Positions 1-64,000 of a stretch of DNA of 64,000 nucleotides are shown one piece after another; positions within the stretch are counted from its first letter, which is position 1; the number at the start of each line of letters is the position of its first letter. This stretch comes from Anaeramoeba ignava BMAN (lineage: Eukaryota; Protista; Anaeramoebae): positions 248,001 through 312,000 of the forward strand of contig JAPDFW010000066.1 in the NCBI GenBank assembly GCA_028826165.1. The letters run 5' to 3'. The translations under genes and the position numbers were made by a program. The notes under the pieces were generated by a model. That model searched no databases. It was given only the letters and a program-made list of their open reading frames with translations, and was not told where the DNA came from.

Positions 1-930
1 TTTTAAATTAAAGAAATAAAAATATAAAATAAATTATTAATAATAAAAAAGTGGAATATTTCTTTTATTTCTTTTTTTTTGATTTATTTCTAATTAATTT
101 TATTTATTTGTTTTAATATAAATAAATTATTAATAAAAACATAAAATAAATTAATAATAAAAAAGTGGAATATTTCTTTTGTTTATTTTTTTTTGATTTA
201 TTTCTAATTAAATTTATCTGTTTTAATATAAATAAATTATTAATAAAAATATAAAATAAATTAATAAGGAATAAAAAGTGGAATAAATATATAAATTAAA
301 TTAATAATAAAAATATATAATAAATTATTAATAAAAAAGTGGAATATTTCTTTTATTTCTTTTTTTTTGATTTATTTCTAATTAAGTTTATTTATCTGTT
401 TTAATATAAATAAATTAATAATAAAAATATAAAATAAATTTATAATAAAAAGTGGAATAAAAAGTGGAATAAATATATAAATTAAATTAATAATAAAAAG
501 TGGAATATTTCTTTTGTTTCTTTTTTGATTTATTTCTAATTAAATTTATTTGATTTAATATAAATAAATTAATAATAAAAATATAAAATAAATTAATAAT
601 AAAAAAGTGGAATAAAAAGTGGAATATATATATAAATAAATTATTAACAAAAATATAAAATAAATTATTAATAAAAAAGTGGAATATTTCTTTTGTTTAT
701 TTTTTTTTGATTTATTTCTAATTAAATTTAATTGTTTTAATATAAATAAATTATTAATAAAAATATAAATTAAATTAATAATAAAAAGTGGAATAAAAAG
801 TGGAATAAATATATAAATAAATTAATTATAAAAATATAAAATAAATTAATAATAAAAAAGTGGAATATCTCTTTTGTTTATTTTTTTTGATTTATTTCTA
901 ATTAAGTTTATTTATCTGTTTTAATATAAA
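1..930. repeat. Degenerate AT-rich tandem repeat (variable ~120-180 bp units containing AAAAGTGGAATA), overlapping the USP stop codon region
   Basis: Recurring blocks 'aaaagtggaatatttctttt...gatttatttctaattaa...tgttttaatataaa'. The last copy runs into the USP C-terminal codons at 908-930. Confidence 0.85.
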
Positions 931-3322
931 AAAGAATATAAGCGTTTGGATCAACAATTTCTTTTTCTGAAACTTCTGAAATTGAAGTATCATCTATATG
1001 AACCCAATTACCAGTCCATTTTAAAGCAGAACAAGTATAATGTCCTTCAATCGGTGATTGACCAATATGATAAATAACAGAAACCAAATTATAAATGTGT
1101 TCTTTTTTTCCTTTTTTATGTAATTCAGAACTTATTATTTTTTTTGGAATAGTTAATTTTGTTGGAAAATTAATTGCTTTATGAACTTTAAATGCTCCAG
1201 TTTTTTCTGAAAATCTAAATCTTTTTAAATGGAGAATAAGAATAACTGGTAATTGATGAATTTTTGTTTTTTTTTGGGCTCCAATCTAATTTTGATTTTG
1301 ATTTTGATTTTGATTTTAATTTTGATTTTGATTTTGATTTTGATTTTGATTTTGATTTTGAATTTGATTTTGATTTTGATTTTGATTTTGATTTTGATTT
1401 TGATTTTGAATTTGATTTTGATTTTGATTTTGAATTTAATTTTGAATTTGATTTTAATTTTTAATTTTGAATTTGATTTAAATTTTAAAAAAAACATTTT
1501 GTTTTGTTGTTTCATCAGTATAATCTCTTAAATTTTCTGGGTCAGAAAAATCAATTAAAGCATCCTCAATTGAAGAAATATGAAATCCATTAATATTAAT
1601 AGGTAAAATCATAAAAGGTTCAAAAGATATTAAAGGTTTCATTCCATTTGGTACAATTTTACTTTTTAAAGTTCCTCCAAAAATATCTCTAATAATGGTT
1701 TTTTTGGGGATGATCTATTAATTTTGATTTTTAATTTTAATTTGAATTTGAATTTGAATTTGAATTTGAATTTTAATTTGAATTTGAATTTGATATTGAT
1801 TTTTATTTTGATTTTGAATTTGAATTTTGAATTTAATATTGATTTTGATTTTGATTTTGATTTTGATTTTAATTTTAATTTAAATTTAATTTTGAATTTT
1901 AATTTTGATTTTGATTTTAATTTGATTTTGATTTTAATTTTGATTTTAATTTTAATTTTGATTTTGATTTTGATTTTGATTTTGATTTTGATTTAATTTT
2001 AATTTTGATTTTGATTTTGATTTTGAATTTTAATTTTGATTTTGATTTTGATTTTGATTTTGATTTTGAATTTGATTTTGATTTTGATTTTGATTTTGAT
2101 TTTGATTTTAATTTTAATTTTGATTTTGATTTTAATTTTGATTTTAATTTTAATTTTGATTTTGAATTTAATTTTGATTTTGATTTTGATTTTGATTTTG
2201 ATTTTGATTTTGATTTTAAATTTAAATTTTGAATTTGATTTTGATTTTGGTTTTGAATTTGAATTTTGATTTTAAATTTTAATTTTAATTTTATTTTCTT
2301 TTACTCGTTGAACTAAGATTTGTGTATTCTTGACTTTTTTTTTTGTGTGTGTGTGTGTATGTATTAATAAATAAAATTCAAAGAATCAATATATATATAT
2401 ATATATATTTTTTTCATTATACAATCTTGTAAAGCTTTCTCAATTTCAAACATTTTCCCAGAATTATTAAGACCTAAAATAACGGCAATTTCTTCATGAA
2501 CAGAATCAAGTAAAAAATTTAAAAATTCTTGTGCGTCTTCTTGAACACTCTTCAAATAATTAGGACCATCTGGTTTAAATCTTCCAATTACATCAAATAA
2601 TTTTTCATAAAAAAAAGAAGTTGATTTTGAATCAAAATCAAATCCTAAACGTGAAAATCCTTTTGTTTTGATATCAATATCAACAGAAATATTTTTAATA
2701 AATCCAGCTCTATATTAATATTATTATTATTATTGTTGTTATTTTTTGAAAAAATGAATATTTTCTTCATCTTTTAATTCCATTGATAATTTTTCAGTTT
2801 ACAATGATTGAAGAATTAAACAATTTGAATAATCTTCAAAATTTGCTTTTCGGATTTTATCCAAAAAGAAAATAAATGGTGGACATGCTAATAAACCCTG
2901 CATAACGTATTTAAATTAAAATAGAATTAAGCAAATCAAAGAAAAAAATTTTTTTATCTTTCTTTCTTTTTTTTTTTTGTTAAAAAATGAATAAAATAAA
3001 TTAAAAGGATATTGAATTAACAAAACAACTATTTCCTCTATTCTCCATTCCTCTAATTTGAATTCCAATTGGTTCATTTTGAATTGTAATTTGGGGAAGA
3101 ATATCTTAATTTGAAAAAAAAAAATCAAATAATAAAAAAGTAAAAGTTTTGTTTTATTTTAAAATAGTTTTTACTTTGAATTTTTCTTTGAATTCTTCTT
3201 TCTTCTTTTTCTTTTATTTTTTTTTCTCTTTGTAAAATTTTATCAATTGGTAAAATAATTTTTGATATTTTCAATTTATTTTGAATTTCTTCTTTTGTAA
3301 ATTCACCAAATCTTAAATCCAT
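908..3322 (-). CDS. Ubiquitin carboxyl-terminal hydrolase (peptidase C19, USP10/Ubp3-like), multi-exon
   Basis: Manual splicing gives the Cys box RGMENRGNSCFVNS|VMQGLLACPPF, then QEDAQEFLNFLLD, LPVILILHLKRF, and the His box HIGQSPIEGHYTC...WVHIDD...NAYILFY. Stop TAA at 908-910. The 5' exon boundaries are approximate. Confidence 0.88.
1290..2290. repeat. Hexamer microsatellite (TTTTGA/TTTTAA/TTTGAA)n filling two USP introns (~1290-1490 and ~1720-2290)
   Basis: Visible directly; it is the source of the ILIL/DFDF/KIKI pseudo-ORFs. Confidence 0.95.
2907..3012 (-). other. U12-type (minor spliceosome) AT-AC intron in the USP gene
   Basis: Minus-strand 5' end ATATCCTTTT, branch-like TTGCTTAAT ~20 nt from the 3' end, 3' end AAATAC. 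Removal (106 nt, phase 0) restores CFVNS|VMQGLLACPP. Confidence 0.85.
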
Positions 3323-3433
3323 TTTATTAAAAAATGAAAAATGAAAAATGAAAAATGAAAAATGAAAAAAAATGAAAATAAAAATTTTTGAAAATCATTT
3401 TTCTTTTCTTTTTTTAATTTCTTTTCCAATAAA
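3323..3433. promoter_or_regulatory. 111-bp bidirectional promoter with repeated TCATTTT initiator-like motifs
   Basis: Divergent ATGs at 3322 (-) and 3434 (+); (TCATTTT)n on the minus strand and TCATTTTT on the plus strand. Confidence 0.55.
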
Positions 3434-6400
3434 ATGGAAAAAATTCATTCAAAAGTTTTATTATCAAAAACTTTAATTCAAAACTTTTCAATTCAAAAAA
3501 CTTTTTTATTCAATTCAAACAATGAAGAAAATTCTTTTGATTTAATAATTTCTAAAAATAATTCAATTGAATTAATTAATATTGATTTAAATGGGAAAAT
3601 GAAAATTATTTGCCAACAAAATATCTTTGGGATGATAAATAATATTGAGTTAATTTCAATAAAAAATGAATCAACAAATGAAAAAGAATCTTTTCTTGTT
3701 ATTCTTTCTGAAGAATTTGATGTTTCATTAATTGGATTTTCTTATAAATATCAAAAATTTTTCACTTTAAATTCAATCAATCTTAAATCAATTTTTCCAA
3801 AAAGAAGAAAACACCATTTCTACTCCTGCTTATCTTTCAATAGATTCAAAACAAAGATTTATTGCTGTTGGAAGTCTAGAAAACCAAATTTCTATTGTTT
3901 CGCTTGAAGTTTTTGATCTTGAACAGTTTCATCACAAAAACCAAAATGAAAATTATCTTTATTTGAAAAAAATGGGTTCAAATCATTTCTTTTCATTATC
4001 GCATCACTCAAATTATGATAAGAATAATTCCGATAATTCTATTCTTTGGGATTTGAAATTTATTCCAAATTTAAATGGCTCATTAAATTCCATTTTAGTT
4101 GCTATTATTCATGAAAATGAAAATCAAAATGAAAACAATATTCTATTTTTTCAAGTTAATTTACAAAATGATCCAAAATTGAAACTGTCATTTCAAATTA
4201 ATTTACAAAATGAAAAAAATCACGATAAATTAAGCAAAAAAATTCAATTCCCTTATTTAATCCATGTTTCTCCCAATTTACCTAATTTTTTGATTCTTTT
4301 CCAAAGAAATGGATTTGCAACAATAATTTTAATTCAAGAGCATCACACCGAGAAAAATAACAGCAATAACAATATCGAGAATGATATTGATACTTTTGAA
4401 ACTGAATATTCCCATTTTCAAAGAACAATCAAACTTTTTCCTAATGATGATCTCATTTCTGCAATTTGTTTTGATTACCTTGATCCAAATGTGTTTTTTT
4501 GTGTTAATCAAAATGGGGAATTACTTAAACTTATAACCCAGAATCAGAATGTCAAGCAAATTGAATCTTTTGACATCCAAGTTTGGAGTTTTGGAATAAT
4601 TTGCAAATCATCATCGTTAGTTCATCTACCCTCACAAATATTTGTTCTTTTTGGAAGTATGTGTGATGGATGTGTGATTAAAATTGAAGAAAATCGAGAA
4701 ACTGCAGAAAATCAGATTATTGAATTGGCTCAAATCAAAAATTTTTCACCTTTAATAAATTTGCAATACGGCAATCAAAATAATTTCATTTTCTCTTCAG
4801 GTTTGAAAGAAAATGGGAAAATATGTTTTGCAAAAAAAGGAATTCCTGTCAAATATATTTATCAATCACCAAAAGAAGCTCAAAATACTATTTTTGGAAT
4901 TCAAAATGTGTGGAGTTTTGATTCTGGAACAGAAAATCAAAATAAATTATTCTTCATCTCTTATATTGATTCTACTAAAATATTCCGAATCAATCCTAAT
5001 AATGGTGAATTTATTGAAATTACTAATGAAGAAAAAACAAAATTTGAAACAAAACAACCAACTTTATTCGTTTCCAAATTTAAAGATAATTTCATTCAAA
5101 TTTGCTCCAAAATCATTTTGTGGATTAAAAATGGTGTAGTTATAAATAAATGGGAAATCGAAAAAAACAACACCGACAACATCATTCTCGCAAAATCATT
5201 CAAAAGAAAAATTGTTATTGTGGCATCAAATGGCTTCCAAATTTTCTATTTAAAGATGGTTGAAAAAGAACAGAGAATCCAAATAATTTCTCAAATATTG
5301 CTAAAAGAAGAAGTGTCTTGCATTTCAATTCCACAAGAATATTTTCTGGATCGCAAAACTCGAAAATTATTCAACAATTTGTGCTTTCTTGGCACATATA
5401 AATCTTCTGTTATTGTATTAGATCTAGATAAGAAAATACCTGATCAAAAAGAAATCAAGTTGAGAGAAAATTTTGATTTAAATAGATTGTCCAACAAACA
5501 AAATCCCCATTGCGTTCCTCATTCAATTATATTTGCGTTATCAAAGAACGAAAACGAAGAAAGCGAAGTTAAAATTATTATTGGAATGAGAAATGGGTTT
5601 TTGGTCATATTCAATATTGAAAATGAAATTAATCTAAATTCATCTTTTTTCCGAAATGAACAAATTATAGAAATTGATGGGAATTATCCTGTTAATTTAT
5701 TATCATTTGCAGCTTATAATCAACAGGAAATATCTTCTTTAATGATTTCACATGATCAAGTTTGGAAATTCACAAATCACAAAAAATTTATTCCGATAAA
5801 TTTTAGTGGATTAATTCATGCCTCTCATTTATCAAGTGTGGAAAATGAAGACTGGTTTATTTTTATTACAAATTCACAAATTAACATTATCCAATTAGAA
5901 AGAGAAGAGGTTTATGAATTCCAAGATTTCTTGATTAGTGAAAAAATTGAGAAAATGATTTATTTAGACGAAATTCAAAAAGTGATTCTTGTATCCAATA
6001 ATATTGATTCAAAACAATCAAATTTAGAGATTTTTGATGCTTTGAAAAGAAAGGTTTACACACAATTTGAGCTTCCAAAAAAGTATCAAGTATCAAATAT
6101 TTGCAAATGGAGCTATCAGAACAAAAGAATTACAATTTGTGTTGCAATGAATAAAATCAATCAAATTCAAATAAGAGGATGCTTGTTATTTTTTATGATC
6201 AAAAAATCAAAACCCAAAAAAAGAGTAGAAGATTCTGAGCAATATTCCCAAATTTTCTCAAATCAAAATGAAGAAAAATATACTTTGACTAAACTTGATG
6301 AAAGTATAACAGAAAATGGATTTATTCAATGTGTTTGCGAATATTCAAAAGAATGTAGTTTTATTTTCAATCGGAAAAAAATTGAAAATTGCTAAATTAG

Positions 6401-7254
6401 ATTCTGGAAAGAAAAGTATTAAAACGATTGGATATTTAAACATGAAATCAGAAATTACATCAATTAATTCAAATTCAAATTCAAATTTAAATTCAAATTC
6501 AAATTCAAACTCAAATTTAATTGCAGTTTCACAAAAAACAGAAAGTATTTCTTTGATCAAATGGAATCAAACAACAAATCAATTTATTGTCATTGCACAT
6601 GATTATTTTCCAAGAATGATTCAAAATTGTATTTTTGTTGATGATATTAATTTATTTGCAATGGATTTTTGGGGAAATTTCTTTCTATTTTCAATTACAG
6701 ATTCAAAAAACAATGAAATTCAAAAATTTTCAAACATTTCCAAATCAGACATCAATCAACAATTAAACATTGTTGAAAATTGTGTAATTAATTCAAGACA
6801 ACTAAGATCTAATTTAGTCAAAAATGAAACAATTGATTTTAAAGGAGAAAAAATCATTTCTTTATATTCTTCATCAACAACAGGAAATTTAATTTGTTTT
6901 GAAATTGTTTCACTTTCTTCTTATCAAATAAATATTCTTCGCTTTCTTCATGGTATTCTTTCTTTAAATCATTTTACAAAACCTTTATTAGGAAATGATT
7001 ATGAATCTTTTAGTTCGAAAAATTATAAAAGAAAAAATATTTTTGATTCAGATTTTTTATTCCAATTTTTTGAAATTCCAAATTTTGAAAAAAAGAAGAT
7101 TTGTTTAAAATTAAAAGAGAAAATTACAAAAAAGCAAAGATTTAAAATTAATCAAGAAGAAAAAACGGAAGAAATTTTTGAGAACAATTTAATTTTAAAT
7201 AAATTAATTAAATTAATTGAAGAAATCAATCAAATGATGAAAGAAATTAAATAA
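3434..7254 (+). CDS. DDB1/SF3B3(Rse1)/CPSF1-family triple beta-propeller protein (MMS1/Rse1-like), ~1270 aa, two apparent frameshifts (~3800-3840, ~6350)
   Basis: N-terminal IICQQNIFGMI, IKNFSPLINL, and CPSF_A-like C-terminus AHDYFPRMI..FVDDINLFAMDFWGNFF and PLLGNDYESF...KNIFDSDFLFQF, resembling SF3B3/DDB1 motifs. Joins ORFs 3434-3907, 3963-6395 and 6316-7254. Confidence 0.75.
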
Positions 7255-7269
7255 AAAAACAATAACAAA

Positions 7270-8470
7270 ACCAATATTTTATTCCACTTTTTTTATTAAA
7301 TTGAATAAAGAAATATTATTTAAATTGAATAAATAAATATTATTTAAATTTAATAAATAAATATTATTTAAATTATTAAAATATTTTATTCCACTTTTTT
7401 TTATTAAATTTAATAAAGAAATATTATTTAAATTTAATAAATAAATATTATTTAAATTTAATAAATAATTATTATTTAAATTTAATAAATAAATATTATT
7501 TAAATTTAATAAATAAATATTATTTAAATTATTAAAATATTTTATTCCACTTTTTATTAAATTTAATAAATAAATATTATTTAAATTTAATAAAGAAATA
7601 TTTAAATTTAATAAATAAATATTATTTAAATTGAATAAATAAATATTATTTAAATTTAATAAATAAATATTATTTAAATTTAATAAATAAATATTATTTA
7701 AATTATTAAAATATTTTATTTAAATTTAATAAATAAATATTATTTAAATTTAATAAATAAATATTATTTAAATTTAATAAAGAATTATTATTTAAATTTA
7801 ATAAATAAATATTATTTAAATTATTAAAATATTTTATTTAAATTTAATAAATAAATATTATTTAAATTATTGAAATATTTTATTCCACTTTTTATTAAAT
7901 TTAATAAATAAATATTATTTAAATTTAATAAAGAATTATTATTTTAAATTATTAAAATATTTTATTTAAATTTAATAAATAATTATTATTTAAATTTAAT
8001 AAATAAATATTATTTAAATTGAATAAATAAATATTATTTAAATTTAATAAATAAATATTATTTAAATTGAATAAATAAATATTATTTAAATTTAATAAAT
8101 AAATATTATTTAAATTATTAAAATATTTTATTCCACTTTTTTTTATTAAATTTAATAAAGAAATATTATTTAAATTTAATAAAGAAATATTATTTAAATT
8201 TAATAAATAAATATTATTTAAATTTAATAAATAAATATTATTTAAATTTAATAAATAAATATTATTTAAATTTAATAAATAAATATTATTTAAATTGAAT
8301 AAATAAATATTATTTAAATTTAATAAATAAATATTATTTAAATTATTAAAATATTTTATTCCACTTTTTTTTATTAAATTGAATAAATAAATATTATTTA
8401 AATTTAATAAAGAATTATTATTTAAATTATTAAAATATTTTATTCCACTTTTTTTTATTAAATTGGATAA
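7270..8470. repeat. 24-bp minisatellite (TAAATATTATTTAAATTTAATAAA) with interspersed TATTCCACTTTT units, between convergent 3' ends
   Basis: Visible directly. Confidence 0.9.
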
Positions 8471-8631
8471 AGAATTGAAAAAAAAATAAGAAATGATGAA
8501 TTTATTGACTGAAATGACAAGATGAAGAAAAATCAAAAGAAAATCAATAGAAAAGAATATCAAAAGAAAAAAAATAGAAAAGAAAAGGAAATAATAATTG
8601 GATAAAAAAGAAAGAAAGAAATTTAACCATT

Positions 8632-11600
8632 TCAATTTTCATCAGAAGTATCTCGTGGAGAAGTAGGAGAATAAGTTCTTGGTGATGAAGGAGAATATAC
8701 TCTTGGAGAAGTAGGTGAATAAGTTCTAGGTGATGTTGGTGAATAAGTTCTTGGGGATGTTGGTGAATAAGTTCTAGGTGAAGATGGAGAATAAGTTCTA
8801 GGTGATGAAGGTGAATATACTCTTGGTGAAGAAGGTGAATAAGTTCTTGGTGATGAAGGTGAATATGTTCTTGGTGAAGAAGGTGAATAAGTTCTAGGTG
8901 AAGATGGAGAATAAGTTCTTGGTGAAGATGGAGAATATGTTCTGGTGATGAAGGTGAATAAGTTCTTGGTGAAGAAGGTGAATAAGTTCTTGGTGATGAA
9001 GGTGAATATGTTCTTGGTGATGAAGGAGAATAAGTTCTAGGTGATGAAGGTGAATATGTTCTGGGTGAAGATGGAGAATAAGTTCTTGGTGAAGAAGGTG
9101 AATAAGTTCTAGGTGAAGATGGAGAATATGTTCTTGGTGATGAAGGAGAATAAGTTCTAGGTGAAGAAGGTGAATAAGTTCTAGGTGAAGATGGAGAATA
9201 TGTTCTTGGTGAAGTAGGTGAATATGTTCTAGGTGATGTTGGTGAATAGCTTCTTGGTGATGTTGGTGAATAGCTTCTTGGTGATGAAATAGAAAGCATA
9301 TTGTCATCGACTGGTGAATAAAACGGAGATTCAAGAGGAGAGGTTTGTCCCATTGAATTTGGAGAAAAAACAGGACTAAATTCACCTTTTGAATGTGGGG
9401 AATAAGCAAAAGCTGAATCAAGAGGAGTTCCAATTGAATGGAGAGGAGAATGAGTAGGGGTTCTATCGTCGGAAATCTCTCCCATAACATCAGTTTGTGT
9501 GTAATCAACCATAGGAATAACATAAGCATTTCGGACAAGGTTTTCATCAAGAAGAAGATCGAAAATACCTGTTCCAAGTGGAGCGAGTTTTCCGAGAAGA
9601 ATATTCTCAGAGATGCCGTGAAGAGGGTCAGTCTCTGAGAAGGCTGCAGCCTCAATAAGAATATCGGAGGTCTCTTCAAAGGAGGCCTTCATGAGAGGAC
9701 CAGCATTTCCGCGGTTGATTCCATGGCGGGTGATAGCGGTGAGCTTTCCACGAACAGTCATTACATCGGCAAGAGTGCAGAGATGTCTGTAATTGACATA
9801 TGATCCATCAAACGAAATAACTTTGTCGAGTTCGTGGAGAACAGCATTGCGCGCTGCTTCAATCCCAAGAGAATTTGCAGTCTCGACAATCTCATTGGAC
9901 ATGGTGAATCGTGCGTCGACAAGAGGATGTGCAATGACTTGAAGAAGATTAACACCTTCTGTATGAAGAATCCAAACCGGTCGATTTTCATAAAGTCCGG
10001 TTTGTGGATTGTATACTGAGCGTTTAGTATCCTCCATTGTGACTTTCTTGATACCTTCTACGCCCTTAAGCACCATATTAGTGAGAAGATAATGCTCTAA
10101 TGTTCGCAAAGTGAGAAGATCTCCAGAATCTTCTGAATCGCTTTCCATTTGTTGTTCGCTTTGAGAAATACGTTGCCGAATACGCAAGAAAGGTTTCTCG
10201 GCAAGTGTGTCAGAATGAATGCAGACAAAACCGGGATATTCGTGTTGGATTTTGTCCGAAATGTCTTTCATCTCGATTTTTTTATCAGCGATAGCCTTCT
10301 TATCAAATTCGAAACGCAGAACCCATGGAGAAACATCATCGCTTGGGATCTCCTCGGTAACATAATATCTTCTCACAAAATCACGCTCCTCTTCTACTAC
10401 AGAGTTGAGTGGGTCTGGATCGTAATAAACCTCGGTTCTTGCCGTGATTTGGCGAAGAGTCATTGTCTCGATATCAATTCGAACTCGATTTGCATTGTCT
10501 CGATCATATGCTCCATCCATGAAAACATTCAATGAAGGTGTTCGTGTTTTCTGGGCTACGTTGATGATCTCTCTCAAACGCGGCACTCCCAGTGTTACAT
10601 TCTTTGCTGAAATTCCTGCGTGATGAAATGTATCCATCATCCCGATTCCGTTTGCCAATGAAAATGTGAGATTATCGGATACAGTCAAGTCATATACGTA
10701 TTTTTGACTTGGTTCAACTTCTTTAATACTGATGATTTTGTCGAAAATCACATCACTTTCAAGCGCCATTTTAAGGATTTCTTTTTCTTCCATTTTATCT
10801 TTTTGATCTTTTTCTTTCGAACAAATACTTGTGTATACTCTTCTTAATTCCTCTACTGAAATATCTCCTCGAAGATGCTCGGTGTTATTCCCACTGATTA
10901 TCTCTTCCTCATCATTCTTTTTTTCCTTTGAAAAAATCTCCATTTCATAATCCAAAGAAAATTCATTCCAAATATTCATGTTTTTTCTGATTTGCTTTAA
11001 ATATCGATAGCCATTTCCACCGCAGATATTGATTTGATATTTTTTGTTTGTTTCCTTTTTTTTGCAGAATATTCCAAATCTATTCAATAAGTTAATATGT
11101 AAATTTTGCATCTTTTCATCAGGAAATACAAGTTTTATTGATGAATTTTTTTGGTTAATAGAAGAATCACCAAAAGCGAATTGAGCCTCAATCATTCCTT
11201 GAATAAACTTTGTATTTGCAAGAACTGCCCATGCAGGAATTTTCTTTGTTTTCTTTGTTTCCTTTGTTTTCTTTGTTTTCTTTGTTTTCTTTGTTTTCTT
11301 TGTTTTCTTTGTTTCCTTTGTTTTCTTTGTTTTCTTTGTTTTCTTTGTTTCCTTTGTTTTCTTTGTTTTCTTTGTTTTCTTTGTTTCCTTTGTTTTGCTT
11401 TCAAAAGCCTCATTTTCCGTTTGATTCAATCTTGATAAAAATTCAGCAACAAATTCAGATTGAATTCGAACACTTTCTCCTGATTCTTCCAAATTAATCT
11501 TTCTTATTCTGAGAGTTGGATTATTAGATAATTCCTCAACAAAAATTTGAAATGCATTATTTTCCAAAAAGGAATTCTTTTCAAGTGGCAATTTCATTTT

Positions 11601-14600
11601 CAATATTGTTTCTTTGTTTTGAATATTGATAGAACCTGAGGCAAGAAACCATCCAATAAGAATTCCCAATGAATGTGTAAGATGAATTTTGGTAGATACA
11701 AAAGAATTAGGAATTTGGGATTTTTTGTCTGCGATTTTCAGAACAATGTGATTTAATTGTTGGGAAGAATTAACATAAATGCGTTTTGTAACAGGAACAC
11801 GATGACCAACCTTGAGATCAGAACCTTTGATGGCAACAATACGGTTGTTTTTTCTGATTAAGAAAGATTTTGCTTTTGTTCCTGTGACTTTTCTTCCTGA
11901 TTCTGTGGTGATTTCCACAAGAGTGGAAGAACCATCTGAATTTATTGGCAAATGTTTTGTTAAAGCAGTAACTTTTTTCCACTGCATTTTGGCGTTTGGA
12001 GATACAGAAAGAACGGAAAATTCGTGAGATTTCGAAACATCAAGATAAGTGGTATTATTAGGCAAATTCTTTTTGAAATGGGAGAATTTTTGGGGAAGGA
12101 ATTTAATTAAGGAATCGATAAAATCTCCAATTTTGGTGAATGAAATTTTGTTGTTTTCACGGATGATTATCATCTCTTTCCAATCAATCGAGTTAAGAGT
12201 CATTTGAGTAGCAGGTTCTCCGATAGATTGTGCGGCAAGAGAACCTACCATTTCACCTGGATAAGCGAGAGATTGTTGAAAACGAGTTTCAATTTCGCCT
12301 ATGATCCAGTTGAGAGCTTGAGAATTCAGTCTGTACTTCTCGATGACACGGCGACTTGCCAAAGTTGTGCGTAGAAGAATGCTGAAAAGAAGGGTTGCGT
12401 TATTCTGGTGTTCTCTTGAGATGGGATCATCGCCTGGAACAACGATAAGTTTGTTGCAGAGATCATTTACTTTATCGATGACCTCTATTGGATGTAAATC
12501 AGTTGTTGAAGTGTGATCAATTTCGAATTTAGTTTTGGCGTTAGAAATAAGACGTTGCAAATCAACAGGAAGAGGCACACGAGCTTTGTTTTGCGGGAGC
12601 ATGATTTCCTCGCAAAGAAGTTTTTTATAATCTATGAGTGATTTGACTTCTTCTTCAAGTCGGTCTTGAACTCTAACGCTTGTTTGGATGTCTTCAACGA
12701 CTTCCATTCTCATGAAATCCTCATCAAATCTTTTTCTATTTTTATTAAAAGAGAATTCTTGGATCACTTTTTCATTACTAAAATTCACGAGATCCAAAAC
12801 TTGCTCTTCCACTTTGACTCCATCCATTCCGTCTTCTCCGTAGCTGAATTGAAGAACTTGACCTGATGAATTCCGCACTGTTCCGTCGTATTGAACACAT
12901 ACATCCTCCATGGCTTTTACTAATCTTCTCTGAATATATCCTGTTTCAGATGTTTTGACTGCTGTATCCACTAAACCTTCTCTTCCTCCCATTGCGTGGA
13001 AGAAGAATTCTTGTGGTGTTAATCCTCTTAGGTATGAATTCTCAACAAATCCTCTACTTTCAGGTCCAAGATCTTCTTTTGTGAAGTGTGGAAGTGTTCT
13101 TAGTCTGAATCCGAATGGGATACGTTTACCTTCGACCTTTATATAAATTTATAAATTTATAATTTATAATTTATCGACATTATAAATTTATATAATTTTA
13201 ATTATAATTTATAATTGAATTTTAATTTATAATTTATAATTGAATTTTAATTTTATATAATTTTATAATTTATAATTGAATTTTAATTTTATATAAATTT
13301 ATAATTTATAATTGAATTTTAATTTTATATAAATTTATAATTTTATATAATTTTATAAATTAATTTTAATTTATAGTATTTACCTGCTGTCCAACACAAG
13401 CAATAATCTGTGAAATATTCAAATAACTCCCTTTAGATCCTGATGTAACCATAGTTTTAATATTATTCGTATCATCCAATGATTTCTTCGCTTTCTCACC
13501 AGCTTCTTTCACAGCTTTATTCAAAACAGCATTGACTTGATCTTCAAAAGATTCTTGCAAAGTCATCCCTGTTTTAATATCCAAATGACCATGCCGAGCC
13601 TCAGTAATCAACTTAGTAACACCCTTCTTGGCTCCACGAATTGTATCCTCAATAACATTTAAGGTTTGTCTGTTGGCAATAGTATCACTGATCCCAATCG
13701 TATATCCTCTCTGAAGAAGCCAATTATTAATCAGCAATTGTGTTTCATTCAAGATTTTCTTTGTCGCTTCTCTTCCTTTTTCATTGAAAACAACATGGAT
13801 CAAACTTTTGCGTTTTTGTCCAATTATTTCTCTTGAAAGACTTCCTTCCAAAAGTTCGCCTTGTTGAATAATAACCTTGGAATCAAAGCGAGAAATAATG
13901 GAATCAGGTGGTTCGTTGTTATCACCTTTTTCCTCATCAATGATCTGAAACAAATTCACATCAGGAACAAGCATGGAATAGATCTGCTTGCCAGTCCACA
14001 AAGGACGAGGTTTAAGAATTGCAGGAACTGGAAGGGTTCCGTCAAAATCACTGATCCAAATCACAAGATTCATGACTTCGTCTTTCTCAAGAAAATTGTC
14101 TCGACGTGTGAACACCTTAGATCCTAAAAGAGAATCTTGCACAATTCCAATTACAGGCCCGTTTTTTTGAGGCGTGATAATTTGTCGTGGAGACATGATC
14201 AACTCAAATACTTCCGCTCGTGATAATAAATCTTGTGGAACATGCAGATTCATTTCATCACCATCAAAATCAGCGTTATAAGGTGTGCAATTTAATGTAA
14301 GTATTTTTGATGCGAAAAAATTGTGATTTGAATCTCCTGTTGTGATATCATATGCTTCATCGAAAAAAATCTCACGAATACTATCAATTTTACTCCAACA
14401 AACTTCACTTTCCTGAATAATGTGCTTAAGCGCCCATTCTTCACAGTTGATATTTTCAACATTGATTCCTCTTGTTTTCGAATAGGCTAAATACCGCCAA
14501 AATTCGCTTAATCTATTTGCTTTTTTTTCTGATGCTTTTGAATAAAGATATCCGATTCTTTCCCAGAAATTATAAACATTTTGGAAATTAGAGGTTGAAA

Positions 14601-17600
14601 TTTCCCATTTTCTTTCTCCAAACAAATAATAAGATCTCAAATTGATTCCAAATTGTTTCATTAATGTTGATAAAGAATCGATCATTGTTTGTGGAAAGCT
14701 TGCAAAGCGTATTTCCATTTTTTTCGTATCAGAAAATCTTTTTGTGAAGAAACCAATTAAATCGCTAAGAGTAAATTCATTTCCACAAGAACATTGACCA
14801 AAAATACCACGAAGAAACTGGCGTTTAACTATCAAACTCGAGTTCCGAATCCATTCAGGAACTGTTCTCATTCGTAAAACCACATCTCTTATTGAATCTT
14901 TTTTGTAAACAACAGAATCGCTCAAAATTAATAAAAACATTGTGATTAAAGATTGTGATTTTAGCTTAATTTGGAAATGTAGTGGATTGAAACTGTTTGG
15001 ACATCAGCAGCAATGCCCAAAGATTGCAAATCCATTTGAATAGTCTGGATATCTGTTTGGGATTGTGCCTTGAATATCAAAGTTTTGTTACTAAGATCTG
15101 TGGAAAGTTGGGAATTATTATACAGACCGAAAAAGATATCCTGCAAGACCTGCAAGAAGAATTTGCCTGTGATCATCTTTGGCAATATCAAGCAAGTGAT
15201 AGCGAGAAAGATCGTTGATAATATTATTTATTTGTTGAGCGGAGAAATCTTGCAAATGAGAAATAATTGATTTTTGGGAAAGGATTTTTTGTCCGCTTTC
15301 GAAATCAACAGAAGGAAGTTTTTGGTTGTGCACAATTAAGTAATCATTAGTTGTTAGATTTTTAGCAGTTATTCTGGAGTTGTTTTTGGTGATGAAAGGA
15401 TGTTCTTCAGTGCATTTAATACAATGACCGCTTTCTGTTAAAATTTCATAGCATTTGTAATGAAATTCTGAAGGTGAAATTTTATGGAACTTGACAATTG
15501 AGCTTCTGTAAATTTGAAGCGATTTATTTGTCTCACGACAAGAGAAGATTTGTGAGTTATTTTGAAAGGCAGAGATGCTGCGAATAGGGATTGTCCCGAA
15601 TAGAGTATTGATTGGAGTGTTTCCATGAAGACAAACACTCAAATTAAGTCTAAAAGTGGAATAAGGCATGACACGAATTTTATGGCCCATCATAGACATT
15701 TTGTGCAGTGAGGGCTGTCGATTAAATACAATTACATCTCCGTCTCGAAGATGTCTTTCCACTTTGTATCCCACAGCAAGATGCAGATCACTTTCTCTTT
15801 GAATAAATCTCAAATCATGTCTAGTTCCATCGTCTCTAATAATATAGTTTGCTCCATTTAGTTGAGTTGGTCCATTGCGAACAAGTTCGTATAGTTCGTG
15901 GCTATTGAATGGTGTTACAACTTCTGGGTATGTCATATTTAATGCAACAGAACGCGGAACGCCAACCTTTTTATCGAAAAATTAAAATTCAATTTAAAAT
16001 TAAATCAAAATATTTTTTTTAAAATAACAAACTTCATCTATTCCAATTGTTGGATCAGGAGTAATAACAGTTCTTGCACTAAAATCAACTCTTTTTCCCA
16101 TTAAATTCCCACGAATTCGCCCTTCTTTCCCTTTCAATCTTTGAACAAAAGCTTTAAGAGGACGACCAGATCTATGAATAGAAGGGTCCATTCCAGGTAT
16201 TTCATTGGTAATCAAAGTAGCAACATGATATTGAAGAATATTAGTCATTTCATCAATTTCAGATAAAATGGCACCTTGTTTAGGTTTCTCTTCAAGAGCT
16301 CTATTTATTTTGAGGATATCAGATAATTTATATGTGATATCGTCCTGTGATCTCCGCATTGGATCTGCTTGTACTGATGGTCGAACACATGGCGGTGGTA
16401 CAGGAATGCATGTTACTATCATTGATTCTGGTCTTGTATATTTTGGATCAATTCCAAATGCTCGCCAATCCGAATCTGTTATTTTCCGTAATATATCAAG
16501 AACTTGTTCTGGTTTGTATAATGTTTTTCTGGCTTGTGAATCATTAGACTATTTAAAATATAAATAATATAAATATAATAAATATAATAAATATAATAAA
16601 TATAATATAATAAATATAATAAATATAATAAATATAATAAATATAATAAATATAAATAATATAATAAATATAATAAATATAAATAAATATAATAAATATT
16701 ATAAATATAATAAATAATATAAATATTTAGATAGGAATTGTTCTGTGACATACCTTTCTAGGTCCATGATAAATTTTTAATTCTTTACGAGAAATTTTTG
16801 GTTGAGAAGTATTACATCCTTTTCGACGACGCCAAACGCGAGCTCCAGTAGGATTTTTTGGATCTTCATATTGTGGATCTTCTTGAAAAAGTTCTCTTCC
16901 AACTTCGGGATCTCGTATATATTCATATCCAGAATCATTTTGCTCGTTTTCACGTGAATCATTTACATATAAACAAAGTGATTTTGTTGATGCGAGTTTG
17001 CAAATAACCCGAAATCTCTCTTGTTTTTTCAAAGTTTTAATTGCATCAATGAAATCGGGATTATCCTATTGAAATTTGAAGATAATTTCATTATAAATTT
17101 AATTATAAATTTAATTATAAATTTAATTATAAATATAATTATAAATTTAATTATAAATTTAATTATAAATTTAATTATAAATTTCATTATAAATTTAATT
17201 ATAAATTTAATTATAAATTTAATTATAAATTTAATTATAAATTTAATTATAAATTTAATTATAAATTTCATTTTAAATTTCATTTTAAATTTCATTTTAA
17301 ATTTCATTTTAAATTTCATTTTAAATTTCATTTTAAATTTCATTTTAAATTTAATTATAAATATAATTATAAATTTCATTATAAATTTAATTATAAATAT
17401 AATTATAGATTTAATTATAAATTTAATTATAAATTTAATTATAAATTTAATTATAAATTTAATTATAAATTTAATTATAAATTTAATTATAAATTTAATT
17501 ATAAATTTAATTATAAATTTAATTATAAATTTAATTATAAATTTCATTATAAATTTAATTATAAATATAATTATAAATTTAATTATAAATATAATTATAA

Positions 17601-20451
17601 ATTTCATTTTAAAATAATTATAAATTTAATTATAAATATAATTTTAAATTTAATTATAAATTTTGATATAAATATAATTATAAATTTTGATATAAATATA
17701 ATTATAAATATAATTATAAATTTAATTATAAATTTAATTATAAATTTAATTATAAATTTAAATTTAATTATAAATTTCATTTTAAATTTAATTATAAATT
17801 TAATTATAAATTTCATTATAAATTTAATTATAAATTTAATTATAAATTTAATTATAAAATATAATTTTAAATTTCATTATAAATTTAATTATAAATTTAA
17901 TTATAAATATAATTATAAATTTAATTATAAATATAATTATAAATATAATTATAAATTTAATTATAAATTTAATTATAAATTTAATTATAAATATAATTAT
18001 AAATTTAATTATAAATTTAATTATAAATTTAATTATAAATTTAAAAAGGGAATTTAAATTATTTTTTTCTCCTTTTGTTTTTTTCTTATTTAATAAAAAA
18101 ATTAAAAAACAAAAGGAGAAAAAAAAAAGGTGAATAATTTAAAAAGTTTCATTTTTCACAATTTATAAATTAATAAGAAAAATTTTTTATAATAAATGAA
18201 TGTGGGCAAAAAATAAAATTAGATAAGAAAAAAAACTTACATATTCTAAAAGTAATCTTCCACAATTATTACAAACACAAGATAAAATTTTAGTTATTTT
18301 GGGTAAAAACCCAATATGATACACAGGTTTTGCAAGATCTATATGACCAAAATGACCAATACATTCATTAGGCCCTCCTCCACAAGTTTCACATCTTATA
18401 TTATCTGATGTTCCTAAACGAAGATCTGCTAAACCACCTGTTTTTGGTTTATTATTTTCATACATTTCATAATGTTCAATTTTAGCAACAGACATACTTC
18501 TCTATTTTCCATTTATACAAAATTTTTCATAAGGAATTTAATTATAAATTTAATTATAAATTTAATTATAAATTTAATTATAAATTTAATTATAAATTTC
18601 ATTATAAATATAATTATAAATTTCATTATAAATTTAATTATAAATTTAATTATAAATTTAATTATAAATTTAATTATAAATTTAATTATAAATATAATTA
18701 TAAATTTAATTATAAATTTCATTATAAATTTAATTATAAATATAATTATAAATTTAATTATAAATTTATTTATAAATATAATTATAAATATAATTATAAA
18801 TATAATTATAAATTTAATTATAAATTTAATTATAAATTTAATTATAAATTTAATTATAAATTTATTTATAAATATAATTATAAATTTAATTATAAATTTA
18901 ATTATAAATTTAATTATAAATTTAATTATAAATTTAATTATAAATTTAATTATAAATTTAATTATAAATTTAATTATAAATATAATTATAAATATAATTA
19001 TAAATTTAATTATAAATTTAATTATAAATTTAATTATAAATTTAATTATAAATTTAATTATAAATTTAATTATAAATTTAATTATAAATTTAATTATAAA
19101 TATAATTATAAATTTATTTATAAATATAATTATAAATATTAAAATAAATATAATTATAAATTTAATTATAAATTTAATTATAAATTTAATTATAAATTTA
19201 ATTATAAATTTAATTATAAATTTAATTATAAATTTAATTATAAAATTAATTATAAATTTTAAAATAAATATAATTATAAATTTAATTATAAATTTATTGG
19301 AAAGTTTATTTCTGAAGTTAATTATAAATTTTAAAATAAATTTAATTATAAATTTTAAAATAAATTTAATTATAAAATTAATTATAAATATAATTATAAA
19401 ATTAATTATAAATTTAATTATAAATTTAATTATAAATTTTAAAAATAAATTTAATTCATAATTGATTAGAAGTTTTGTTATAAATTTATTGGAAAGTTTA
19501 TTTCTGAAGTTAATTATAAATTTAATTATATATTTAATTATAAATATAATTATAAATTTTAAAATAAATATAATTATAAATTTTATTATAAATTTAATTA
19601 TAAATTTAATTATAAATTTAATTATAAATTTAATTATAAATTTAATTATAAATATAATTATAAATTTCATTTTAAATTTAATTATAAATTTTATTATAAA
19701 TTTAATTATAAATTTAATTATAAATTTAATTATAAATTTAATTATAAATTTAATTATAAATTTAATTATAAATTTAATTATAAATTTAATTCATAATTAA
19801 TTAGAAGTTTTGTTATAAATTTATTGGAAAGTTTATTTCTGAAGTTAATTATAAATAATGACGTCATAAAACAATTTATTAAAAAAAAAATTTTTTTTAG
19901 TTAATTAAATTTAATTCTTTTCTTTTTTTCATTTAATTTATTTCTATTTCCTTAATTTAGTTAATTTAGTTAATTTTTTATTTACAAATTTAATTCAAAA
20001 ATTAATTTATTGTTTGTTAAATATTGTTTGTTAAAATTTATTATGTGTTTTGTGTGTTAAAAAAAAAATATAAAACAAAACACAAAAAATTGATTTAATT
20101 TATAAATTGTGGACTTAATTCTTAATTTAAATTTAACTTAAATCAAAAAATTTTAAATTATAAATAAATTATAAATTATATTTTCAAAAAAATTAAAACA
20201 AAAGAAGAAAAAGAATAAGAAGAAGAAAAAAACAAAAAGTAGACAATTTAAATTTAAATTGAAATTGTTATAATAATTTTAAATTTAAAAGGAAAAAAAA
20301 TAAAAAAATAAAAAAAAAATATCTCGTTTTTTGAGTTATATTTTTTTTTTGATTTAAAAAATTATTATTTTATAAATACAATTTCATCAGCACTAAAAAT
20401 ACCAAATTGAACTCTTGTGATTTTTTTTAACGGAACATTATTTTTATCCAT
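8632..20451 (-). CDS. RPB1: RNA polymerase II largest subunit with two inteins and an octapeptide CTD; exons 20451-20380, 18501-18241, 17065-16754, 16548-16033, 15966-13384, 13136-8632
   Basis: [24 protein letters not shown]|RSMSVAKI, Zn motif [77 protein letters not shown] and a YSP-repeat CTD. GT-AG boundaries located by hand. One 1-nt deletion in the CTD (~8943) and two compensating shifts in intein 1. Confidence 0.97.
8650..9272 (-). repeat. RPB1 CTD: 26 tandem 24-nt repeats encoding YSP(S/T)SPR(T/S/V)
   Basis: First Tyr codon at 9272 and last at 8673, i.e. 25 x 24 nt minus 1 nt. The protein ends ...[13 protein letters not shown]. Confidence 0.95.
10632..12191 (-). mobile_element. Intein 2 in the RPB1 trigger loop (520 aa, degenerate LAGLIDADG domain, Ser1...Asp-terminal)
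   Basis: Splits the conserved QMTLN|TFH. Starts SIDWKEMII; block [14 protein letters not shown]; LAGLIDADG-like [13 protein letters not shown] and [14 protein letters not shown]; block [26 protein letters not shown]|T. Confidence 0.93.
11239..11397 (-). repeat. 9-bp coding tandem repeat (ACAAAGAAA/ACAAAGGAA; TKK/TKE) inside intein 2
   Basis: About 17 in-frame units, visible directly. Confidence 0.95.
14290..15633 (-). mobile_element. Intein 1 in RPB1 immediately before the catalytic NADFDGD loop (~448 aa, degenerate LAGLIDADG domain)
   Basis: Splits TFRLNLSV|[11 protein letters not shown]. Starts CLHGNTPI; block [10 protein letters not shown]; LAGLIDADG-like LAGLAGYLF and [10 protein letters not shown]; block [24 protein letters not shown]|C. 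Confidence 0.93.
16555..16725. repeat. 9-bp microsatellite (TATAATAAA)n in RPB1 intron 3
   Basis: Visible directly. Confidence 0.85.
17085..18045. repeat. 12-bp minisatellite (ATAAATTTAATT)n in RPB1 intron 2
   Basis: Visible directly; it gives the IINL/FIIK pseudo-ORFs. Confidence 0.95.
18535..19855. repeat. 12-bp minisatellite (ATAAATTTAATT)n in RPB1 intron 1, with three copies of an AAATTTATTGGAAAGTTTATTTCTGAAGTT block
   Basis: Visible directly; block copies at ~19291, ~19483 and ~19818. Confidence 0.95.
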
Positions 20452-20648
20452 TGCAAATCAATCGTTCAAATATCAAATAAAAAAAAAATTTGTAAAGATA
20501 AAAATGTTTTTTTCATTTTTTTTTTAAAATTATTTAATTTAAAAAAATTTTTTTTTAATTTTTATTTTTTTTATTTAAATTAATAAAAATAAAAACAAAT
20601 TTTTCATTTTTTTTCAATTTTCATTTTCATTTTTTCTTTTTAAAAAAA
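20452..20648. promoter_or_regulatory. 197-bp bidirectional promoter region between RPB1 and COG2
   Basis: Divergent start codons at 20451 (-) and 20649 (+); TCATTTT motifs upstream of COG2. Confidence 0.55.
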
Positions 20649-22883
20649 ATGTCTTTTTTAAAACCTGAATATTTTTTTACAGACAATTTTTATGTTGAAG
20701 AATTTATAAGAGAAGCAAGACAAGCACTTACACTTGAACAATTCCTGAAAGAATTAAACAACATTCATCATATTCTTAATAACAAACTAGTTGATTTAAT
20801 AAACAAAGATTATTCACAATTTCTATCACTTTCATCAAATCTTATTGGAATTGATAATAAAATCCAACATCTTCTTGAGTCTTTAAATATTATTAAAATA
20901 ACGCTATTAGAATTAAAAGAAAATATTTCCAATTCAAAAAAAGAGCTTGAGGTCAAAATTCAGCATAAAAAAGAAGTCAAGGATCAAATCAAGATCGTCA
21001 AACTTATCATTTCGATAAATCAATTAGTGGAGAAAATTGAAAATCTCTTTACTCAATTCAAATCAACGAAATATCCTCAAATGATCGAAATGATCGCTTC
21101 TCATTTTTGCAAATTGCAAATACTAATTAGTTCACTCCAACAAAAATCCGCGTCAAGAATCAATAAGCAAAACGGCGCCAATCAACTTGATACAAGTTGG
21201 GAGGTTGAGTATGCACAGAATTTTCTCAACGGAATCAAAGACCGTTTTGTTTCCATTCGCAATTCTCTGCTCTTGATTCTTGAAAATTACTCGAGAATCA
21301 TTTTGGAGGAAAAAAATCAAGAAACAACTTTGAATCTTCTTCGTTCCTTCATGATTCTCCGCAAGCCTTCCAAGGCAGAGCAAAACATCAAGGCAATCAT
21401 TCAAGCTCCGCTCTCCGAAATTATCAACCAGAAGAATCTCTCTTCAAAAGGCTTGGAATTCATCTACGACCAAATCCTCAATTACATCAAAAAGGAATTT
21501 TCCTTCTTGTTCAATCTTTGCAACAAACACCATTTGAGCGACTTCTCCTTTTTGGAAAACTCGATATGGAGCGCCATCGAAGAGCTCATTGAATCAGAAA
21601 TACCCACAATCTCTTCAACAAGATACTTTGAGTTATTCAACCAGAACTACCGTGTTTCAATAAAATTTCTCGACCAAATCAAACAAAATTTCATCTTTGA
21701 TCAACAAGGAATCCAAAAATTCGTCACTCACAACTCAACAAAGAAGTTCCTCAAAAAATGGAACTTACTCGCATACTTCCAAATTTGCCTGCTCAAAATA
21801 TCAGAGGAATTCAACACTCTTTGCAATTCCACATCCTTGCAAGACCAAGAGGCGATATTTCTGCAATCGGACATGAAAATATCTCCCGATCATTCTTCTT
21901 TCCTCTTGCAAATATCCAAAAAATTCTGGCTCCAATTGTCTTCATGCTGGAATGACAAGTTTTATTTGGATATTTTAATTCATAAATTCCTCAAACTTTC
22001 TTTCCAATTATTTTCAAAACTCCAAGTTTGGATTTCGCGCCAAATTGCACCAACAAACCAACAAAAACCCTCATCCCAACAACTAATTTTCCTGATTTAT
22101 GACATTCAAGTTCTGATGAAGAATATTCCCGAATTATACAATCAAAATGTGTTGAAATCATTGCGAACAAACGATAAAAATCAAAATATCCAGCAAAATA
22201 ACCAAATTACTCAAGAAAACACAAACCAACAAAACACCCAAATCATTCAGAATATCCAGCAAAATGAGGAAAATTCAATCTCTGTTTTATTCACTCAATC
22301 TCTTAGCGATATTCTTGATTCTCTGCAACAAATATCACAAAATATTAACCAAATAATAATCCAAAATTTCACTCAAATTTGTTCAAAAGAACTTGAGTTT
22401 GTCCGCAAAATAAAAAGCAAATATCACATGACAGACAAACCAACACCAACTGAATGTTCGCCTTCAGTTTCCCAAATTTATACGCCTTTCACTTCGTTTT
22501 TGAATTCCGACTTGATTTCTAATTTGATTGATCAAAATTCCAAATTTATTTGGTCAAAAGGATTGATCCAAAAATTATCAACTAAATATTTTAATGAAGT
22601 CAAAGATTTTATCACTTCTGTTCAAGAAACCGATAATGCTTTAAAAAGATTTCGGTTCAATTTGATGAACACATCTCCAAATTCTCAAGAAAATTCCCAA
22701 AAAAATGAGGAAGAATCTTATATTCAAAAAATTTATCATCAAGTTATTCTTGATATAACAGAATTTAAGAAAATTTCTCTTAGTTTATTATCTCAAAATG
22801 AATCTATTTCTCAAGATGAAGAAATTATAAAAATTTTTTCTCAAATGTCAGAATATATAAATTCTTTAAAAATTCTTTTATAA
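20649..22883 (+). CDS. COG2: Conserved oligomeric Golgi complex subunit 2
   Basis: N-terminal F..EEFI...LVDLINKDYSQFLSLSSNLIGID, central KKWNLLAYFQI and C-terminal YHMTDKPTPT match COG2 motifs; 744 aa. Confidence 0.85.
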   Translation: MSFLKPEYFFTDNFYVEEFIREARQALTLEQFLKELNNIHHILNNKLVDLINKDYSQFLSLSSNLIGIDNKIQHLLESLNIIKITLLELKENISNSKKELEVKIQHKKEVKDQIKIVKLIISINQLVEKIENLFTQFKSTKYPQMIEMIASHFCKLQILISSLQQKSASRINKQNGANQLDTSWEVEYAQNFLNGIKDRFVSIRNSLLLILENYSRIILEEKNQETTLNLLRSFMILRKPSKAEQNIKAIIQAPLSEIINQKNLSSKGLEFIYDQILNYIKKEFSFLFNLCNKHHLSDFSFLENSIWSAIEELIESEIPTISSTRYFELFNQNYRVSIKFLDQIKQNFIFDQQGIQKFVTHNSTKKFLKKWNLLAYFQICLLKISEEFNTLCNSTSLQDQEAIFLQSDMKISPDHSSFLLQISKKFWLQLSSCWNDKFYLDILIHKFLKLSFQLFSKLQVWISRQIAPTNQQKPSSQQLIFLIYDIQVLMKNIPELYNQNVLKSLRTNDKNQNIQQNNQITQENTNQQNTQIIQNIQQNEENSISVLFTQSLSDILDSLQQISQNINQIIIQNFTQICSKELEFVRKIKSKYHMTDKPTPTECSPSVSQIYTPFTSFLNSDLISNLIDQNSKFIWSKGLIQKLSTKYFNEVKDFITSVQETDNALKRFRFNLMNTSPNSQENSQKNEEESYIQKIYHQVILDITEFKKISLSLLSQNESISQDEEIIKIFSQMSEYINSLKILL

Positions 22884-22982
22884 ACAAAACAAAAAAAAAG
22901 AAAGAAAGAAAAAAAATTTTTTTTAATTGAAAAATTATTTTTTTTGCTTTTTTTTTTTCATTTTTTTTCTTTTAAATAAAAA

Positions 22983-25613
22983 ATGATTTTAATTCTAATT
23001 ATTGCATCAATTATTTTTATTATATTTGGAGTGATTGTTTTAATGTAAATTAATAATAAAATTTAATTTAAAAAATTAAATGATAAAATTTTAAAAAAAA
23101 ATTTTTTTAAAAAAATTAAAAATAAAAAGCACTTTTTCAAAAATGAAAAACAAAATTAAAACAACAAATAATGAAATGACTAAATTAAAAGAAAATTATG
23201 AGAAATTAAGTTTGGAAAAAGAAAAAGCAGAAAAACAACTTGAAAATTTTTCACAAAATATTTCTCAAGTTAATAATTTAGAATCAAATGAATTTCAAAA
23301 ACAAATTGAACAACTTCAAACAAAAACTCAAAAACTCAAAACCAAAAAAAATGGTTTACAACAAAAATTATCTGAAAAATATCAAGAATTAAGTCAAGAA
23401 AATGAAAAAAATCATGGATTACTTCAATCAATTGAAGAAATGAAAGAAAATCAATTAAAAGAAACAGATTCAATTAAATCAAAGTTTGAAGAAAAAATTC
23501 AAAATCTTCAATTTAGTCTTTCAAACTCTCAAAAACTACTTGATCAAAACAAAGAAAATGAAGATAAATCTTCCAATTATCAAACTAGAATTGAAGAATT
23601 GGAAACAGAAAAGGAACAATTACAACTAAAAATAAAAAAAACAAAAAATAAAAGAAATGATTTAAAGCAAGAATACCAAAATCTTGATCAACAAAAAAAG
23701 CAAATTGAAAATGAATACAATGAAAAATTAACAGATTCACAACAAAAAATACATTTAAAAGAAAGTGAATTAGGGAAAATAACGGAAGAATTGGATAATA
23801 AAAAAGAAGAAATATCAAATATTCAAATTCAATTTGAAGAATATAAAAAGGATAGTGAAATTTTGGAAGATAAAATCAAGGACAAAGATGTTGAAATAAT
23901 GAAATTGAAAAAGGAAGTTGAAGAAAAAGAAGAATTGGAACATGAACTCAAAGATTTGAAGGAAAAAATGATTCAAGTCAAAGAAAAAAAATCGAATGTT
24001 AAAAAGGCATTTCAAGCTTTTCAACATCAATCAAAAAATGATGGTTATGAAACTACTTTATTAAAACAAGAAATTGAAAGTTTAAAGAGTAAATTATCAA
24101 CAAAAGATTTAGAGATGCAAAGACTTAAAGAAGAAGAAAAAAAAAGAACAAATGAAAATTTAATTAATTTGAAGCAATCACAAATGGAAAGTAATTTATC
24201 TAAAGAAAATGTTAACAGATTGCAACAAACTATTACAGAAAAAGAAGATATTATTCAAAATAATAAAGAAGAGATTCGCAAACTTTATGAATCTAATAAT
24301 TTACTTCAAAATCAAAATCAAAAATTCAAAGAAAAGGAAATTCAACTTCAATCTGAATTGGATTCATTAAGGCAAGAAATTCAACATGAAAAGAATACAA
24401 AAGAATACTTGCAACAATCAATATTAGAATCTGATAAATCAACAGAACAAAATGCACTTTTTGAAGATGAAACATCATTTCAAAGAAGTGGAAATTATGA
24501 AGAAAATAATTCGTTATCTAATCCTCAAAAAGAAGAAATACAAGAAGAAATACAAGAAGAATATGATCCGTTATCCCAAACAAAACCAAAAGAGAAAAAA
24601 CAGAAATCACCAAAAAAGAAAGATAATTTAATTAAAGAAACAAAACCAAAAGATAAAACAAAAGATAAAACAAAAGAAGAAAATCCATTATTTGAAGATT
24701 CAAAACCAAAAGAGAAAAAACAGAAATCACCAAAAAAGAAAGATAATTTAATTGATGAAAATCCATTATTTGAAGATTCAAAACCAAAAGAAAATGAAGA
24801 CTTATTTGCAGACACAAAACCAAAAGATAAAACAAAAGATGAAAATTCATTATTTGAAGATTCAAAACCAAAAGAAGATGTTTCATTTCCAAAACCAAAA
24901 GATAAAACAAAAGAAGAAAATCCATTATTTGAAGATTCAAAACCAAAAGAGAAAAAGGTTTTCATTTCCAAAACCAAAAGATAAAACAAAAGAAGAAAAT
25001 TCATTATTTGAAGATTCAAAACCAAAAGAGAAAAAAGGTTTTTCATTTCCAAAACCAAAAGATAAAAAAGATAAATCACCAAAAAAGAAAGATAATTTAA
25101 TTGATGAAAATCCATTAATTGAAGATTCAAAACCAAAAGAAAATGAAGATTTATTTGGAGAAACAAAACCAAAAGAGAAAAAACAGAAATCACCAAAAAA
25201 GAAAGATAATTTAATTAAAGAAAATCCATTATTTGAAGATTCAAAACCAAAACAAGATGTTTCATTTCCAAAACCAAAAGATAAAACAAAAGATGAAAAT
25301 TCATTATTTGGAGAAACAAAATCAAAACAAGATAAAAAACTATTGGATAATGTTTTTCAAAATTTTTCAAAAACTACAACTCAAACTCAAAAATCTTTTT
25401 TTCAAACTGATAATTTATTTCTTGTAAAGATTAAATATTTAATTTAATAATAAGGAAAAATTTATTCAAATAATTTATAAATATTTTTTATTAGGATGAT
25501 GATGATGACGATGATGATGATGATATTTTTAGTTCTAAACCAAAAAACAACAAACTAAACAAGATGATATTTTTAGTACATTGTCCAAAATTGAGAATCT
25601 TAAAAAAAATTAA
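22983..25613 (+). CDS. N-terminally membrane-anchored coiled-coil protein with a repetitive LF-acidic C-terminal tail
   Basis: Exon 22983-23044 (MILILIIASIIFIIFGVIVL, TM/signal) splices in frame to 23130. Long coiled coil, then ENPLFEDSKPK repeats. Intron ~25424-25494 is followed by DDDDDDDDDDIF. Apparent 1-nt shifts at ~24955 and ~25545. Confidence 0.65.
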
Positions 25614-26175
25614 TTCAATTTAGTTTCAATTCAATTCAATTCTATTTAATCCAATTCAATATTCAATTCAATTCAATATTCAATTCGATTCAATAATTTC
25701 AATTCAATTCAATTTTAATTCAATTCAATATTTAATTTAATTCAATTCAATATTCAATTTAATATTTAATATTTAATTCAATTTAATTTAATATTTAATT
25801 CAATATTCAATTCAATATTTAATTTCAATTCAATATTCAATTTAATATTTAATTTCAATTCAATATTCAATTTAATATTTAATATTTAATTCAATTCAAT
25901 TCAATTCGATTTAATATTTAATTTCAATTTAATTCAATATTCAATTTAATTCCAATTTAATATTCAATTTAATATTTAATTCAATTTAATTCAATTTAAT
26001 TCAATTCAATATTAATTCAATTTAATTCAATTTAATATTTAATTCAATTCAAATCAATTTAATTCATATTCAATTCAATATTTAATTTAATATTTAATTC
26101 AATTCCAATTCCATTTCAATTTAATATTTAATTCAATTCAATTTAATCCAATTCAATTCAATTCAATTTAATTTT
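25610..26175. repeat. Degenerate (ATTCA/ATTTA/ATATTCA)n microsatellite
   Basis: Visible directly. Confidence 0.85.
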
Positions 26176-26234
26176 TAATAAATTCGAAAAAATCATTTTT
26201 TTCATTTTTCATTTGTTTCATTTTCAAAAAAAAA

Positions 26235-26894
26235 ATAATAGAAAGATTTTTTATTGTTTGTGGAGAACAAAATGTAGGAAAAACTCACCAAATTCAAATT
26301 ATATTCAATTTAATTAAAAATAAATTCAAATCAATTAATATTGGTGGATTTATACAAAAAAAAATTTTTGATTCAAAAAATAATTTCCAAGGATATGATT
26401 TATTACTTCTTCCAGAAATCAAAATATATCCTTTTATAAGAATCAAATCAACTGGATTAAATAAAGAAATATCAAAAGAAATGAAACTCAAAAGAGATCC
26501 AAGAGAAAGATTTGATTTTGATAATTCTGTATTTAAAATTGTTGAAAATCAATTAAAAAAATTATCTGGAAAAACAAACATTTGGATATTTGATGAACTT
26601 AGTAAACTTGAAGCTCAAGGAAATGGTCATATTAATCCAATTAAATCACTTTGGGAAAAAGAAAAAAATTCAAATTCTTTGTTTTTATTTTCAATTAGAG
26701 ATTTTCTTGTTCCAAAAATTATTCCATCAATTTTATCATCTGAAAAAGAAAATGATTCAATTCAAAACTTTGACAATTTAACAAAGAAATATAAAATTGA
26801 GAAACTTCAATTACCAACTGATTCACAAACTATTGAGAACTTCCAGATTTCTATTATAAATTCATTATCCAAAAATTTAAATTTTAAAATTTGA
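26235..26894 (+). CDS. Small P-loop NTPase (NTPase_1/THEP1/DUF2478-like); expected start codon reads ATA
   Basis: The frame is open from ~26235: IERFFIVCGEQNVGKT (Walker A), IGGFIQKK...GYDL and WIFDELSKLE (Walker B). Confidence 0.7.
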   Translation: MIERFFIVCGEQNVGKTHQIQIIFNLIKNKFKSINIGGFIQKKIFDSKNNFQGYDLLLLPEIKIYPFIRIKSTGLNKEISKEMKLKRDPRERFDFDNSVFKIVENQLKKLSGKTNIWIFDELSKLEAQGNGHINPIKSLWEKEKNSNSLFLFSIRDFLVPKIIPSILSSEKENDSIQNFDNLTKKYKIEKLQLPTDSQTIENFQISIINSLSKNLNFKI

Positions 26895-26985
26895 TTTAAA
26901 ATTTGATTTAAAATTTGATTTAAAATTTAAAGAAATAAAAATTCAATTTAACAATTTATTTTTAATTTATTCATTTATAGAAAAT

Positions 26986-27990
26986 TTAGAATTTAAAATC
27001 TAAATTGTTGTTATACAAATTAAATAAATTTCGACATTCTTCTAATTGTTTAATTGAATAACCAGTTACAAAAATAATTAAATCATCATCTGGAAAATAT
27101 ATTGATAAAATAGAAGCTGCAATTTCACTTGGGAAAAAATTAACAGAAATTGGATTTTTTATTACAATTTTAATCAATTTAATCATTTTTGTATAAATAT
27201 CATCATCTTGAACAATAAATTGATTTTTTTCATTTTGAAAAATAAATATTTCCTTCTTTTCTTTATTCACTTGAAGAAAATTTGAAACTCTTGATAGAAA
27301 ATATTCTAAAAAACTATTTACTGTTGTTGGAATAAAAGAATCTATTATTTTGATTAATTCAACTTCTAAATTACTAATTTGATTATAACTTTTTGATTTT
27401 TTATGATATTTTGGAAAAAACATTTGAAAACAAGAAATTGAAGGAACTTCTTCTTCATAAACTTTCCCAGCAATAGAAACACATGCTATTATTGCAAAAT
27501 CACTTTGATTTTTTAAAGTTAAAGGTAAAGATGAAATCATTTTATCAAGATAATAAACAGCAAAAAAAAAAGTTTCATTTTGAAAATTTAATTTTGAACA
27601 AATTGTATCAATTTTTTGAATTGCTTTAATTCTAAATGAAAAATCAATAATTTCTTCTTCTTTTTCTTCTTTATTTTGTGATTTTGAAAAAATGGTTAAA
27701 TTTTGGAAAATTTTTTGTTCTTTTTCAAACATTTTTTGTAATTGAACTGTTTGAAGTGTTTGAATTGATATTTTAATTGGTGATTTTTCGTTTAAATCAT
27801 TTTTAGAAATGAAAGAACATAAAAATTTATTTGGTATTAATTTTCTTTTTATTTGTATTTCTTTTGATTTATTATTTGAATTAATTAATTGATTAATTTT
27901 TTCAATATTTTTTTCTTTTGATTGATTTGGAAAAAATGAATTTATATTATATTTAATTATATTTTTTTTAACAAATTTTGGAAAAATCAT
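26986..27990 (-). CDS. Cyclin (cyclin box; D/B-like)
   Basis: RIKAIQKID.IC..LNFQNETFFFAVYYLDKM, IACVSIAGKVYEE, LEVELIK and FFPSEIAAS. Confidence 0.85.
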   Translation of the reverse strand: MIFPKFVKKNIIKYNINSFFPNQSKEKNIEKINQLINSNNKSKEIQIKRKLIPNKFLCSFISKNDLNEKSPIKISIQTLQTVQLQKMFEKEQKIFQNLTIFSKSQNKEEKEEEIIDFSFRIKAIQKIDTICSKLNFQNETFFFAVYYLDKMISSLPLTLKNQSDFAIIACVSIAGKVYEEEVPSISCFQMFFPKYHKKSKSYNQISNLEVELIKIIDSFIPTTVNSFLEYFLSRVSNFLQVNKEKKEIFIFQNEKNQFIVQDDDIYTKMIKLIKIVIKNPISVNFFPSEIAASILSIYFPDDDLIIFVTGYSIKQLEECRNLFNLYNNNLDFKF

Positions 27991-28256
27991 TTAAAAAAAA
28001 AATGAAAAAAAATGAAAAATAAAAAAAATGGAAAAAAATTAAAAATTTTTTAATTAAAAAATTAAACTTAAAATAATAGATTTTTGAATAATAATTAATT
28101 TTAAAATGAATAATTTGAAATAAAAATGAAAAATTTTCTTGTTTTTTTTTTTTTGATCTTTATTTAAATTTTTTTTTTTGATTAATAAAAAGAAATTCAT
28201 TTTTTTATTTTGCTTTTTTTTTAATTTTTTGCTTTTTAATTAAAAAATAAAAACAA

Positions 28257-30148
28257 ATGGGAATCAAACATTCTATTTCAACAGTTATTTCTTCAAGAAA
28301 GAAAAAATCTTTTTTAAAACTTCTTGGATTTTCAATTGAATCTATAATTTTAGTTAATAATTCAGATAAAATATTATATGCAAATTCAGTTGCTGAAAAT
28401 TTCTTTTGTGATTCAACAAAAAAATCTTTAACACATTTTAAATTTTCAGAAATTAGTAATCAAAATCAATTCCAAATGAATAAATCTTTTCAAGAAGCTC
28501 AAATTGAAATTATTGATAAAATTATTAAGTAAAAAAAAACTCAAAAAAAATTTTTTTTTCATTGATTTTTTTTTTAATCCAAAAATTCACAACAAAAAAA
28601 CAAAAACAAAAAACAAAAAAAATAGAGCAAATGATCAAGCTTATGATTTTGATTGGGTTATGAAAACAATATCTGGAAAAGAATTACTTGTTCATATTTG
28701 GGTAAAACAATTTCATTTTATAAATATTTATTTAAATATTTGATTTAAATATTTGATTTAAATATTTGATATAAATATTGATATAAATATTTGATTTAAA
28801 TATTGATTTAAATATTTGATATAAATATTGATATAAATATTGATTTAAATATTGATTTAAATATTTGATTTAAATATTTGATTTAAATATTTGATTTAAA
28901 TATTTGATTTAAATATTTGATTTAAATATTTGATTTAAATATTGATTTAAATATTTGATTTAAATATTTAAAAACAAAAAAAAAATATAAATATTGATTT
29001 TTAAAATTTGATTTAAAAAATATTTGATTTAAATATTGATTTAAAATATTGATTTAAATATTTGATTTTAAATATTTGATTTAAAATTTGATTTAATTAT
29101 TTGATTTAAATATTTGATTTAATTTAAATATTTGATTTAATTATTTGATTTAAATATTTGATTTAATTATTTGATTTAAATATTTGATTTAAATATTTGA
29201 TTTAAATATATTTATTTGTTTTAAATATTTGTTTTAAATATTTGATTTAAATATTTGATATAAATATTAATTTAAATATTGATTTAAATATTTGATTTAA
29301 ATATTGATTTAAATATTGATTTAAATATTTGATTTAAATATTTATTTAAATATTTGATTTAATTATTTGATTTAAATATTTGATTTAAATATTGATTTAA
29401 ATATATTTATTTGTTTTAAATTTATTTATTTATTTGTTTCATTTAAATTTATTTATGAATTTAGGCAACTCTAATTGATTTTGGTGGAGAAATTTGTGTT
29501 CAACAAATAATTCGAAAAACTCCAAATTTTAAAAAAACAGAAACTTCACAAAAATCAGAAACCTCACAAGAAAAAAATTCAGAATCAAATTTAGATTCAA
29601 ATTCAGAAAAAAGTGGAATAATATCAAAAAACAATCCATTTAATCAAATTGATGTTTCAAATCTTTCATCAACAGATAAAACATCAACAAGTTCTCAAGT
29701 AACTCCAGTAATAAACATAAGAAATCCAACATTTTTATCAGTTGAAGATCAAGAATTTGAAGAAGATCTCGAAAATAAAATTGATACAACCAAAATGAAA
29801 ATAAGAAGTTTTGATGATCCTGAAATTGAACTTAAAATTGTTGATGCTTTGAATTCAATCCAAAAACTATCTTTAGAATGGATTTCTTCTAAAAATTTAT
29901 TTTTACAAGACATTTCAGATCGAATCCAATCAGAACGTCAAAAGTTTCGTCAAAAATATAATCAACTTGAATCTCAATTACAAAGAAGACTTGGTGGATT
30001 TGAAGCTGAAAAAGAAGTTAAAAATTCTGTTGTGAAAAAAAATGAAAAACTTAAAAAACAACTTGATTCAATTAGTGAAATTATTAAAGAACAATCTCCA
30101 ATTACACAAAAACTTTATCAAGAAGTTAAAAATTTGGAAACAAATTAA
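28257..30148 (+). CDS. PAS-domain protein with a C-terminal coiled coil; exons 28257-28528, 28626-28701, 29465-30148
   Basis: ESIILVNNSDKILYANSVAENFF is a PAS core and FDWVMKTISGKELLVHIW|ATLI is PAC-like. The GT-AG junctions keep the frame. The MG start may be myristoylated. Confidence 0.75.
28725..29400. repeat. 12-13 bp minisatellite (TATTTGATTTAAA)n in PAS gene intron 2
   Basis: Visible directly. Confidence 0.9.
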
Positions 30149-30270
30149 AATCAAGAAAAAAAAAAGTGGAACAAAAAAAAATATTTTTTTTTTCTCAATT
30201 TCTTTTTTTAATTTTATGAAGAAATAAAAATAGGAATCAAAAATCAAAAATTAAATTTTAAATTTTAAAT

Positions 30271-33200
30271 TTAAATTTTTGTATTAACTTTAACTGTTTG
30301 AACTTTTTTAATAATTTCTTTTGCTTGTTTTAATAATATAAGAGTTCTTTTCAATTTTTTTCTTCGATCTTTAATAGCAGGATCTTCATTCAAAAGTTCA
30401 TCCATTAATTCTTCATCATAAATACGTGCCATCAATTCACCTTCAAGAATAGATTTTAAAGGATTAACAAGTGAATACATGACAGTTTTTGGAACACTAT
30501 CAAAAATGGATATTTTAACTGTTCTAAAATAAGATATAACAACCTCTCTAACTAACCAAATATCTCGATTTGCTTGATTTTTTTCATGGAAAATTCCTTG
30601 TGCATTTCTTTTTAAACTTGAACACCAAGTTTTCAATGCTACTTCATTTTCTGCTAACAATTCCATAAATTCTCCTCCATCAACTGTATTTATTGGATGT
30701 CTTATTCTGAAATATGTTTTCAAGTTTTGTTCTGGTATTGGATAATTTTTTGATTTACTAAAAATTGATTTTTTTCTTTTCGGTTGATCTGTTGGACCTT
30801 CTGGAAAATCTATTAATTTCTCTAAATTGGTTAATTTTCCAAAATGTCATGTTTGTGAATATTTTTTGTTTTATCAATTTTTTATATGCTTTTTGATTTA
30901 AATTTACTTGAAACCTCAGGATCATCTTTCTTTTCTTCAAGCTCTTTTTTTATTTTCTCAATATCATCAACTGTTTCAATAATACATCCTTCCAAAGGAA
31001 CAACTCCCAAAGCTGTTGGTTCTTTTGGACCAGAATAATAAAACAAGGTTTTAGCCTTCAAAACAAACCAACGTCTTTGCCACTTCTTAGTTTTACTTCT
31101 TCTTTTTTCAAGCCATCCTTCCAAAATATCACTTTTTTTATCTTCAGTAAATCTTCTAATATGCAAAGTTGGATTTTCAAAATTAATATAAGCAAGTTCC
31201 ATTCGAATAACTTGTTCTATAAGTTCCAATGTTGGTTTTGTTAATCTTTTTATTAATGCAATAGAAATTTCTAAGATTCTTGTTCGAAGCATTGGGAAAT
31301 TTTCAAAATATTGAATCTTATTTGTTGTATCTGTAATAATTCCTATCAACTCTTTTTCAACATCCATAATACATTTCTTGCATGGTTCAAATAATCTAAG
31401 AAGTCCAACTCTAATTGCCCAATGAAATGCTTTTTCAGGAATTCCCATTCTTGATATTGCTCCTTCTGAGTTTTGTATATATTTCGAAATTGCTAAATTA
31501 ATTTTATCCAAAAAAATTTTAACATAAATATATTTTTTTACATGAAAGAATATTTTATTTTTACTTTCTTCATCTAAATCATCTTCAAGTCTTAAATCTT
31601 CAATATTATCATGTAAAGCTGTTGTATAATGATATTTAATTTTAGCTCCTCCAAGTAATCTTTCTGAAAATTTTGAAACAACTGATCCATCAACATCTGA
31701 ACTTGTTCCATCAATTAAATTTTTAAATTCTTGTGCAAATCCTGATAAAGATCTAAATGCAATCTTTTTTTTTATTTTTATATATTTATATTTATATATT
31801 TATTTTCTTATTAAATTTAAATTATTATTAACCTGTTTTCTTTGAATTTCTCCTTCAGTTTCTCCAATTTTTTCTAATTCACTTTCTGTTTTTGATAAAT
31901 TTTCATCAACACTTTTTGAAATTTCAGGAAGAGAATTTTGAATATGTTGAATTAATTTCTATTAAAATTAAAATATCAACAATTAAAATATAAATATTTT
32001 TTATAAATAAATATTATTTAAAATATTAAATATTTTTTATAAATAAATAATATTTAAAATATTTAAAATATTCTTTATAAATAAATATCGAAATATTTAA
32101 AATATTCTTTATAAATAAATATTTAAAATATTCTTTATAAATATCAATATTATTTAAAATATAAAATATTTTTATAAATAAATATCAACATTATTTAAAA
32201 TATAAAATATTATTTTATAAATAAATATCAATATTATTTAAAATATAAAATATTATTTATAAATAAATATCAATATTATTTAAAATATAAAATATTTTTA
32301 TAAATAAATATCAATATTATTTAAAATATAAAATATTCTTTATAAATAAATATCAATATTATTTAAAATATAAAATATTTTTATAAATAAATATCAATAT
32401 TATTTAAAATATAAAATATTTTTTATAAATAAATATCAATATTATTTAAAATATAAAATATTTTTAAAAATAAAAATTATTTATAATATTATTTAAAATA
32501 TAAAAATATTTTTATAAATAAATATCAACATTATTTAAAAATATAAAATATTTTTATAAATAAATATTATTTAAAATATAAAATATTTTTTTAAATATCA
32601 ATATTATTTAAAAATATAAAATATTTTTATAAATAAATATCAATATTATTTAAAATATAAAATATTTTTATAAATAAATATCAATATTATTTAAAATATA
32701 AAATATTCTTTATAAATAAATATCAATATTATTTAAAATATAAAAATATTCTTTTAAATAAAATATTTAAAATATTAAAAATATTTAAAATATATAAAAT
32801 ATTATTTTTTTAAATATAAATAAAAAATATTTAAAAAATATAAAATATTTTTATAAATAAATAATTATTTTAAAATATAAAAATATTTTTTAAAAAATAT
32901 AAATATTTTTTATAAATAAATATCAACATTATTTAAAAATATAAAAAATATTCTTTTATAAATAAATAATATTATTTAAAATATAAAATATTATTTTATA
33001 AATAAAAAATATAAAATATTATTTTAAAAATAAAATATTTAAAAATATAAAATATAAATAAAATCAATAATAAAATATTTTTTAAAAAATATAAATATTA
33101 TTTATTTTTTATTATAAATAAAATCAACATTATTTTAAAATATAAAATATTTTTATAAATAAATATCAACATTATTTAAAATATAAAATATTTTTATAAA

Positions 33201-36200
33201 TAAATATCAACATTATTTAAAATATAAAAATATTTTTATAAATAAATATCAATATTATTTAAAAATATAAAATATTTTTATAAATAAATATCAATATTAT
33301 TTAAAATATAAAATATTTTTATAAATAAATATCAATATTATTTAAAATATTAAATATTCTTTATAAATAAATATCAACATTATTTAAAATATATAAAAAT
33401 ATCAATATTTAAAAATAAATAAAATATTTTTTAAAAAAATAAAATATTATTTTAAAAATAAAATATTTTTAAAATAAAATATTATTTTAAAAATATATAA
33501 AATATTTTTATTTAAAAATTAAATATTTTTAAAATATAAATATTATTTTTATAAATAAAAATAAATAATATTTAAAAATATTTTTAAAATAATATTTAAA
33601 ATATAAATATTTTTTATAAATAAATATCAATATTATTTAAAATATAAAATATTCTTTATAAATAAATATCAATATTATTTAAAATATAAAATATTCTTTA
33701 TAAATAAATATCAATATTATTTAAAATATAAAATATTCTTTATAAATAAATATCAATATTATTTAAAATATAAAATATTTTTTATAAATAAATATCAACA
33801 TTATTTAAAATTGTAGCAAGATATCCAGATCCCATTTTATCTGCAATATGAGCATATTTTGGATGAGTTTGAAAGAATGTTTCTTCTGAACTCAAAGCTT
33901 CTTTTACTTTTTTCTTTTGGTCAATATCTTTTTGACCTCTATTAACAACTCCAATAAATTTCATTCCAAGTAAATCTCCATTAAGAATATCAAGTGCATC
34001 AGTTCCTTCATCCATTAAATCAAGTTTTGTTAAAACTCCAATTGTTCTTTCTCCTATAAAAGAAATCGAATCAATTTTTTGATTTTAATTTTGAAATTTG
34101 AATTTAATTTTGATTTTGAATTTTGAATTTGAATTTAATTTTTAATTTTGATTTTGATTTTGAATTTAATTTTGAATTAAATTTTAATTTTGAATTTGAT
34201 TTTGAATTTGATTTTTGAAATGAAATTTTTACTTTTTGGATCAACACTTTTTGCTAATTTTAATGAATCGGAATTTGCAAGATCACTATTTGCAGGTGTT
34301 ACTGCTAGAATGATACAATTAGGTCTTTTGATATAATTTAACACCATACTTTCAATTTGTTTTTCAATATCTTCAGGTTGATCACCTTTAATAATTTTTA
34401 AATCAAAAATTGAATTTAATTTTAAATTTGAATTTGAATTTTGAATTTGAATTTTGAATTTTAATTTGAATTTTGAATTGAATTTGAATTGAATTTGAAT
34501 TTGAATTTGAATTTGAATTTGATTTTGAATTTTAATTTGAATTTTAATTTGAATTGGAATTTGAATTTGATTTTGATTTTGAATTTAAATTTGAATTTGG
34601 AATTTGATTTTGAATTTGATTTTGATTTTTGTTTTGGATTTGATTTTGAATTTGATTTTGATTTTGATTTTGAATTGAATTTGAATTTGATTTTTGATTT
34701 TTGTTTTGGATTTGATTTTGAATTTGATTTTGAATTTGATTTTGAATTTGATTTTGAATTTGATTTTGATTTTGAAATTGAATTTTGAATTTGAATTTGA
34801 ATTTGAATTTGATTTTGAATTTGAATTTGATTTTAATTTTAATTTTAATTTTAAATTTGAATTTTGAATTTGAATTTGAATTGGAATTTTAATTTGAATT
34901 TGAATTTGAATTGGAAATTGAATTTTGAATTTGATTTTGAATTTTAATTTGAATTTGATTTTTAATTTTGTTTTGGATTTGAATTTGAATTTGATTTTGA
35001 TTTTGAATTTGATTTTGAATTTTGAATTTGATTTTGAATTTTGATTTTGAATTTTAATTTTGATTTTGATTTTGAATTTAATTTGAATTTGATTTGAATT
35101 TGAAATTGGAAATAAGATTCTAAAGAAAGCATACCAACAGCAATTTTAGTTACTCCTGGTAAATCAATTAATGTTAAATTAACAACATTTGGTGAATAAA
35201 GTCTAAGATTAATTGGTAATGGTGATAATCCTTTATTTCTTCCTGTAATTCTCTCAGTATCTCTTTCAATTTCTTGACGAATTTCATCAAAATCATAATA
35301 TTTTTGTTTACTTTGATGTAAAAAAACTCCATATTCTTAATAAACAAAATAAAAGAAAATAAAAGAAATAATTTTAATTTCAATTTTAATATTTAATTTT
35401 TTTACCTTCTTGAAGAGTTGTATCTCTTATTAATTGTAAAACAAGTGGTCTTCTTGTTACAATTCCTGATCCACTATTTAATTATAAATTTAAATTTAAT
35501 TTTTATTTTTTAATTTTAATTTGAATATTAATTTTAATTTTAATTTTAATTTTAATTTTAATTTTAATTTTAAATTTAATTTTAATTTTAATTTTAATTT
35601 TAATTTTAATTTTAATTTTAATTTTAATTTTAATTTTATAAATGAATTTTAATATTAATTTTAATTTTAATTTTAATTTTAATTTTAATTTTAATTTTAA
35701 TATTTATTTTAATTTTATAAATGAATTTGAATTTTAATTTTAATTTTAATTTTAATTTAATTTTAAATGAATTTTAATTTTATAAATTTAATTTTTAATT
35801 TTAATTTTAATTTTGATTTTAATTTTAATTTTAATTTGAATTTAAATGAATTTTAATTTTAATTTCTGTTATTATTTTTGTTATTTTTACCGTGGTAGAA
35901 AATCTCTTCCAACAACACTTTCTAAAACACTACTTTTCCCAGAACTTTGACAACCAACAACTGCAATTTGAGGTAAATCAAGATTTGCAATTCTAAAAAT
36001 TGATTAATTCAATTTTAATTAAAAAAGAAAAAATAATTAAATTCATTTTTTATAAATTATTTTTAATTAATTTTTTCTCTTTTATTTTATATTTTTCTAT
36101 TTATTAACCCAAGTTTTGTAAATGCATCATGAAGTTTATTAACAATTTCAATGAGTAAACTTCCTTCTTTATTTGCATTTTTTTCATTTTTTGATTGGGT

Positions 36201-36380
36201 ATTTGTTCTTCTTATTGAATTTTGTTTTTCTTTATTTTGTTTTTCATTTGATTTTTGATTTTGTTTTTCTTTGTTTTGTTTTTCTTTTGTTGAATTTGTT
36301 TTTTTTTGTGGTTTTTTTTCTTCTTTTTTATTTGTTTCTTTATTTGAATTTTTTGATTTATTTTGATTTTTTGAACTCAT
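30271..36380 (-). CDS. Dynamin-family GTPase with middle domain, PH domain and GED (multi-exon, no PRD)
   Basis: [58 protein letters not shown]; [19 protein letters not shown]...LKTWCSSL; [27 protein letters not shown]. Confidence 0.92.
31985..33811. repeat. ~39-40 bp tandem repeat filling a 1.84-kb dynamin intron, derived from the exon/donor junction
   Basis: Unit 'tataaataaatatcaa(t/c)attatttaaaatataaaatatt'. The terminal copy contains the last exon codons and the GT donor (33798-33799). Confidence 0.9.
34080..35865. repeat. Hexamer microsatellites in dynamin introns (~34080-34220, ~34410-35110, ~35480-35865)
   Basis: (TTTGAA/TTTTGA/TTTTAA)n tracts. Confidence 0.9.
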
Positions 36381-36588
36381 TTTAAAATTTAAAATTAAAT
36401 GAATAAAAATGAATAAAAATGAATAAAAATGAAAAAATGAAAAAATGAAAAAATGAAAAAATGAAAAAATGAAAAAATGAAAAAAAAATGTTTTTTATTC
36501 CAATTTTTTTTCTTATCAAAAATCCAAAAAAAAAAAGAAAAATCATTTAGAAATCAATTTGGAAATCAATTTAAAAATCAATTTGGAA

Positions 36589-37023
36589 TTATTTGAAGTT
36601 AATTGATAATTTCGTTTTTTCTTCTTTTTTCTCTTCTTCTTTTTTTGGAATTGTTATTGAAAGAAATCCATCTTCAAAAGAAGCATCAGATTTTTCAATT
36701 TCAGCTAATTCTGGAAGTCTAAAAGATTGCTTGAAACTTGAATAACTTCTTTCACATCTAACTCTCTTTTCTTTTTCATCTTCTTTCTCTTCTTTTTTTA
36801 CTTCATGTTCTCCAAAAATTGTTAACATTCTTGATTCTTTATCAAATTCAATGTTAATTGATTCTTTTGGAATATGAATTTTTCCTGAAATTTGAATTTC
36901 TTTTTCTGTTTCTTTTATTCCAAGTTGTGCAAATGATTTTGTTTTTCTTTCCAAATTTGAAATCCATAAAGGTTCTTCTTTATCAAAAACTGAAAATAAA
37001 GAAGGAAATCTAATAATTGACAT
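36589..37023 (-). CDS. Small heat shock protein (HSP20/alpha-crystallin domain)
   Basis: ERSYSSFKQSFRLPE and ASFEDGFLSITIPK; 144 aa. Confidence 0.92.
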   Translation of the reverse strand: MSIIRFPSLFSVFDKEEPLWISNLERKTKSFAQLGIKETEKEIQISGKIHIPKESINIEFDKESRMLTIFGEHEVKKEEKEDEKEKRVRCERSYSSFKQSFRLPELAEIEKSDASFEDGFLSITIPKKEEEKKEEKTKLSINFK

Positions 37024-37214
37024 TTTTTGTTTTAATAATTAAAAATCAAAAATTTAAAATTTAAAAAGTAAAAAAAAAGTAAAAAAAAATTTGTGGAATG
37101 AAAAAAATGCAAAAAAAAATTTTTTCTTTTCTTTTATTTACTTTTTTTCGTAATATCCTTGAAAGAAAAGTTTTTTTTTCGTAAGAGCCTTGATTATTTA
37201 TTTATTTTTTTTAA

Positions 37215-37955
37215 TTAATAAAATATAATTATTTTTAAATTAAAAAGTATTCTTTTAATAATAAATTTATTAATAAAAATATATTTTAAATTTATTTTCA
37301 AATTAAATATTAATTCAAAACTATTTAAAAAATTGAATATAAATTAAATCAAAATATTTATTAATAAAATATAATTATTTTTAAATTAAAAAGTATTATT
37401 TCAATAATAAAATTATTAATAAAAATATATTTTAAATTTATTTTCAAATTAAATATTAATTCAAAACTATTTAAAAAATTGAATATAAATTAAATCAAAA
37501 TATTTATTAATAAAATATAATTATTTTTAAATTAAAAAGTATTATTTTAATAATAAAATTATTAATAAAAATATTTTTAAATTTATTTTCAAATTAAATA
37601 TTAAATCAAAACTATTTAAAAAATTGAATATAAATTAAATCAAAATATTTATAAATAAAATATAATTATTTTTAAATTAAAAAGTATTCTTTTAATAATG
37701 AAAATATTAATAAAAATATATTTTAAATTTATTTTCAAATTAAATATTAATTCAAAACTATTTAAAAAATTGAATATAAATTAAATCAAAATATTTATAA
37801 ATAAAATATAATTATTTTTAAATTAAAAAGTATTATTTTAATAATAAATTTATTAATAAAAATATATTTTAAATTTATTTCTAAATTAAATATTAAATCA
37901 AAACTATTTAAAAAACTAAATATAAATTAAATCAAAATATTTATAAATAAAATAT
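37215..37955. repeat. ~146-bp AT-rich tandem repeat, ~5 copies
   Basis: 'aataaaatataattatttttaaattaaaaagtatt' recurs at ~37217, 37364, 37509, 37655 and 37800. Confidence 0.9.
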
Positions 37956-38087
37956 CCAAAAAATTTAATAGAATTTAATAATAAATTATCAGGATTTGTT
38001 TCCTATTTATTGATTTGAAGAAATTTAATTTGATTGAAAATAAATTAAAATAGAATTCAATTTATCAAAAAATGAATAAAAAAGTTT

Positions 38088-39555
38088 TTAAATGAAAAAA
38101 GTTTCAAGTTCATCAACAACCCATTTATCATAAGAACCAGCTAAATAACTTTTAGCTTCATTTGTATTAAAAGTAATTCCATTATGTAGATTATATCTAG
38201 AACCAAAATTTGAATAACCTGGTTGTAAATTGTGATATAGATTCCAATCACAATCATTAGCTCCAAAAGCAGGACCTAAATCTGGATAATAATGAAGAGC
38301 CAAATCCTCTTTGCCTGTTTGAATCATGAACTTCTCAGATTTTCTATCCCTTTTATCATTTCTTAATGAAAAAATAAATGCATTTGAATCTTTAATTCTT
38401 CCCCAACCAGTTCCACTATCAAAACTCCATTTTGATTTATCATTTGTCCATCCAACTTGAGTAAATCCTCCAAAAATAAAATTATCTTTTGTTTTGATAA
38501 TAACTAATGTTTTTCCTTTATCATCAACTGCTTTATGCCAATTTTGAGGAGAAAATCCATCTCTTTTTGTTGAAAATCCTAATTTCATTCTAGAAAAGAA
38601 ATCATTATCATTTATCCATTCTTTTAATTTCTTCATATACTCTTTTTCTTCAATAATTTCTGAAGAATTTAATTTCATTCTTGGGTTGAAAATAAACAAA
38701 TTTTGTTTTTCAATAAATTGAATTAATTCTTTTTCATTTTCATCATTTTGAAGTTTTTGGAATTGAATTAATTTTTGTGAAATTTGTTTTGGAATTAAAT
38801 CTTGTTTTAAAATGTCTTTAAGTTCTTGTTTTGAGAAATCAATAAATCTTATTTTATCAATAATATTTGAAATTTGATTTTGAAATTTTTCTTTTTCTTC
38901 TTTATTCAATTCTTTTTCTTGATTAATATTTGATTTATGTTTTCCCCATTTTATTATTGATTGAAAAAGTTCAAATTCATTTGTTAAAATATCATCATTT
39001 GATAATATTGAATTTAAATGATTTTCTTCAAGTTCAAGAAAAAATGAAGTTTTGATAAATTCATTAAAATTTTCTAAAATAAATTGATAAGAAAAATCAA
39101 ATAATTGATTGAAATTCATTGTTTCAGATAATTTAAGAACATCAACAATAGTTTCAATTTGTAAATTGTTTTTGATAAATTTTGAAGAAAATTCAATTAA
39201 TTCATCAATTAAATATTTTGATGAAAAAATTAAAATTTCAATAGCATTTTCTAAATTAATTTCAATCTTTTCCTGAATAAAAATAATTCAAAATTGGAAA
39301 TAGAATTGAACTTGAAACATCTTTTAGAATTAATTTATTTTCTTGATATTCTTTCATTTTTGAATTGAAAAGAGATTCAAAATATTCACTTCTTGAAGAA
39401 AGAATTGATTTATGAGTTTTAAATGAAATTTGGTTTTGTTCACAAATTATTTCAAAATCAAAATAACTTTCTTCTTCTTTTTCATTTTGATTTTGGTTTT
39501 GGAATAAATTTTTTAAATCATTTGAAAGTTTTTCTAAATTTAAATAATTTTCCAT
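38088..39555 (-). CDS. BTB-BACK-TLDc domain protein (one frameshift ~39265)
   Basis: BTB FKTHKSILSSRSEYFESLF, BACK NEFELFQSIIKW, TLDc RDGFSPQNWHKAVDDKGKTLVIIKT.DNFIFGGFT. Confidence 0.85.
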
Positions 39556-39630
39556 TTTAAATAAAAAAATGAAAAGAAAGAAAAAAATGAAAAATGATTT
39601 TTGATTTTAATTTCATTGATAATTTCTTGT

Positions 39631-41457
39631 TTAAAAAATTAAGCATTTTTCTTTCTTTTCTTTCTTTTTAATTTGATTTTGATTTTGATTTTGATTATTA
39701 AATTTTTTAATTAATAAATCAAATAAATTTGGATTTGTTTGGTTTAATTGAAAATAATCAATTCCAATTTTAATTTCATCAATAATTTCTTTTGTAATTT
39801 GAATTTCATTTTTAATTTGATTTGAATAAATCCAATATTCAAATATTTGAAATGATTTATCACTTAATTCACTATAATCTGTAACTTTATTTGATTTATC
39901 TTCAGTTACAGATAAAAACATTCCTCGATATAATTCACTTCTCATTATTAATATTAATTTGGGAAATTTATATTGTTTTTCTTTTCTTTCAATTATAAAA
40001 TCTTTTTCATTTTCATTTTCATTTTCATTTAAATAAATTCTTTTCATTGTTTCTTCAATTTTTTCATTTGAATTTATAATTTCTTTAATTTCAGAATATA
40101 ATTTTGGATTTATTATTCTGTTTGAATAAATCATTTCAAATATTTGATTTAGATTCTTGAATTGATTTTTTGAAATAATTTCTTGAAGTTTTTCAATTTC
40201 ATTTTGATTTTGATTTAATCTATAATTCAATATTAATTTATGAGCTTCAATTATTTCTCCATTTTTGGTTTTAAATGAAATATTGCAAAATTCTTTTCTT
40301 TCAAATAATTTTAACAAATCTTCTTCAAGATTGGAAAAAGGAGGAGGAGAATAATAAAGAAATGTGTTTTCATCTCCACAATAAATATGATAATAAGAAA
40401 TATTTTCATTAAATCTTAATTTAGGAAGTTCAATTTGAATTGGAATTAATTGATCATTTGTATCTCCAGTTCCTAATTGACCAAAAGAATTATTTCCAAA
40501 TCCAATCAATTTTGAATTTGGAAGTTAAAATCAAAGTATGATTAAGTCCAACAGAAAAATCAAGAATATCATCATCATTTCCAAATAAAGATGATTTGAT
40601 TTCAGTAAATTCATAAGTATCTTCAGTTTTGCCAAGTCCATTATATCTATAATCTCCACATGAATAAAGTTTTCTTTTTGGATTTTGATTTTGATCTTCA
40701 ATCAACATTATTGAATATAAACTTCCACATTTGATATCAATTATTTTGCCTTTTGGAATATTTTGGATTTTGGTTAATTTTTTGAGTTCTTCTCCATTTC
40801 TTGATTCTCCTAATCCAATTTGTCCAGAAGTATTATCACCACATCCAAATAATTCTTGATTTGAATTTAAAAGAAAAACATGAAATGAAGAATTTCCTGA
40901 AAATATTTTAGAAACATTTTTCATCATTAAAATTGGTTTTTCTGTTTTTGAAAGTGTTTTATAATCAACACCAAATTGGCCAGAATAATTTGCACCAATT
41001 CCATAAACATTTTGATTTGAAGTTAATAAATAAATCGAACTGTCTCCAGAAACAATATCTTCAATTATTCTATCATTTGTATTTTTGATTAATGATGAAA
41101 TATTGATAAATTCTTTTGGATTTTTTAACTTAATATCATATCCTTTGGCAAATACATTTCCTTCTATTGTTAAAATAGCTTCATTTGAATAACCAACAGT
41201 TACTTTTTGAATATTTTCTTCAATTTGGATTTTTCAGGATTTTGATTTGAATCATTTTCACTTAAATATTCTATTGCTTTTCCATTTTTAAAAAGGAAAA
41301 TTGTTGAAAATTCTTCATCTGATGAAATTTGTTTAATTTGTTTTTCATTTTCATTTTCATTTTCAAATTTAAATTGAATTGGTTTTGTTATTTTTTCTGG
41401 TTCATTTTTGATAAGAATTGGATATTTATTTGAACCAAAAAATAAACAATCATTCAT
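39631..41457 (-). CDS. RCC1-repeat / tandem BTB-like protein copy A, CaaX tail (CLIF); apparent frameshifts
   Basis: RCC1 blades (GxNxxGQLG, SVGxxHTLIL), BTB-like IEAHKLIL and FPKLILIMRSELYRGMF; ends KKKEKKEKCLIF*. Confidence 0.82.
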
Positions 41458-41528
41458 TTTTGAAAAGAAAAAAATGAAAAAAATGAAAAATGTTTTTTGG
41501 AATTCTAATTTTATTGATAATTTCTTGT

Positions 41529-43377
41529 TTAAAAAATTAAGCATTTTTCTTTCTTTTCTTTCTTTTTAATTTGATTTTGATTTTGATTTTGATTATTAAA
41601 TTTTTTAATTAATAAATCAAATAAATTTGGATTTGTTTGATTTAATTGAAAATAATCAATTCCAATTTTAAGTTCATCAATAATTTCTTGTGTAATTTGA
41701 ATTTCATTTTTAATTTGATTTGAATAAATCCAATATTCAAATATTTGAAATGATTTATTACTTAATTCACTATAATCTGTAACTTTATTTGATTTATCAT
41801 TTGCTACAGATAAAAACATTCCTCGATATAATTCACTTCTCATTATTAATATTAATTTAGGAAATTTATATTGTTTTTCTTTTCTTTCAATTATAAAATC
41901 TTTTTCATTTTCATTTTCATTTTCATTTAAATAAATTCTTTTCATTGTTTCTTCAATTTTTTCATTTGAATTTATAATTTCTTTAATTTCATGAATATAA
42001 TTTTGGATTTATAATTCTGTTTGAATAAATCATTTCAAATATTTGATTTGATTCTTTTAATTGATTTTTTTGAAATAATTTCTTGAAGTTTTTCAATTTC
42101 ATTTTGATTTTGATTTAATCTATATTTCAATATTAATTTATGAGCTTCAATTATTTCTCCATTTTTGGTTTTAAATGAAATATCACAAAATTCTTTTCTT
42201 TCAAATAATTTTATCAAATCTTCTTCAAGATTGGAAAAAGAAGGAGGAGAATAATAAATAAATGATTTATTAAATCCACAAAGAATGTGATAATTAGAAA
42301 CGTTTTCATTAAATCTTAATTTAGGAAGTTCAATTTGAATTGGAATTGATTGATCATTTGTATCTCCAGTTCCTAATTGACCATAAAAATTACCTCCAAA
42401 TGAAATTAATTTTCCATTTGATGTTAAAATCAAAGTATGATTAAATCCAACAGAAAAATCAAGAATATTATCATCATTTTCAAATAAAGATGATTTTATT
42501 TCAGTAAATTCATAACTTTTTTTATCTTTGCCAAGTCCATTAAATTTAGAATTTCCACATGAATAAAGTTTTCTTTTTGGATTTTCGATTTTGGTTTTGA
42601 TTTTCAATCAACATTATTGAATGAGAATATCCACATTGAATATCAATTATTTTGCCTTTTGGAATATTTTGGATTTTGGTTAATTTTTGGATTTTTGTTT
42701 CTTCTTGTTCTGTTATTGATTCTCCTAATCCAAGTTGACCATATCTATTATCACCACATCCAAATAATTCTTGATTTGAATTTAAAAGAAAAATAGAATG
42801 TGAAGAAATTCCTGAAAATATTTTAAAAACATTTTTCATCATTAAAATTGGTTTTTTTGTTTTTTTAAGTGTTTTATAATCAAAACCAAGTTGACCAACT
42901 TGATTTAAACCAATTCCATAAACATTTTGATTTGAAGTTAATAAGTAAATCGAACTGTCTCCAGAAACAATATCTTCAATTATTCTATCATTTGTATTTT
43001 TGATTAATGATGAAATATTGATAAATTCTTTTGGATTTTTTAACTTAATATCATATCCTTTTGCAAATACATTTCCTTCTATTGTTAAAATAGCTTCATT
43101 TGAATAACCAACAGTTACTTTTTGAATATTTTCTTCAATTTGGATTTTTTCAGGATTTTGATTTAAATCTTCTTCATTTGAATATTCTATTGCTTTTCCA
43201 TTTTCAAAAAGGAAAATTGATGAAAAATAACCTGATGAAATTTGTTTAATTTCATTTTCATTTTCATTTTCATTTTCATTTTCAAATTTAAATTGAATTG
43301 GTTTTGTTATTTTATCTGGTTTCATTTTTGATAAGTTTTGGGTATTGATTTATACCAAAAAATAAACAATCATTCAT
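41529..43377 (-). CDS. RCC1-BTB protein copy B, CaaX tail; apparent frameshifts
   Basis: Same motifs as copy A across ORFs 42546-43325, 42035-42607 and 41529-41945. Confidence 0.82.
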
Positions 43378-43426
43378 TTTTAAAAAGAAAAAAAATGAAA
43401 AAAAATGAAAAAATGAAAAAAAGTTT

Positions 43427-45046
43427 TTAAATTAAATAAGTCTCAAGTCCGTCAACAATCCATTTATTATAGGAACCAGCTAAATAACTTTGAGATTCAT
43501 TTGGTCCTTCTTTAATTCCCGTAGGCAAATTGTAACTAAAACCAAAACTTGAACCTCCACCTTTTAAATTCTCTTTTAACCAAAAATCATTTCCTCCTCC
43601 AAAACTTGGACCATAATTTAAATAAGAATAAATTGATTGTTTTTGATGTGCTTGTTTAATTGTAAACTTTGCAGGTATTCTATCTCCTTTATCATTTCTT
43701 AATGAAAAAATAAATGCACTTGAGTCATTAATATATTTTCCTTTTGTGGAATGTTTAAATCCAACTTGAGTAAAACCTCCAAAAATAAAATTATCTTTTG
43801 TTTTGATAATAACTAATGTTTTTCCTTTACCATCAACTGCTTTATGCCATTTCTGAGAATTAAATCCATCTCTTTTTGCTGAAAATCCTTTCTTCATTTT
43901 AGAAAAAAAATCATTATCATTTATCCATTCTTTCAATTTTTTAATATATTCAATATCTTTCACAATTTCGGAATCTGCAAATTGTGGAAAATTCTTTTTG
44001 ATTTCTTCCAATTTCTTTTCATATTCCAAATCTTTTTGATATTGTTCTTGATATTTATCAAAAATAGGTTTCATTTCTTCAATTTCTTTGTTTTTGTGTT
44101 CAATTTGTTTATCTTTTTCTTTAATTTGTTTATCATTTTCTTTAATTTTTCTTTCTTTTTCTTTAATTTTTCTTTGATTTTCTTGATCTTGAATTTGAAA
44201 AATAGTTCTTTCAAAATTAATTGAAAAAGATTTAGGAAGAAAAAAATCAAATTGTTTTAATTTATCAAAATCTTGTTTTGAAATTGAATCTTTATCAAAT
44301 AATGAATAAAAAGAATGAAATAATCTTTTCTTTTCAATTCCTTTTTCTTTTTCTTTCTTTCCTTTTAATCTTTCATTTCTTTTTTCAATCCAATTATTTA
44401 AAAATTGAAAAAAATCAAATTGAAAAATTTCTTTTTTTTCTTGTTTAAATTGAATAAATTTGATAATTTCTTCTTTAGTTAAATTGAATAAATTTTCATT
44501 ATTTTGAATTTGGGAAAAATTTTGATTTATTAATTCAAAACATTTTATTTCAATTTCATTTGAATTTAAATTTCGATTTTGGAAAAAAAATTGGAAAAAA
44601 TTTGAATAATTAATTGAATTTGAAATTTTTTTTTGAATAATTTCTTTCAATAAATTTAATTTAAAATAAATTGAAATTTCCAATAATTGGATAAGATCTT
44701 CTTGATTCTCAAAAGAAATATTTCCATAATAAATATAACTTAAAATTGATTCCATTTCTTTTTTATTAAATTGATTTAAAAAAATTTTATCAATATCATT
44801 TTTTCCTTTTAATAACTTATTAAAAAAAGGAGATCTTGAAGATAAAATTGATTTATGAACTTTAATTTCAAAAGGATTTGATTCATTCTCAACAAAAATT
44901 GAAAAATCTTTAAATGAATTTCCATTTAAAAGGTTTGAATAATTTTTAATTAAATTTTTTGTTACTTTTTTTTCTAAATTTTTCATTTCATTTTCATTTT
45001 GATTTTGATTTGCATTTTCAATTTTGTTCTTATTATTATTATCCAT
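43427..45046 (-). CDS. BTB - coiled coil - TLDc protein
   Basis: BTB IKVHKSILSSRSPFF; TLDc RDGFNSQKWHKAVDGKGKTLVIIKT...YGPSFGGG; intact 539 aa. Confidence 0.88.
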   Translation of the reverse strand: MDNNNKNKIENANQNQNENEMKNLEKKVTKNLIKNYSNLLNGNSFKDFSIFVENESNPFEIKVHKSILSSRSPFFNKLLKGKNDIDKIFLNQFNKKEMESILSYIYYGNISFENQEDLIQLLEISIYFKLNLLKEIIQKKISNSINYSNFFQFFFQNRNLNSNEIEIKCFELINQNFSQIQNNENLFNLTKEEIIKFIQFKQEKKEIFQFDFFQFLNNWIEKRNERLKGKKEKEKGIEKKRLFHSFYSLFDKDSISKQDFDKLKQFDFFLPKSFSINFERTIFQIQDQENQRKIKEKERKIKENDKQIKEKDKQIEHKNKEIEEMKPIFDKYQEQYQKDLEYEKKLEEIKKNFPQFADSEIVKDIEYIKKLKEWINDNDFFSKMKKGFSAKRDGFNSQKWHKAVDGKGKTLVIIKTKDNFIFGGFTQVGFKHSTKGKYINDSSAFIFSLRNDKGDRIPAKFTIKQAHQKQSIYSYLNYGPSFGGGNDFWLKENLKGGGSSFGFSYNLPTGIKEGPNESQSYLAGSYNKWIVDGLETYLI

Positions 45047-45251
45047 TTTGTTTTGTTGTTTTTGTTTTTGTTTTTGTTTTTTAAAAAAAGGAAAAAAATG
45101 AAAAAAAAAAATTTAAATAAAAAAAATGAATAAAAAAAGTGGATTTTGAAAATAAATAAAAATATAAAAAATGAGAATAAATTTAAATTAATAATTAATT
45201 CAATTTTCTTTTTAATTTATTATTTTAAATTAATTTATTAATAAATTATTA

Positions 45252-47209
45252 TTATTTTTTATTATTCTCAATTTTGGACATTGTACTAAAAATATCATCT
45301 TGTTTAGTTTGTTGTTTTTTTGGTTTAGAACTAAAAATATCATCATCATCATAACCGTCATCGTCTTCATCCTAATAAAAAATATTTATAAATTATTTCA
45401 ATAAATTTTTCCTTATTATTAAATTAAATATTTAATCTTTACAAGAAATAAATTATCAGTTTGAAAAAAAGATTTTTGAGTTTGAGTTGTAGTTTTTGAA
45501 AAATTTTGAAAAACATTATCCAATAGTTTTTTATCTTTTTTTGGTTTTGAATCTTCAAATAATGGATTTTCTTCTTTTGTTTTATCTTTTGTTTTATCTT
45601 TTGGTTTTGTTTCTTTAATTAAATTATCTTTCTTTTTTGGTGATTTCTGTTTTTTCTCTTTTGGTTTTGTTTGGGATAATAGATCATATTCTTCTTGTAT
45701 TTCTTCTTGTATTTCTTCTTTTTGAGGATTAGATAACGAATTATTTTCTTCATAATTTTCACTTCTTTGAAATGAGGTTTCATCTTCAAAAAGTGCATTT
45801 TGTTCTGTTGATTTATCAGATTCTAATATTGATTGTTGCAAGAATTCTTTTGTATTCTTTTCATGTTGAATTTCTTGCCTTAATGAATTCAATTCAGATT
45901 GAAGTTGAATTTCCTTTTCTTTGAATTTTTGATTTTGATTTTGAAGTAAATTATTAGATTCATAAAGTTTGCGAATCTCTTCTTTATTATTTTGAATAAT
46001 ATCTTCTTTTTCTGTAATAGTTTGTTGCAATCTGTTAACATTTTCTTTAGATAAATTACTTTCCATTTGTGATTGCTTCAAATTAATTAAATTTTCATTT
46101 GTTCTTTTTTTTTCTTCTTCTTTAAGTCTTTGCATCTCTAAATCTTTTGTTGATAATTTACTCTTTAAACTTTCAATTTCTTGTTTTTGGTTTTGATTTT
46201 CATTTTTTAAATCTTGATTTTTAGATTGAAATGACTTGATTGATTTATCTCTTCTTTTAATTTTCTTATCTTTTTCTTTAATTTGTTTATCATTTTCTTT
46301 AATTTTTCTTTCTTTTTCTTTAATTTTTCTTTGATTTTCTTGATCTTGAATTTGAAAAATAGTTCTTTCAAAATTAATTGAAAAAGATTTAGGAAGAAAA
46401 AAATCAAATTGTTTTAATTTATCAAAATCTTGTTTTGAAATTGAATCTTTATCAAATAATGAAAAAAAAGAATGAAATAATCTTTTCTTTTCAATTCCTT
46501 TTTCTTTTTCTTTCTTTCCTTTTAATCTTTGATTTCTTTTTTTAATCCAATTATTTAAAAATTGAAAAAAATCAAATTGAAAAATTTCTTTTTTTTCTTG
46601 TTTAAATTGAATAAATTTGATAATTTCTTCTTTAGTTAAATTGAATAAATTTTCATTATTCTGAATTTGGGAAAAATTTTGATTTATTAATTCAAAACAT
46701 TTTATTTCAATTTCATTTGAATTTAAATTTCGATTTTGGAATAAAAATTGGAAAAAATTTGAATAATTAATTGAATTTGAAATTTTTTTTTGAATAATTT
46801 CTTTCAATAAATTTAATTTAAAATAAATTGAAATTTCCAATAATTGGATAAGATTTTCTTGATTCTCAAAAGAAATATTTCCATAATAAATATAACTCAA
46901 AATTGATTCCATTTCTTTTTTATTAAATTGGCTTAAAAAAATTTTATCAATATCATTTTTTCCTCTTAAAAACTTATTAAAAAAAGGAGATCTTGAAGAT
47001 AAAATTGATTTATGAACTTTAATTTCAAAAGGATTTGGCTTATTCTCAACAAAAATTGAAAAATCATTAAATGAATTTCCATTTAAAAGGTTTGAATAAT
47101 CTTTAATTAAATTTTTTGTTACTTTTTTTTCTAAATTTTTCATTTCATTTTCAATTTTGTTTTGATTTTGATTTGCATTTTCAATTTTGTTCTTATTATT
47201 ATTATCCAT
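45252..47209 (-). CDS. Chimeric gene: BTB N-terminal half (paralogous to 43427-45046) fused to the C-terminal half of the 22983-25613 gene
   Basis: Near-identical to the adjacent BTB gene up to KEKDK. From KQEIESLKSK (junction ~46187) it is near-identical to 24063-25597, including that gene's terminal intron and last exon (stop 45252-45254). Confidence 0.85.
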
Positions 47210-47609
47210 TTTGTTTTGTTGTTTTGTGTTTTTTGTTTTTTGCTTATTAAAAAAAGGAAAAAAATGAAAAAAAAAAATTTAAATAAAAAAAATGAATAAA
47301 AAAAGTGGATTTTGAAAATAAATAAAAATATAAAAAATGAGAATAAATTTAAATTAATAATTAATTTAATTTTCTTTTTAATTTATTATTTTAAATTAAT
47401 TTATTAATAAATTATTATTATTTTTTATTAATTTTTTTTATTAAAAAAAAAGGAAAAATTATTTTAATTTAATTTTTAATTTAATTTTTTTTTTTGGAAT
47501 TTAAAAATTATTAATAAATTTAAATTTTAAAACAAATTTCCAAATTAATATTAATTCAATTTAATTCAAAAAAAAAGATAAAATTTTAATTTCAAAAAAA
47601 TCAATTTTC

Positions 47610-49870
47610 AAAATATTTTTAAATAATAAAATATTTAAATCTAAAACATTAAATTATTATTTTAATAATAAAATTAAATATTAAATTATATTTTTAAATT
47701 AATTTGTAAATTAAATATAAAATTAAATCTGTTCTTATTTTTATATTTATATGTTAAATATTGAAATAATAAAATATTTAAATCTAAAACAATAAATTAT
47801 TATTTTAATAATAAAACTAAATATTAAATTATATTTTTAAATTAATTTATAAATTAAATATTAAATTAAATCTATTTTCATTTTTTATATTTATATGTTA
47901 AATATTTAAATAATAAAATAATTAAATTTAAAACATTAAATTATTATTTTAATAATAAAATTAAATTTAAAATTATATTTTTAAATTAATTTATAAATTA
48001 AATATTAAATCAAACTTATTCTTATTTTTATATTTATATGTTAAATATTTAAATAATAAAAATATTTAAATCTAAAACATTAAATTATTATTTTAAACAT
48101 AAAATTAAATATTAAATTATATTTTTAAATTAATTTATAAATTAAATATTAAATTAAATTTATTTTCATTTTTTTATATTTATATGTTAAATATTTAAAT
48201 AATAAAATATTTAAATCTAAAACAATAAATTATTATTTTAATAATAAAACTAAATATTAAATTATATTTTTAAATTAATTTATAAATTAAATATTAAATT
48301 AAACCTGTTCTTATTTTTTTATATTTATATGTTAAATATTTAAATAATAAAATATTTAAATCTAAAAACAATAAATTATTATTTTAAACATAAAATTAAA
48401 TATTAAATTATATTTTTAAATTAATTTATAAATTAAATATTAAATTAAATCTATTCTTATTTTTTATATTTATATGTTAAATATTTAAATAATAAAAATA
48501 ATTAAATTTAAAACATTAAATTATTATTTTAATAATAAAAATAAATATTAAATTATATTTTTAAATTAATTTATAAATTAAATATTAAATTAAACCTGTT
48601 CTTATTTTTATATTTATATGTTTAATATTTAAATAATAAAAATATTTAAATCTAAAAAACAATAAATTATTATTTTAATAATAAAATTAAATATTAAATT
48701 ATATTTTTAAATTAATTTATAAATTAAATATTAAATTAAATCTATTTTCATTTTTATATTTATATGTTAAATATTTAAATAATAAAATATTTAAATCTAA
48801 AACAATAAATTATTATTTAAATAATAAAATTAAATATTAAATTATATTTTTAAATTAATTTATAAATTAAATATTAAATTAAATCTGTTCTTATTTTTTA
48901 TATTTATATGTTAAATATTTAGATAATAAAATATTTAAATCTAAAACATTAAATTATTATTTTAAACATAAAATTAAATATTAAATTATATTTTTAAATT
49001 AATTTATAAATTAAATATTAAATTAAATTTATTTTCATTTTTATATTTATATGTTTAATATTGAAATAATAAAATATTTAAATCTAAAACATTAAATTAT
49101 TATTTTTAATAATAAAATTAAATTTAAAATTATATTTTTAAATTAATTTATAAATTAAATATTAAATTAAATCTATTCTTATTTTTATATTTTTATGTTA
49201 AATATTTAAATAATAAAATATTTAAATTTAAAACATTAAATTATTATTTTAATAATAAAACTAAATATTAAATTATATTTTTAAATTAATTTATAAATTA
49301 AATATTAAATTAAATCTATTTTCATTTTTATATTTATATGTTTAATATTGAAATAATAAAATATTTAAATCTAAAACATTAAATTATTATTTTAAACATA
49401 AAAATAAATATTAAATTATATTTTTAAATTAATTTATAAATTAAATATTAAATTAAATCTATTCTTATTTTTATATTTATATGTTAAATATTTAAATAAT
49501 AAAATAATTAAATTTAAAACATTAAATTATTATTTTAATAATAAAACTAAATATTAAATTATATTTTTAAATTAATTTATAAATTAAATATTAAATTAAA
49601 TCTATTCTTATTTTTTATATTTATATGTTAAATATTTAAATAATAAAATATTTAAATCTAAAACATTAAATTATTATTTTAATAATAAAATTAAATTTAA
49701 AATTATATTTTTAAATTAATTTATAAATTAAATATTAAATTAAATTTATTTTAATTTTTATATTTATATGTTTAATATTTAAATAATAAAATATTTAAAT
49801 CTAAAACACTAAATTATTATTTTAATAATGAAATTAAATTTAAAATTAATTTATAAATTAAATTTATTCT
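47610..49870. repeat. ~144-bp AT-rich satellite, ~15-16 copies
   Basis: 'aaataataaaatatttaaatctaaaaca...ttatatgttaaatatt' recurs every ~143-146 bp. Confidence 0.93.
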
Positions 49871-49915
49871 TATTTTTTGAAAGAGAAAAAATAAATTGGG
49901 AAAAGAAAAAAAGGA

Positions 49916-51515
49916 TTATTTTGACAAATAATTTTCTTGAAGAGCATCATTCAAAACTGTTTCCAAAGTCTCCAAATCGATAGTCATATTATTTCCCTGA
50001 GAATTTCCAAATACTTTCCAATATTCACAACCCGTTGTATGAGCAAGCCAAAATGTAGCACCATTTGTACTTACATATCTGGGTTGGTGAAATTCAATCA
50101 TCATTGGATTAGATAAGCTGAAAATGATATTATAAAAGGCTCCACCATGCAAACCAATAGTAAGTTTTGCACTTGAAAAAAATTTGACCAAATCCTTCAA
50201 ATCTGGGTAATCTTTGTGAGAAAATATCACAAGTCGATCTTTAAATCTTTTTTCAAGATAATTTATTACTTCTTCTTGATTCAAAAGATTTCTTCCGTTA
50301 TGGTTGTTAACTCTTGAGATATAAACTATTTTTTGAGGATCTGGATCTCGATATTCGTCAAAATTATCGGTTTCCAAAATGGATTTTAACAAAAATTGTT
50401 TGAGCTCAGGAAGTTTTCTTGGATGCTCACTGGGGATTCCGCAAGGGAAAAGGAAGTAATCGGCATGAATTGAATCTGAGTAAGTTTCATCGATGATCTC
50501 AACATTAAAATCCTTTTTGATAAAATCATAAAATTTATAAATAATCTCGTCTCTTGGCTTTTTTACGAATATTGTCCAGCCTTTATCCTTGATAAAGGGT
50601 CTAATTTGCATTAAAAAGCAACCGACATGATCGATCCAGTGTTGGAATTCATCAGCCCATTCAGTATTTGCAACGACAAGTTTGTCGAAATGTTTGATAT
50701 TTTCTGTTGGTTTTCCATAATTTGAAAGACGGATACTTTGTTTACATAAAGGAGCTTTTGAAAAACTAAAATCGTAAAGAAAAGAGATCTTTCCAAGCAT
50801 GATATCACTATAATTGAAATATACTTTCCCTTTTTCCTTATCGATCACTTGGTTATATCTTTTTTTCTCAATCGAAATAAATGTGTTAAAACTGCTTTCA
50901 TCCAAAAAATGAGGCGCATCTAAAACAAACGGGTCGTAATGAATATAGTAATCAATTTGAGTGTCGGAAATGTTTTCTTTTGTGATTTTCGGTTGTTTTC
51001 CATGATTTGGTTCTTCGAAAAATTTCAGATCACGTTCATCATAAGTTACATATGGATTTTGATATTGTGAAAAAAGAGTATCAAATTCAAAATCAGGATT
51101 TGTTAGAAAAATTTCCCTTTTTTTTTCTTCTAAATCTTGATTTTTTTGTTTAATTTTTTTTATTTCATCTTCTAATTCTTTAATTTTTTCTTCTAAATCT
51201 TGATTGCTTTGTTTAATTTTTTTTATTTCATCTTCTGATTCCTTGATTTGTTTTAGAAGCACTTGCTTTTCCTCTTTTTCTTGTGCTAATTCTTTCTCCA
51301 GATTGGGTTTTTTTTCTTTGATAAACCCAAATAAAAAAAATTTAATTTAATTCAAAAATCTTATTTTGTTTTAAATAAATTTCCTTACTTGAAAAGACCC
51401 CATAATTTGTGATCCAAAACAACACAAAACATAAAATAGAAAAAAATACAAAAATTAAAAATTTATGATTTTTGATGAGCTGAAAAGAAGTTGATGAATC
51501 ATTTTCGGTTCTCAT
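49916..51515 (-). CDS. Glycosyltransferase family 61 (DUF563), type II membrane protein, 2 exons
   Basis: Exon 1 from ATG 51515 encodes the TM segment FLIFVFFLFYVLCCFG with a GTAAGG donor. Then a coiled-coil stem, FQHWID, IVYISR...RNLLNQEEV, FSSAKLTIGLHGGAFYNIIF and MMIEF. Confidence 0.85.
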
Positions 51516-51544
51516 TTTTTGAAAAGAAAAAAATGAAAAAAAAT

Positions 51545-51770
51545 TTTTTTTTAAATTTTAATTTTATTTTTATTTTAATTTTAATTTTAATTTTAATTTT
51601 ATTTTTAATTTTAATTTTAATTTTAATTTTTAATTTTAAATTTTAATTTTAATTTTAATTTTAATTTTAATTTTAATTTCAATTTTGATTTTGATTTTAA
51701 TTTTAATTTTAATTTTAATTTTAATTTTAATTTTAATTTAAATTTTAATTTTAATTTTAATTTAAATTTT
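51545..51770. repeat. (TTTTAA/TTTTGA)n intergenic microsatellite; similar tracts at ~53605-53710, 57535-57785, 59615-60050 and 61875-62350
   Basis: Visible directly; several tracts are continuous with the NQ-coding tail of RCC1-BTB genes. Confidence 0.9.
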
Positions 51771-53572
51771 AATTTTGATTATTAAATTTATTAATTAATA
51801 AATCAAATAAATTTGGATTTGTTTGATTTAATTGAAAATAATCAATTCCAATTTTAATTTCATTAATTATTTCTTTTGTAATTTGAATTTCATTTTTAAT
51901 TTGATTTGAATAAATCCAATATTCAAATATTTGAAATGATTTATTACTTAATTCACTATAATCTGTAACTTTATTTGATTTATCTTCAGTTACAGATAAA
52001 AACATTCCTCGATATAATTCACTTCTCATTATTAATATTAATTTTGGAAATTTATATTGTTTTTCTTTTCTTTCAATAATAAAATCTTTTTCATTTTCAT
52101 TTTCATTTTCATTTTCATTTAAATAAATTCTTTTCATTGTTTCTTCAATTTTTTCATTTGAATTTATAATTTCTTTAATTTCAGAATATAATTTTGGATT
52201 TATTTTGGAATTGTTTGAATAAACCATTTCAAATATTTGATTTGATTCTTTAATTGATTTTTTTGAAATTATTTCTTGAAGTTTTTCAATTTGATTTTGA
52301 TTTTGTTTTAATCTATATTTCAATATTAATTTATGAGCTTCAATTATTTCTCCATTTTTGGTTTTAAATGAAATATTACAAAATTCTTTTCTTTTAAATA
52401 ATTTTATCAAATCTTCTTCAAGATTGGAAAAAGGAAGAGGAGAATAATAAAGAAATGATCTCGAAACACCACAAGAAACATGATAATAAGAAATATTTTC
52501 ATTAAATCTTAATTTAGGAAGTTTAATTTGAATAGGAATTAATTGATCTATTGTATCTCCAGTTCCTAATTGACCAAAATAATTATATCCAAATCCAATT
52601 AATTTCCCTTTTGTTGTTAAAATCAAAGTATGAGCATTTCCACAAGAAAAATCAATAATATTATCATCATAATCATTTTCAAATAAAGATGATTTTATTT
52701 CAGTAAATTCATAAGTATTTTCATCTTTGCCAAGTCCATTATATCGATAATTTCCACATGAATAAAGTTTTCTTTTTGGATTTTGATTTTGATTTTCTTC
52801 TTCAATCAACATTATTGAATGAAAATATCCAGATTGAATATCAATTATTTTGTCTTTTGGAATATTTTGGATTTTGGTTAATTTTTGGATTTTTTTGTCT
52901 TTTCTTGATTCTCCTAATCCAAGTTGACCATATAGATTATCACCGCATCCAAATAATTCTTGATTTGAATTTAAAAGAAAAACAGAATTTGAAGAAATTC
53001 CTGAAAATATTTTAGAAACATTTTTCATCATTAAAATTGGTTTTTCTGTTTTTTTAAGTGTTCTAAAATCAACACCAAGTTGACTATTTTTATTAGAACC
53101 AATTCCATAAACATTTTGATTTGAAGTTAATAAGTAAATTGATTTAGCTCCAGAAACAATATCTTCAATTATTCTATCATTTGTATCTTTTGATTAATAA
53201 TGAAATATTGATAAATTCTTCTGGATTTTCTGAATTAATATCTTTTCCTTTGGCAAATACATTTCCTTCTTTTGTTAAAATAGCTTCATTTTGATAACCA
53301 ACAGTTACTTTTTGAATATTTTCTTCAATTTGGATTTTTTCAGGATTTTGTTTTGAATCATTTTCATTTAAATATTCTATTGCTTTTCCATTTTTAAAAA
53401 GGAAAATTGTTGAAAATAAACCTGATGAAATTTGTTTAATTTGTTTTTCATTTTCATTTTCATTTTGATTTTCATTTTCAAATTTAAATTGAATTGGTTT
53501 TGTTATTTTATTTGATTCATTTTTGATAAGAATTGGATAATTATTTGAACCAAAAAATATAATTTCATTCAT
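51769..53572 (-). CDS. RCC1-BTB protein copy C, no CaaX; one frameshift ~53190
   Basis: ORFs 53177-53572 and 51769-53031; ends FNNQN*. Confidence 0.85.
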
Positions 53573-53671
53573 TTTTGAAAAGTAAAAAATGAAAAAATGA
53601 ATTTTTTGATTTTGATTTTAATTTTAATTTTAATTTTAATTTTAATTTTAATTTTAATTTTAATTTTAATT

Positions 53672-55528
53672 TTAATTTTGATTTTGATTTTGATTTTGAT
53701 TTTGATTTTGATTATTAAATTTTTTAATTAATAAATCAAATAAATTTGGATATGTTTGATTTAATTGAAAATAATCAATTCCAATTTGAATTTCATTAAT
53801 TATTTCTTGTGTGATTTGAATTTCATCTTTAATTTGATTTGAATAAATCCAATATTCAAATATTTGAAATGATTTATTACTTAATTCACTATAATCTGTA
53901 ACTTTATTAGAAGTATCATTTGTTACAGATAAAAACATTCCTCGATATAATTCACTTCTCATTATTAATATTAATTTAGGAAATTTATATTGTTTTTCTT
54001 TTCTTTCAATTATAAAATCTTTTTCATTTTTATTTTCATTTTCATTTAAATAAATTCTTTTAATTGTTTCTTCTATTTTTTCATTTGAATTTATAATTTC
54101 TTTAATTTCAGAATATAATTTTGGATTTATTTTGGAATTGTTTGAATAAATTATTTCAAATATTTGATTTGATTCTTTAATTGATTTTTTTGAAATTATT
54201 TCTTGAAGTTTTTCATTTTGATTTTGTTTTAATCTATATTTCAATATTAATTTATGAGCTTCAATTATTTCTCCATTTTTGGTTTTAAATGAAATATTGC
54301 AAAATTCTTTTCTTCTAAATAATTTTATCAAATCTTCTTCAAGATTGGAAAAAGGAAGAGGAGAATAATAAAGAAATGAATTCCGATATCCACAAGAAAG
54401 ATGATAATTGGAAATATCTTCATTAAATCTTAATTTAGGAAGTTCAATTTGAATAGGAATTAATTGATAATTTCCATTTATAATCCCTAATTGGCCATGT
54501 CTATTATTACCAAATCCAATCAATTTTGATTTGGAAGTTAAAATCAAGGTATGCCTATTTCCAACAGAAAAATCAAGAATATTATCATCATTTTCAAATA
54601 AATATGATTTGATTTCAGTAAATTCATAAGTATTTTCATTTTTTCCAAGTCCATTATAATGGTAATCTCCACATGAATAAAGTTTTCTTTTTGGATTTTC
54701 ATTTTCATTTTCATTTTCAATCAACATTATTGAATGCATAGATACTGATTGAATATCAATTATTTTGCCTTTTGGAATATTTTGGATTTGTGTTAATTTT
54801 TGGATTTTTGTTTGTTTTCTTGATTCTCCTAATCCAAGTTGACCAGATCCATTATCACCACATCCAAATAATTCTTGATTTGAATTTAAAAGAAAAACAT
54901 GACAAGAAGAATTTCCTGAAAATATTTTAGAAACATTTTTCATCATTAAAATTGGTTTTTCTGTATTTTTAAGTGTTTCAGAATCAAAACCAAGTTGACC
55001 ATAAAAATTACCACCAATTCCATAAGCATTTTGATTTGAAGTTAATAAGTAAATCGAACTCCATCCAGAAACAATATCTTCAATTATTCTATCATTTTTA
55101 TCTTTGATTAATGATGAAATATTGATAAATTCATTTGGATTTTTTGTATTAATATCTCTTCCTTTGGCAAATACATTTCCTTCTTTTGTTAAAATAGCTT
55201 CATTTCGAACATCAGCAGTTACTTTTTGAATATTTTCTTTAATTTGGATTTTTTCAGGATTTTGATTTGAATCTCTTAAATATTCTATTGCTTTTCCATT
55301 TTTAAAAAGGAAAATTGTTGAAAAATCTCCTGTTGAAATTTGTTTAATTTGTTTTTCATTTTCATTTTCATTTTCATTTTCATTTTCATTTTCATTTTCA
55401 TTTTCATTTTCATTTTCATTTTCATTTTCATTTTCAAATTTAAATTGAGTTGGTTTTGTTATTCTATTTGATTTATTTTTGATAAGTTTTGGATTTTTAT
55501 TTCTTCCAAAAAATAAAATTTCATTCAT
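53672..55528 (-). CDS. RCC1-BTB protein copy D, intact, no CaaX
   Basis: Start MNEILFFG at 55528 by comparison with paralogs; ends (NQ)n*. Confidence 0.88.
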   Translation of the reverse strand: MNEILFFGRNKNPKLIKNKSNRITKPTQFKFENENENENENENENENENENENENENEKQIKQISTGDFSTIFLFKNGKAIEYLRDSNQNPEKIQIKENIQKVTADVRNEAILTKEGNVFAKGRDINTKNPNEFINISSLIKDKNDRIIEDIVSGWSSIYLLTSNQNAYGIGGNFYGQLGFDSETLKNTEKPILMMKNVSKIFSGNSSCHVFLLNSNQELFGCGDNGSGQLGLGESRKQTKIQKLTQIQNIPKGKIIDIQSVSMHSIMLIENENENENPKRKLYSCGDYHYNGLGKNENTYEFTEIKSYLFENDDNILDFSVGNRHTLILTSKSKLIGFGNNRHGQLGIINGNYQLIPIQIELPKLRFNEDISNYHLSCGYRNSFLYYSPLPFSNLEEDLIKLFRRKEFCNISFKTKNGEIIEAHKLILKYRLKQNQNEKLQEIISKKSIKESNQIFEIIYSNNSKINPKLYSEIKEIINSNEKIEETIKRIYLNENENKNEKDFIIERKEKQYKFPKLILIMRSELYRGMFLSVTNDTSNKVTDYSELSNKSFQIFEYWIYSNQIKDEIQITQEIINEIQIGIDYFQLNQTYPNLFDLLIKKFNNQNQNQNQNQNQN

Positions 55529-55581
55529 TTTTGAAAAGAAAAAAAAATGAAAAAAATGAAAAAAATAATTTTGGATTTTTA

Positions 55582-57504
55582 TTAAAAAATTAAGCATTTC
55601 TCTTTCGAATTATTGTTTTGATTTTGATTATTAAATCTATTAATTAATAAATCAAATAAATTTGGATATGTTTGATTTAATTGAAAATAATCAATTCCAA
55701 TTTGAATTTCATCAATTATTCCTTGTGTGATTTGAATTTCATCTTTAATTTTATTTGTGTAAATCCAATATTCAAATATTTGAAATGATTTATTACTTAA
55801 TTCACTATAATCTGTAACTTTATTTGATGTATCTTCAGTTACAGATAAAAACATTCCTCGATATAATTCACTTCTCATTATTAATATTAATTTAGGAAAT
55901 TTATATTGTTTTTCTTTTCTTTCAATTATAAAATCTTTTTCATTTTCATTTTCATTTTCATTTAAATAAATTCTTTTAATTGTTTCTTCAATTTTTTCAT
56001 TTGAATTTATAATTTCTTTAATTTCAGAATATAATTTTGGATTTATTTTGGAATTGTTTGAATAAATCATTTCAAATATTTGATTTGATTCTTTAATTGA
56101 TTTTTTTGAAATTATTTCTTGAAGTTTTTCAATTTGATTTTGATTTTGTTTTAATCTATATTTCAATATTAATTTATGAGCTTCAATTATTTCCTCATCT
56201 TCTGTTTTAAATGAAATATCACAAAATTCTTTTCTTTCAAATAATTTTATCAAATCTTCTTCAAGATTGGAAAAAGAAAGAGGAGAATAATAAAGAAATG
56301 AATTGAAATATCCACAAGAAACATGATAATTAGAAATATTTTCATTAAATCTTAATTTAGGAAGTTCAATTTGAATAGGAATTAATTGATCTTTTGTATC
56401 TACAGTTCCTAATTGACCATAAAAATTACTTCCAAATCCAATTAATTTTGAATTGGATGTTAAAATCAAAGTATGAACATTTCCAACAGAAAAATCAAGA
56501 ATATTATCATCATCTTCAAATAAAGATGATTTGATTTCAGTAAATTCATAAGTATCTTCACCTTTGCCAAGTCCATTATGTCGATAATAACCACATGAAT
56601 AAAGTTTTCTTTTTGGATTTTGATTTTGATTTTGATTTTGATTTTGATTTTGATTTTGATTTTGATTTTGATTTTGATTTTGATTTTGATTTTGATTTTG
56701 ATTTTGATTTTCAATCAACATTATTGAATGATCATCTCCACATTGAATATCAATTATTTTACCTTTTGGAATATTTTGGATTTTGGTTAATTTTTGGATT
56801 TCTATTTCATTTCTTGATTCTCCTAATCCAAGTTGACAATAATAATTATATCCGCATCCAAATAATTCTTGATTTGAATTTAAAAGAAAAACAGATTGTG
56901 AAGAGTTTCCTGAAAATATTTTAGAAACATTTTTCATCATTAAAATTGGTTTTTCTGTTTTTGGAAGTGTTTTAGAATCAAAACCAAGTTGACCATCAGT
57001 ATTTGAACCAATTCCATAAACATTTTGATTTGAAGTTAATAAGTAAATTGATTTGGCTCCAGAAACAATATCTTGAATTATTCTATCATTTTTATCTTCA
57101 ATTAATGATGAAATATTGATAAATTTATTTGGATTTTTTGAATTAATATCTCTTCCTTTGGCAAATACATTTCCTTCTTTTGTTAAAATAGCTTCATTTT
57201 GATAACCAACAGTTACTTTTTGAATATTTTCTTCAATTTGGATTTTTTCAGGATTTTGTTTTGAATCATTTTCATTTAAATATTCTATTGCTTTTCCATT
57301 TTTAAAAAGGAAAATTGTTGAAAATAAACTTGATGAAATTTGTTTAATTTGTTTTTCATTTTCATTTTCATTTTCATTTTCATTTTCATTTTCATTTTCA
57401 TTTTCATTTTCAAATTTAAATTGAATTGGTTTTTTTATTTTATCTGGTTTATTTTTGATAAGTTTTGGTTTTCGATTTGCACCAAAAAATAAACAATCAT
57501 TCAT
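55582..57504 (-). CDS. RCC1-BTB protein copy E, intact, CaaX tail
   Basis: 640 aa; ends NSKEKCLIF*. Confidence 0.9.
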   Translation of the reverse strand: MNDCLFFGANRKPKLIKNKPDKIKKPIQFKFENENENENENENENENENEKQIKQISSSLFSTIFLFKNGKAIEYLNENDSKQNPEKIQIEENIQKVTVGYQNEAILTKEGNVFAKGRDINSKNPNKFINISSLIEDKNDRIIQDIVSGAKSIYLLTSNQNVYGIGSNTDGQLGFDSKTLPKTEKPILMMKNVSKIFSGNSSQSVFLLNSNQELFGCGYNYYCQLGLGESRNEIEIQKLTKIQNIPKGKIIDIQCGDDHSIMLIENQNQNQNQNQNQNQNQNQNQNQNQNQNQNQNPKRKLYSCGYYRHNGLGKGEDTYEFTEIKSSLFEDDDNILDFSVGNVHTLILTSNSKLIGFGSNFYGQLGTVDTKDQLIPIQIELPKLRFNENISNYHVSCGYFNSFLYYSPLSFSNLEEDLIKLFERKEFCDISFKTEDEEIIEAHKLILKYRLKQNQNQIEKLQEIISKKSIKESNQIFEMIYSNNSKINPKLYSEIKEIINSNEKIEETIKRIYLNENENENEKDFIIERKEKQYKFPKLILIMRSELYRGMFLSVTEDTSNKVTDYSELSNKSFQIFEYWIYTNKIKDEIQITQGIIDEIQIGIDYFQLNQTYPNLFDLLINRFNNQNQNNNSKEKCLIF

Positions 57505-57741
57505 TTTTGAAAATGAAAAAAATGAAAAATGATTTTTTGATTTTAATTTTAATTTTGATTTTAATTTTGAATTTTAATTTTAATTTTGATTTTAATTTTA
57601 ATTTTGATTTTGAATTTTAATTTGATTTTAATTTTGATTTTGATTTTGATTTTAATTTTAATTTTAATTTTAATTTTAATTTTAATTTTAATTTTAATTT
57701 TAATTTTAATTTTGATTTTAATTTTAATTTTAATTTTGATT

Positions 57742-59586
57742 TTAATTTTGATTTTGATTTTGATTTTGATTTTGATTTTGATTTTGATTATTAAATTTGT
57801 TAATTAATAAATCAAATAAATTTGAATATGTTTGATTTAATTGAAAATAATCAATTCCAATTTGAATTTCATTAATTATTTCTTGTGTGATTTGAATTTC
57901 TTCTTTAATTTTATTTGAATAAATCCAATATTCTAATATTTGAAATGATTTATTACTTAATTCACTATAATCTGTAACTTTATTTGATTTATCATTTGTT
58001 ACAGATAAAAACATTCCTCGATATAATTCACTTCTCATTATTAATATTAATTTGGGAAATTTATATTGTTTTTCTTTTCTTTCAATTATAAAATCTTTTT
58101 CATTTTCATTTAAATAAATTCTTTTAATTGTTTCTTCAATTTTTTCATTTGAATTTATAATTTCTTTAATTTCAGAATATAATTTTGGATTTATTTTGGA
58201 ATTATTTGAATAAATCATTTCAAATATTTGATTTGATTCTTTAATTGATTTTTTTGAAATTATTTCTTCAAGTTTTTCAATTTCATTTTGATTTTCAATT
58301 TGATTTAATCTATATTTCAATATTAATTTATGAGCTTCAATTATTTCTCCATTTTCGGTTTTAAATGAAATATCACAAAATTCTTTTCTTTTAAATAATT
58401 TTATCAAATCTTCTTCAAGATTGGAAAAAGAAAGAGGAGAATAATAAAGAAATGAATTGTAATATCCACAAGAAAGATGATAATTGGAAATATTTTCATT
58501 AAATCTTAATTTAGGAAGTTCAATTTGAATTGGAATTAATTGATCTTTTGTATCTACAGTTCCTAATTGACCATAAAAATTACTTCCAAATCCTATTAAT
58601 TTTGAATTGGAAGTTAAAATCAAAGTATGATTATTTCCAACAGAAAAATCAAGAATATCATCATTTTCAAATAAAGATGATTTGATTTCAGTAAATTCAT
58701 AAGCATTATGAAATATTTCAAGTCCATTAAATCTATAATAACCACATGAATAAAGTTTTCTTTTTGGATTTTGATTTTGATTTTGATTTTGATTTTCAAT
58801 CAACATTATTGAATGATCATCTCCACATTGAATATCAATTATTTTACCTTTTGGAATATTTTGGATTTTGGTTAATTTTTGGATTTTTGTTTCATTTCTT
58901 GATTCTCCTAATCCAAGTTGACCATGATGATTATCTCCGCATCCAAATAATTCTTGATTTGAATTTAAAAGAAAAACAGAATTTGAAGAAATTCCTGAAA
59001 ATATTTTAGAAACATTTTTCATCATTAAAATTGGTTTTTCTGTTTTTGGAAGTGTTTTAGAATCAAAACCAAGTTGACCATCAGTATTAGAACCAATTCC
59101 ATAAACATTTTGATTTGAAGTTAATAAGTAAATCGATTCAGATCCAGAAACAATATCTTGAATTATTCTATCATTTTTATCTTCAATTAATGATGAAATA
59201 TTGATAAATTCTTTTGGATTTTCTGGATTAATATCTTTTCCTTTGGCAAATACATTTCCTTCTTTTGTTAAAATAGCTTCATTCTTTTCACCAACAGTTA
59301 CTTTTTGAATATTTTCAATTTGGATTTTTTCAGGATTTTGTTTTGAATATTCTTCATTTAAATATTCTATTGCTTTTCCATTTTTAAAAAGGAAAATTGT
59401 TCCAAAATAACTTGATGAAATTTGTTTAATTTGTTTTTCATTTTCATTTTCATTTTCATTTTCATTTTCATTTTCATTTTCATTTTCATTTTCAAATTTA
59501 AATTGAATTGGTTTTGTTATTTTATTTGATTTATTTTTGATAAGTTTTGGTTTTCGATTTGCACCAAAAAATAAACAATCATTCAT
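57742..59586 (-). CDS. RCC1-BTB protein copy F, intact, no CaaX
   Basis: 614 aa; ends (NQ)n*. Confidence 0.9.
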   Translation of the reverse strand: MNDCLFFGANRKPKLIKNKSNKITKPIQFKFENENENENENENENENENEKQIKQISSSYFGTIFLFKNGKAIEYLNEEYSKQNPEKIQIENIQKVTVGEKNEAILTKEGNVFAKGKDINPENPKEFINISSLIEDKNDRIIQDIVSGSESIYLLTSNQNVYGIGSNTDGQLGFDSKTLPKTEKPILMMKNVSKIFSGISSNSVFLLNSNQELFGCGDNHHGQLGLGESRNETKIQKLTKIQNIPKGKIIDIQCGDDHSIMLIENQNQNQNQNPKRKLYSCGYYRFNGLEIFHNAYEFTEIKSSLFENDDILDFSVGNNHTLILTSNSKLIGFGSNFYGQLGTVDTKDQLIPIQIELPKLRFNENISNYHLSCGYYNSFLYYSPLSFSNLEEDLIKLFKRKEFCDISFKTENGEIIEAHKLILKYRLNQIENQNEIEKLEEIISKKSIKESNQIFEMIYSNNSKINPKLYSEIKEIINSNEKIEETIKRIYLNENEKDFIIERKEKQYKFPKLILIMRSELYRGMFLSVTNDKSNKVTDYSELSNKSFQILEYWIYSNKIKEEIQITQEIINEIQIGIDYFQLNQTYSNLFDLLINKFNNQNQNQNQNQNQNQN

Positions 59587-60016
59587 TTTTGAAAAAGAAA
59601 AAAATGAAAAATGATTTTTTGATTTTAATTTTAATTTTGATTTTAATTTTGAATTTTAATTTTGATTTTGATTTTAATTTTAATTTTAATTTTAATTTTA
59701 ATTTTAATTTTGATTTTGATTTTGATTTTAATTTTGATTTTAATTTTAATTTTAATTTTAATTTTAATTTTAATTTTAATTTTAATTTTGATTTTGATTT
59801 TGATTTTAATTTTGATTTTGATTTTGATTTTGGTTTTAATTTTAATTTTAATTTTAATTTTAATTTTAATTTTAATTTTAATTTTAATTTTGATTTTAAT
59901 TTTAATTTTAATTTTGATTTTAATTTTGATTTTGATTTTGATTTTGATTTTGAATTTTAATTTTGATTTTAATTTTAATTTTAATTTTGATTTTAATTTT
60001 AATTTTAATTTTGATT

Positions 60017-61844
60017 TTAATTTTGATTTTGATTTTGATTTTGATTTTGATTATTAAATTTGTTAATTAATAAATCAAATAAATTTGGATATGTTTGATT
60101 TAATTGAAAATAATCAATTCCAATTTGAATTTCATTAATTATTTCTTGTGTGATTTGAATTTCTTCTTTAATTTTATTTGAATAAATCCAATATTCTAAT
60201 ATTTGAAATGATTTATTACTTAATTCACTATAATCTGTAACTTTATTTGATTTATCATTTGTTACAGATAAAAACATTCCTCGATATAATTCACTTCTCA
60301 TTATTAATATTAATTTAGGAAATTTATATTGTTTTTCTTTTCTTTCAATAATAAAATCTTTTTCATTTTCATTTTCATTTTCATTTAAATAAATTCTTTT
60401 AATTGTTTCTTCAATTTTTTCATTGGAATTTATAATTTCTTTAATTTCAAAATATAATTTTGGATTTATTTTGGAATTGTTTGAATAAATCATTTCAAAT
60501 ATTTGATTTGATTCTTTAATTGATTTTTTTGAAATAATTTCTTGAAGTTTTTCAATTTCATTTTGATTTTCAATTTGATTTAATCTATATTTCAATATTA
60601 ATTTATGAGCTTCAATTATTTCCTCATCTTCTGTTTTAAATGAAATATTACAAAATTCTTTTCTTTCAAATAATTTTATCAAATCTTCTTCAAGATTAGA
60701 AAAAGGAGGAGGAGAATAATAAAGAAATGAATGCAAACCACCACAAGAAACATGATAATTGAAAATATCTTCATTAAATCTTAATTTAGGAAGTTCAATT
60801 TGAATTGGAATTAATTGATCTATTGTATCTCCAGTTCCTAATTGACCATATTCATTATATCCAAATCCTATCAATTTTGAATTGGATGTTAAAATCAAAG
60901 TATGAACATTTCCAACAGAAAAATCAAGAATATTATCATTATCATTTTCAAATAAATATGATTTGATTTCAGTAAATTCATAAGTATTTTCACCTTTGCC
61001 AAGTCCATTAAATTTAGAATATCCACATGAATAAAGTTTTCTTTTTGGATTTTCATTTTCATTTTCATTTTCAATCAACATTATTGAAAAAGAAATTCCA
61101 GATTTAATATCAATTATTTTGCCTTTTGGAATATTTTGGATTTTGGTTAATTTATTGATTACTCTTTCTTCTTTTCTTGATTCTCCTAATCCAAGTTGAC
61201 TAAAATAATTCCAGCCACATCCAAATAATTCTTGATTTGAATTTAAAAGAAAAACGTGTTTTGAAGAAATTCCTGAAAATATTTTAGAAACATTTTTCAT
61301 CATTAAAATTGGTTTTTTTGTTTTTTTAAGTGTTTTAGAATCAAAACCAAGTTGACCATCAGTATTAGAACCAATTCCATAAGCATTTTGATTTGAAGTT
61401 AATAAGTAAATCGATTCAGATCCAGAAACAATATCTTGAATTATTCTATCATTTTTATCTTCAATTAATGATGAAATATTGATAAATTTATTTGGATTTT
61501 TTGAATTAATATCATATTCCTTTTGCAAATACATTTCCTTCTTTTGTTAAAATAGCTTCATTCTTTTCACCAACAGTTACTTTTTGAATATTTTCTTCAA
61601 TTTGAATTTTTTCAGGATTTTGATTTGAATCATTTTCATTTAAATATTCTATTGCTTTTCCATTTTTAAAAAGGAAAATTGTTGAAAAATAACCTGTTGA
61701 AATTTGTTTAATTTGTTTTTTATTTTCATTTTCATTTTCATTTTCATTTTCAAATTTAAATTGAATTGGTTTTTTTATTTTATTTGGTTTATTTTTGAAA
61801 AGTTTTGGATATTGATTTAAACCAAAAAATAAAATTTCATTCAT
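60017..61844 (-). CDS. RCC1-BTB protein copy G, no CaaX; one frameshift ~61520
   Basis: Start MNEILFFG at 61844, continuing in ORF 60017-61534. Confidence 0.85.
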
Positions 61845-62376
61845 TTTTAAAAAGAAAAAAATGAAAAAATGATTTTTTGGTTTTGGTTTTAATTTGAATT
61901 TTAATTTTAATTTTAATTTTAATTTTAATTTTAATTTTGATTTTAATTTTAATTTTAATTTTGATTTTAATTTTAATTTTAATTTTAATTTCAATTTTAA
62001 TTTTGATTTTAATTTTAATTTTAATTTTAATTTTGATTTTAATTTTGATTTTGATTTAAATTTTAATTTTGATTTTAATTTTAATTTTGATTTTAATTTT
62101 AATTTTAATTTTAATTTTGATTTTAATTTTAATTTTAATTTTAATTTTAATTTTGATTTTAATTTTAATTTTAATTTTAATTTTAATTTTAATTTTAATT
62201 TTAATTTTAATTTTGATTTTAATTTTGATTTTAATTTTAATTTTAATTTTGATTTTAATTTTAATTTTAATTTTAATTTTGATTTTAATTTTGATTTTGA
62301 TTTAAATTTTGATTTTAATTTTAATTTTAATTTTGATTTTGATTTTGATTATTAAATTTTAAATTTTGGAATTTTA

Positions 62377-64000
62377 TTAAAAAATTAAGCATTTCTCTTT
62401 CGAATTATTGTTTTGATTTTGATTATTAAATTTCTTAATTAATAAATCAAATAAATTTGGATTTGTTTGATTTAATTGAAAATAATCAATTCCTCTTTTA
62501 ATTTCATCAATTATTCCTTGTGTAATTTGAATTTCATCTTTAATTTGATTTGAATAAATCCAATATTCAAATATTTGAAATGATTTATTACTTAATTCAC
62601 TATAATCTATAACTTTATTAGATTTATTATCAGTTATAGATAAAAACATTCCTCGATATAATTCACTTCTCATTATTAATATTAATTTAGGGAATTTATA
62701 TTGTTTTTCTTTTCTTTCAATAATAAAATCTTTTTCATTTTCATTTTCATTTTCATTTTCATTTAAATAAATTCTTTTCATTGTTTCTTCAATTTTTTCA
62801 TTTGAATTTATAATTTCTTTAATTTCAGAATATAATTTTGGATTTATTTTGGAATTATTTGAATAAATCATTTCAAATATTTGATTTGATTCTTTAATTG
62901 ATTTTTTTGAAATAATTTCTTGAAGTTTTTCAATTTGATTTTGATTTTGATTTAATCTATATTTCAATATTAATTTATGAGCTTCAATTATTTCCTCATC
63001 TTCTGTTTTAAATGAAATATTACAAAATTCTTTTCTTCGAAATAATTTTATCAAATCTTCTTCAAGATTGGAAAAAGAAGAAAAAAAGGAGAATAATAAA
63101 GAAATGATCTCGAAACTCCACAAGAAAGATGATAATCGGAAATATTTTCATTAAATCTTAATTTAGGAAGTTCAATTTGAATTGGAATTGATTGATCTTC
63201 TGTATCTCCAGTTCCTAATTGACCAAATTTATTGTATCCAAATGCTATTAACATTCCATTAATTGTTAAAATCAAAGTATGAGCATTTCCAACAGAAAAA
63301 TCAAGAATATCATCATTTTCAAATAAAGATGATTTGATTTCAGTAAATTCATAAGTATATTCACCTTTGCCAAGTCCACTATATTTATAATCTCCAGTTG
63401 AATAAAGTTTTCTTTTTTGATCTTCATTTCCAATCAACATTATTGAATGATTGTCTCCACATTGAATATCAATTATTTTACCTTTTGGAATATTTTGGAT
63501 TTTGGTTAATTTTTGGATTTTTTTGTCTTTTCTTGATTTTCCTAATCCAAGTTGACCATATTGATTATATCCGCATCCAAATAATTCTTGATTTGAATTT
63601 AAAAGAAAAACATGATGTGAAGAATTTCCTGAAAATACTTTAGAAACATTTTTCATCATTAAAATTGGTTTTTCTGTTTTTGGAAGTGTTTTAGAATCAA
63701 AACCAAGTTGACCATCAGTATTAGAACCAATTCCATAAACATTTTGATTTGAAGTTAATAAGTAAATTGATTTGGCTCCAGAAACAACATCTTCAATTAT
63801 TCTATCATTTTTATCTTCAATTAATGATGAAATATTGATAAATTCTTTTGGATTTTCTGAATTAATATCTCTTCCTTTTGCAAATACATTTCCTTCTTTT
63901 GTTAAAATAGCTTCATTCTTTTCACCAACAGTTACTTTTTGAATATTTTCAATTTGGATTTTTTCAGGATTTTGTTTTGAATCTTCTTCATTTAAATATT
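62377..64000 (-). CDS. RCC1-BTB protein copy H (5' end outside the window), CaaX tail; frameshift ~63080
   Basis: ORFs 63051-63659 and 62377-63123; ends KEKCLIF*. Confidence 0.85.

What the first reader, a model, noticed from the sequence alone, without database searches (positions are those of the whole stretch)
8650..9272. RNA polymerase II CTD made of 26 regular octapeptides (YSPSSPRT) instead of heptads
Seen: a regular 24-nt period encoding YSP[S/T]SPR[T/S/V], with synonymous variation between units, and no YSPTSPS heptad array. Known: canonical CTDs are heptads, yeast genetics shows that spacing every heptad by one extra residue is not tolerated, and most divergent protists have degenerate rather than re-phased CTDs. 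Inference: this is a homogenised alternative CTD code that keeps S2P and S5P, has Arg at position 7 and an extra phosphorylatable T8, so CTD kinases and readers should have co-evolved.
Basis: partly seen in the sequence, partly recalled or inferred. Interest (0 to 1): 0.85.

Follow-up and report, generated by a model that had tools for sequence, protein, structure and literature searches.

The report
Eight-residue RNA polymerase II tail repeat
In the anaerobic amoeba Anaeramoeba the regulatory tail of the only RNA polymerase II is a clean array of eight-residue repeats instead of the usual seven, a spacing that kills yeast, yet the usual tail kinases, phosphatases and readers are still there, which makes it a natural test of why the seven-residue spacing matters.

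Summary
Confirmed. 8650-9272 (minus strand) holds 26 units of YSP(S/T)SPR(T/V/S/D) at the end of the genome's only RPB1; no heptad-phased pair exists in the 42.8 Mb assembly. The organism is almost certainly Anaeramoeba ignava. All four A. flamelloides RPB1 proteins (core only 55% identical) carry 17 perfect YSPSSPKT octads, so the 8-phase is genus-wide and under purifying selection; position 7 is basic (R or K), not specifically Arg. The 1-nt deletion near 8943 is probably a nanopore assembly error (indirect evidence); even if real, 13 octads remain. None of the other ~220 RPB1 proteins fetched has over three consecutive octads. Precedents for re-phasing exist: published 3- and 9-residue repeats, and a Cyanidiococcus 9/8 mixture. 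CDK7, CDK8, four CDK9/12-like kinases, Fcp1, Ssu72, Rtr1 and six CID proteins are present. Two RPRD-type CIDs keep every CTD contact checked, so co-evolution is not shown. The capping enzymes lack known docking residues and no Pin1 was found; both are leads only. I found no paper describing this CTD, and the scan had not noted it on other DNA. New variant of a known kind.

The parts
8650..9272 (-). CTD array: 26 octapeptide units, consensus YSPSSPRT
8938..8960 (-). unit 14, 23 nt in the assembly (one base missing near 8943); probable assembly error
8632..8649 (-). short acidic tip after the last unit (TSDEN) and stop codon, in the octad frame
9273..9545 (-). linker: irregular SP/TP-rich segment between the polymerase core and the array
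8632..13136 (-). RPB1 exon 6 (Rpb1 domains 5-7, intein 2, linker, CTD)
10632..12191 (-). intein 2 (520 aa) between TLN and TFH
   Evidence: RPB1 intein of A. ignava BMAN is mentioned in PMC10710043
13384..15966 (-). RPB1 exon 5 (domains 2-4, NADFDGD motif, intein 1)
14290..15633 (-). intein 1, with two compensating 1-nt frameshifts near 15128 and near 14978 (probable assembly errors)
16033..16548 (-). RPB1 exon 4
   Evidence: GT-AG, open frame
16754..17065 (-). RPB1 exon 3
18241..18501 (-). RPB1 exon 2 (zinc-binding clamp), flanked by AT-rich tandem-repeat introns
20380..20451 (-). RPB1 exon 1 (start codon)

Best explanation
This is the working, phosphorylated CTD of the single Anaeramoeba RNA polymerase II. 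An ancestral heptad gained one residue, most simply a basic residue after Pro6 so that Thr8 keeps the Ser7 place just before the next Tyr. That unit then swept the array by tandem amplification in the common ancestor of A. ignava and A. flamelloides, and has since been held by purifying selection. Shown: sequence, single copy, sharing between the species, selection, and presence of the CTD enzymes. Inferred: CDK7 and CDK9/12-type kinases mark Ser5 and Ser2 as usual, because each Ser-Pro site and the Y-S-P-x-S turn lie inside one unit. Readers that grip one unit (CIDs) therefore work unchanged. Partners that measure the distance from pSer5 to the next Tyr1 or pSer5 (the capping guanylyltransferase above all) were re-tuned or lean on the Spt5 repeat, which keeps a 7-residue period. 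The 23-nt unit is an assembly error.
For: Only RPB1 in the genome; the other hits are far weaker paralogs (33-44% identity), read as the Pol I and Pol III subunits. No heptad pair in the genome. A. flamelloides: 17 identical YSPSSPKT units in four proteins, 11 of 11 variants synonymous, and different codons (consensus units share 15 of 24 nt). The two species are 55% identical in the core and group at 99/99. The distal 11 units are under selection in the octad frame: 7 of 10 variants synonymous, only 2 in the shifted frame. The 87-nt unique contig predicted across a real 23-nt unit is among the longest listed pieces in none of four runs, although predicted 53-79-nt pieces are listed. One 60-nt piece fits only the 24-nt version. 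Two more 1-nt frameshifts put stops in this essential gene, 9348 differs from the short reads, and the assembly is R9.4 nanopore. Machinery present: CDK7, CDK8, four CDK9/12-like kinases, Fcp1, Ssu72, Rtr1, Spt6 SH2, Med6, six CIDs. RPRD-type CIDs keep Y61, N64, D65, Q68, N69, R106 and R114 without gaps; R106 binds pSer2. The capping enzyme lacks R330/K331, R411 and the R386-equivalent basic residue. The Spt5 repeat keeps period 7.
Against: No RNA run on record and no proteomics or phosphosite data. The reads were contigs only, so the frameshift was not read directly. Capping-enzyme docking sites differ among taxa anyway (PMC4066402), so their absence shows no compensation. Partners could be compared only with human and yeast proteins, not with A. 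flamelloides or other metamonads (blank). No parabasalid, oxymonad or fornicate RPB1 was obtained, so the heptad-to-octad path is inferred.
Confidence: 0.62

Rival explanations
1. The array is the real CTD but the register is nearly neutral. Anaeramoeba partners read single Ser-Pro or Y-S-P-x-S-P motifs and bulk low-complexity properties, an 8-mer drifted to fixation by concerted evolution, and no partner had to change.
For: CID contact residues are canonical. Sporadic or mixed 8- and 9-mers arise repeatedly in unrelated lineages (P0002, P0049, P0055). Many eukaryotes lack the yeast functional unit (PMC3646058).
Against: Both species hold an almost invariant 8-mer with a basic residue 7 and Thr8, despite different codons and deep divergence, which is hard to get without selection on the unit. 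Every-repeat spacing is lethal in two yeasts.
Confidence: 0.28
2. The deletion near 8943 is real in this strain: 13 octads followed by a 132-residue His/Leu/Gln-rich tail.
For: It is in the polished assembly, and read laying listed no insertion there.
Against: Pieces of a 24-nt version would be laid elsewhere in the array, so no listed insertion is expected. The predicted 87-nt piece is missing from the lists. The distal units are selected in the octad frame. Other indels in this gene are incompatible with a live cell unless they are errors. A. flamelloides arrays are uninterrupted.
Confidence: 0.06
3. This copy is a silent pseudogene and a heptad RPB1 is missing from the assembly.
For: Three frameshifts in the assembled gene, one invariant Asn missing at intron 5, and no RNA run on record.
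Against: No second RPB1 or heptad pair; six clean GT-AG exons with an intact catalytic motif; strong synonymous bias; the same CTD type in all four A. flamelloides proteins.
Confidence: 0.02

Closest known systems
Canonical RPB1 CTD (YSPTSPS heptads; Pfam PF05001)
   Same: Position after core and linker; Tyr1, Ser2-Pro3, Ser/Thr4, Ser5-Pro6; 26 units as in budding yeast; CDK7/8/9-12, Fcp1, Ssu72, Rtr1 and CID partners present.
   Different: Period 8; Tyr-Tyr distance 8; Ser-Pro pairs at 2-5-10 rather than 2-5-9; zero yeast functional units; not detected by PF05001; basic residue at 7 in every unit.
Cyanidiales CTD (Cyanidiococcus yangmingshanensis P0055: alternating YSPSSPNVA and YSPSSPVA; nine-residue repeats noted in PMC3646058)
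   Same: Regular re-phased array keeping Y-S-P-S-S-P, with no heptad register in the main block.
   Different: Mixed 9/8 period with neutral spacers and a few proximal heptads; unrelated lineage. Anaeramoeba is pure 8 with a basic residue and a Thr.
Yeast spacer mutants (one Ala after every heptad)
   Same: The same 8-residue phasing.
   Different: Lethal in S. cerevisiae and S. pombe (PMC6548728); natural and fixed here.
K7/R7 heptads (Plasmodium, distal metazoan repeats, R1810)
   Same: Basic residue after Pro6, a known site of acetylation or methylation (PMC4362643; bioRxiv 442491).
   Different: Those keep period 7; here R and K are exchanged between species, pointing to charge rather than one modification (inference).
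Non-repetitive CTDs of other excavates (e.g. Trypanosoma; PMC5570084, PMC3646058)
   Same: Departure from the heptad.
   Different: Those have lost repeat structure, and Giardia and Trypanosoma lack clear CDK7/8 (PMC521075); Anaeramoeba has a highly regular array and both kinases.

Membership tests
RPB1 (Pol II largest subunit) | Rpb1 domains 1-7 with NADFDGD motif; best hits are RPB1 | tested here: met
RPB1 (Pol II largest subunit) | Sole or expressed copy | tested here: inconclusive
   sole copy met; expression not shown, no RNA run on record
Canonical heptad CTD | Tandem 7-residue period | tested here: not met
   period 8 throughout; 0 heptad pairs; PF05001 no hit
Canonical heptad CTD | Tyr1, Ser2-Pro3, Ser5-Pro6 in each unit | tested here: met
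   invariant in 25 intact units
Canonical heptad CTD | Yeast functional unit (two Tyr 7 apart, Ser-Pro at 2-5-9) | tested here: not met
   0 units (definition in PMC3646058)
Canonical heptad CTD | Accompanying CDK7, CDK8, CDK9/12, Fcp1, Ssu72, CID proteins | tested here: met
   (best-hit assignment, no kinase tree)
Canonical heptad CTD | Pin1/Ess1 isomerase and Set2 SRI reader | tested here: inconclusive
   not detected. FKBP control found split exons, but the genome is microexon-rich and SRI/AWS had no positive control
Canonical heptad CTD | Cyclic Ser5/Ser2 phosphorylation in vivo | not testable with these tools
   needs phosphoproteomics
Non-canonical (repeat-free) CTD | No tandem repeat structure | tested here: not met
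   26 regular units
Re-phased tandem CTD (Cyanidiales type) | Regular Y-S-P-x-S-P units with period other than 7 | tested here: met
   an analogy, not homology

The most novel reading that the evidence does not exclude
Anaeramoeba runs a distinct octad CTD code. Its capping enzyme, CDK7 and phosphatases prefer 8-spacing over 7, Thr8 and the basic residue 7 carry their own marks, and Pin1 and the Set2 SRI reader were lost alongside, so the yeast-lethal spacing can be rescued by a small, identifiable set of partner changes.
Probability: 0.3. Interest if true: 0.82.

Novelty: new variant of a known kind. Interest (0 to 1): 0.63.

Why it matters
Why the CTD is a heptad, and which partners enforce the register, has been studied almost only with engineered yeast and human mutants, where one extra residue per repeat is lethal. 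Here a free-living eukaryote with a near-complete CTD toolkit has fixed exactly that spacing across a deep species split. Its partners can be expressed and assayed on 7- versus 8-phase peptides, or used to rescue the lethal yeast allele, which would name the register-reading step. It also shows that the metamonad line leading to parabasalids includes a highly ordered CTD, and that Pfam-based annotation misses such tails.

Tried and rejected
The one search of 1.84 billion representatives was sent in the wrong frame by my slip and is uninformative; so was. The JGI metagenome scan for 3.4 octads found 7 stretches, none with an RPB1 core: several are Ser/Thr/Pro/Arg-rich tails of apparent bacterial lipoproteins, and two were not resolved. 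P0002 and P0049 (heptads with a few distal 8-mers) were considered as intermediates; they group with each other, not with Anaeramoeba. The homolog search with the CID was blank, so no A. flamelloides partners were compared. The Atlas search was blank. MAT1, Cyclin_C_2, SRI, AWS and SPOC gave no match, but without positive controls; no absence is claimed. An acidic loop in one CID's first exon (TDREDSIQ) was considered as a contact for Arg7 and left as a weak lead: from memory, yeast Rtt103 is also acidic there. Yang and Stiller 2014, Liu 2010, Stiller and Cook 2004, Stiller and Hall 2002 and Corden 2013 were not held, so a published pure-octad CTD elsewhere cannot be excluded; library searches found none.

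Full report
Observation. The minus strand of 8650-9272 encodes 26 consecutive units beginning Tyr-Ser-Pro. Twenty-five are 24 nt and one (8960-8938) is 23 nt. Six of the eight positions are invariant; position 4 is Ser or Thr and position 8 is mostly Thr. The pattern is far beyond chance (22 matches against 0.00). Over the whole 42.8 Mb assembly, octad-phased pairs occur 24 times, all here, and heptad-phased pairs never. Variation between units is mainly synonymous (9 of 13 distinct variants, 29% expected, p about 0.003), so this is a protein repeat under selection, not a DNA satellite.

What the gene is. The array ends a six-exon RPB1 (20451 to 8632) with GT-AG introns, Rpb1 domains 1-7, the catalytic motif and two inteins. 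It is the only RPB1; the two other loci found are 33-44% identical and are read as the Pol I and Pol III paralogs. The best homolog is Anaeramoeba flamelloides RPB1. A. ignava BMAN is reported to carry an RPB1 intein among 103 inteins (PMC10710043), while the A. flamelloides proteins have none. I therefore take the genome to be A. ignava (inference; an earlier follow-up in this scan says the same).

Shared across the genus. All four A. flamelloides RPB1 proteins carry 17 identical YSPSSPKT units. In the one gene read as DNA, all 11 variants are synonymous, and Ser4 uses AGY codons where the window uses TCN; the two consensus units share 15 of 24 nt. The cores are 55% identical and group at 99/99. 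The phase, a basic residue at 7 and Thr at 8 have thus survived a deep split and independent homogenisation. Among 230 proteins fetched, nearly all RPB1, only these four have long 8-runs; the next longest run is 3. That sample is biased to my queries and contains no identified parabasalid or fornicate. A JGI pattern scan found no further RPB1.

The frameshift. Only contigs were available, so the site was not read directly. Indirect evidence favours an assembly error. (a) A real 23-nt unit predicts an 87-nt unique piece at 8899-8985. It is among the longest listed pieces in none of four runs, whereas predicted pieces of 53, 62 and 79 nt appear with the predicted ends. The tool warns that a hole proves nothing. 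(b) One 60-nt piece laid at 9130-9188 with three mismatches and a clipped end is reproduced only by the 24-nt version of the site; this is suggestive, since I could not see its letters. (c) The distal 11 units vary synonymously in the octad frame (7 of 10 variants), not in the shifted frame (2 of 10). (d) Two more compensating 1-nt shifts put stops into intein 1 of this essential gene, and base 9348 differs from three short-read runs. (e) The BMAN assembly is R9.4 nanopore polished with Pilon (bioRxiv 2023.03.03.530753). If the shift were real, 13 octads and a 132-residue odd tail would remain. Expression is not shown. Two runs look like RNA (small assemblies, high depth) and cover the distal units at core depth, but they are not on record as RNA.

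Partners. Present by profile or best structural hit: CDK7, with a 5-residue T-loop insertion; CDK8; four CDK9/12/13-like kinases; Fcp1; Ssu72; Rtr1; Spt6 tandem SH2; Med6; six CID loci, two RPRD1/Rtt103-like and one SCAF4/8-like; a bifunctional animal/plant-type capping enzyme and a second guanylyltransferase. CDK7 and CDK8 track conserved CTDs across eukaryotes (PMC521075), which fits a working phospho-CTD. One RPRD-type CID aligns to human RPRD1B without gaps and keeps Y61, N64, D65, Q68, N69, R106 and R114; the other shows the same residues by inspection. R106 is the pSer2 ligand (bioRxiv 442491). No compensation is visible there. The capping enzyme lacks human R330/K331 and R411, has Ala at the widely basic R386 position, and lacks S. 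pombe R157. Such docking sites are lineage-specific anyway (PMC4066402). No parvulin/Pin1 was found with three profiles whose controls rang, while split FKBP exons were found; the microexon-rich genome leaves this open. The Spt5 repeat keeps a 7-residue period (TPGYGGQ).

How it most likely works. Shown: an all-octad CTD on the sole polymerase, selected, with the usual enzymes. Inferred: the Ser-Pro targets and the Y-S-P-x-S turn lie inside one unit, so kinases and CIDs need little change. Seen from the next Tyr, Thr8 holds the Ser7 place and the basic residue takes the Pro6 place. What changes is the reach from pSer5 to the next Tyr1 (4 instead of 3) and to the next pSer5 (8 instead of 7). 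Those are the distances read by the capping enzymes whose structures are known (PMC4066402), which makes capping the likeliest re-tuned step, possibly backed by the Spt5 repeat. The R/K exchange suggests that charge matters more than a specific modification. From memory, not tested: Arg three residues before Ser2 matches the DYRK consensus. I put this account at 0.62, a neutral-register account with no partner change at 0.28, a real frameshift at 0.06 and a pseudogene at 0.02.

Relation to what is known. It works like a canonical CTD but is not a member of the heptad class: period 7 and the yeast functional unit were tested and not met. Re-phasing itself is known: 3- and 9-residue CTD repeats are mentioned in PMC3646058, and Cyanidiococcus alternates 9- and 8-mers. 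I found no report of a pure octad CTD or of the Anaeramoeba CTD, but the main surveys were not readable here. Verdict: real, a new variant of a known kind, interest 0.63; higher if partners prove tuned to the 8-phase.

Noticed in passing
window 13137-13383 (RPB1 intron 5): The near-invariant Asn of GQQ-N-VEGK (166 of 172 homologs) is missing at the exon junction. The intron's only internal GT is preceded by an Asn codon (about 13181-13179) but not by AG: a possible 3-nt microexon with a mis-assembled acceptor, or a duplicated remnant of exon.
   Followed up: partly
window 14290-15633 and 10632-12191: Two inteins in RPB1. The first has two compensating frameshifts in its endonuclease part; the second begins with Ser, ends in Asp and has a Lys/Thr repeat insert.
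   Followed up: partly
whole genome G000: No parvulin/Pin1 detected with three Pfam models, though Ssu72 is present; SRI, AWS, SPOC, MAT1 and Cyclin_C_2 also not detected (no positive controls).
   Followed up: partly
L069 (G000:C90:251423-251953): CDK7-like kinase with a 5-residue insertion in the activation loop relative to human CDK7.
   Followed up: no
L012-L015 (G000:C138 and C99): Two capping guanylyltransferases, one fused to a cysteine triphosphatase (animal/plant type); both carry long Gln/Asn-rich inserts in the nucleotidyltransferase domain.
   Followed up: partly
L060-L063: Four CDK9/12/13-like paralogs; the one on C78 lacks a Thr at the usual activation-loop position.
   Followed up: no
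G000:C69:333343 and 376305: Two Spt6 tandem-SH2 loci 43 kb apart in opposite orientation with near-identical scores.
   Followed up: no
L003/L005 (G000:C1, about 474975-476405): An RPB1 paralog (likely RPA1) in a 2952-codon open frame, probably with inteins.
   Followed up: no
L020-L022 (metagenome contigs): Apparent bacterial lipoprotein-like proteins with C-terminal YTPSTPR(T/S) repeats, a convergent look-alike of the octad.
   Followed up: no
P0002, P0049 (ENA metagenomes): An unnamed long-branch pair of RPB1 proteins with heptads and a few distal 8-mers ending RG.
   Followed up: partly
window 3434-7254: A DDB1/RSE1/CPSF1-type beta-propeller gene split over three overlapping or adjacent frames: introns or further assembly frameshifts.
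   Followed up: no
window 8716, 8784, 8788, 9348: Short-read contigs differ from the assembly at these places: three synonymous changes and one Ser4-to-Thr change, all keeping the 24-nt phase.
   Followed up: partly

Follow-up and report, generated by a model that had tools for sequence, protein, structure and literature searches.

A lineage-specific family of RCC1-propeller and tandem-BTB proteins in Anaeramoeba ignava, diversified on one propeller face

Anaeramoeba ignava encodes a large family of proteins in which an RCC1-like propeller precedes a BTB tail, and our observations support the view that this family is a diversifying repertoire built on a constant module. We give a probability of roughly 0.55 to the reading that it constitutes a germline-encoded repertoire of binding proteins, in which propellers diversified on one face are joined to a constant tail that probably feeds a Cullin-3 ligase. 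Its members would be cytosolic binding proteins specific to A. ignava, in each of which two BTB domains, packed as an intrachain BTB dimer, would follow a seven-bladed RCC1-like propeller. Tandem duplication with exchange between neighbours would have given rise to the about 1,300 copies, and selection for new amino acids would nearly randomise about 32 positions, in two loop classes on one propeller face, with the scaffold and BTB tail held constant. The variable face would bind ligands, and the most likely output would be docking of the tail on the organism's own CUL3, so that a single ubiquitin ligase would receive a different target from each copy. Those copies that end in a polybasic stretch followed by CLIF may be prenylated and membrane-bound.

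The window, that is, the whole stretch of 64,000 nucleotides of contig JAPDFW010000066.1 that was analysed, contains exactly eight copies with an RCC1 propeller and tandem BTB, all on the minus strand (39688 to 63998), as determined by tblastn using copy F as query (Table 1). A first-pass annotation, made from the letters alone, had reported eight co-oriented paralogs, to which we add the correction that only copies D, E and F are uninterrupted open reading frames; the remaining five are broken as assembled, A and B by two net frame changes each and C, G and H by one each. Copy F was the reference for all residue numbering, and copy D entered searches only from 53672 to 55526, or was left out. 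Copies B and C are separated by unrelated genes, two of BTB-TLDc type and one encoding a GT61 glycosyltransferase.

Table 1 Family copies in the window and landmarks of copy F (window positions).
Feature	Position	Strand	Description
Copy A, broken	39631..41544	-	Two net frame changes near 41232 and 40515; C-terminus is polybasic stretch plus CLIF
Copy B, broken	41529..43334	-	Three HSPs, frames -3/-1/-3; indels near 42587 and 42058-41992; CLIF end
Copy C	51769..53572	-	One +1 frame change near 53190; full length apart from it
Copy D, intact	53672..55528	-	Family-type start MNEILFFG at 55528; open frame extends to 55597 (641 aa)
Copy E, intact	55582..57504	-	640 aa; blade 6 with long NQ insert; CLIF end
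Copy F, intact	57742..59586	-	614 aa
Copy G	60017..61844	-	One +1 frame change near 61516, within blade-3 hypervariable loop
Copy H	62377..64000	-	+5 indel near 63080; CLIF end; first ~74 codons beyond window end
Copy F propeller, residues 1-385	58432..59586	-	Seven-bladed, RCC1-like
Copy F tandem BTB tail, residues 386-614	57745..58431	-	Short BTB-A and full BTB-B
Copy F loop DNHH, residues 218-221	58924..58935	-	Blade 5 s3-s4 loop, GxNxxGQLG-type; hypervariable
Copy F loop YYRF, residues 283-286	58729..58740	-	Blade 6 s3-s4 loop; hypervariable
Copy F loop SNFY, residues 335-338	58573..58584	-	Blade 7 s3-s4 loop; hypervariable
Copy F loop YYN, residues 375-377	58456..58464	-	Closing blade, Gxx-type s1-s2 hairpin; hypervariable
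Copy F residues 318-319, NN of VGNNHT	58630..58635	-	Aligned with W/R of UVR8 GWRHT motif

The same annotation had listed four sets of loops, all of which are present in the ORF translations: DNTS/DNRY/DNLY/DNGS/YNYY/DNHH/WNYF/YNQY after ELFGCG, DYRY/NSKF/NYRY/DYHY/YYRH/YYRF/YSKF/DYKY after YS(C/T)G, NNSF/GNFY/YNYF/NNRH/SNFY/SNFY/YNEY/YNKF after FG, and DENT/FNKS/VSRS/YRNS/YFNS/YYNS/GLHS/VSRS after the CG of the last blade. Its description of radically varying, aromatic-rich loops within nearly identical framework and BTB halves is borne out by the numbers, as pairwise identity among the eight copies is 0.884 at 526 framework sites versus 0.29 at 35 fast sites, 166 of 206 BTB positions are invariant in the window, and Y, F and W together account for 22% of the residues at hypervariable sites versus 10% in the framework.

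Pfam profiles identify the propeller in D and F (PF25390 at 2.5e-60 to 8.6e-64, with PF00415 and PF13540 over cut-off) and, for copy E, PF25390 scores 139 bits, under its cut-off of 150, with PF00415 and PF13540 passing. In the AF2 model of copy F, 26 of 28 strands are called and pLDDT exceeds 90 over residues ~90-385; Foldseek matches the model to the RCC1-like domains (RLDs) of RPGR, RCC1 and HERC2 at TM 0.76-0.81. Together these give a seven-bladed RLD fold, which is common to the domains of UVR8, RCC1, HERC2 and RPGR (TM 0.7-0.8). Mapping the variable sites on a predicted structure, a check that had been proposed from the letters, confines them to one propeller face: 28 of the 32 fast propeller sites fall in the s1-s2 and s3-s4 loops, which share that face, so that 28 of 110 residues are fast in these loops versus 0 of 80 in the loops of the opposite face (Fisher 7.5e-8). 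When aligned with UVR8, the fast Gxx[H] and GxNxxG positions fall on its interface residues (GWRHT and GWxxxG), that is, on its dimer-interface tryptophans and arginines; whereas in the UVR8/RCC1/HERC2/RPGR domains these positions are conserved for one partner, in A. ignava no part of the protein is less conserved. To our knowledge, the RCC1 propeller fold has not been described as a diversified recognition module. The scaffold amounts to a natural library of propellers randomised on one face, which may interest protein engineers.

A comparison of 30 intact copies singles out 35 codons whose rate is 3.9-10.8 times the gene-wide silent rate (Bonferroni below 0.01). Replacement divergence at these fast sites is greater than framework silent divergence in 435 of 435 gene pairs, by 5.5-11 fold, and the closest pair, E and F, has a silent divergence of 0.047, yet differs at 17 of the 35 fast codons. 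Distances at positions 1 and 2 of the fast codons reach 1.30 and 1.11, 11-13 times that of four-fold sites (p=0.089), a value so far below the saturation level of 0.52 that silent-site saturation, as an artefact of the 80% AT genome, was rejected. Relative to the AT-driven neutral expectation, Y, D, E, R and W are over-represented at fast sites, and I, L, V and M under-represented. The excess of replacement over silent changes is confined to the putative recognition domain, and the BTB half is under purifying selection (pN 0.033 vs pS 0.085, pN/pS about 0.4). The one-face position of the fast sites, the replacement excess over both framework silent and four-fold changes, and the purifying selection on the BTB half are therefore the opposite of the scattered sites with dN/dS at or below 1 that the first-pass annotation had named as evidence against its proposal. 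They uphold the part of that proposal that concerns a diversifying repertoire on a constant module; its ligase-receptor and defence parts are putative.

A 22-base probe from the BTB region had 1,297 matches in the A. ignava genome, and its reversed control 0; the family occupies about 5-6% of the genome. Full-length copies at about 85% identity number at least 72 and are spread over many contigs, organised in tandem arrays that are often at contig ends. Among the relatives looked up, those with at least 35% identity are all from A. ignava, the nearest in another species (A. flamelloides) having 32%, and no contig encoding copy F is on record outside the window's own genome. The probe matches, the tandem arrays and the species of the relatives together indicate a lineage-specific tandem expansion. 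Loop signatures are almost all different (123 distinct among 130 sequences). Many gene models of the family are fragments. No description of the family was found in searchable Anaeramoeba papers, where RCC1/BTB occur as PANTHER names in one supplementary LGT table, nor is it mentioned in the main text of the genome paper. If our reading is correct, this would be among the largest hypervariable receptor-like gene families known from a unicellular eukaryote, with about 1,300 copies, or a few percent of all genes.

The tail matches PF00651 (1.8e-12) in two stretches and, judging from structural modelling, is likely to fold like a BTB dimer within one chain. In the first full-length AF2 model it remained below pLDDT 50, and a more diverse tail alignment gave a better model (pLDDT 90.4), whose best whole-tail matches are single-chain tethered POZ dimers of BTB-ZF type and which superimposes on the BTB domains of BCL6, SPOP and KBTBD proteins at TM about 0.7 (rmsd 2.1-2.6). 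A. ignava has a CUL3 orthologue, an ORF (L033) whose best matches are Cullin-3 chains at 4e-119 and which matches the A. ignava protein P0277, named 'cullin-3a-related', at 100% identity. Complex prediction with residues 1-380 of P0277 and the copy F tail scored 0.70, but one unrelated control reached 0.57, so that the prediction was not specific and speaks neither for nor against docking. Within the tail, the segment SVT(E/N/D)D, which may or may not correspond to the phi-x-E motif that contacts CUL3, has a toggling residue at 531. Some copies end in a Rho-like polybasic stretch with a CaaX motif.

A more elaborate version of the repertoire, which we offer tentatively and hold to be doubtful, is an intracellular germline 'antibody-like' system, in which more than 1,000 propeller faces would survey the cytosol and hand foreign proteins to one CUL3 ligase, a prenylated subset would survey phagosome or symbiosome membranes, and the intramolecular BTB pseudo-dimer would block cross-dimerising of near-identical paralogs. 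The host being a free-living, symbiont-bearing protist, the foreign targets could be viral, prey, symbiont or Legionella-type effector proteins, and we infer a possible role in defence or symbiont control. If the basic repertoire reading holds, the way in which a symbiosome-keeping amoeba distinguishes partners, prey and parasites would become a testable question.

An unlikely alternative is that these proteins are not ligase receptors, the variable RCC1 face engaging the cell's own expanded small GTPases or trafficking proteins in a GEF-like or scaffolding role and the tandem BTB being only structural or serving oligomerisation. In other organisms, RCC1-like domains have Ran, Rab and Arf GTPases as targets, the BTB-ZF type dimers that the tail resembles most are non-users of CUL3, and the CUL3 docking proposed here is putative. 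This alternative would also accommodate the Rho-like ends of some copies and the expanded Rab, TBC and HOPS/CORVET sets of Anaeramoeba (PMC11550330), but about 1,300 nearly randomised faces far exceed any endogenous target family, and endogenous partners predict a co-evolutionary constraint that is at odds with the near-independence of loop positions. Moreover, RCBTB/IBTK-type proteins, which in animals serve as CUL3 adaptors, have the same domain order, an RLD followed by one or more BTB domains.

We consider it equally improbable that loop diversity arose mainly from a targeted process, either local hypermutation or the exchange of very short tracts with other copies, and less from ordinary point mutations under selection, a scenario that would still allow a binding repertoire. 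Codons with a conserved amino acid have a silent diversity of 0.15 when they lie one codon from a fast site, 0.14 at two codons and 0.04-0.07 farther off, which leaves room for a contribution by a local mutational or exchange process; this excess is, however, 2-3 fold, against 11-13 fold at positions 1-2 of the fast codons. When each site was tested against its own silent changes, 0 sites were significant after correction and pooled local omega was only about 2.4, which again favours a targeted process, as do the star-like gene tree, the four-gamete pattern in 48% of informative site pairs (38% even within 20 bases; PHI p=0.016), and the mosaic blocks common to neighbours, copy H being like F/G at residues 100-101 and like E at 117-180. 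The shift of fast-site composition away from mutational expectation argues against it, and the changes at positions 1 and 2 of fast codons involve all four bases and so carry no single-base signature. Template-driven (DGR-like) diversification, for which a template was considered among paralogs only, was not supported because variation is not limited to one base class. Whole-loop cassette shuffling was likewise not supported, although neighbouring genes show mosaic blocks, because each position of a loop varies almost independently of the others from copy to copy.

The closest known systems to the repertoire that we favour are the MATH-BTB and F-box adaptors of nematodes and grasses, and Thomas (2006) is reportedly among the sources on these expansions. 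They too combine a constant module, there docking on cullin, with a positively selected substrate-binding domain, and evolve by lineage-specific tandem expansion, in a birth-and-death manner; they have been proposed to act against pathogen proteins (PMC8120010, PMC4091423, PMC4334554). The A. ignava family differs in having an RCC1 propeller in place of MATH or FBA as its variable module and a tandem BTB as its tail, and in its scale, about 1,300 copies at about 85% identity in about 5-6% of a protist genome, with loops close to random. If true, our reading would mean that the pairing of an unchanging ligase adaptor with a rapidly evolving binder, an idea that comes from nematodes and plants, also holds in a deep-branching metamonad relative. 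The animal proteins RCBTB1, RCBTB2 and IBTK have the same domain order, and many A. ignava copies are named 'btk-binding protein-related' in databases, but the animal genes are single-copy and conserved, and the likeness seen here is one of architecture and database names.

The NLR-like HET-D/E/R (HNWD) proteins of Podospora also carry a beta-propeller with a few hypervariable positions per blade on its interaction face, a scaffold near-identical at the nucleotide level, and exchange between repeats or genes (PMC2873952, PMC4986451). This shared logic would fit a self/non-self system, for allorecognition or mating incompatibility, that is not aimed at foreign organisms, a reading that we regard as remote: the A. 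ignava proteins lack a NACHT/STAND or death-effector domain, known allorecognition loci have far fewer copies, and cell fusion or sex is not known in Anaeramoeba. The fold of the A. ignava propeller is RCC1 rather than WD40, and variation lies between about 1,300 genes, whereas in HNWD it lies between repeats and alleles of a few genes.

The least credible reading, already disfavoured by our observations, is a selfishly amplified tandem repeat without current function, its loop variation reflecting relaxed constraint: the five broken copies in the window, the numerous fragment models, the arrays at contig ends and the failure to find transcript evidence would fit it, but relaxed constraint cannot lift replacement rates 11-13 fold over four-fold sites, and the open frames, the tail pN/pS and the non-neutral loop composition all speak against it. 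With about 92 substitutions per copy, about 8 stops would be expected under neutrality (P of no stop below 1/3000), and 27 of 32 unselected flanking copies are unbroken, which shows that selection keeps the reading frames open. Among about 235 main-family proteins listed, 0 have a source in the transcriptome-derived protein set (EukProt), in which CUL3 and two divergent relatives do occur, a mild negative hint on transcription. A genome search had reported in-frame TAA codons in most copies; the pseudogene or variant-code reading of these was rejected because every TAA lies 3' of the true stop, in an (AATTAA)n tail that had been aligned to the NQ tail of copy F.

A tblastn search with the 614-residue ORF of copy F (57742-59586) returned eight copies of the RCC1-propeller and tandem-BTB gene in the window, all on the minus strand, in agreement with the co-oriented array described in the first-pass annotation, and every loop string quoted there was found in the ORF translations. 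Copies D (641 residues), E (640) and F (614) are each one uninterrupted open frame, and the intact copies contain an RCC1-like domain and BTB (Pfam). Frame changes were found twice each in A and B and once each in C, G and H, the last of which is cut by the window edge and misses its first ~74 codons. Some of the breaks fall in A-runs and could be assembly slips; others lie outside A-runs, such as the +1 change at ~61516 in copy G, within a variable loop.

Positions of the RCC1-BTB copies, their prenylation-like ends and neighbouring features
Feature	Position	Strand	Basis or remark
Copy A	39688-41457	minus	tblastn with copy F
Copy B	41586-43334	minus	tblastn with copy F
Copy C	51793-53572	minus	tblastn with copy F
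Copy D	53702-55528	minus	tblastn with copy F
Copy E	55609-57504	minus	tblastn with copy F
Copy F	57745-59586	minus	tblastn with copy F
Copy G	60056-61844	minus	tblastn with copy F
Copy H	62428-63998	minus	tblastn with copy F
Polybasic + CLIF end, A	39631-39670	minus
Polybasic + CLIF end, B	41529-41570	minus
Polybasic + CLIF end, E	55582-55620	minus
Polybasic + CLIF end, H	62377-62415	minus
BTB/BACK-TLDc gene	38088-39119	minus	flanks array
BTB/BACK-TLDc gene	43427-45046	minus	between B and C, unrelated to copies
BTB gene, apparently chimeric	45419-47209	minus	between B and C, unrelated to copies
GT61 gene	49916-51262		between B and C, unrelated to copies
Gene sharing coiled-coil segment	23143-24984	plus
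RPB1 gene	8544-15936	minus
AT-rich microsatellite	59547-60057		between array members
AT-rich microsatellite	61894-62355		between array members

Variability was analysed in an alignment of 30 intact copies, comparing hypervariable codons with the framework. Thirty columns with at least 2 bits of entropy adjoin columns of zero entropy, and pN was 0.534 at the hypervariable codons, compared with 0.055 (pS = 0.087) over 558 framework codons and 0.033 (pS = 0.085) in the BTB half. When changes were counted on the tree, 35 codons, referred to here as fast, evolved at 3.9-10.8 fold the gene-wide silent rate (Bonferroni <0.01), and replacement divergence at these codons exceeded framework silent divergence in 435/435 pairs, by 5.5-11 fold. 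Neighbouring copies E and F form the closest pair, with framework pS at 0.047 and differences at 17/35 fast codons. Because silent sites could saturate early in a genome of 80% A+T, we checked for saturation and found p = 0.089 at four-fold sites, against a ceiling of 0.52, with a composition-corrected distance of 0.098, and distances of 1.30 and 1.11 at the first and second positions of fast codons, respectively, 11-13 fold over the four-fold sites. The eight window copies have an identity of 0.29 across the fast sites and 0.884 over the others, and 123 distinct loop signatures were counted in 130 proteins, all seven duplicates being due to genes entered twice. Fast replacement change in the loops, together with the low pN of the BTB half, supports the proposal of a repertoire that diversifies on a constant module.

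In the AlphaFold model of copy F, pLDDT is >90 across the propeller, and the solved folds nearest to the model are RLDs, those of RPGR, RCC1 and HERC2 (TM 0.76-0.81). Each modelled blade is an up-down meander of strands s1-s2-s3-s4, which would put the s1-s2 and s3-s4 connections on one face and the s2-s3 and s4-s1 connections on the other, an assignment read off the strand topology of the model. The suggestion that the variable loops share a ligand face fits this arrangement, as 28/32 fast propeller sites fall within s1-s2 or s3-s4 connections (110 residues) and the remaining four occupy strand ends bordering them, compared with no fast site in the 80 residues of the opposite connections (Fisher 7.5e-8). 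RCC1 binds Ran through the same face. There are three sequence elements per blade, namely Gxx[H/S], GxNxxGQLG and one residue directly ahead of strand 4, and HMMER aligns VGNNHT with CGWRHT, and GFGSNFYGQLG with GWGWNKFGQVG, of UVR8, in which the aligned tryptophans and arginines build the chromophore and mediate the cross-dimer contacts (PMC5108777).

Compared with the A+T-biased mutation expectation, fast sites are rich in Y, D, E, R and W and poor in I, L, V and M, a composition that argues for selection on residue identity. A site test against each site's own silent changes found none significant after correction in the 30-copy alignment (pooled local omega ~2.4). Moreover, silent diversity is 2-3 fold higher at conserved codons no more than two codons from a fast site, four gametes occur in half of all informative site pairs, short range included, and the copy tree is star-like. 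Taken with the site test, these observations indicate that exchange between copies is frequent, and that a local mutational component may add to loop diversity; such a component is too small for the 11-13 fold excess. Mosaic blocks are common to neighbouring genes. Movement of whole loops as cassettes was rejected, as the positions of any one loop vary almost independently of each other.

Twenty-nine of the 30 fetched central copies are intact. Each copy carries ~92 substitutions relative to the consensus, which if placed at random would create ~8 stops (0/3,000 simulated copies stayed open), yet 27/32 flanking copies, unselected for quality, are unbroken across at least 200 residues, and selection therefore maintains the open frames. 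In-frame TAA codons in the genome-search output, considered as possible gene breaks, were dismissed: all of them are downstream of the genuine stop, where the NQ tail of copy F is aligned with (AATTAA)n. There is also a clear pseudogene fraction, 5/8 in the window, and fragment gene models are numerous. A transcriptome (EukProt) source was given for none of the ~235 main-family proteins listed, and was present for two divergent relatives and for CUL3. Possible explanations are low expression, or the failure of 1,300 near-identical transcripts to assemble.

The assembly comprises 42.8 Mb at ~20% G+C, a composition explained by its being the genome of A. ignava, as an A+T content of 80% has been published for Anaeramoeba (PMC11550330). 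The best protein matches were all A. ignava gene models at 80-84% identity, with the source names 'claret isoform a', 'btk-binding protein-related', 'regulator of chromosome condensation' or hypothetical. A genome search found 72 or more full-length copies, ~85% identical, spread over many contigs and mostly in tandem. Copies were counted with a probe of 22 bases from the second BTB domain, exact in 30/30 aligned copies, which at up to two mismatches gave 1,297 matches genome-wide and none for the reversed control; the family thus has roughly 1,300 copies, covering ~2.4 Mb or 5-6% of the genome. Many arrays begin within a few kb of a contig end (contigs C4, C5, C9, C10, C35, C37, C44, C52, C97 and C108); either the assembly breaks at the arrays or these are located close to chromosome ends. 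In a search of 1.84 billion representatives, relatives of the same architecture were found at 35-59% identity, all those looked up being from A. ignava, and the closest protein of another species was from A. flamelloides (1,590 residues, 32% identity). Divergent relatives have extra N-terminal parts, among them the A. ignava proteins P0123 and P0127 (885-1096 residues, source name 'protein aardvark'), and the gene model of protein P0046, with Ras-family Pfam domains ahead of RCC1-BTB, may be a merged one.

The 229-residue tail, modelled from a more diverse alignment (pLDDT 90.4), has a short BTB and, after it, a full one. Over its whole length it is matched best by the single-chain tethered Miz1-BCL6 and Miz1-Nac1 POZ dimers (TM 0.56-0.59), and the BTB domains of BCL6, SPOP and KBTBD proteins, taken singly, reach TM ~0.7. 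The model suggests that the two BTBs form an intramolecular dimer, which, if true, would prevent paralogs from cross-dimerising. The tail has two fast sites, residue 399 in BTB-A and residue 531 (57994-57996) as the sole one in BTB-B; at the latter, paralogs alternate among E, N and D, through 16 replacement changes and not one silent change. A CUL3 orthologue is present in the assembly, its locus being 100% identical to the deposited A. ignava 'cullin-3a-related' protein P0277, which identifies the genome as that of A. ignava. A complex prediction of the tail with the CUL3 N-terminal domain was not specific, scoring 0.70 when one unrelated control reached 0.57. Two tandem cullin copies with introns lie on contig C57 (231551-239837); the other cullin genes are one CUL1/2-like, four CUL4-like and one CUL3.

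The A. ignava family follows the logic of nematode and grass MATH-BTB and F-box expansions and of fungal HET/NLR genes with hypervariable WD40 propellers, and its architecture is that of RCBTB/IBTK; its novelty lies in the diversification of an RCC1 propeller, in the tandem BTB, and in the family's scale and host. The main text of the searchable Anaeramoeba papers makes no mention of RCC1 or BTB, and PANTHER names appear in one supplementary table, among A. flamelloides LGT candidates. The array and its loop pattern are confirmed. The interpretation in the first-pass annotation is supported in part, as to the diversifying repertoire; ligase coupling, expression and a role in defence are candidate features of it.

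At their C-terminal ends, 20/120 paralogs carry a polybasic stretch followed by CLIF, CSIF or CFIF, a putative CaaX-like prenylation signal, and the rest end in NQ repeats, as do copies C, D, F and G; the end type of a copy seems to be set by stops within the (AATCAA)n repeat.

The array is flanked and interrupted by BTB/BACK-TLDc genes, a second, smaller BTB family sharing its neighbourhood. The other BTB gene between B and C has a long coiled-coil segment near-identical to part of a plus-strand gene, and looks like a young chimeric product of segmental duplication. Long AT-rich microsatellites between array members (59547-60057, 61894-62355 and other intergenic stretches) read LILI.., NFNF.. 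or DFDF.. in translation, with local G+C as low as ~5%. The window also contains the gene for the RNA polymerase II largest subunit (RPB1), with a C-terminal domain of YSPSSPRT octapeptides and interrupted by intein-like inserts, which are accounted for by the genome being that of A. ignava, given the published intein richness of Anaeramoeba (PMC10710043).
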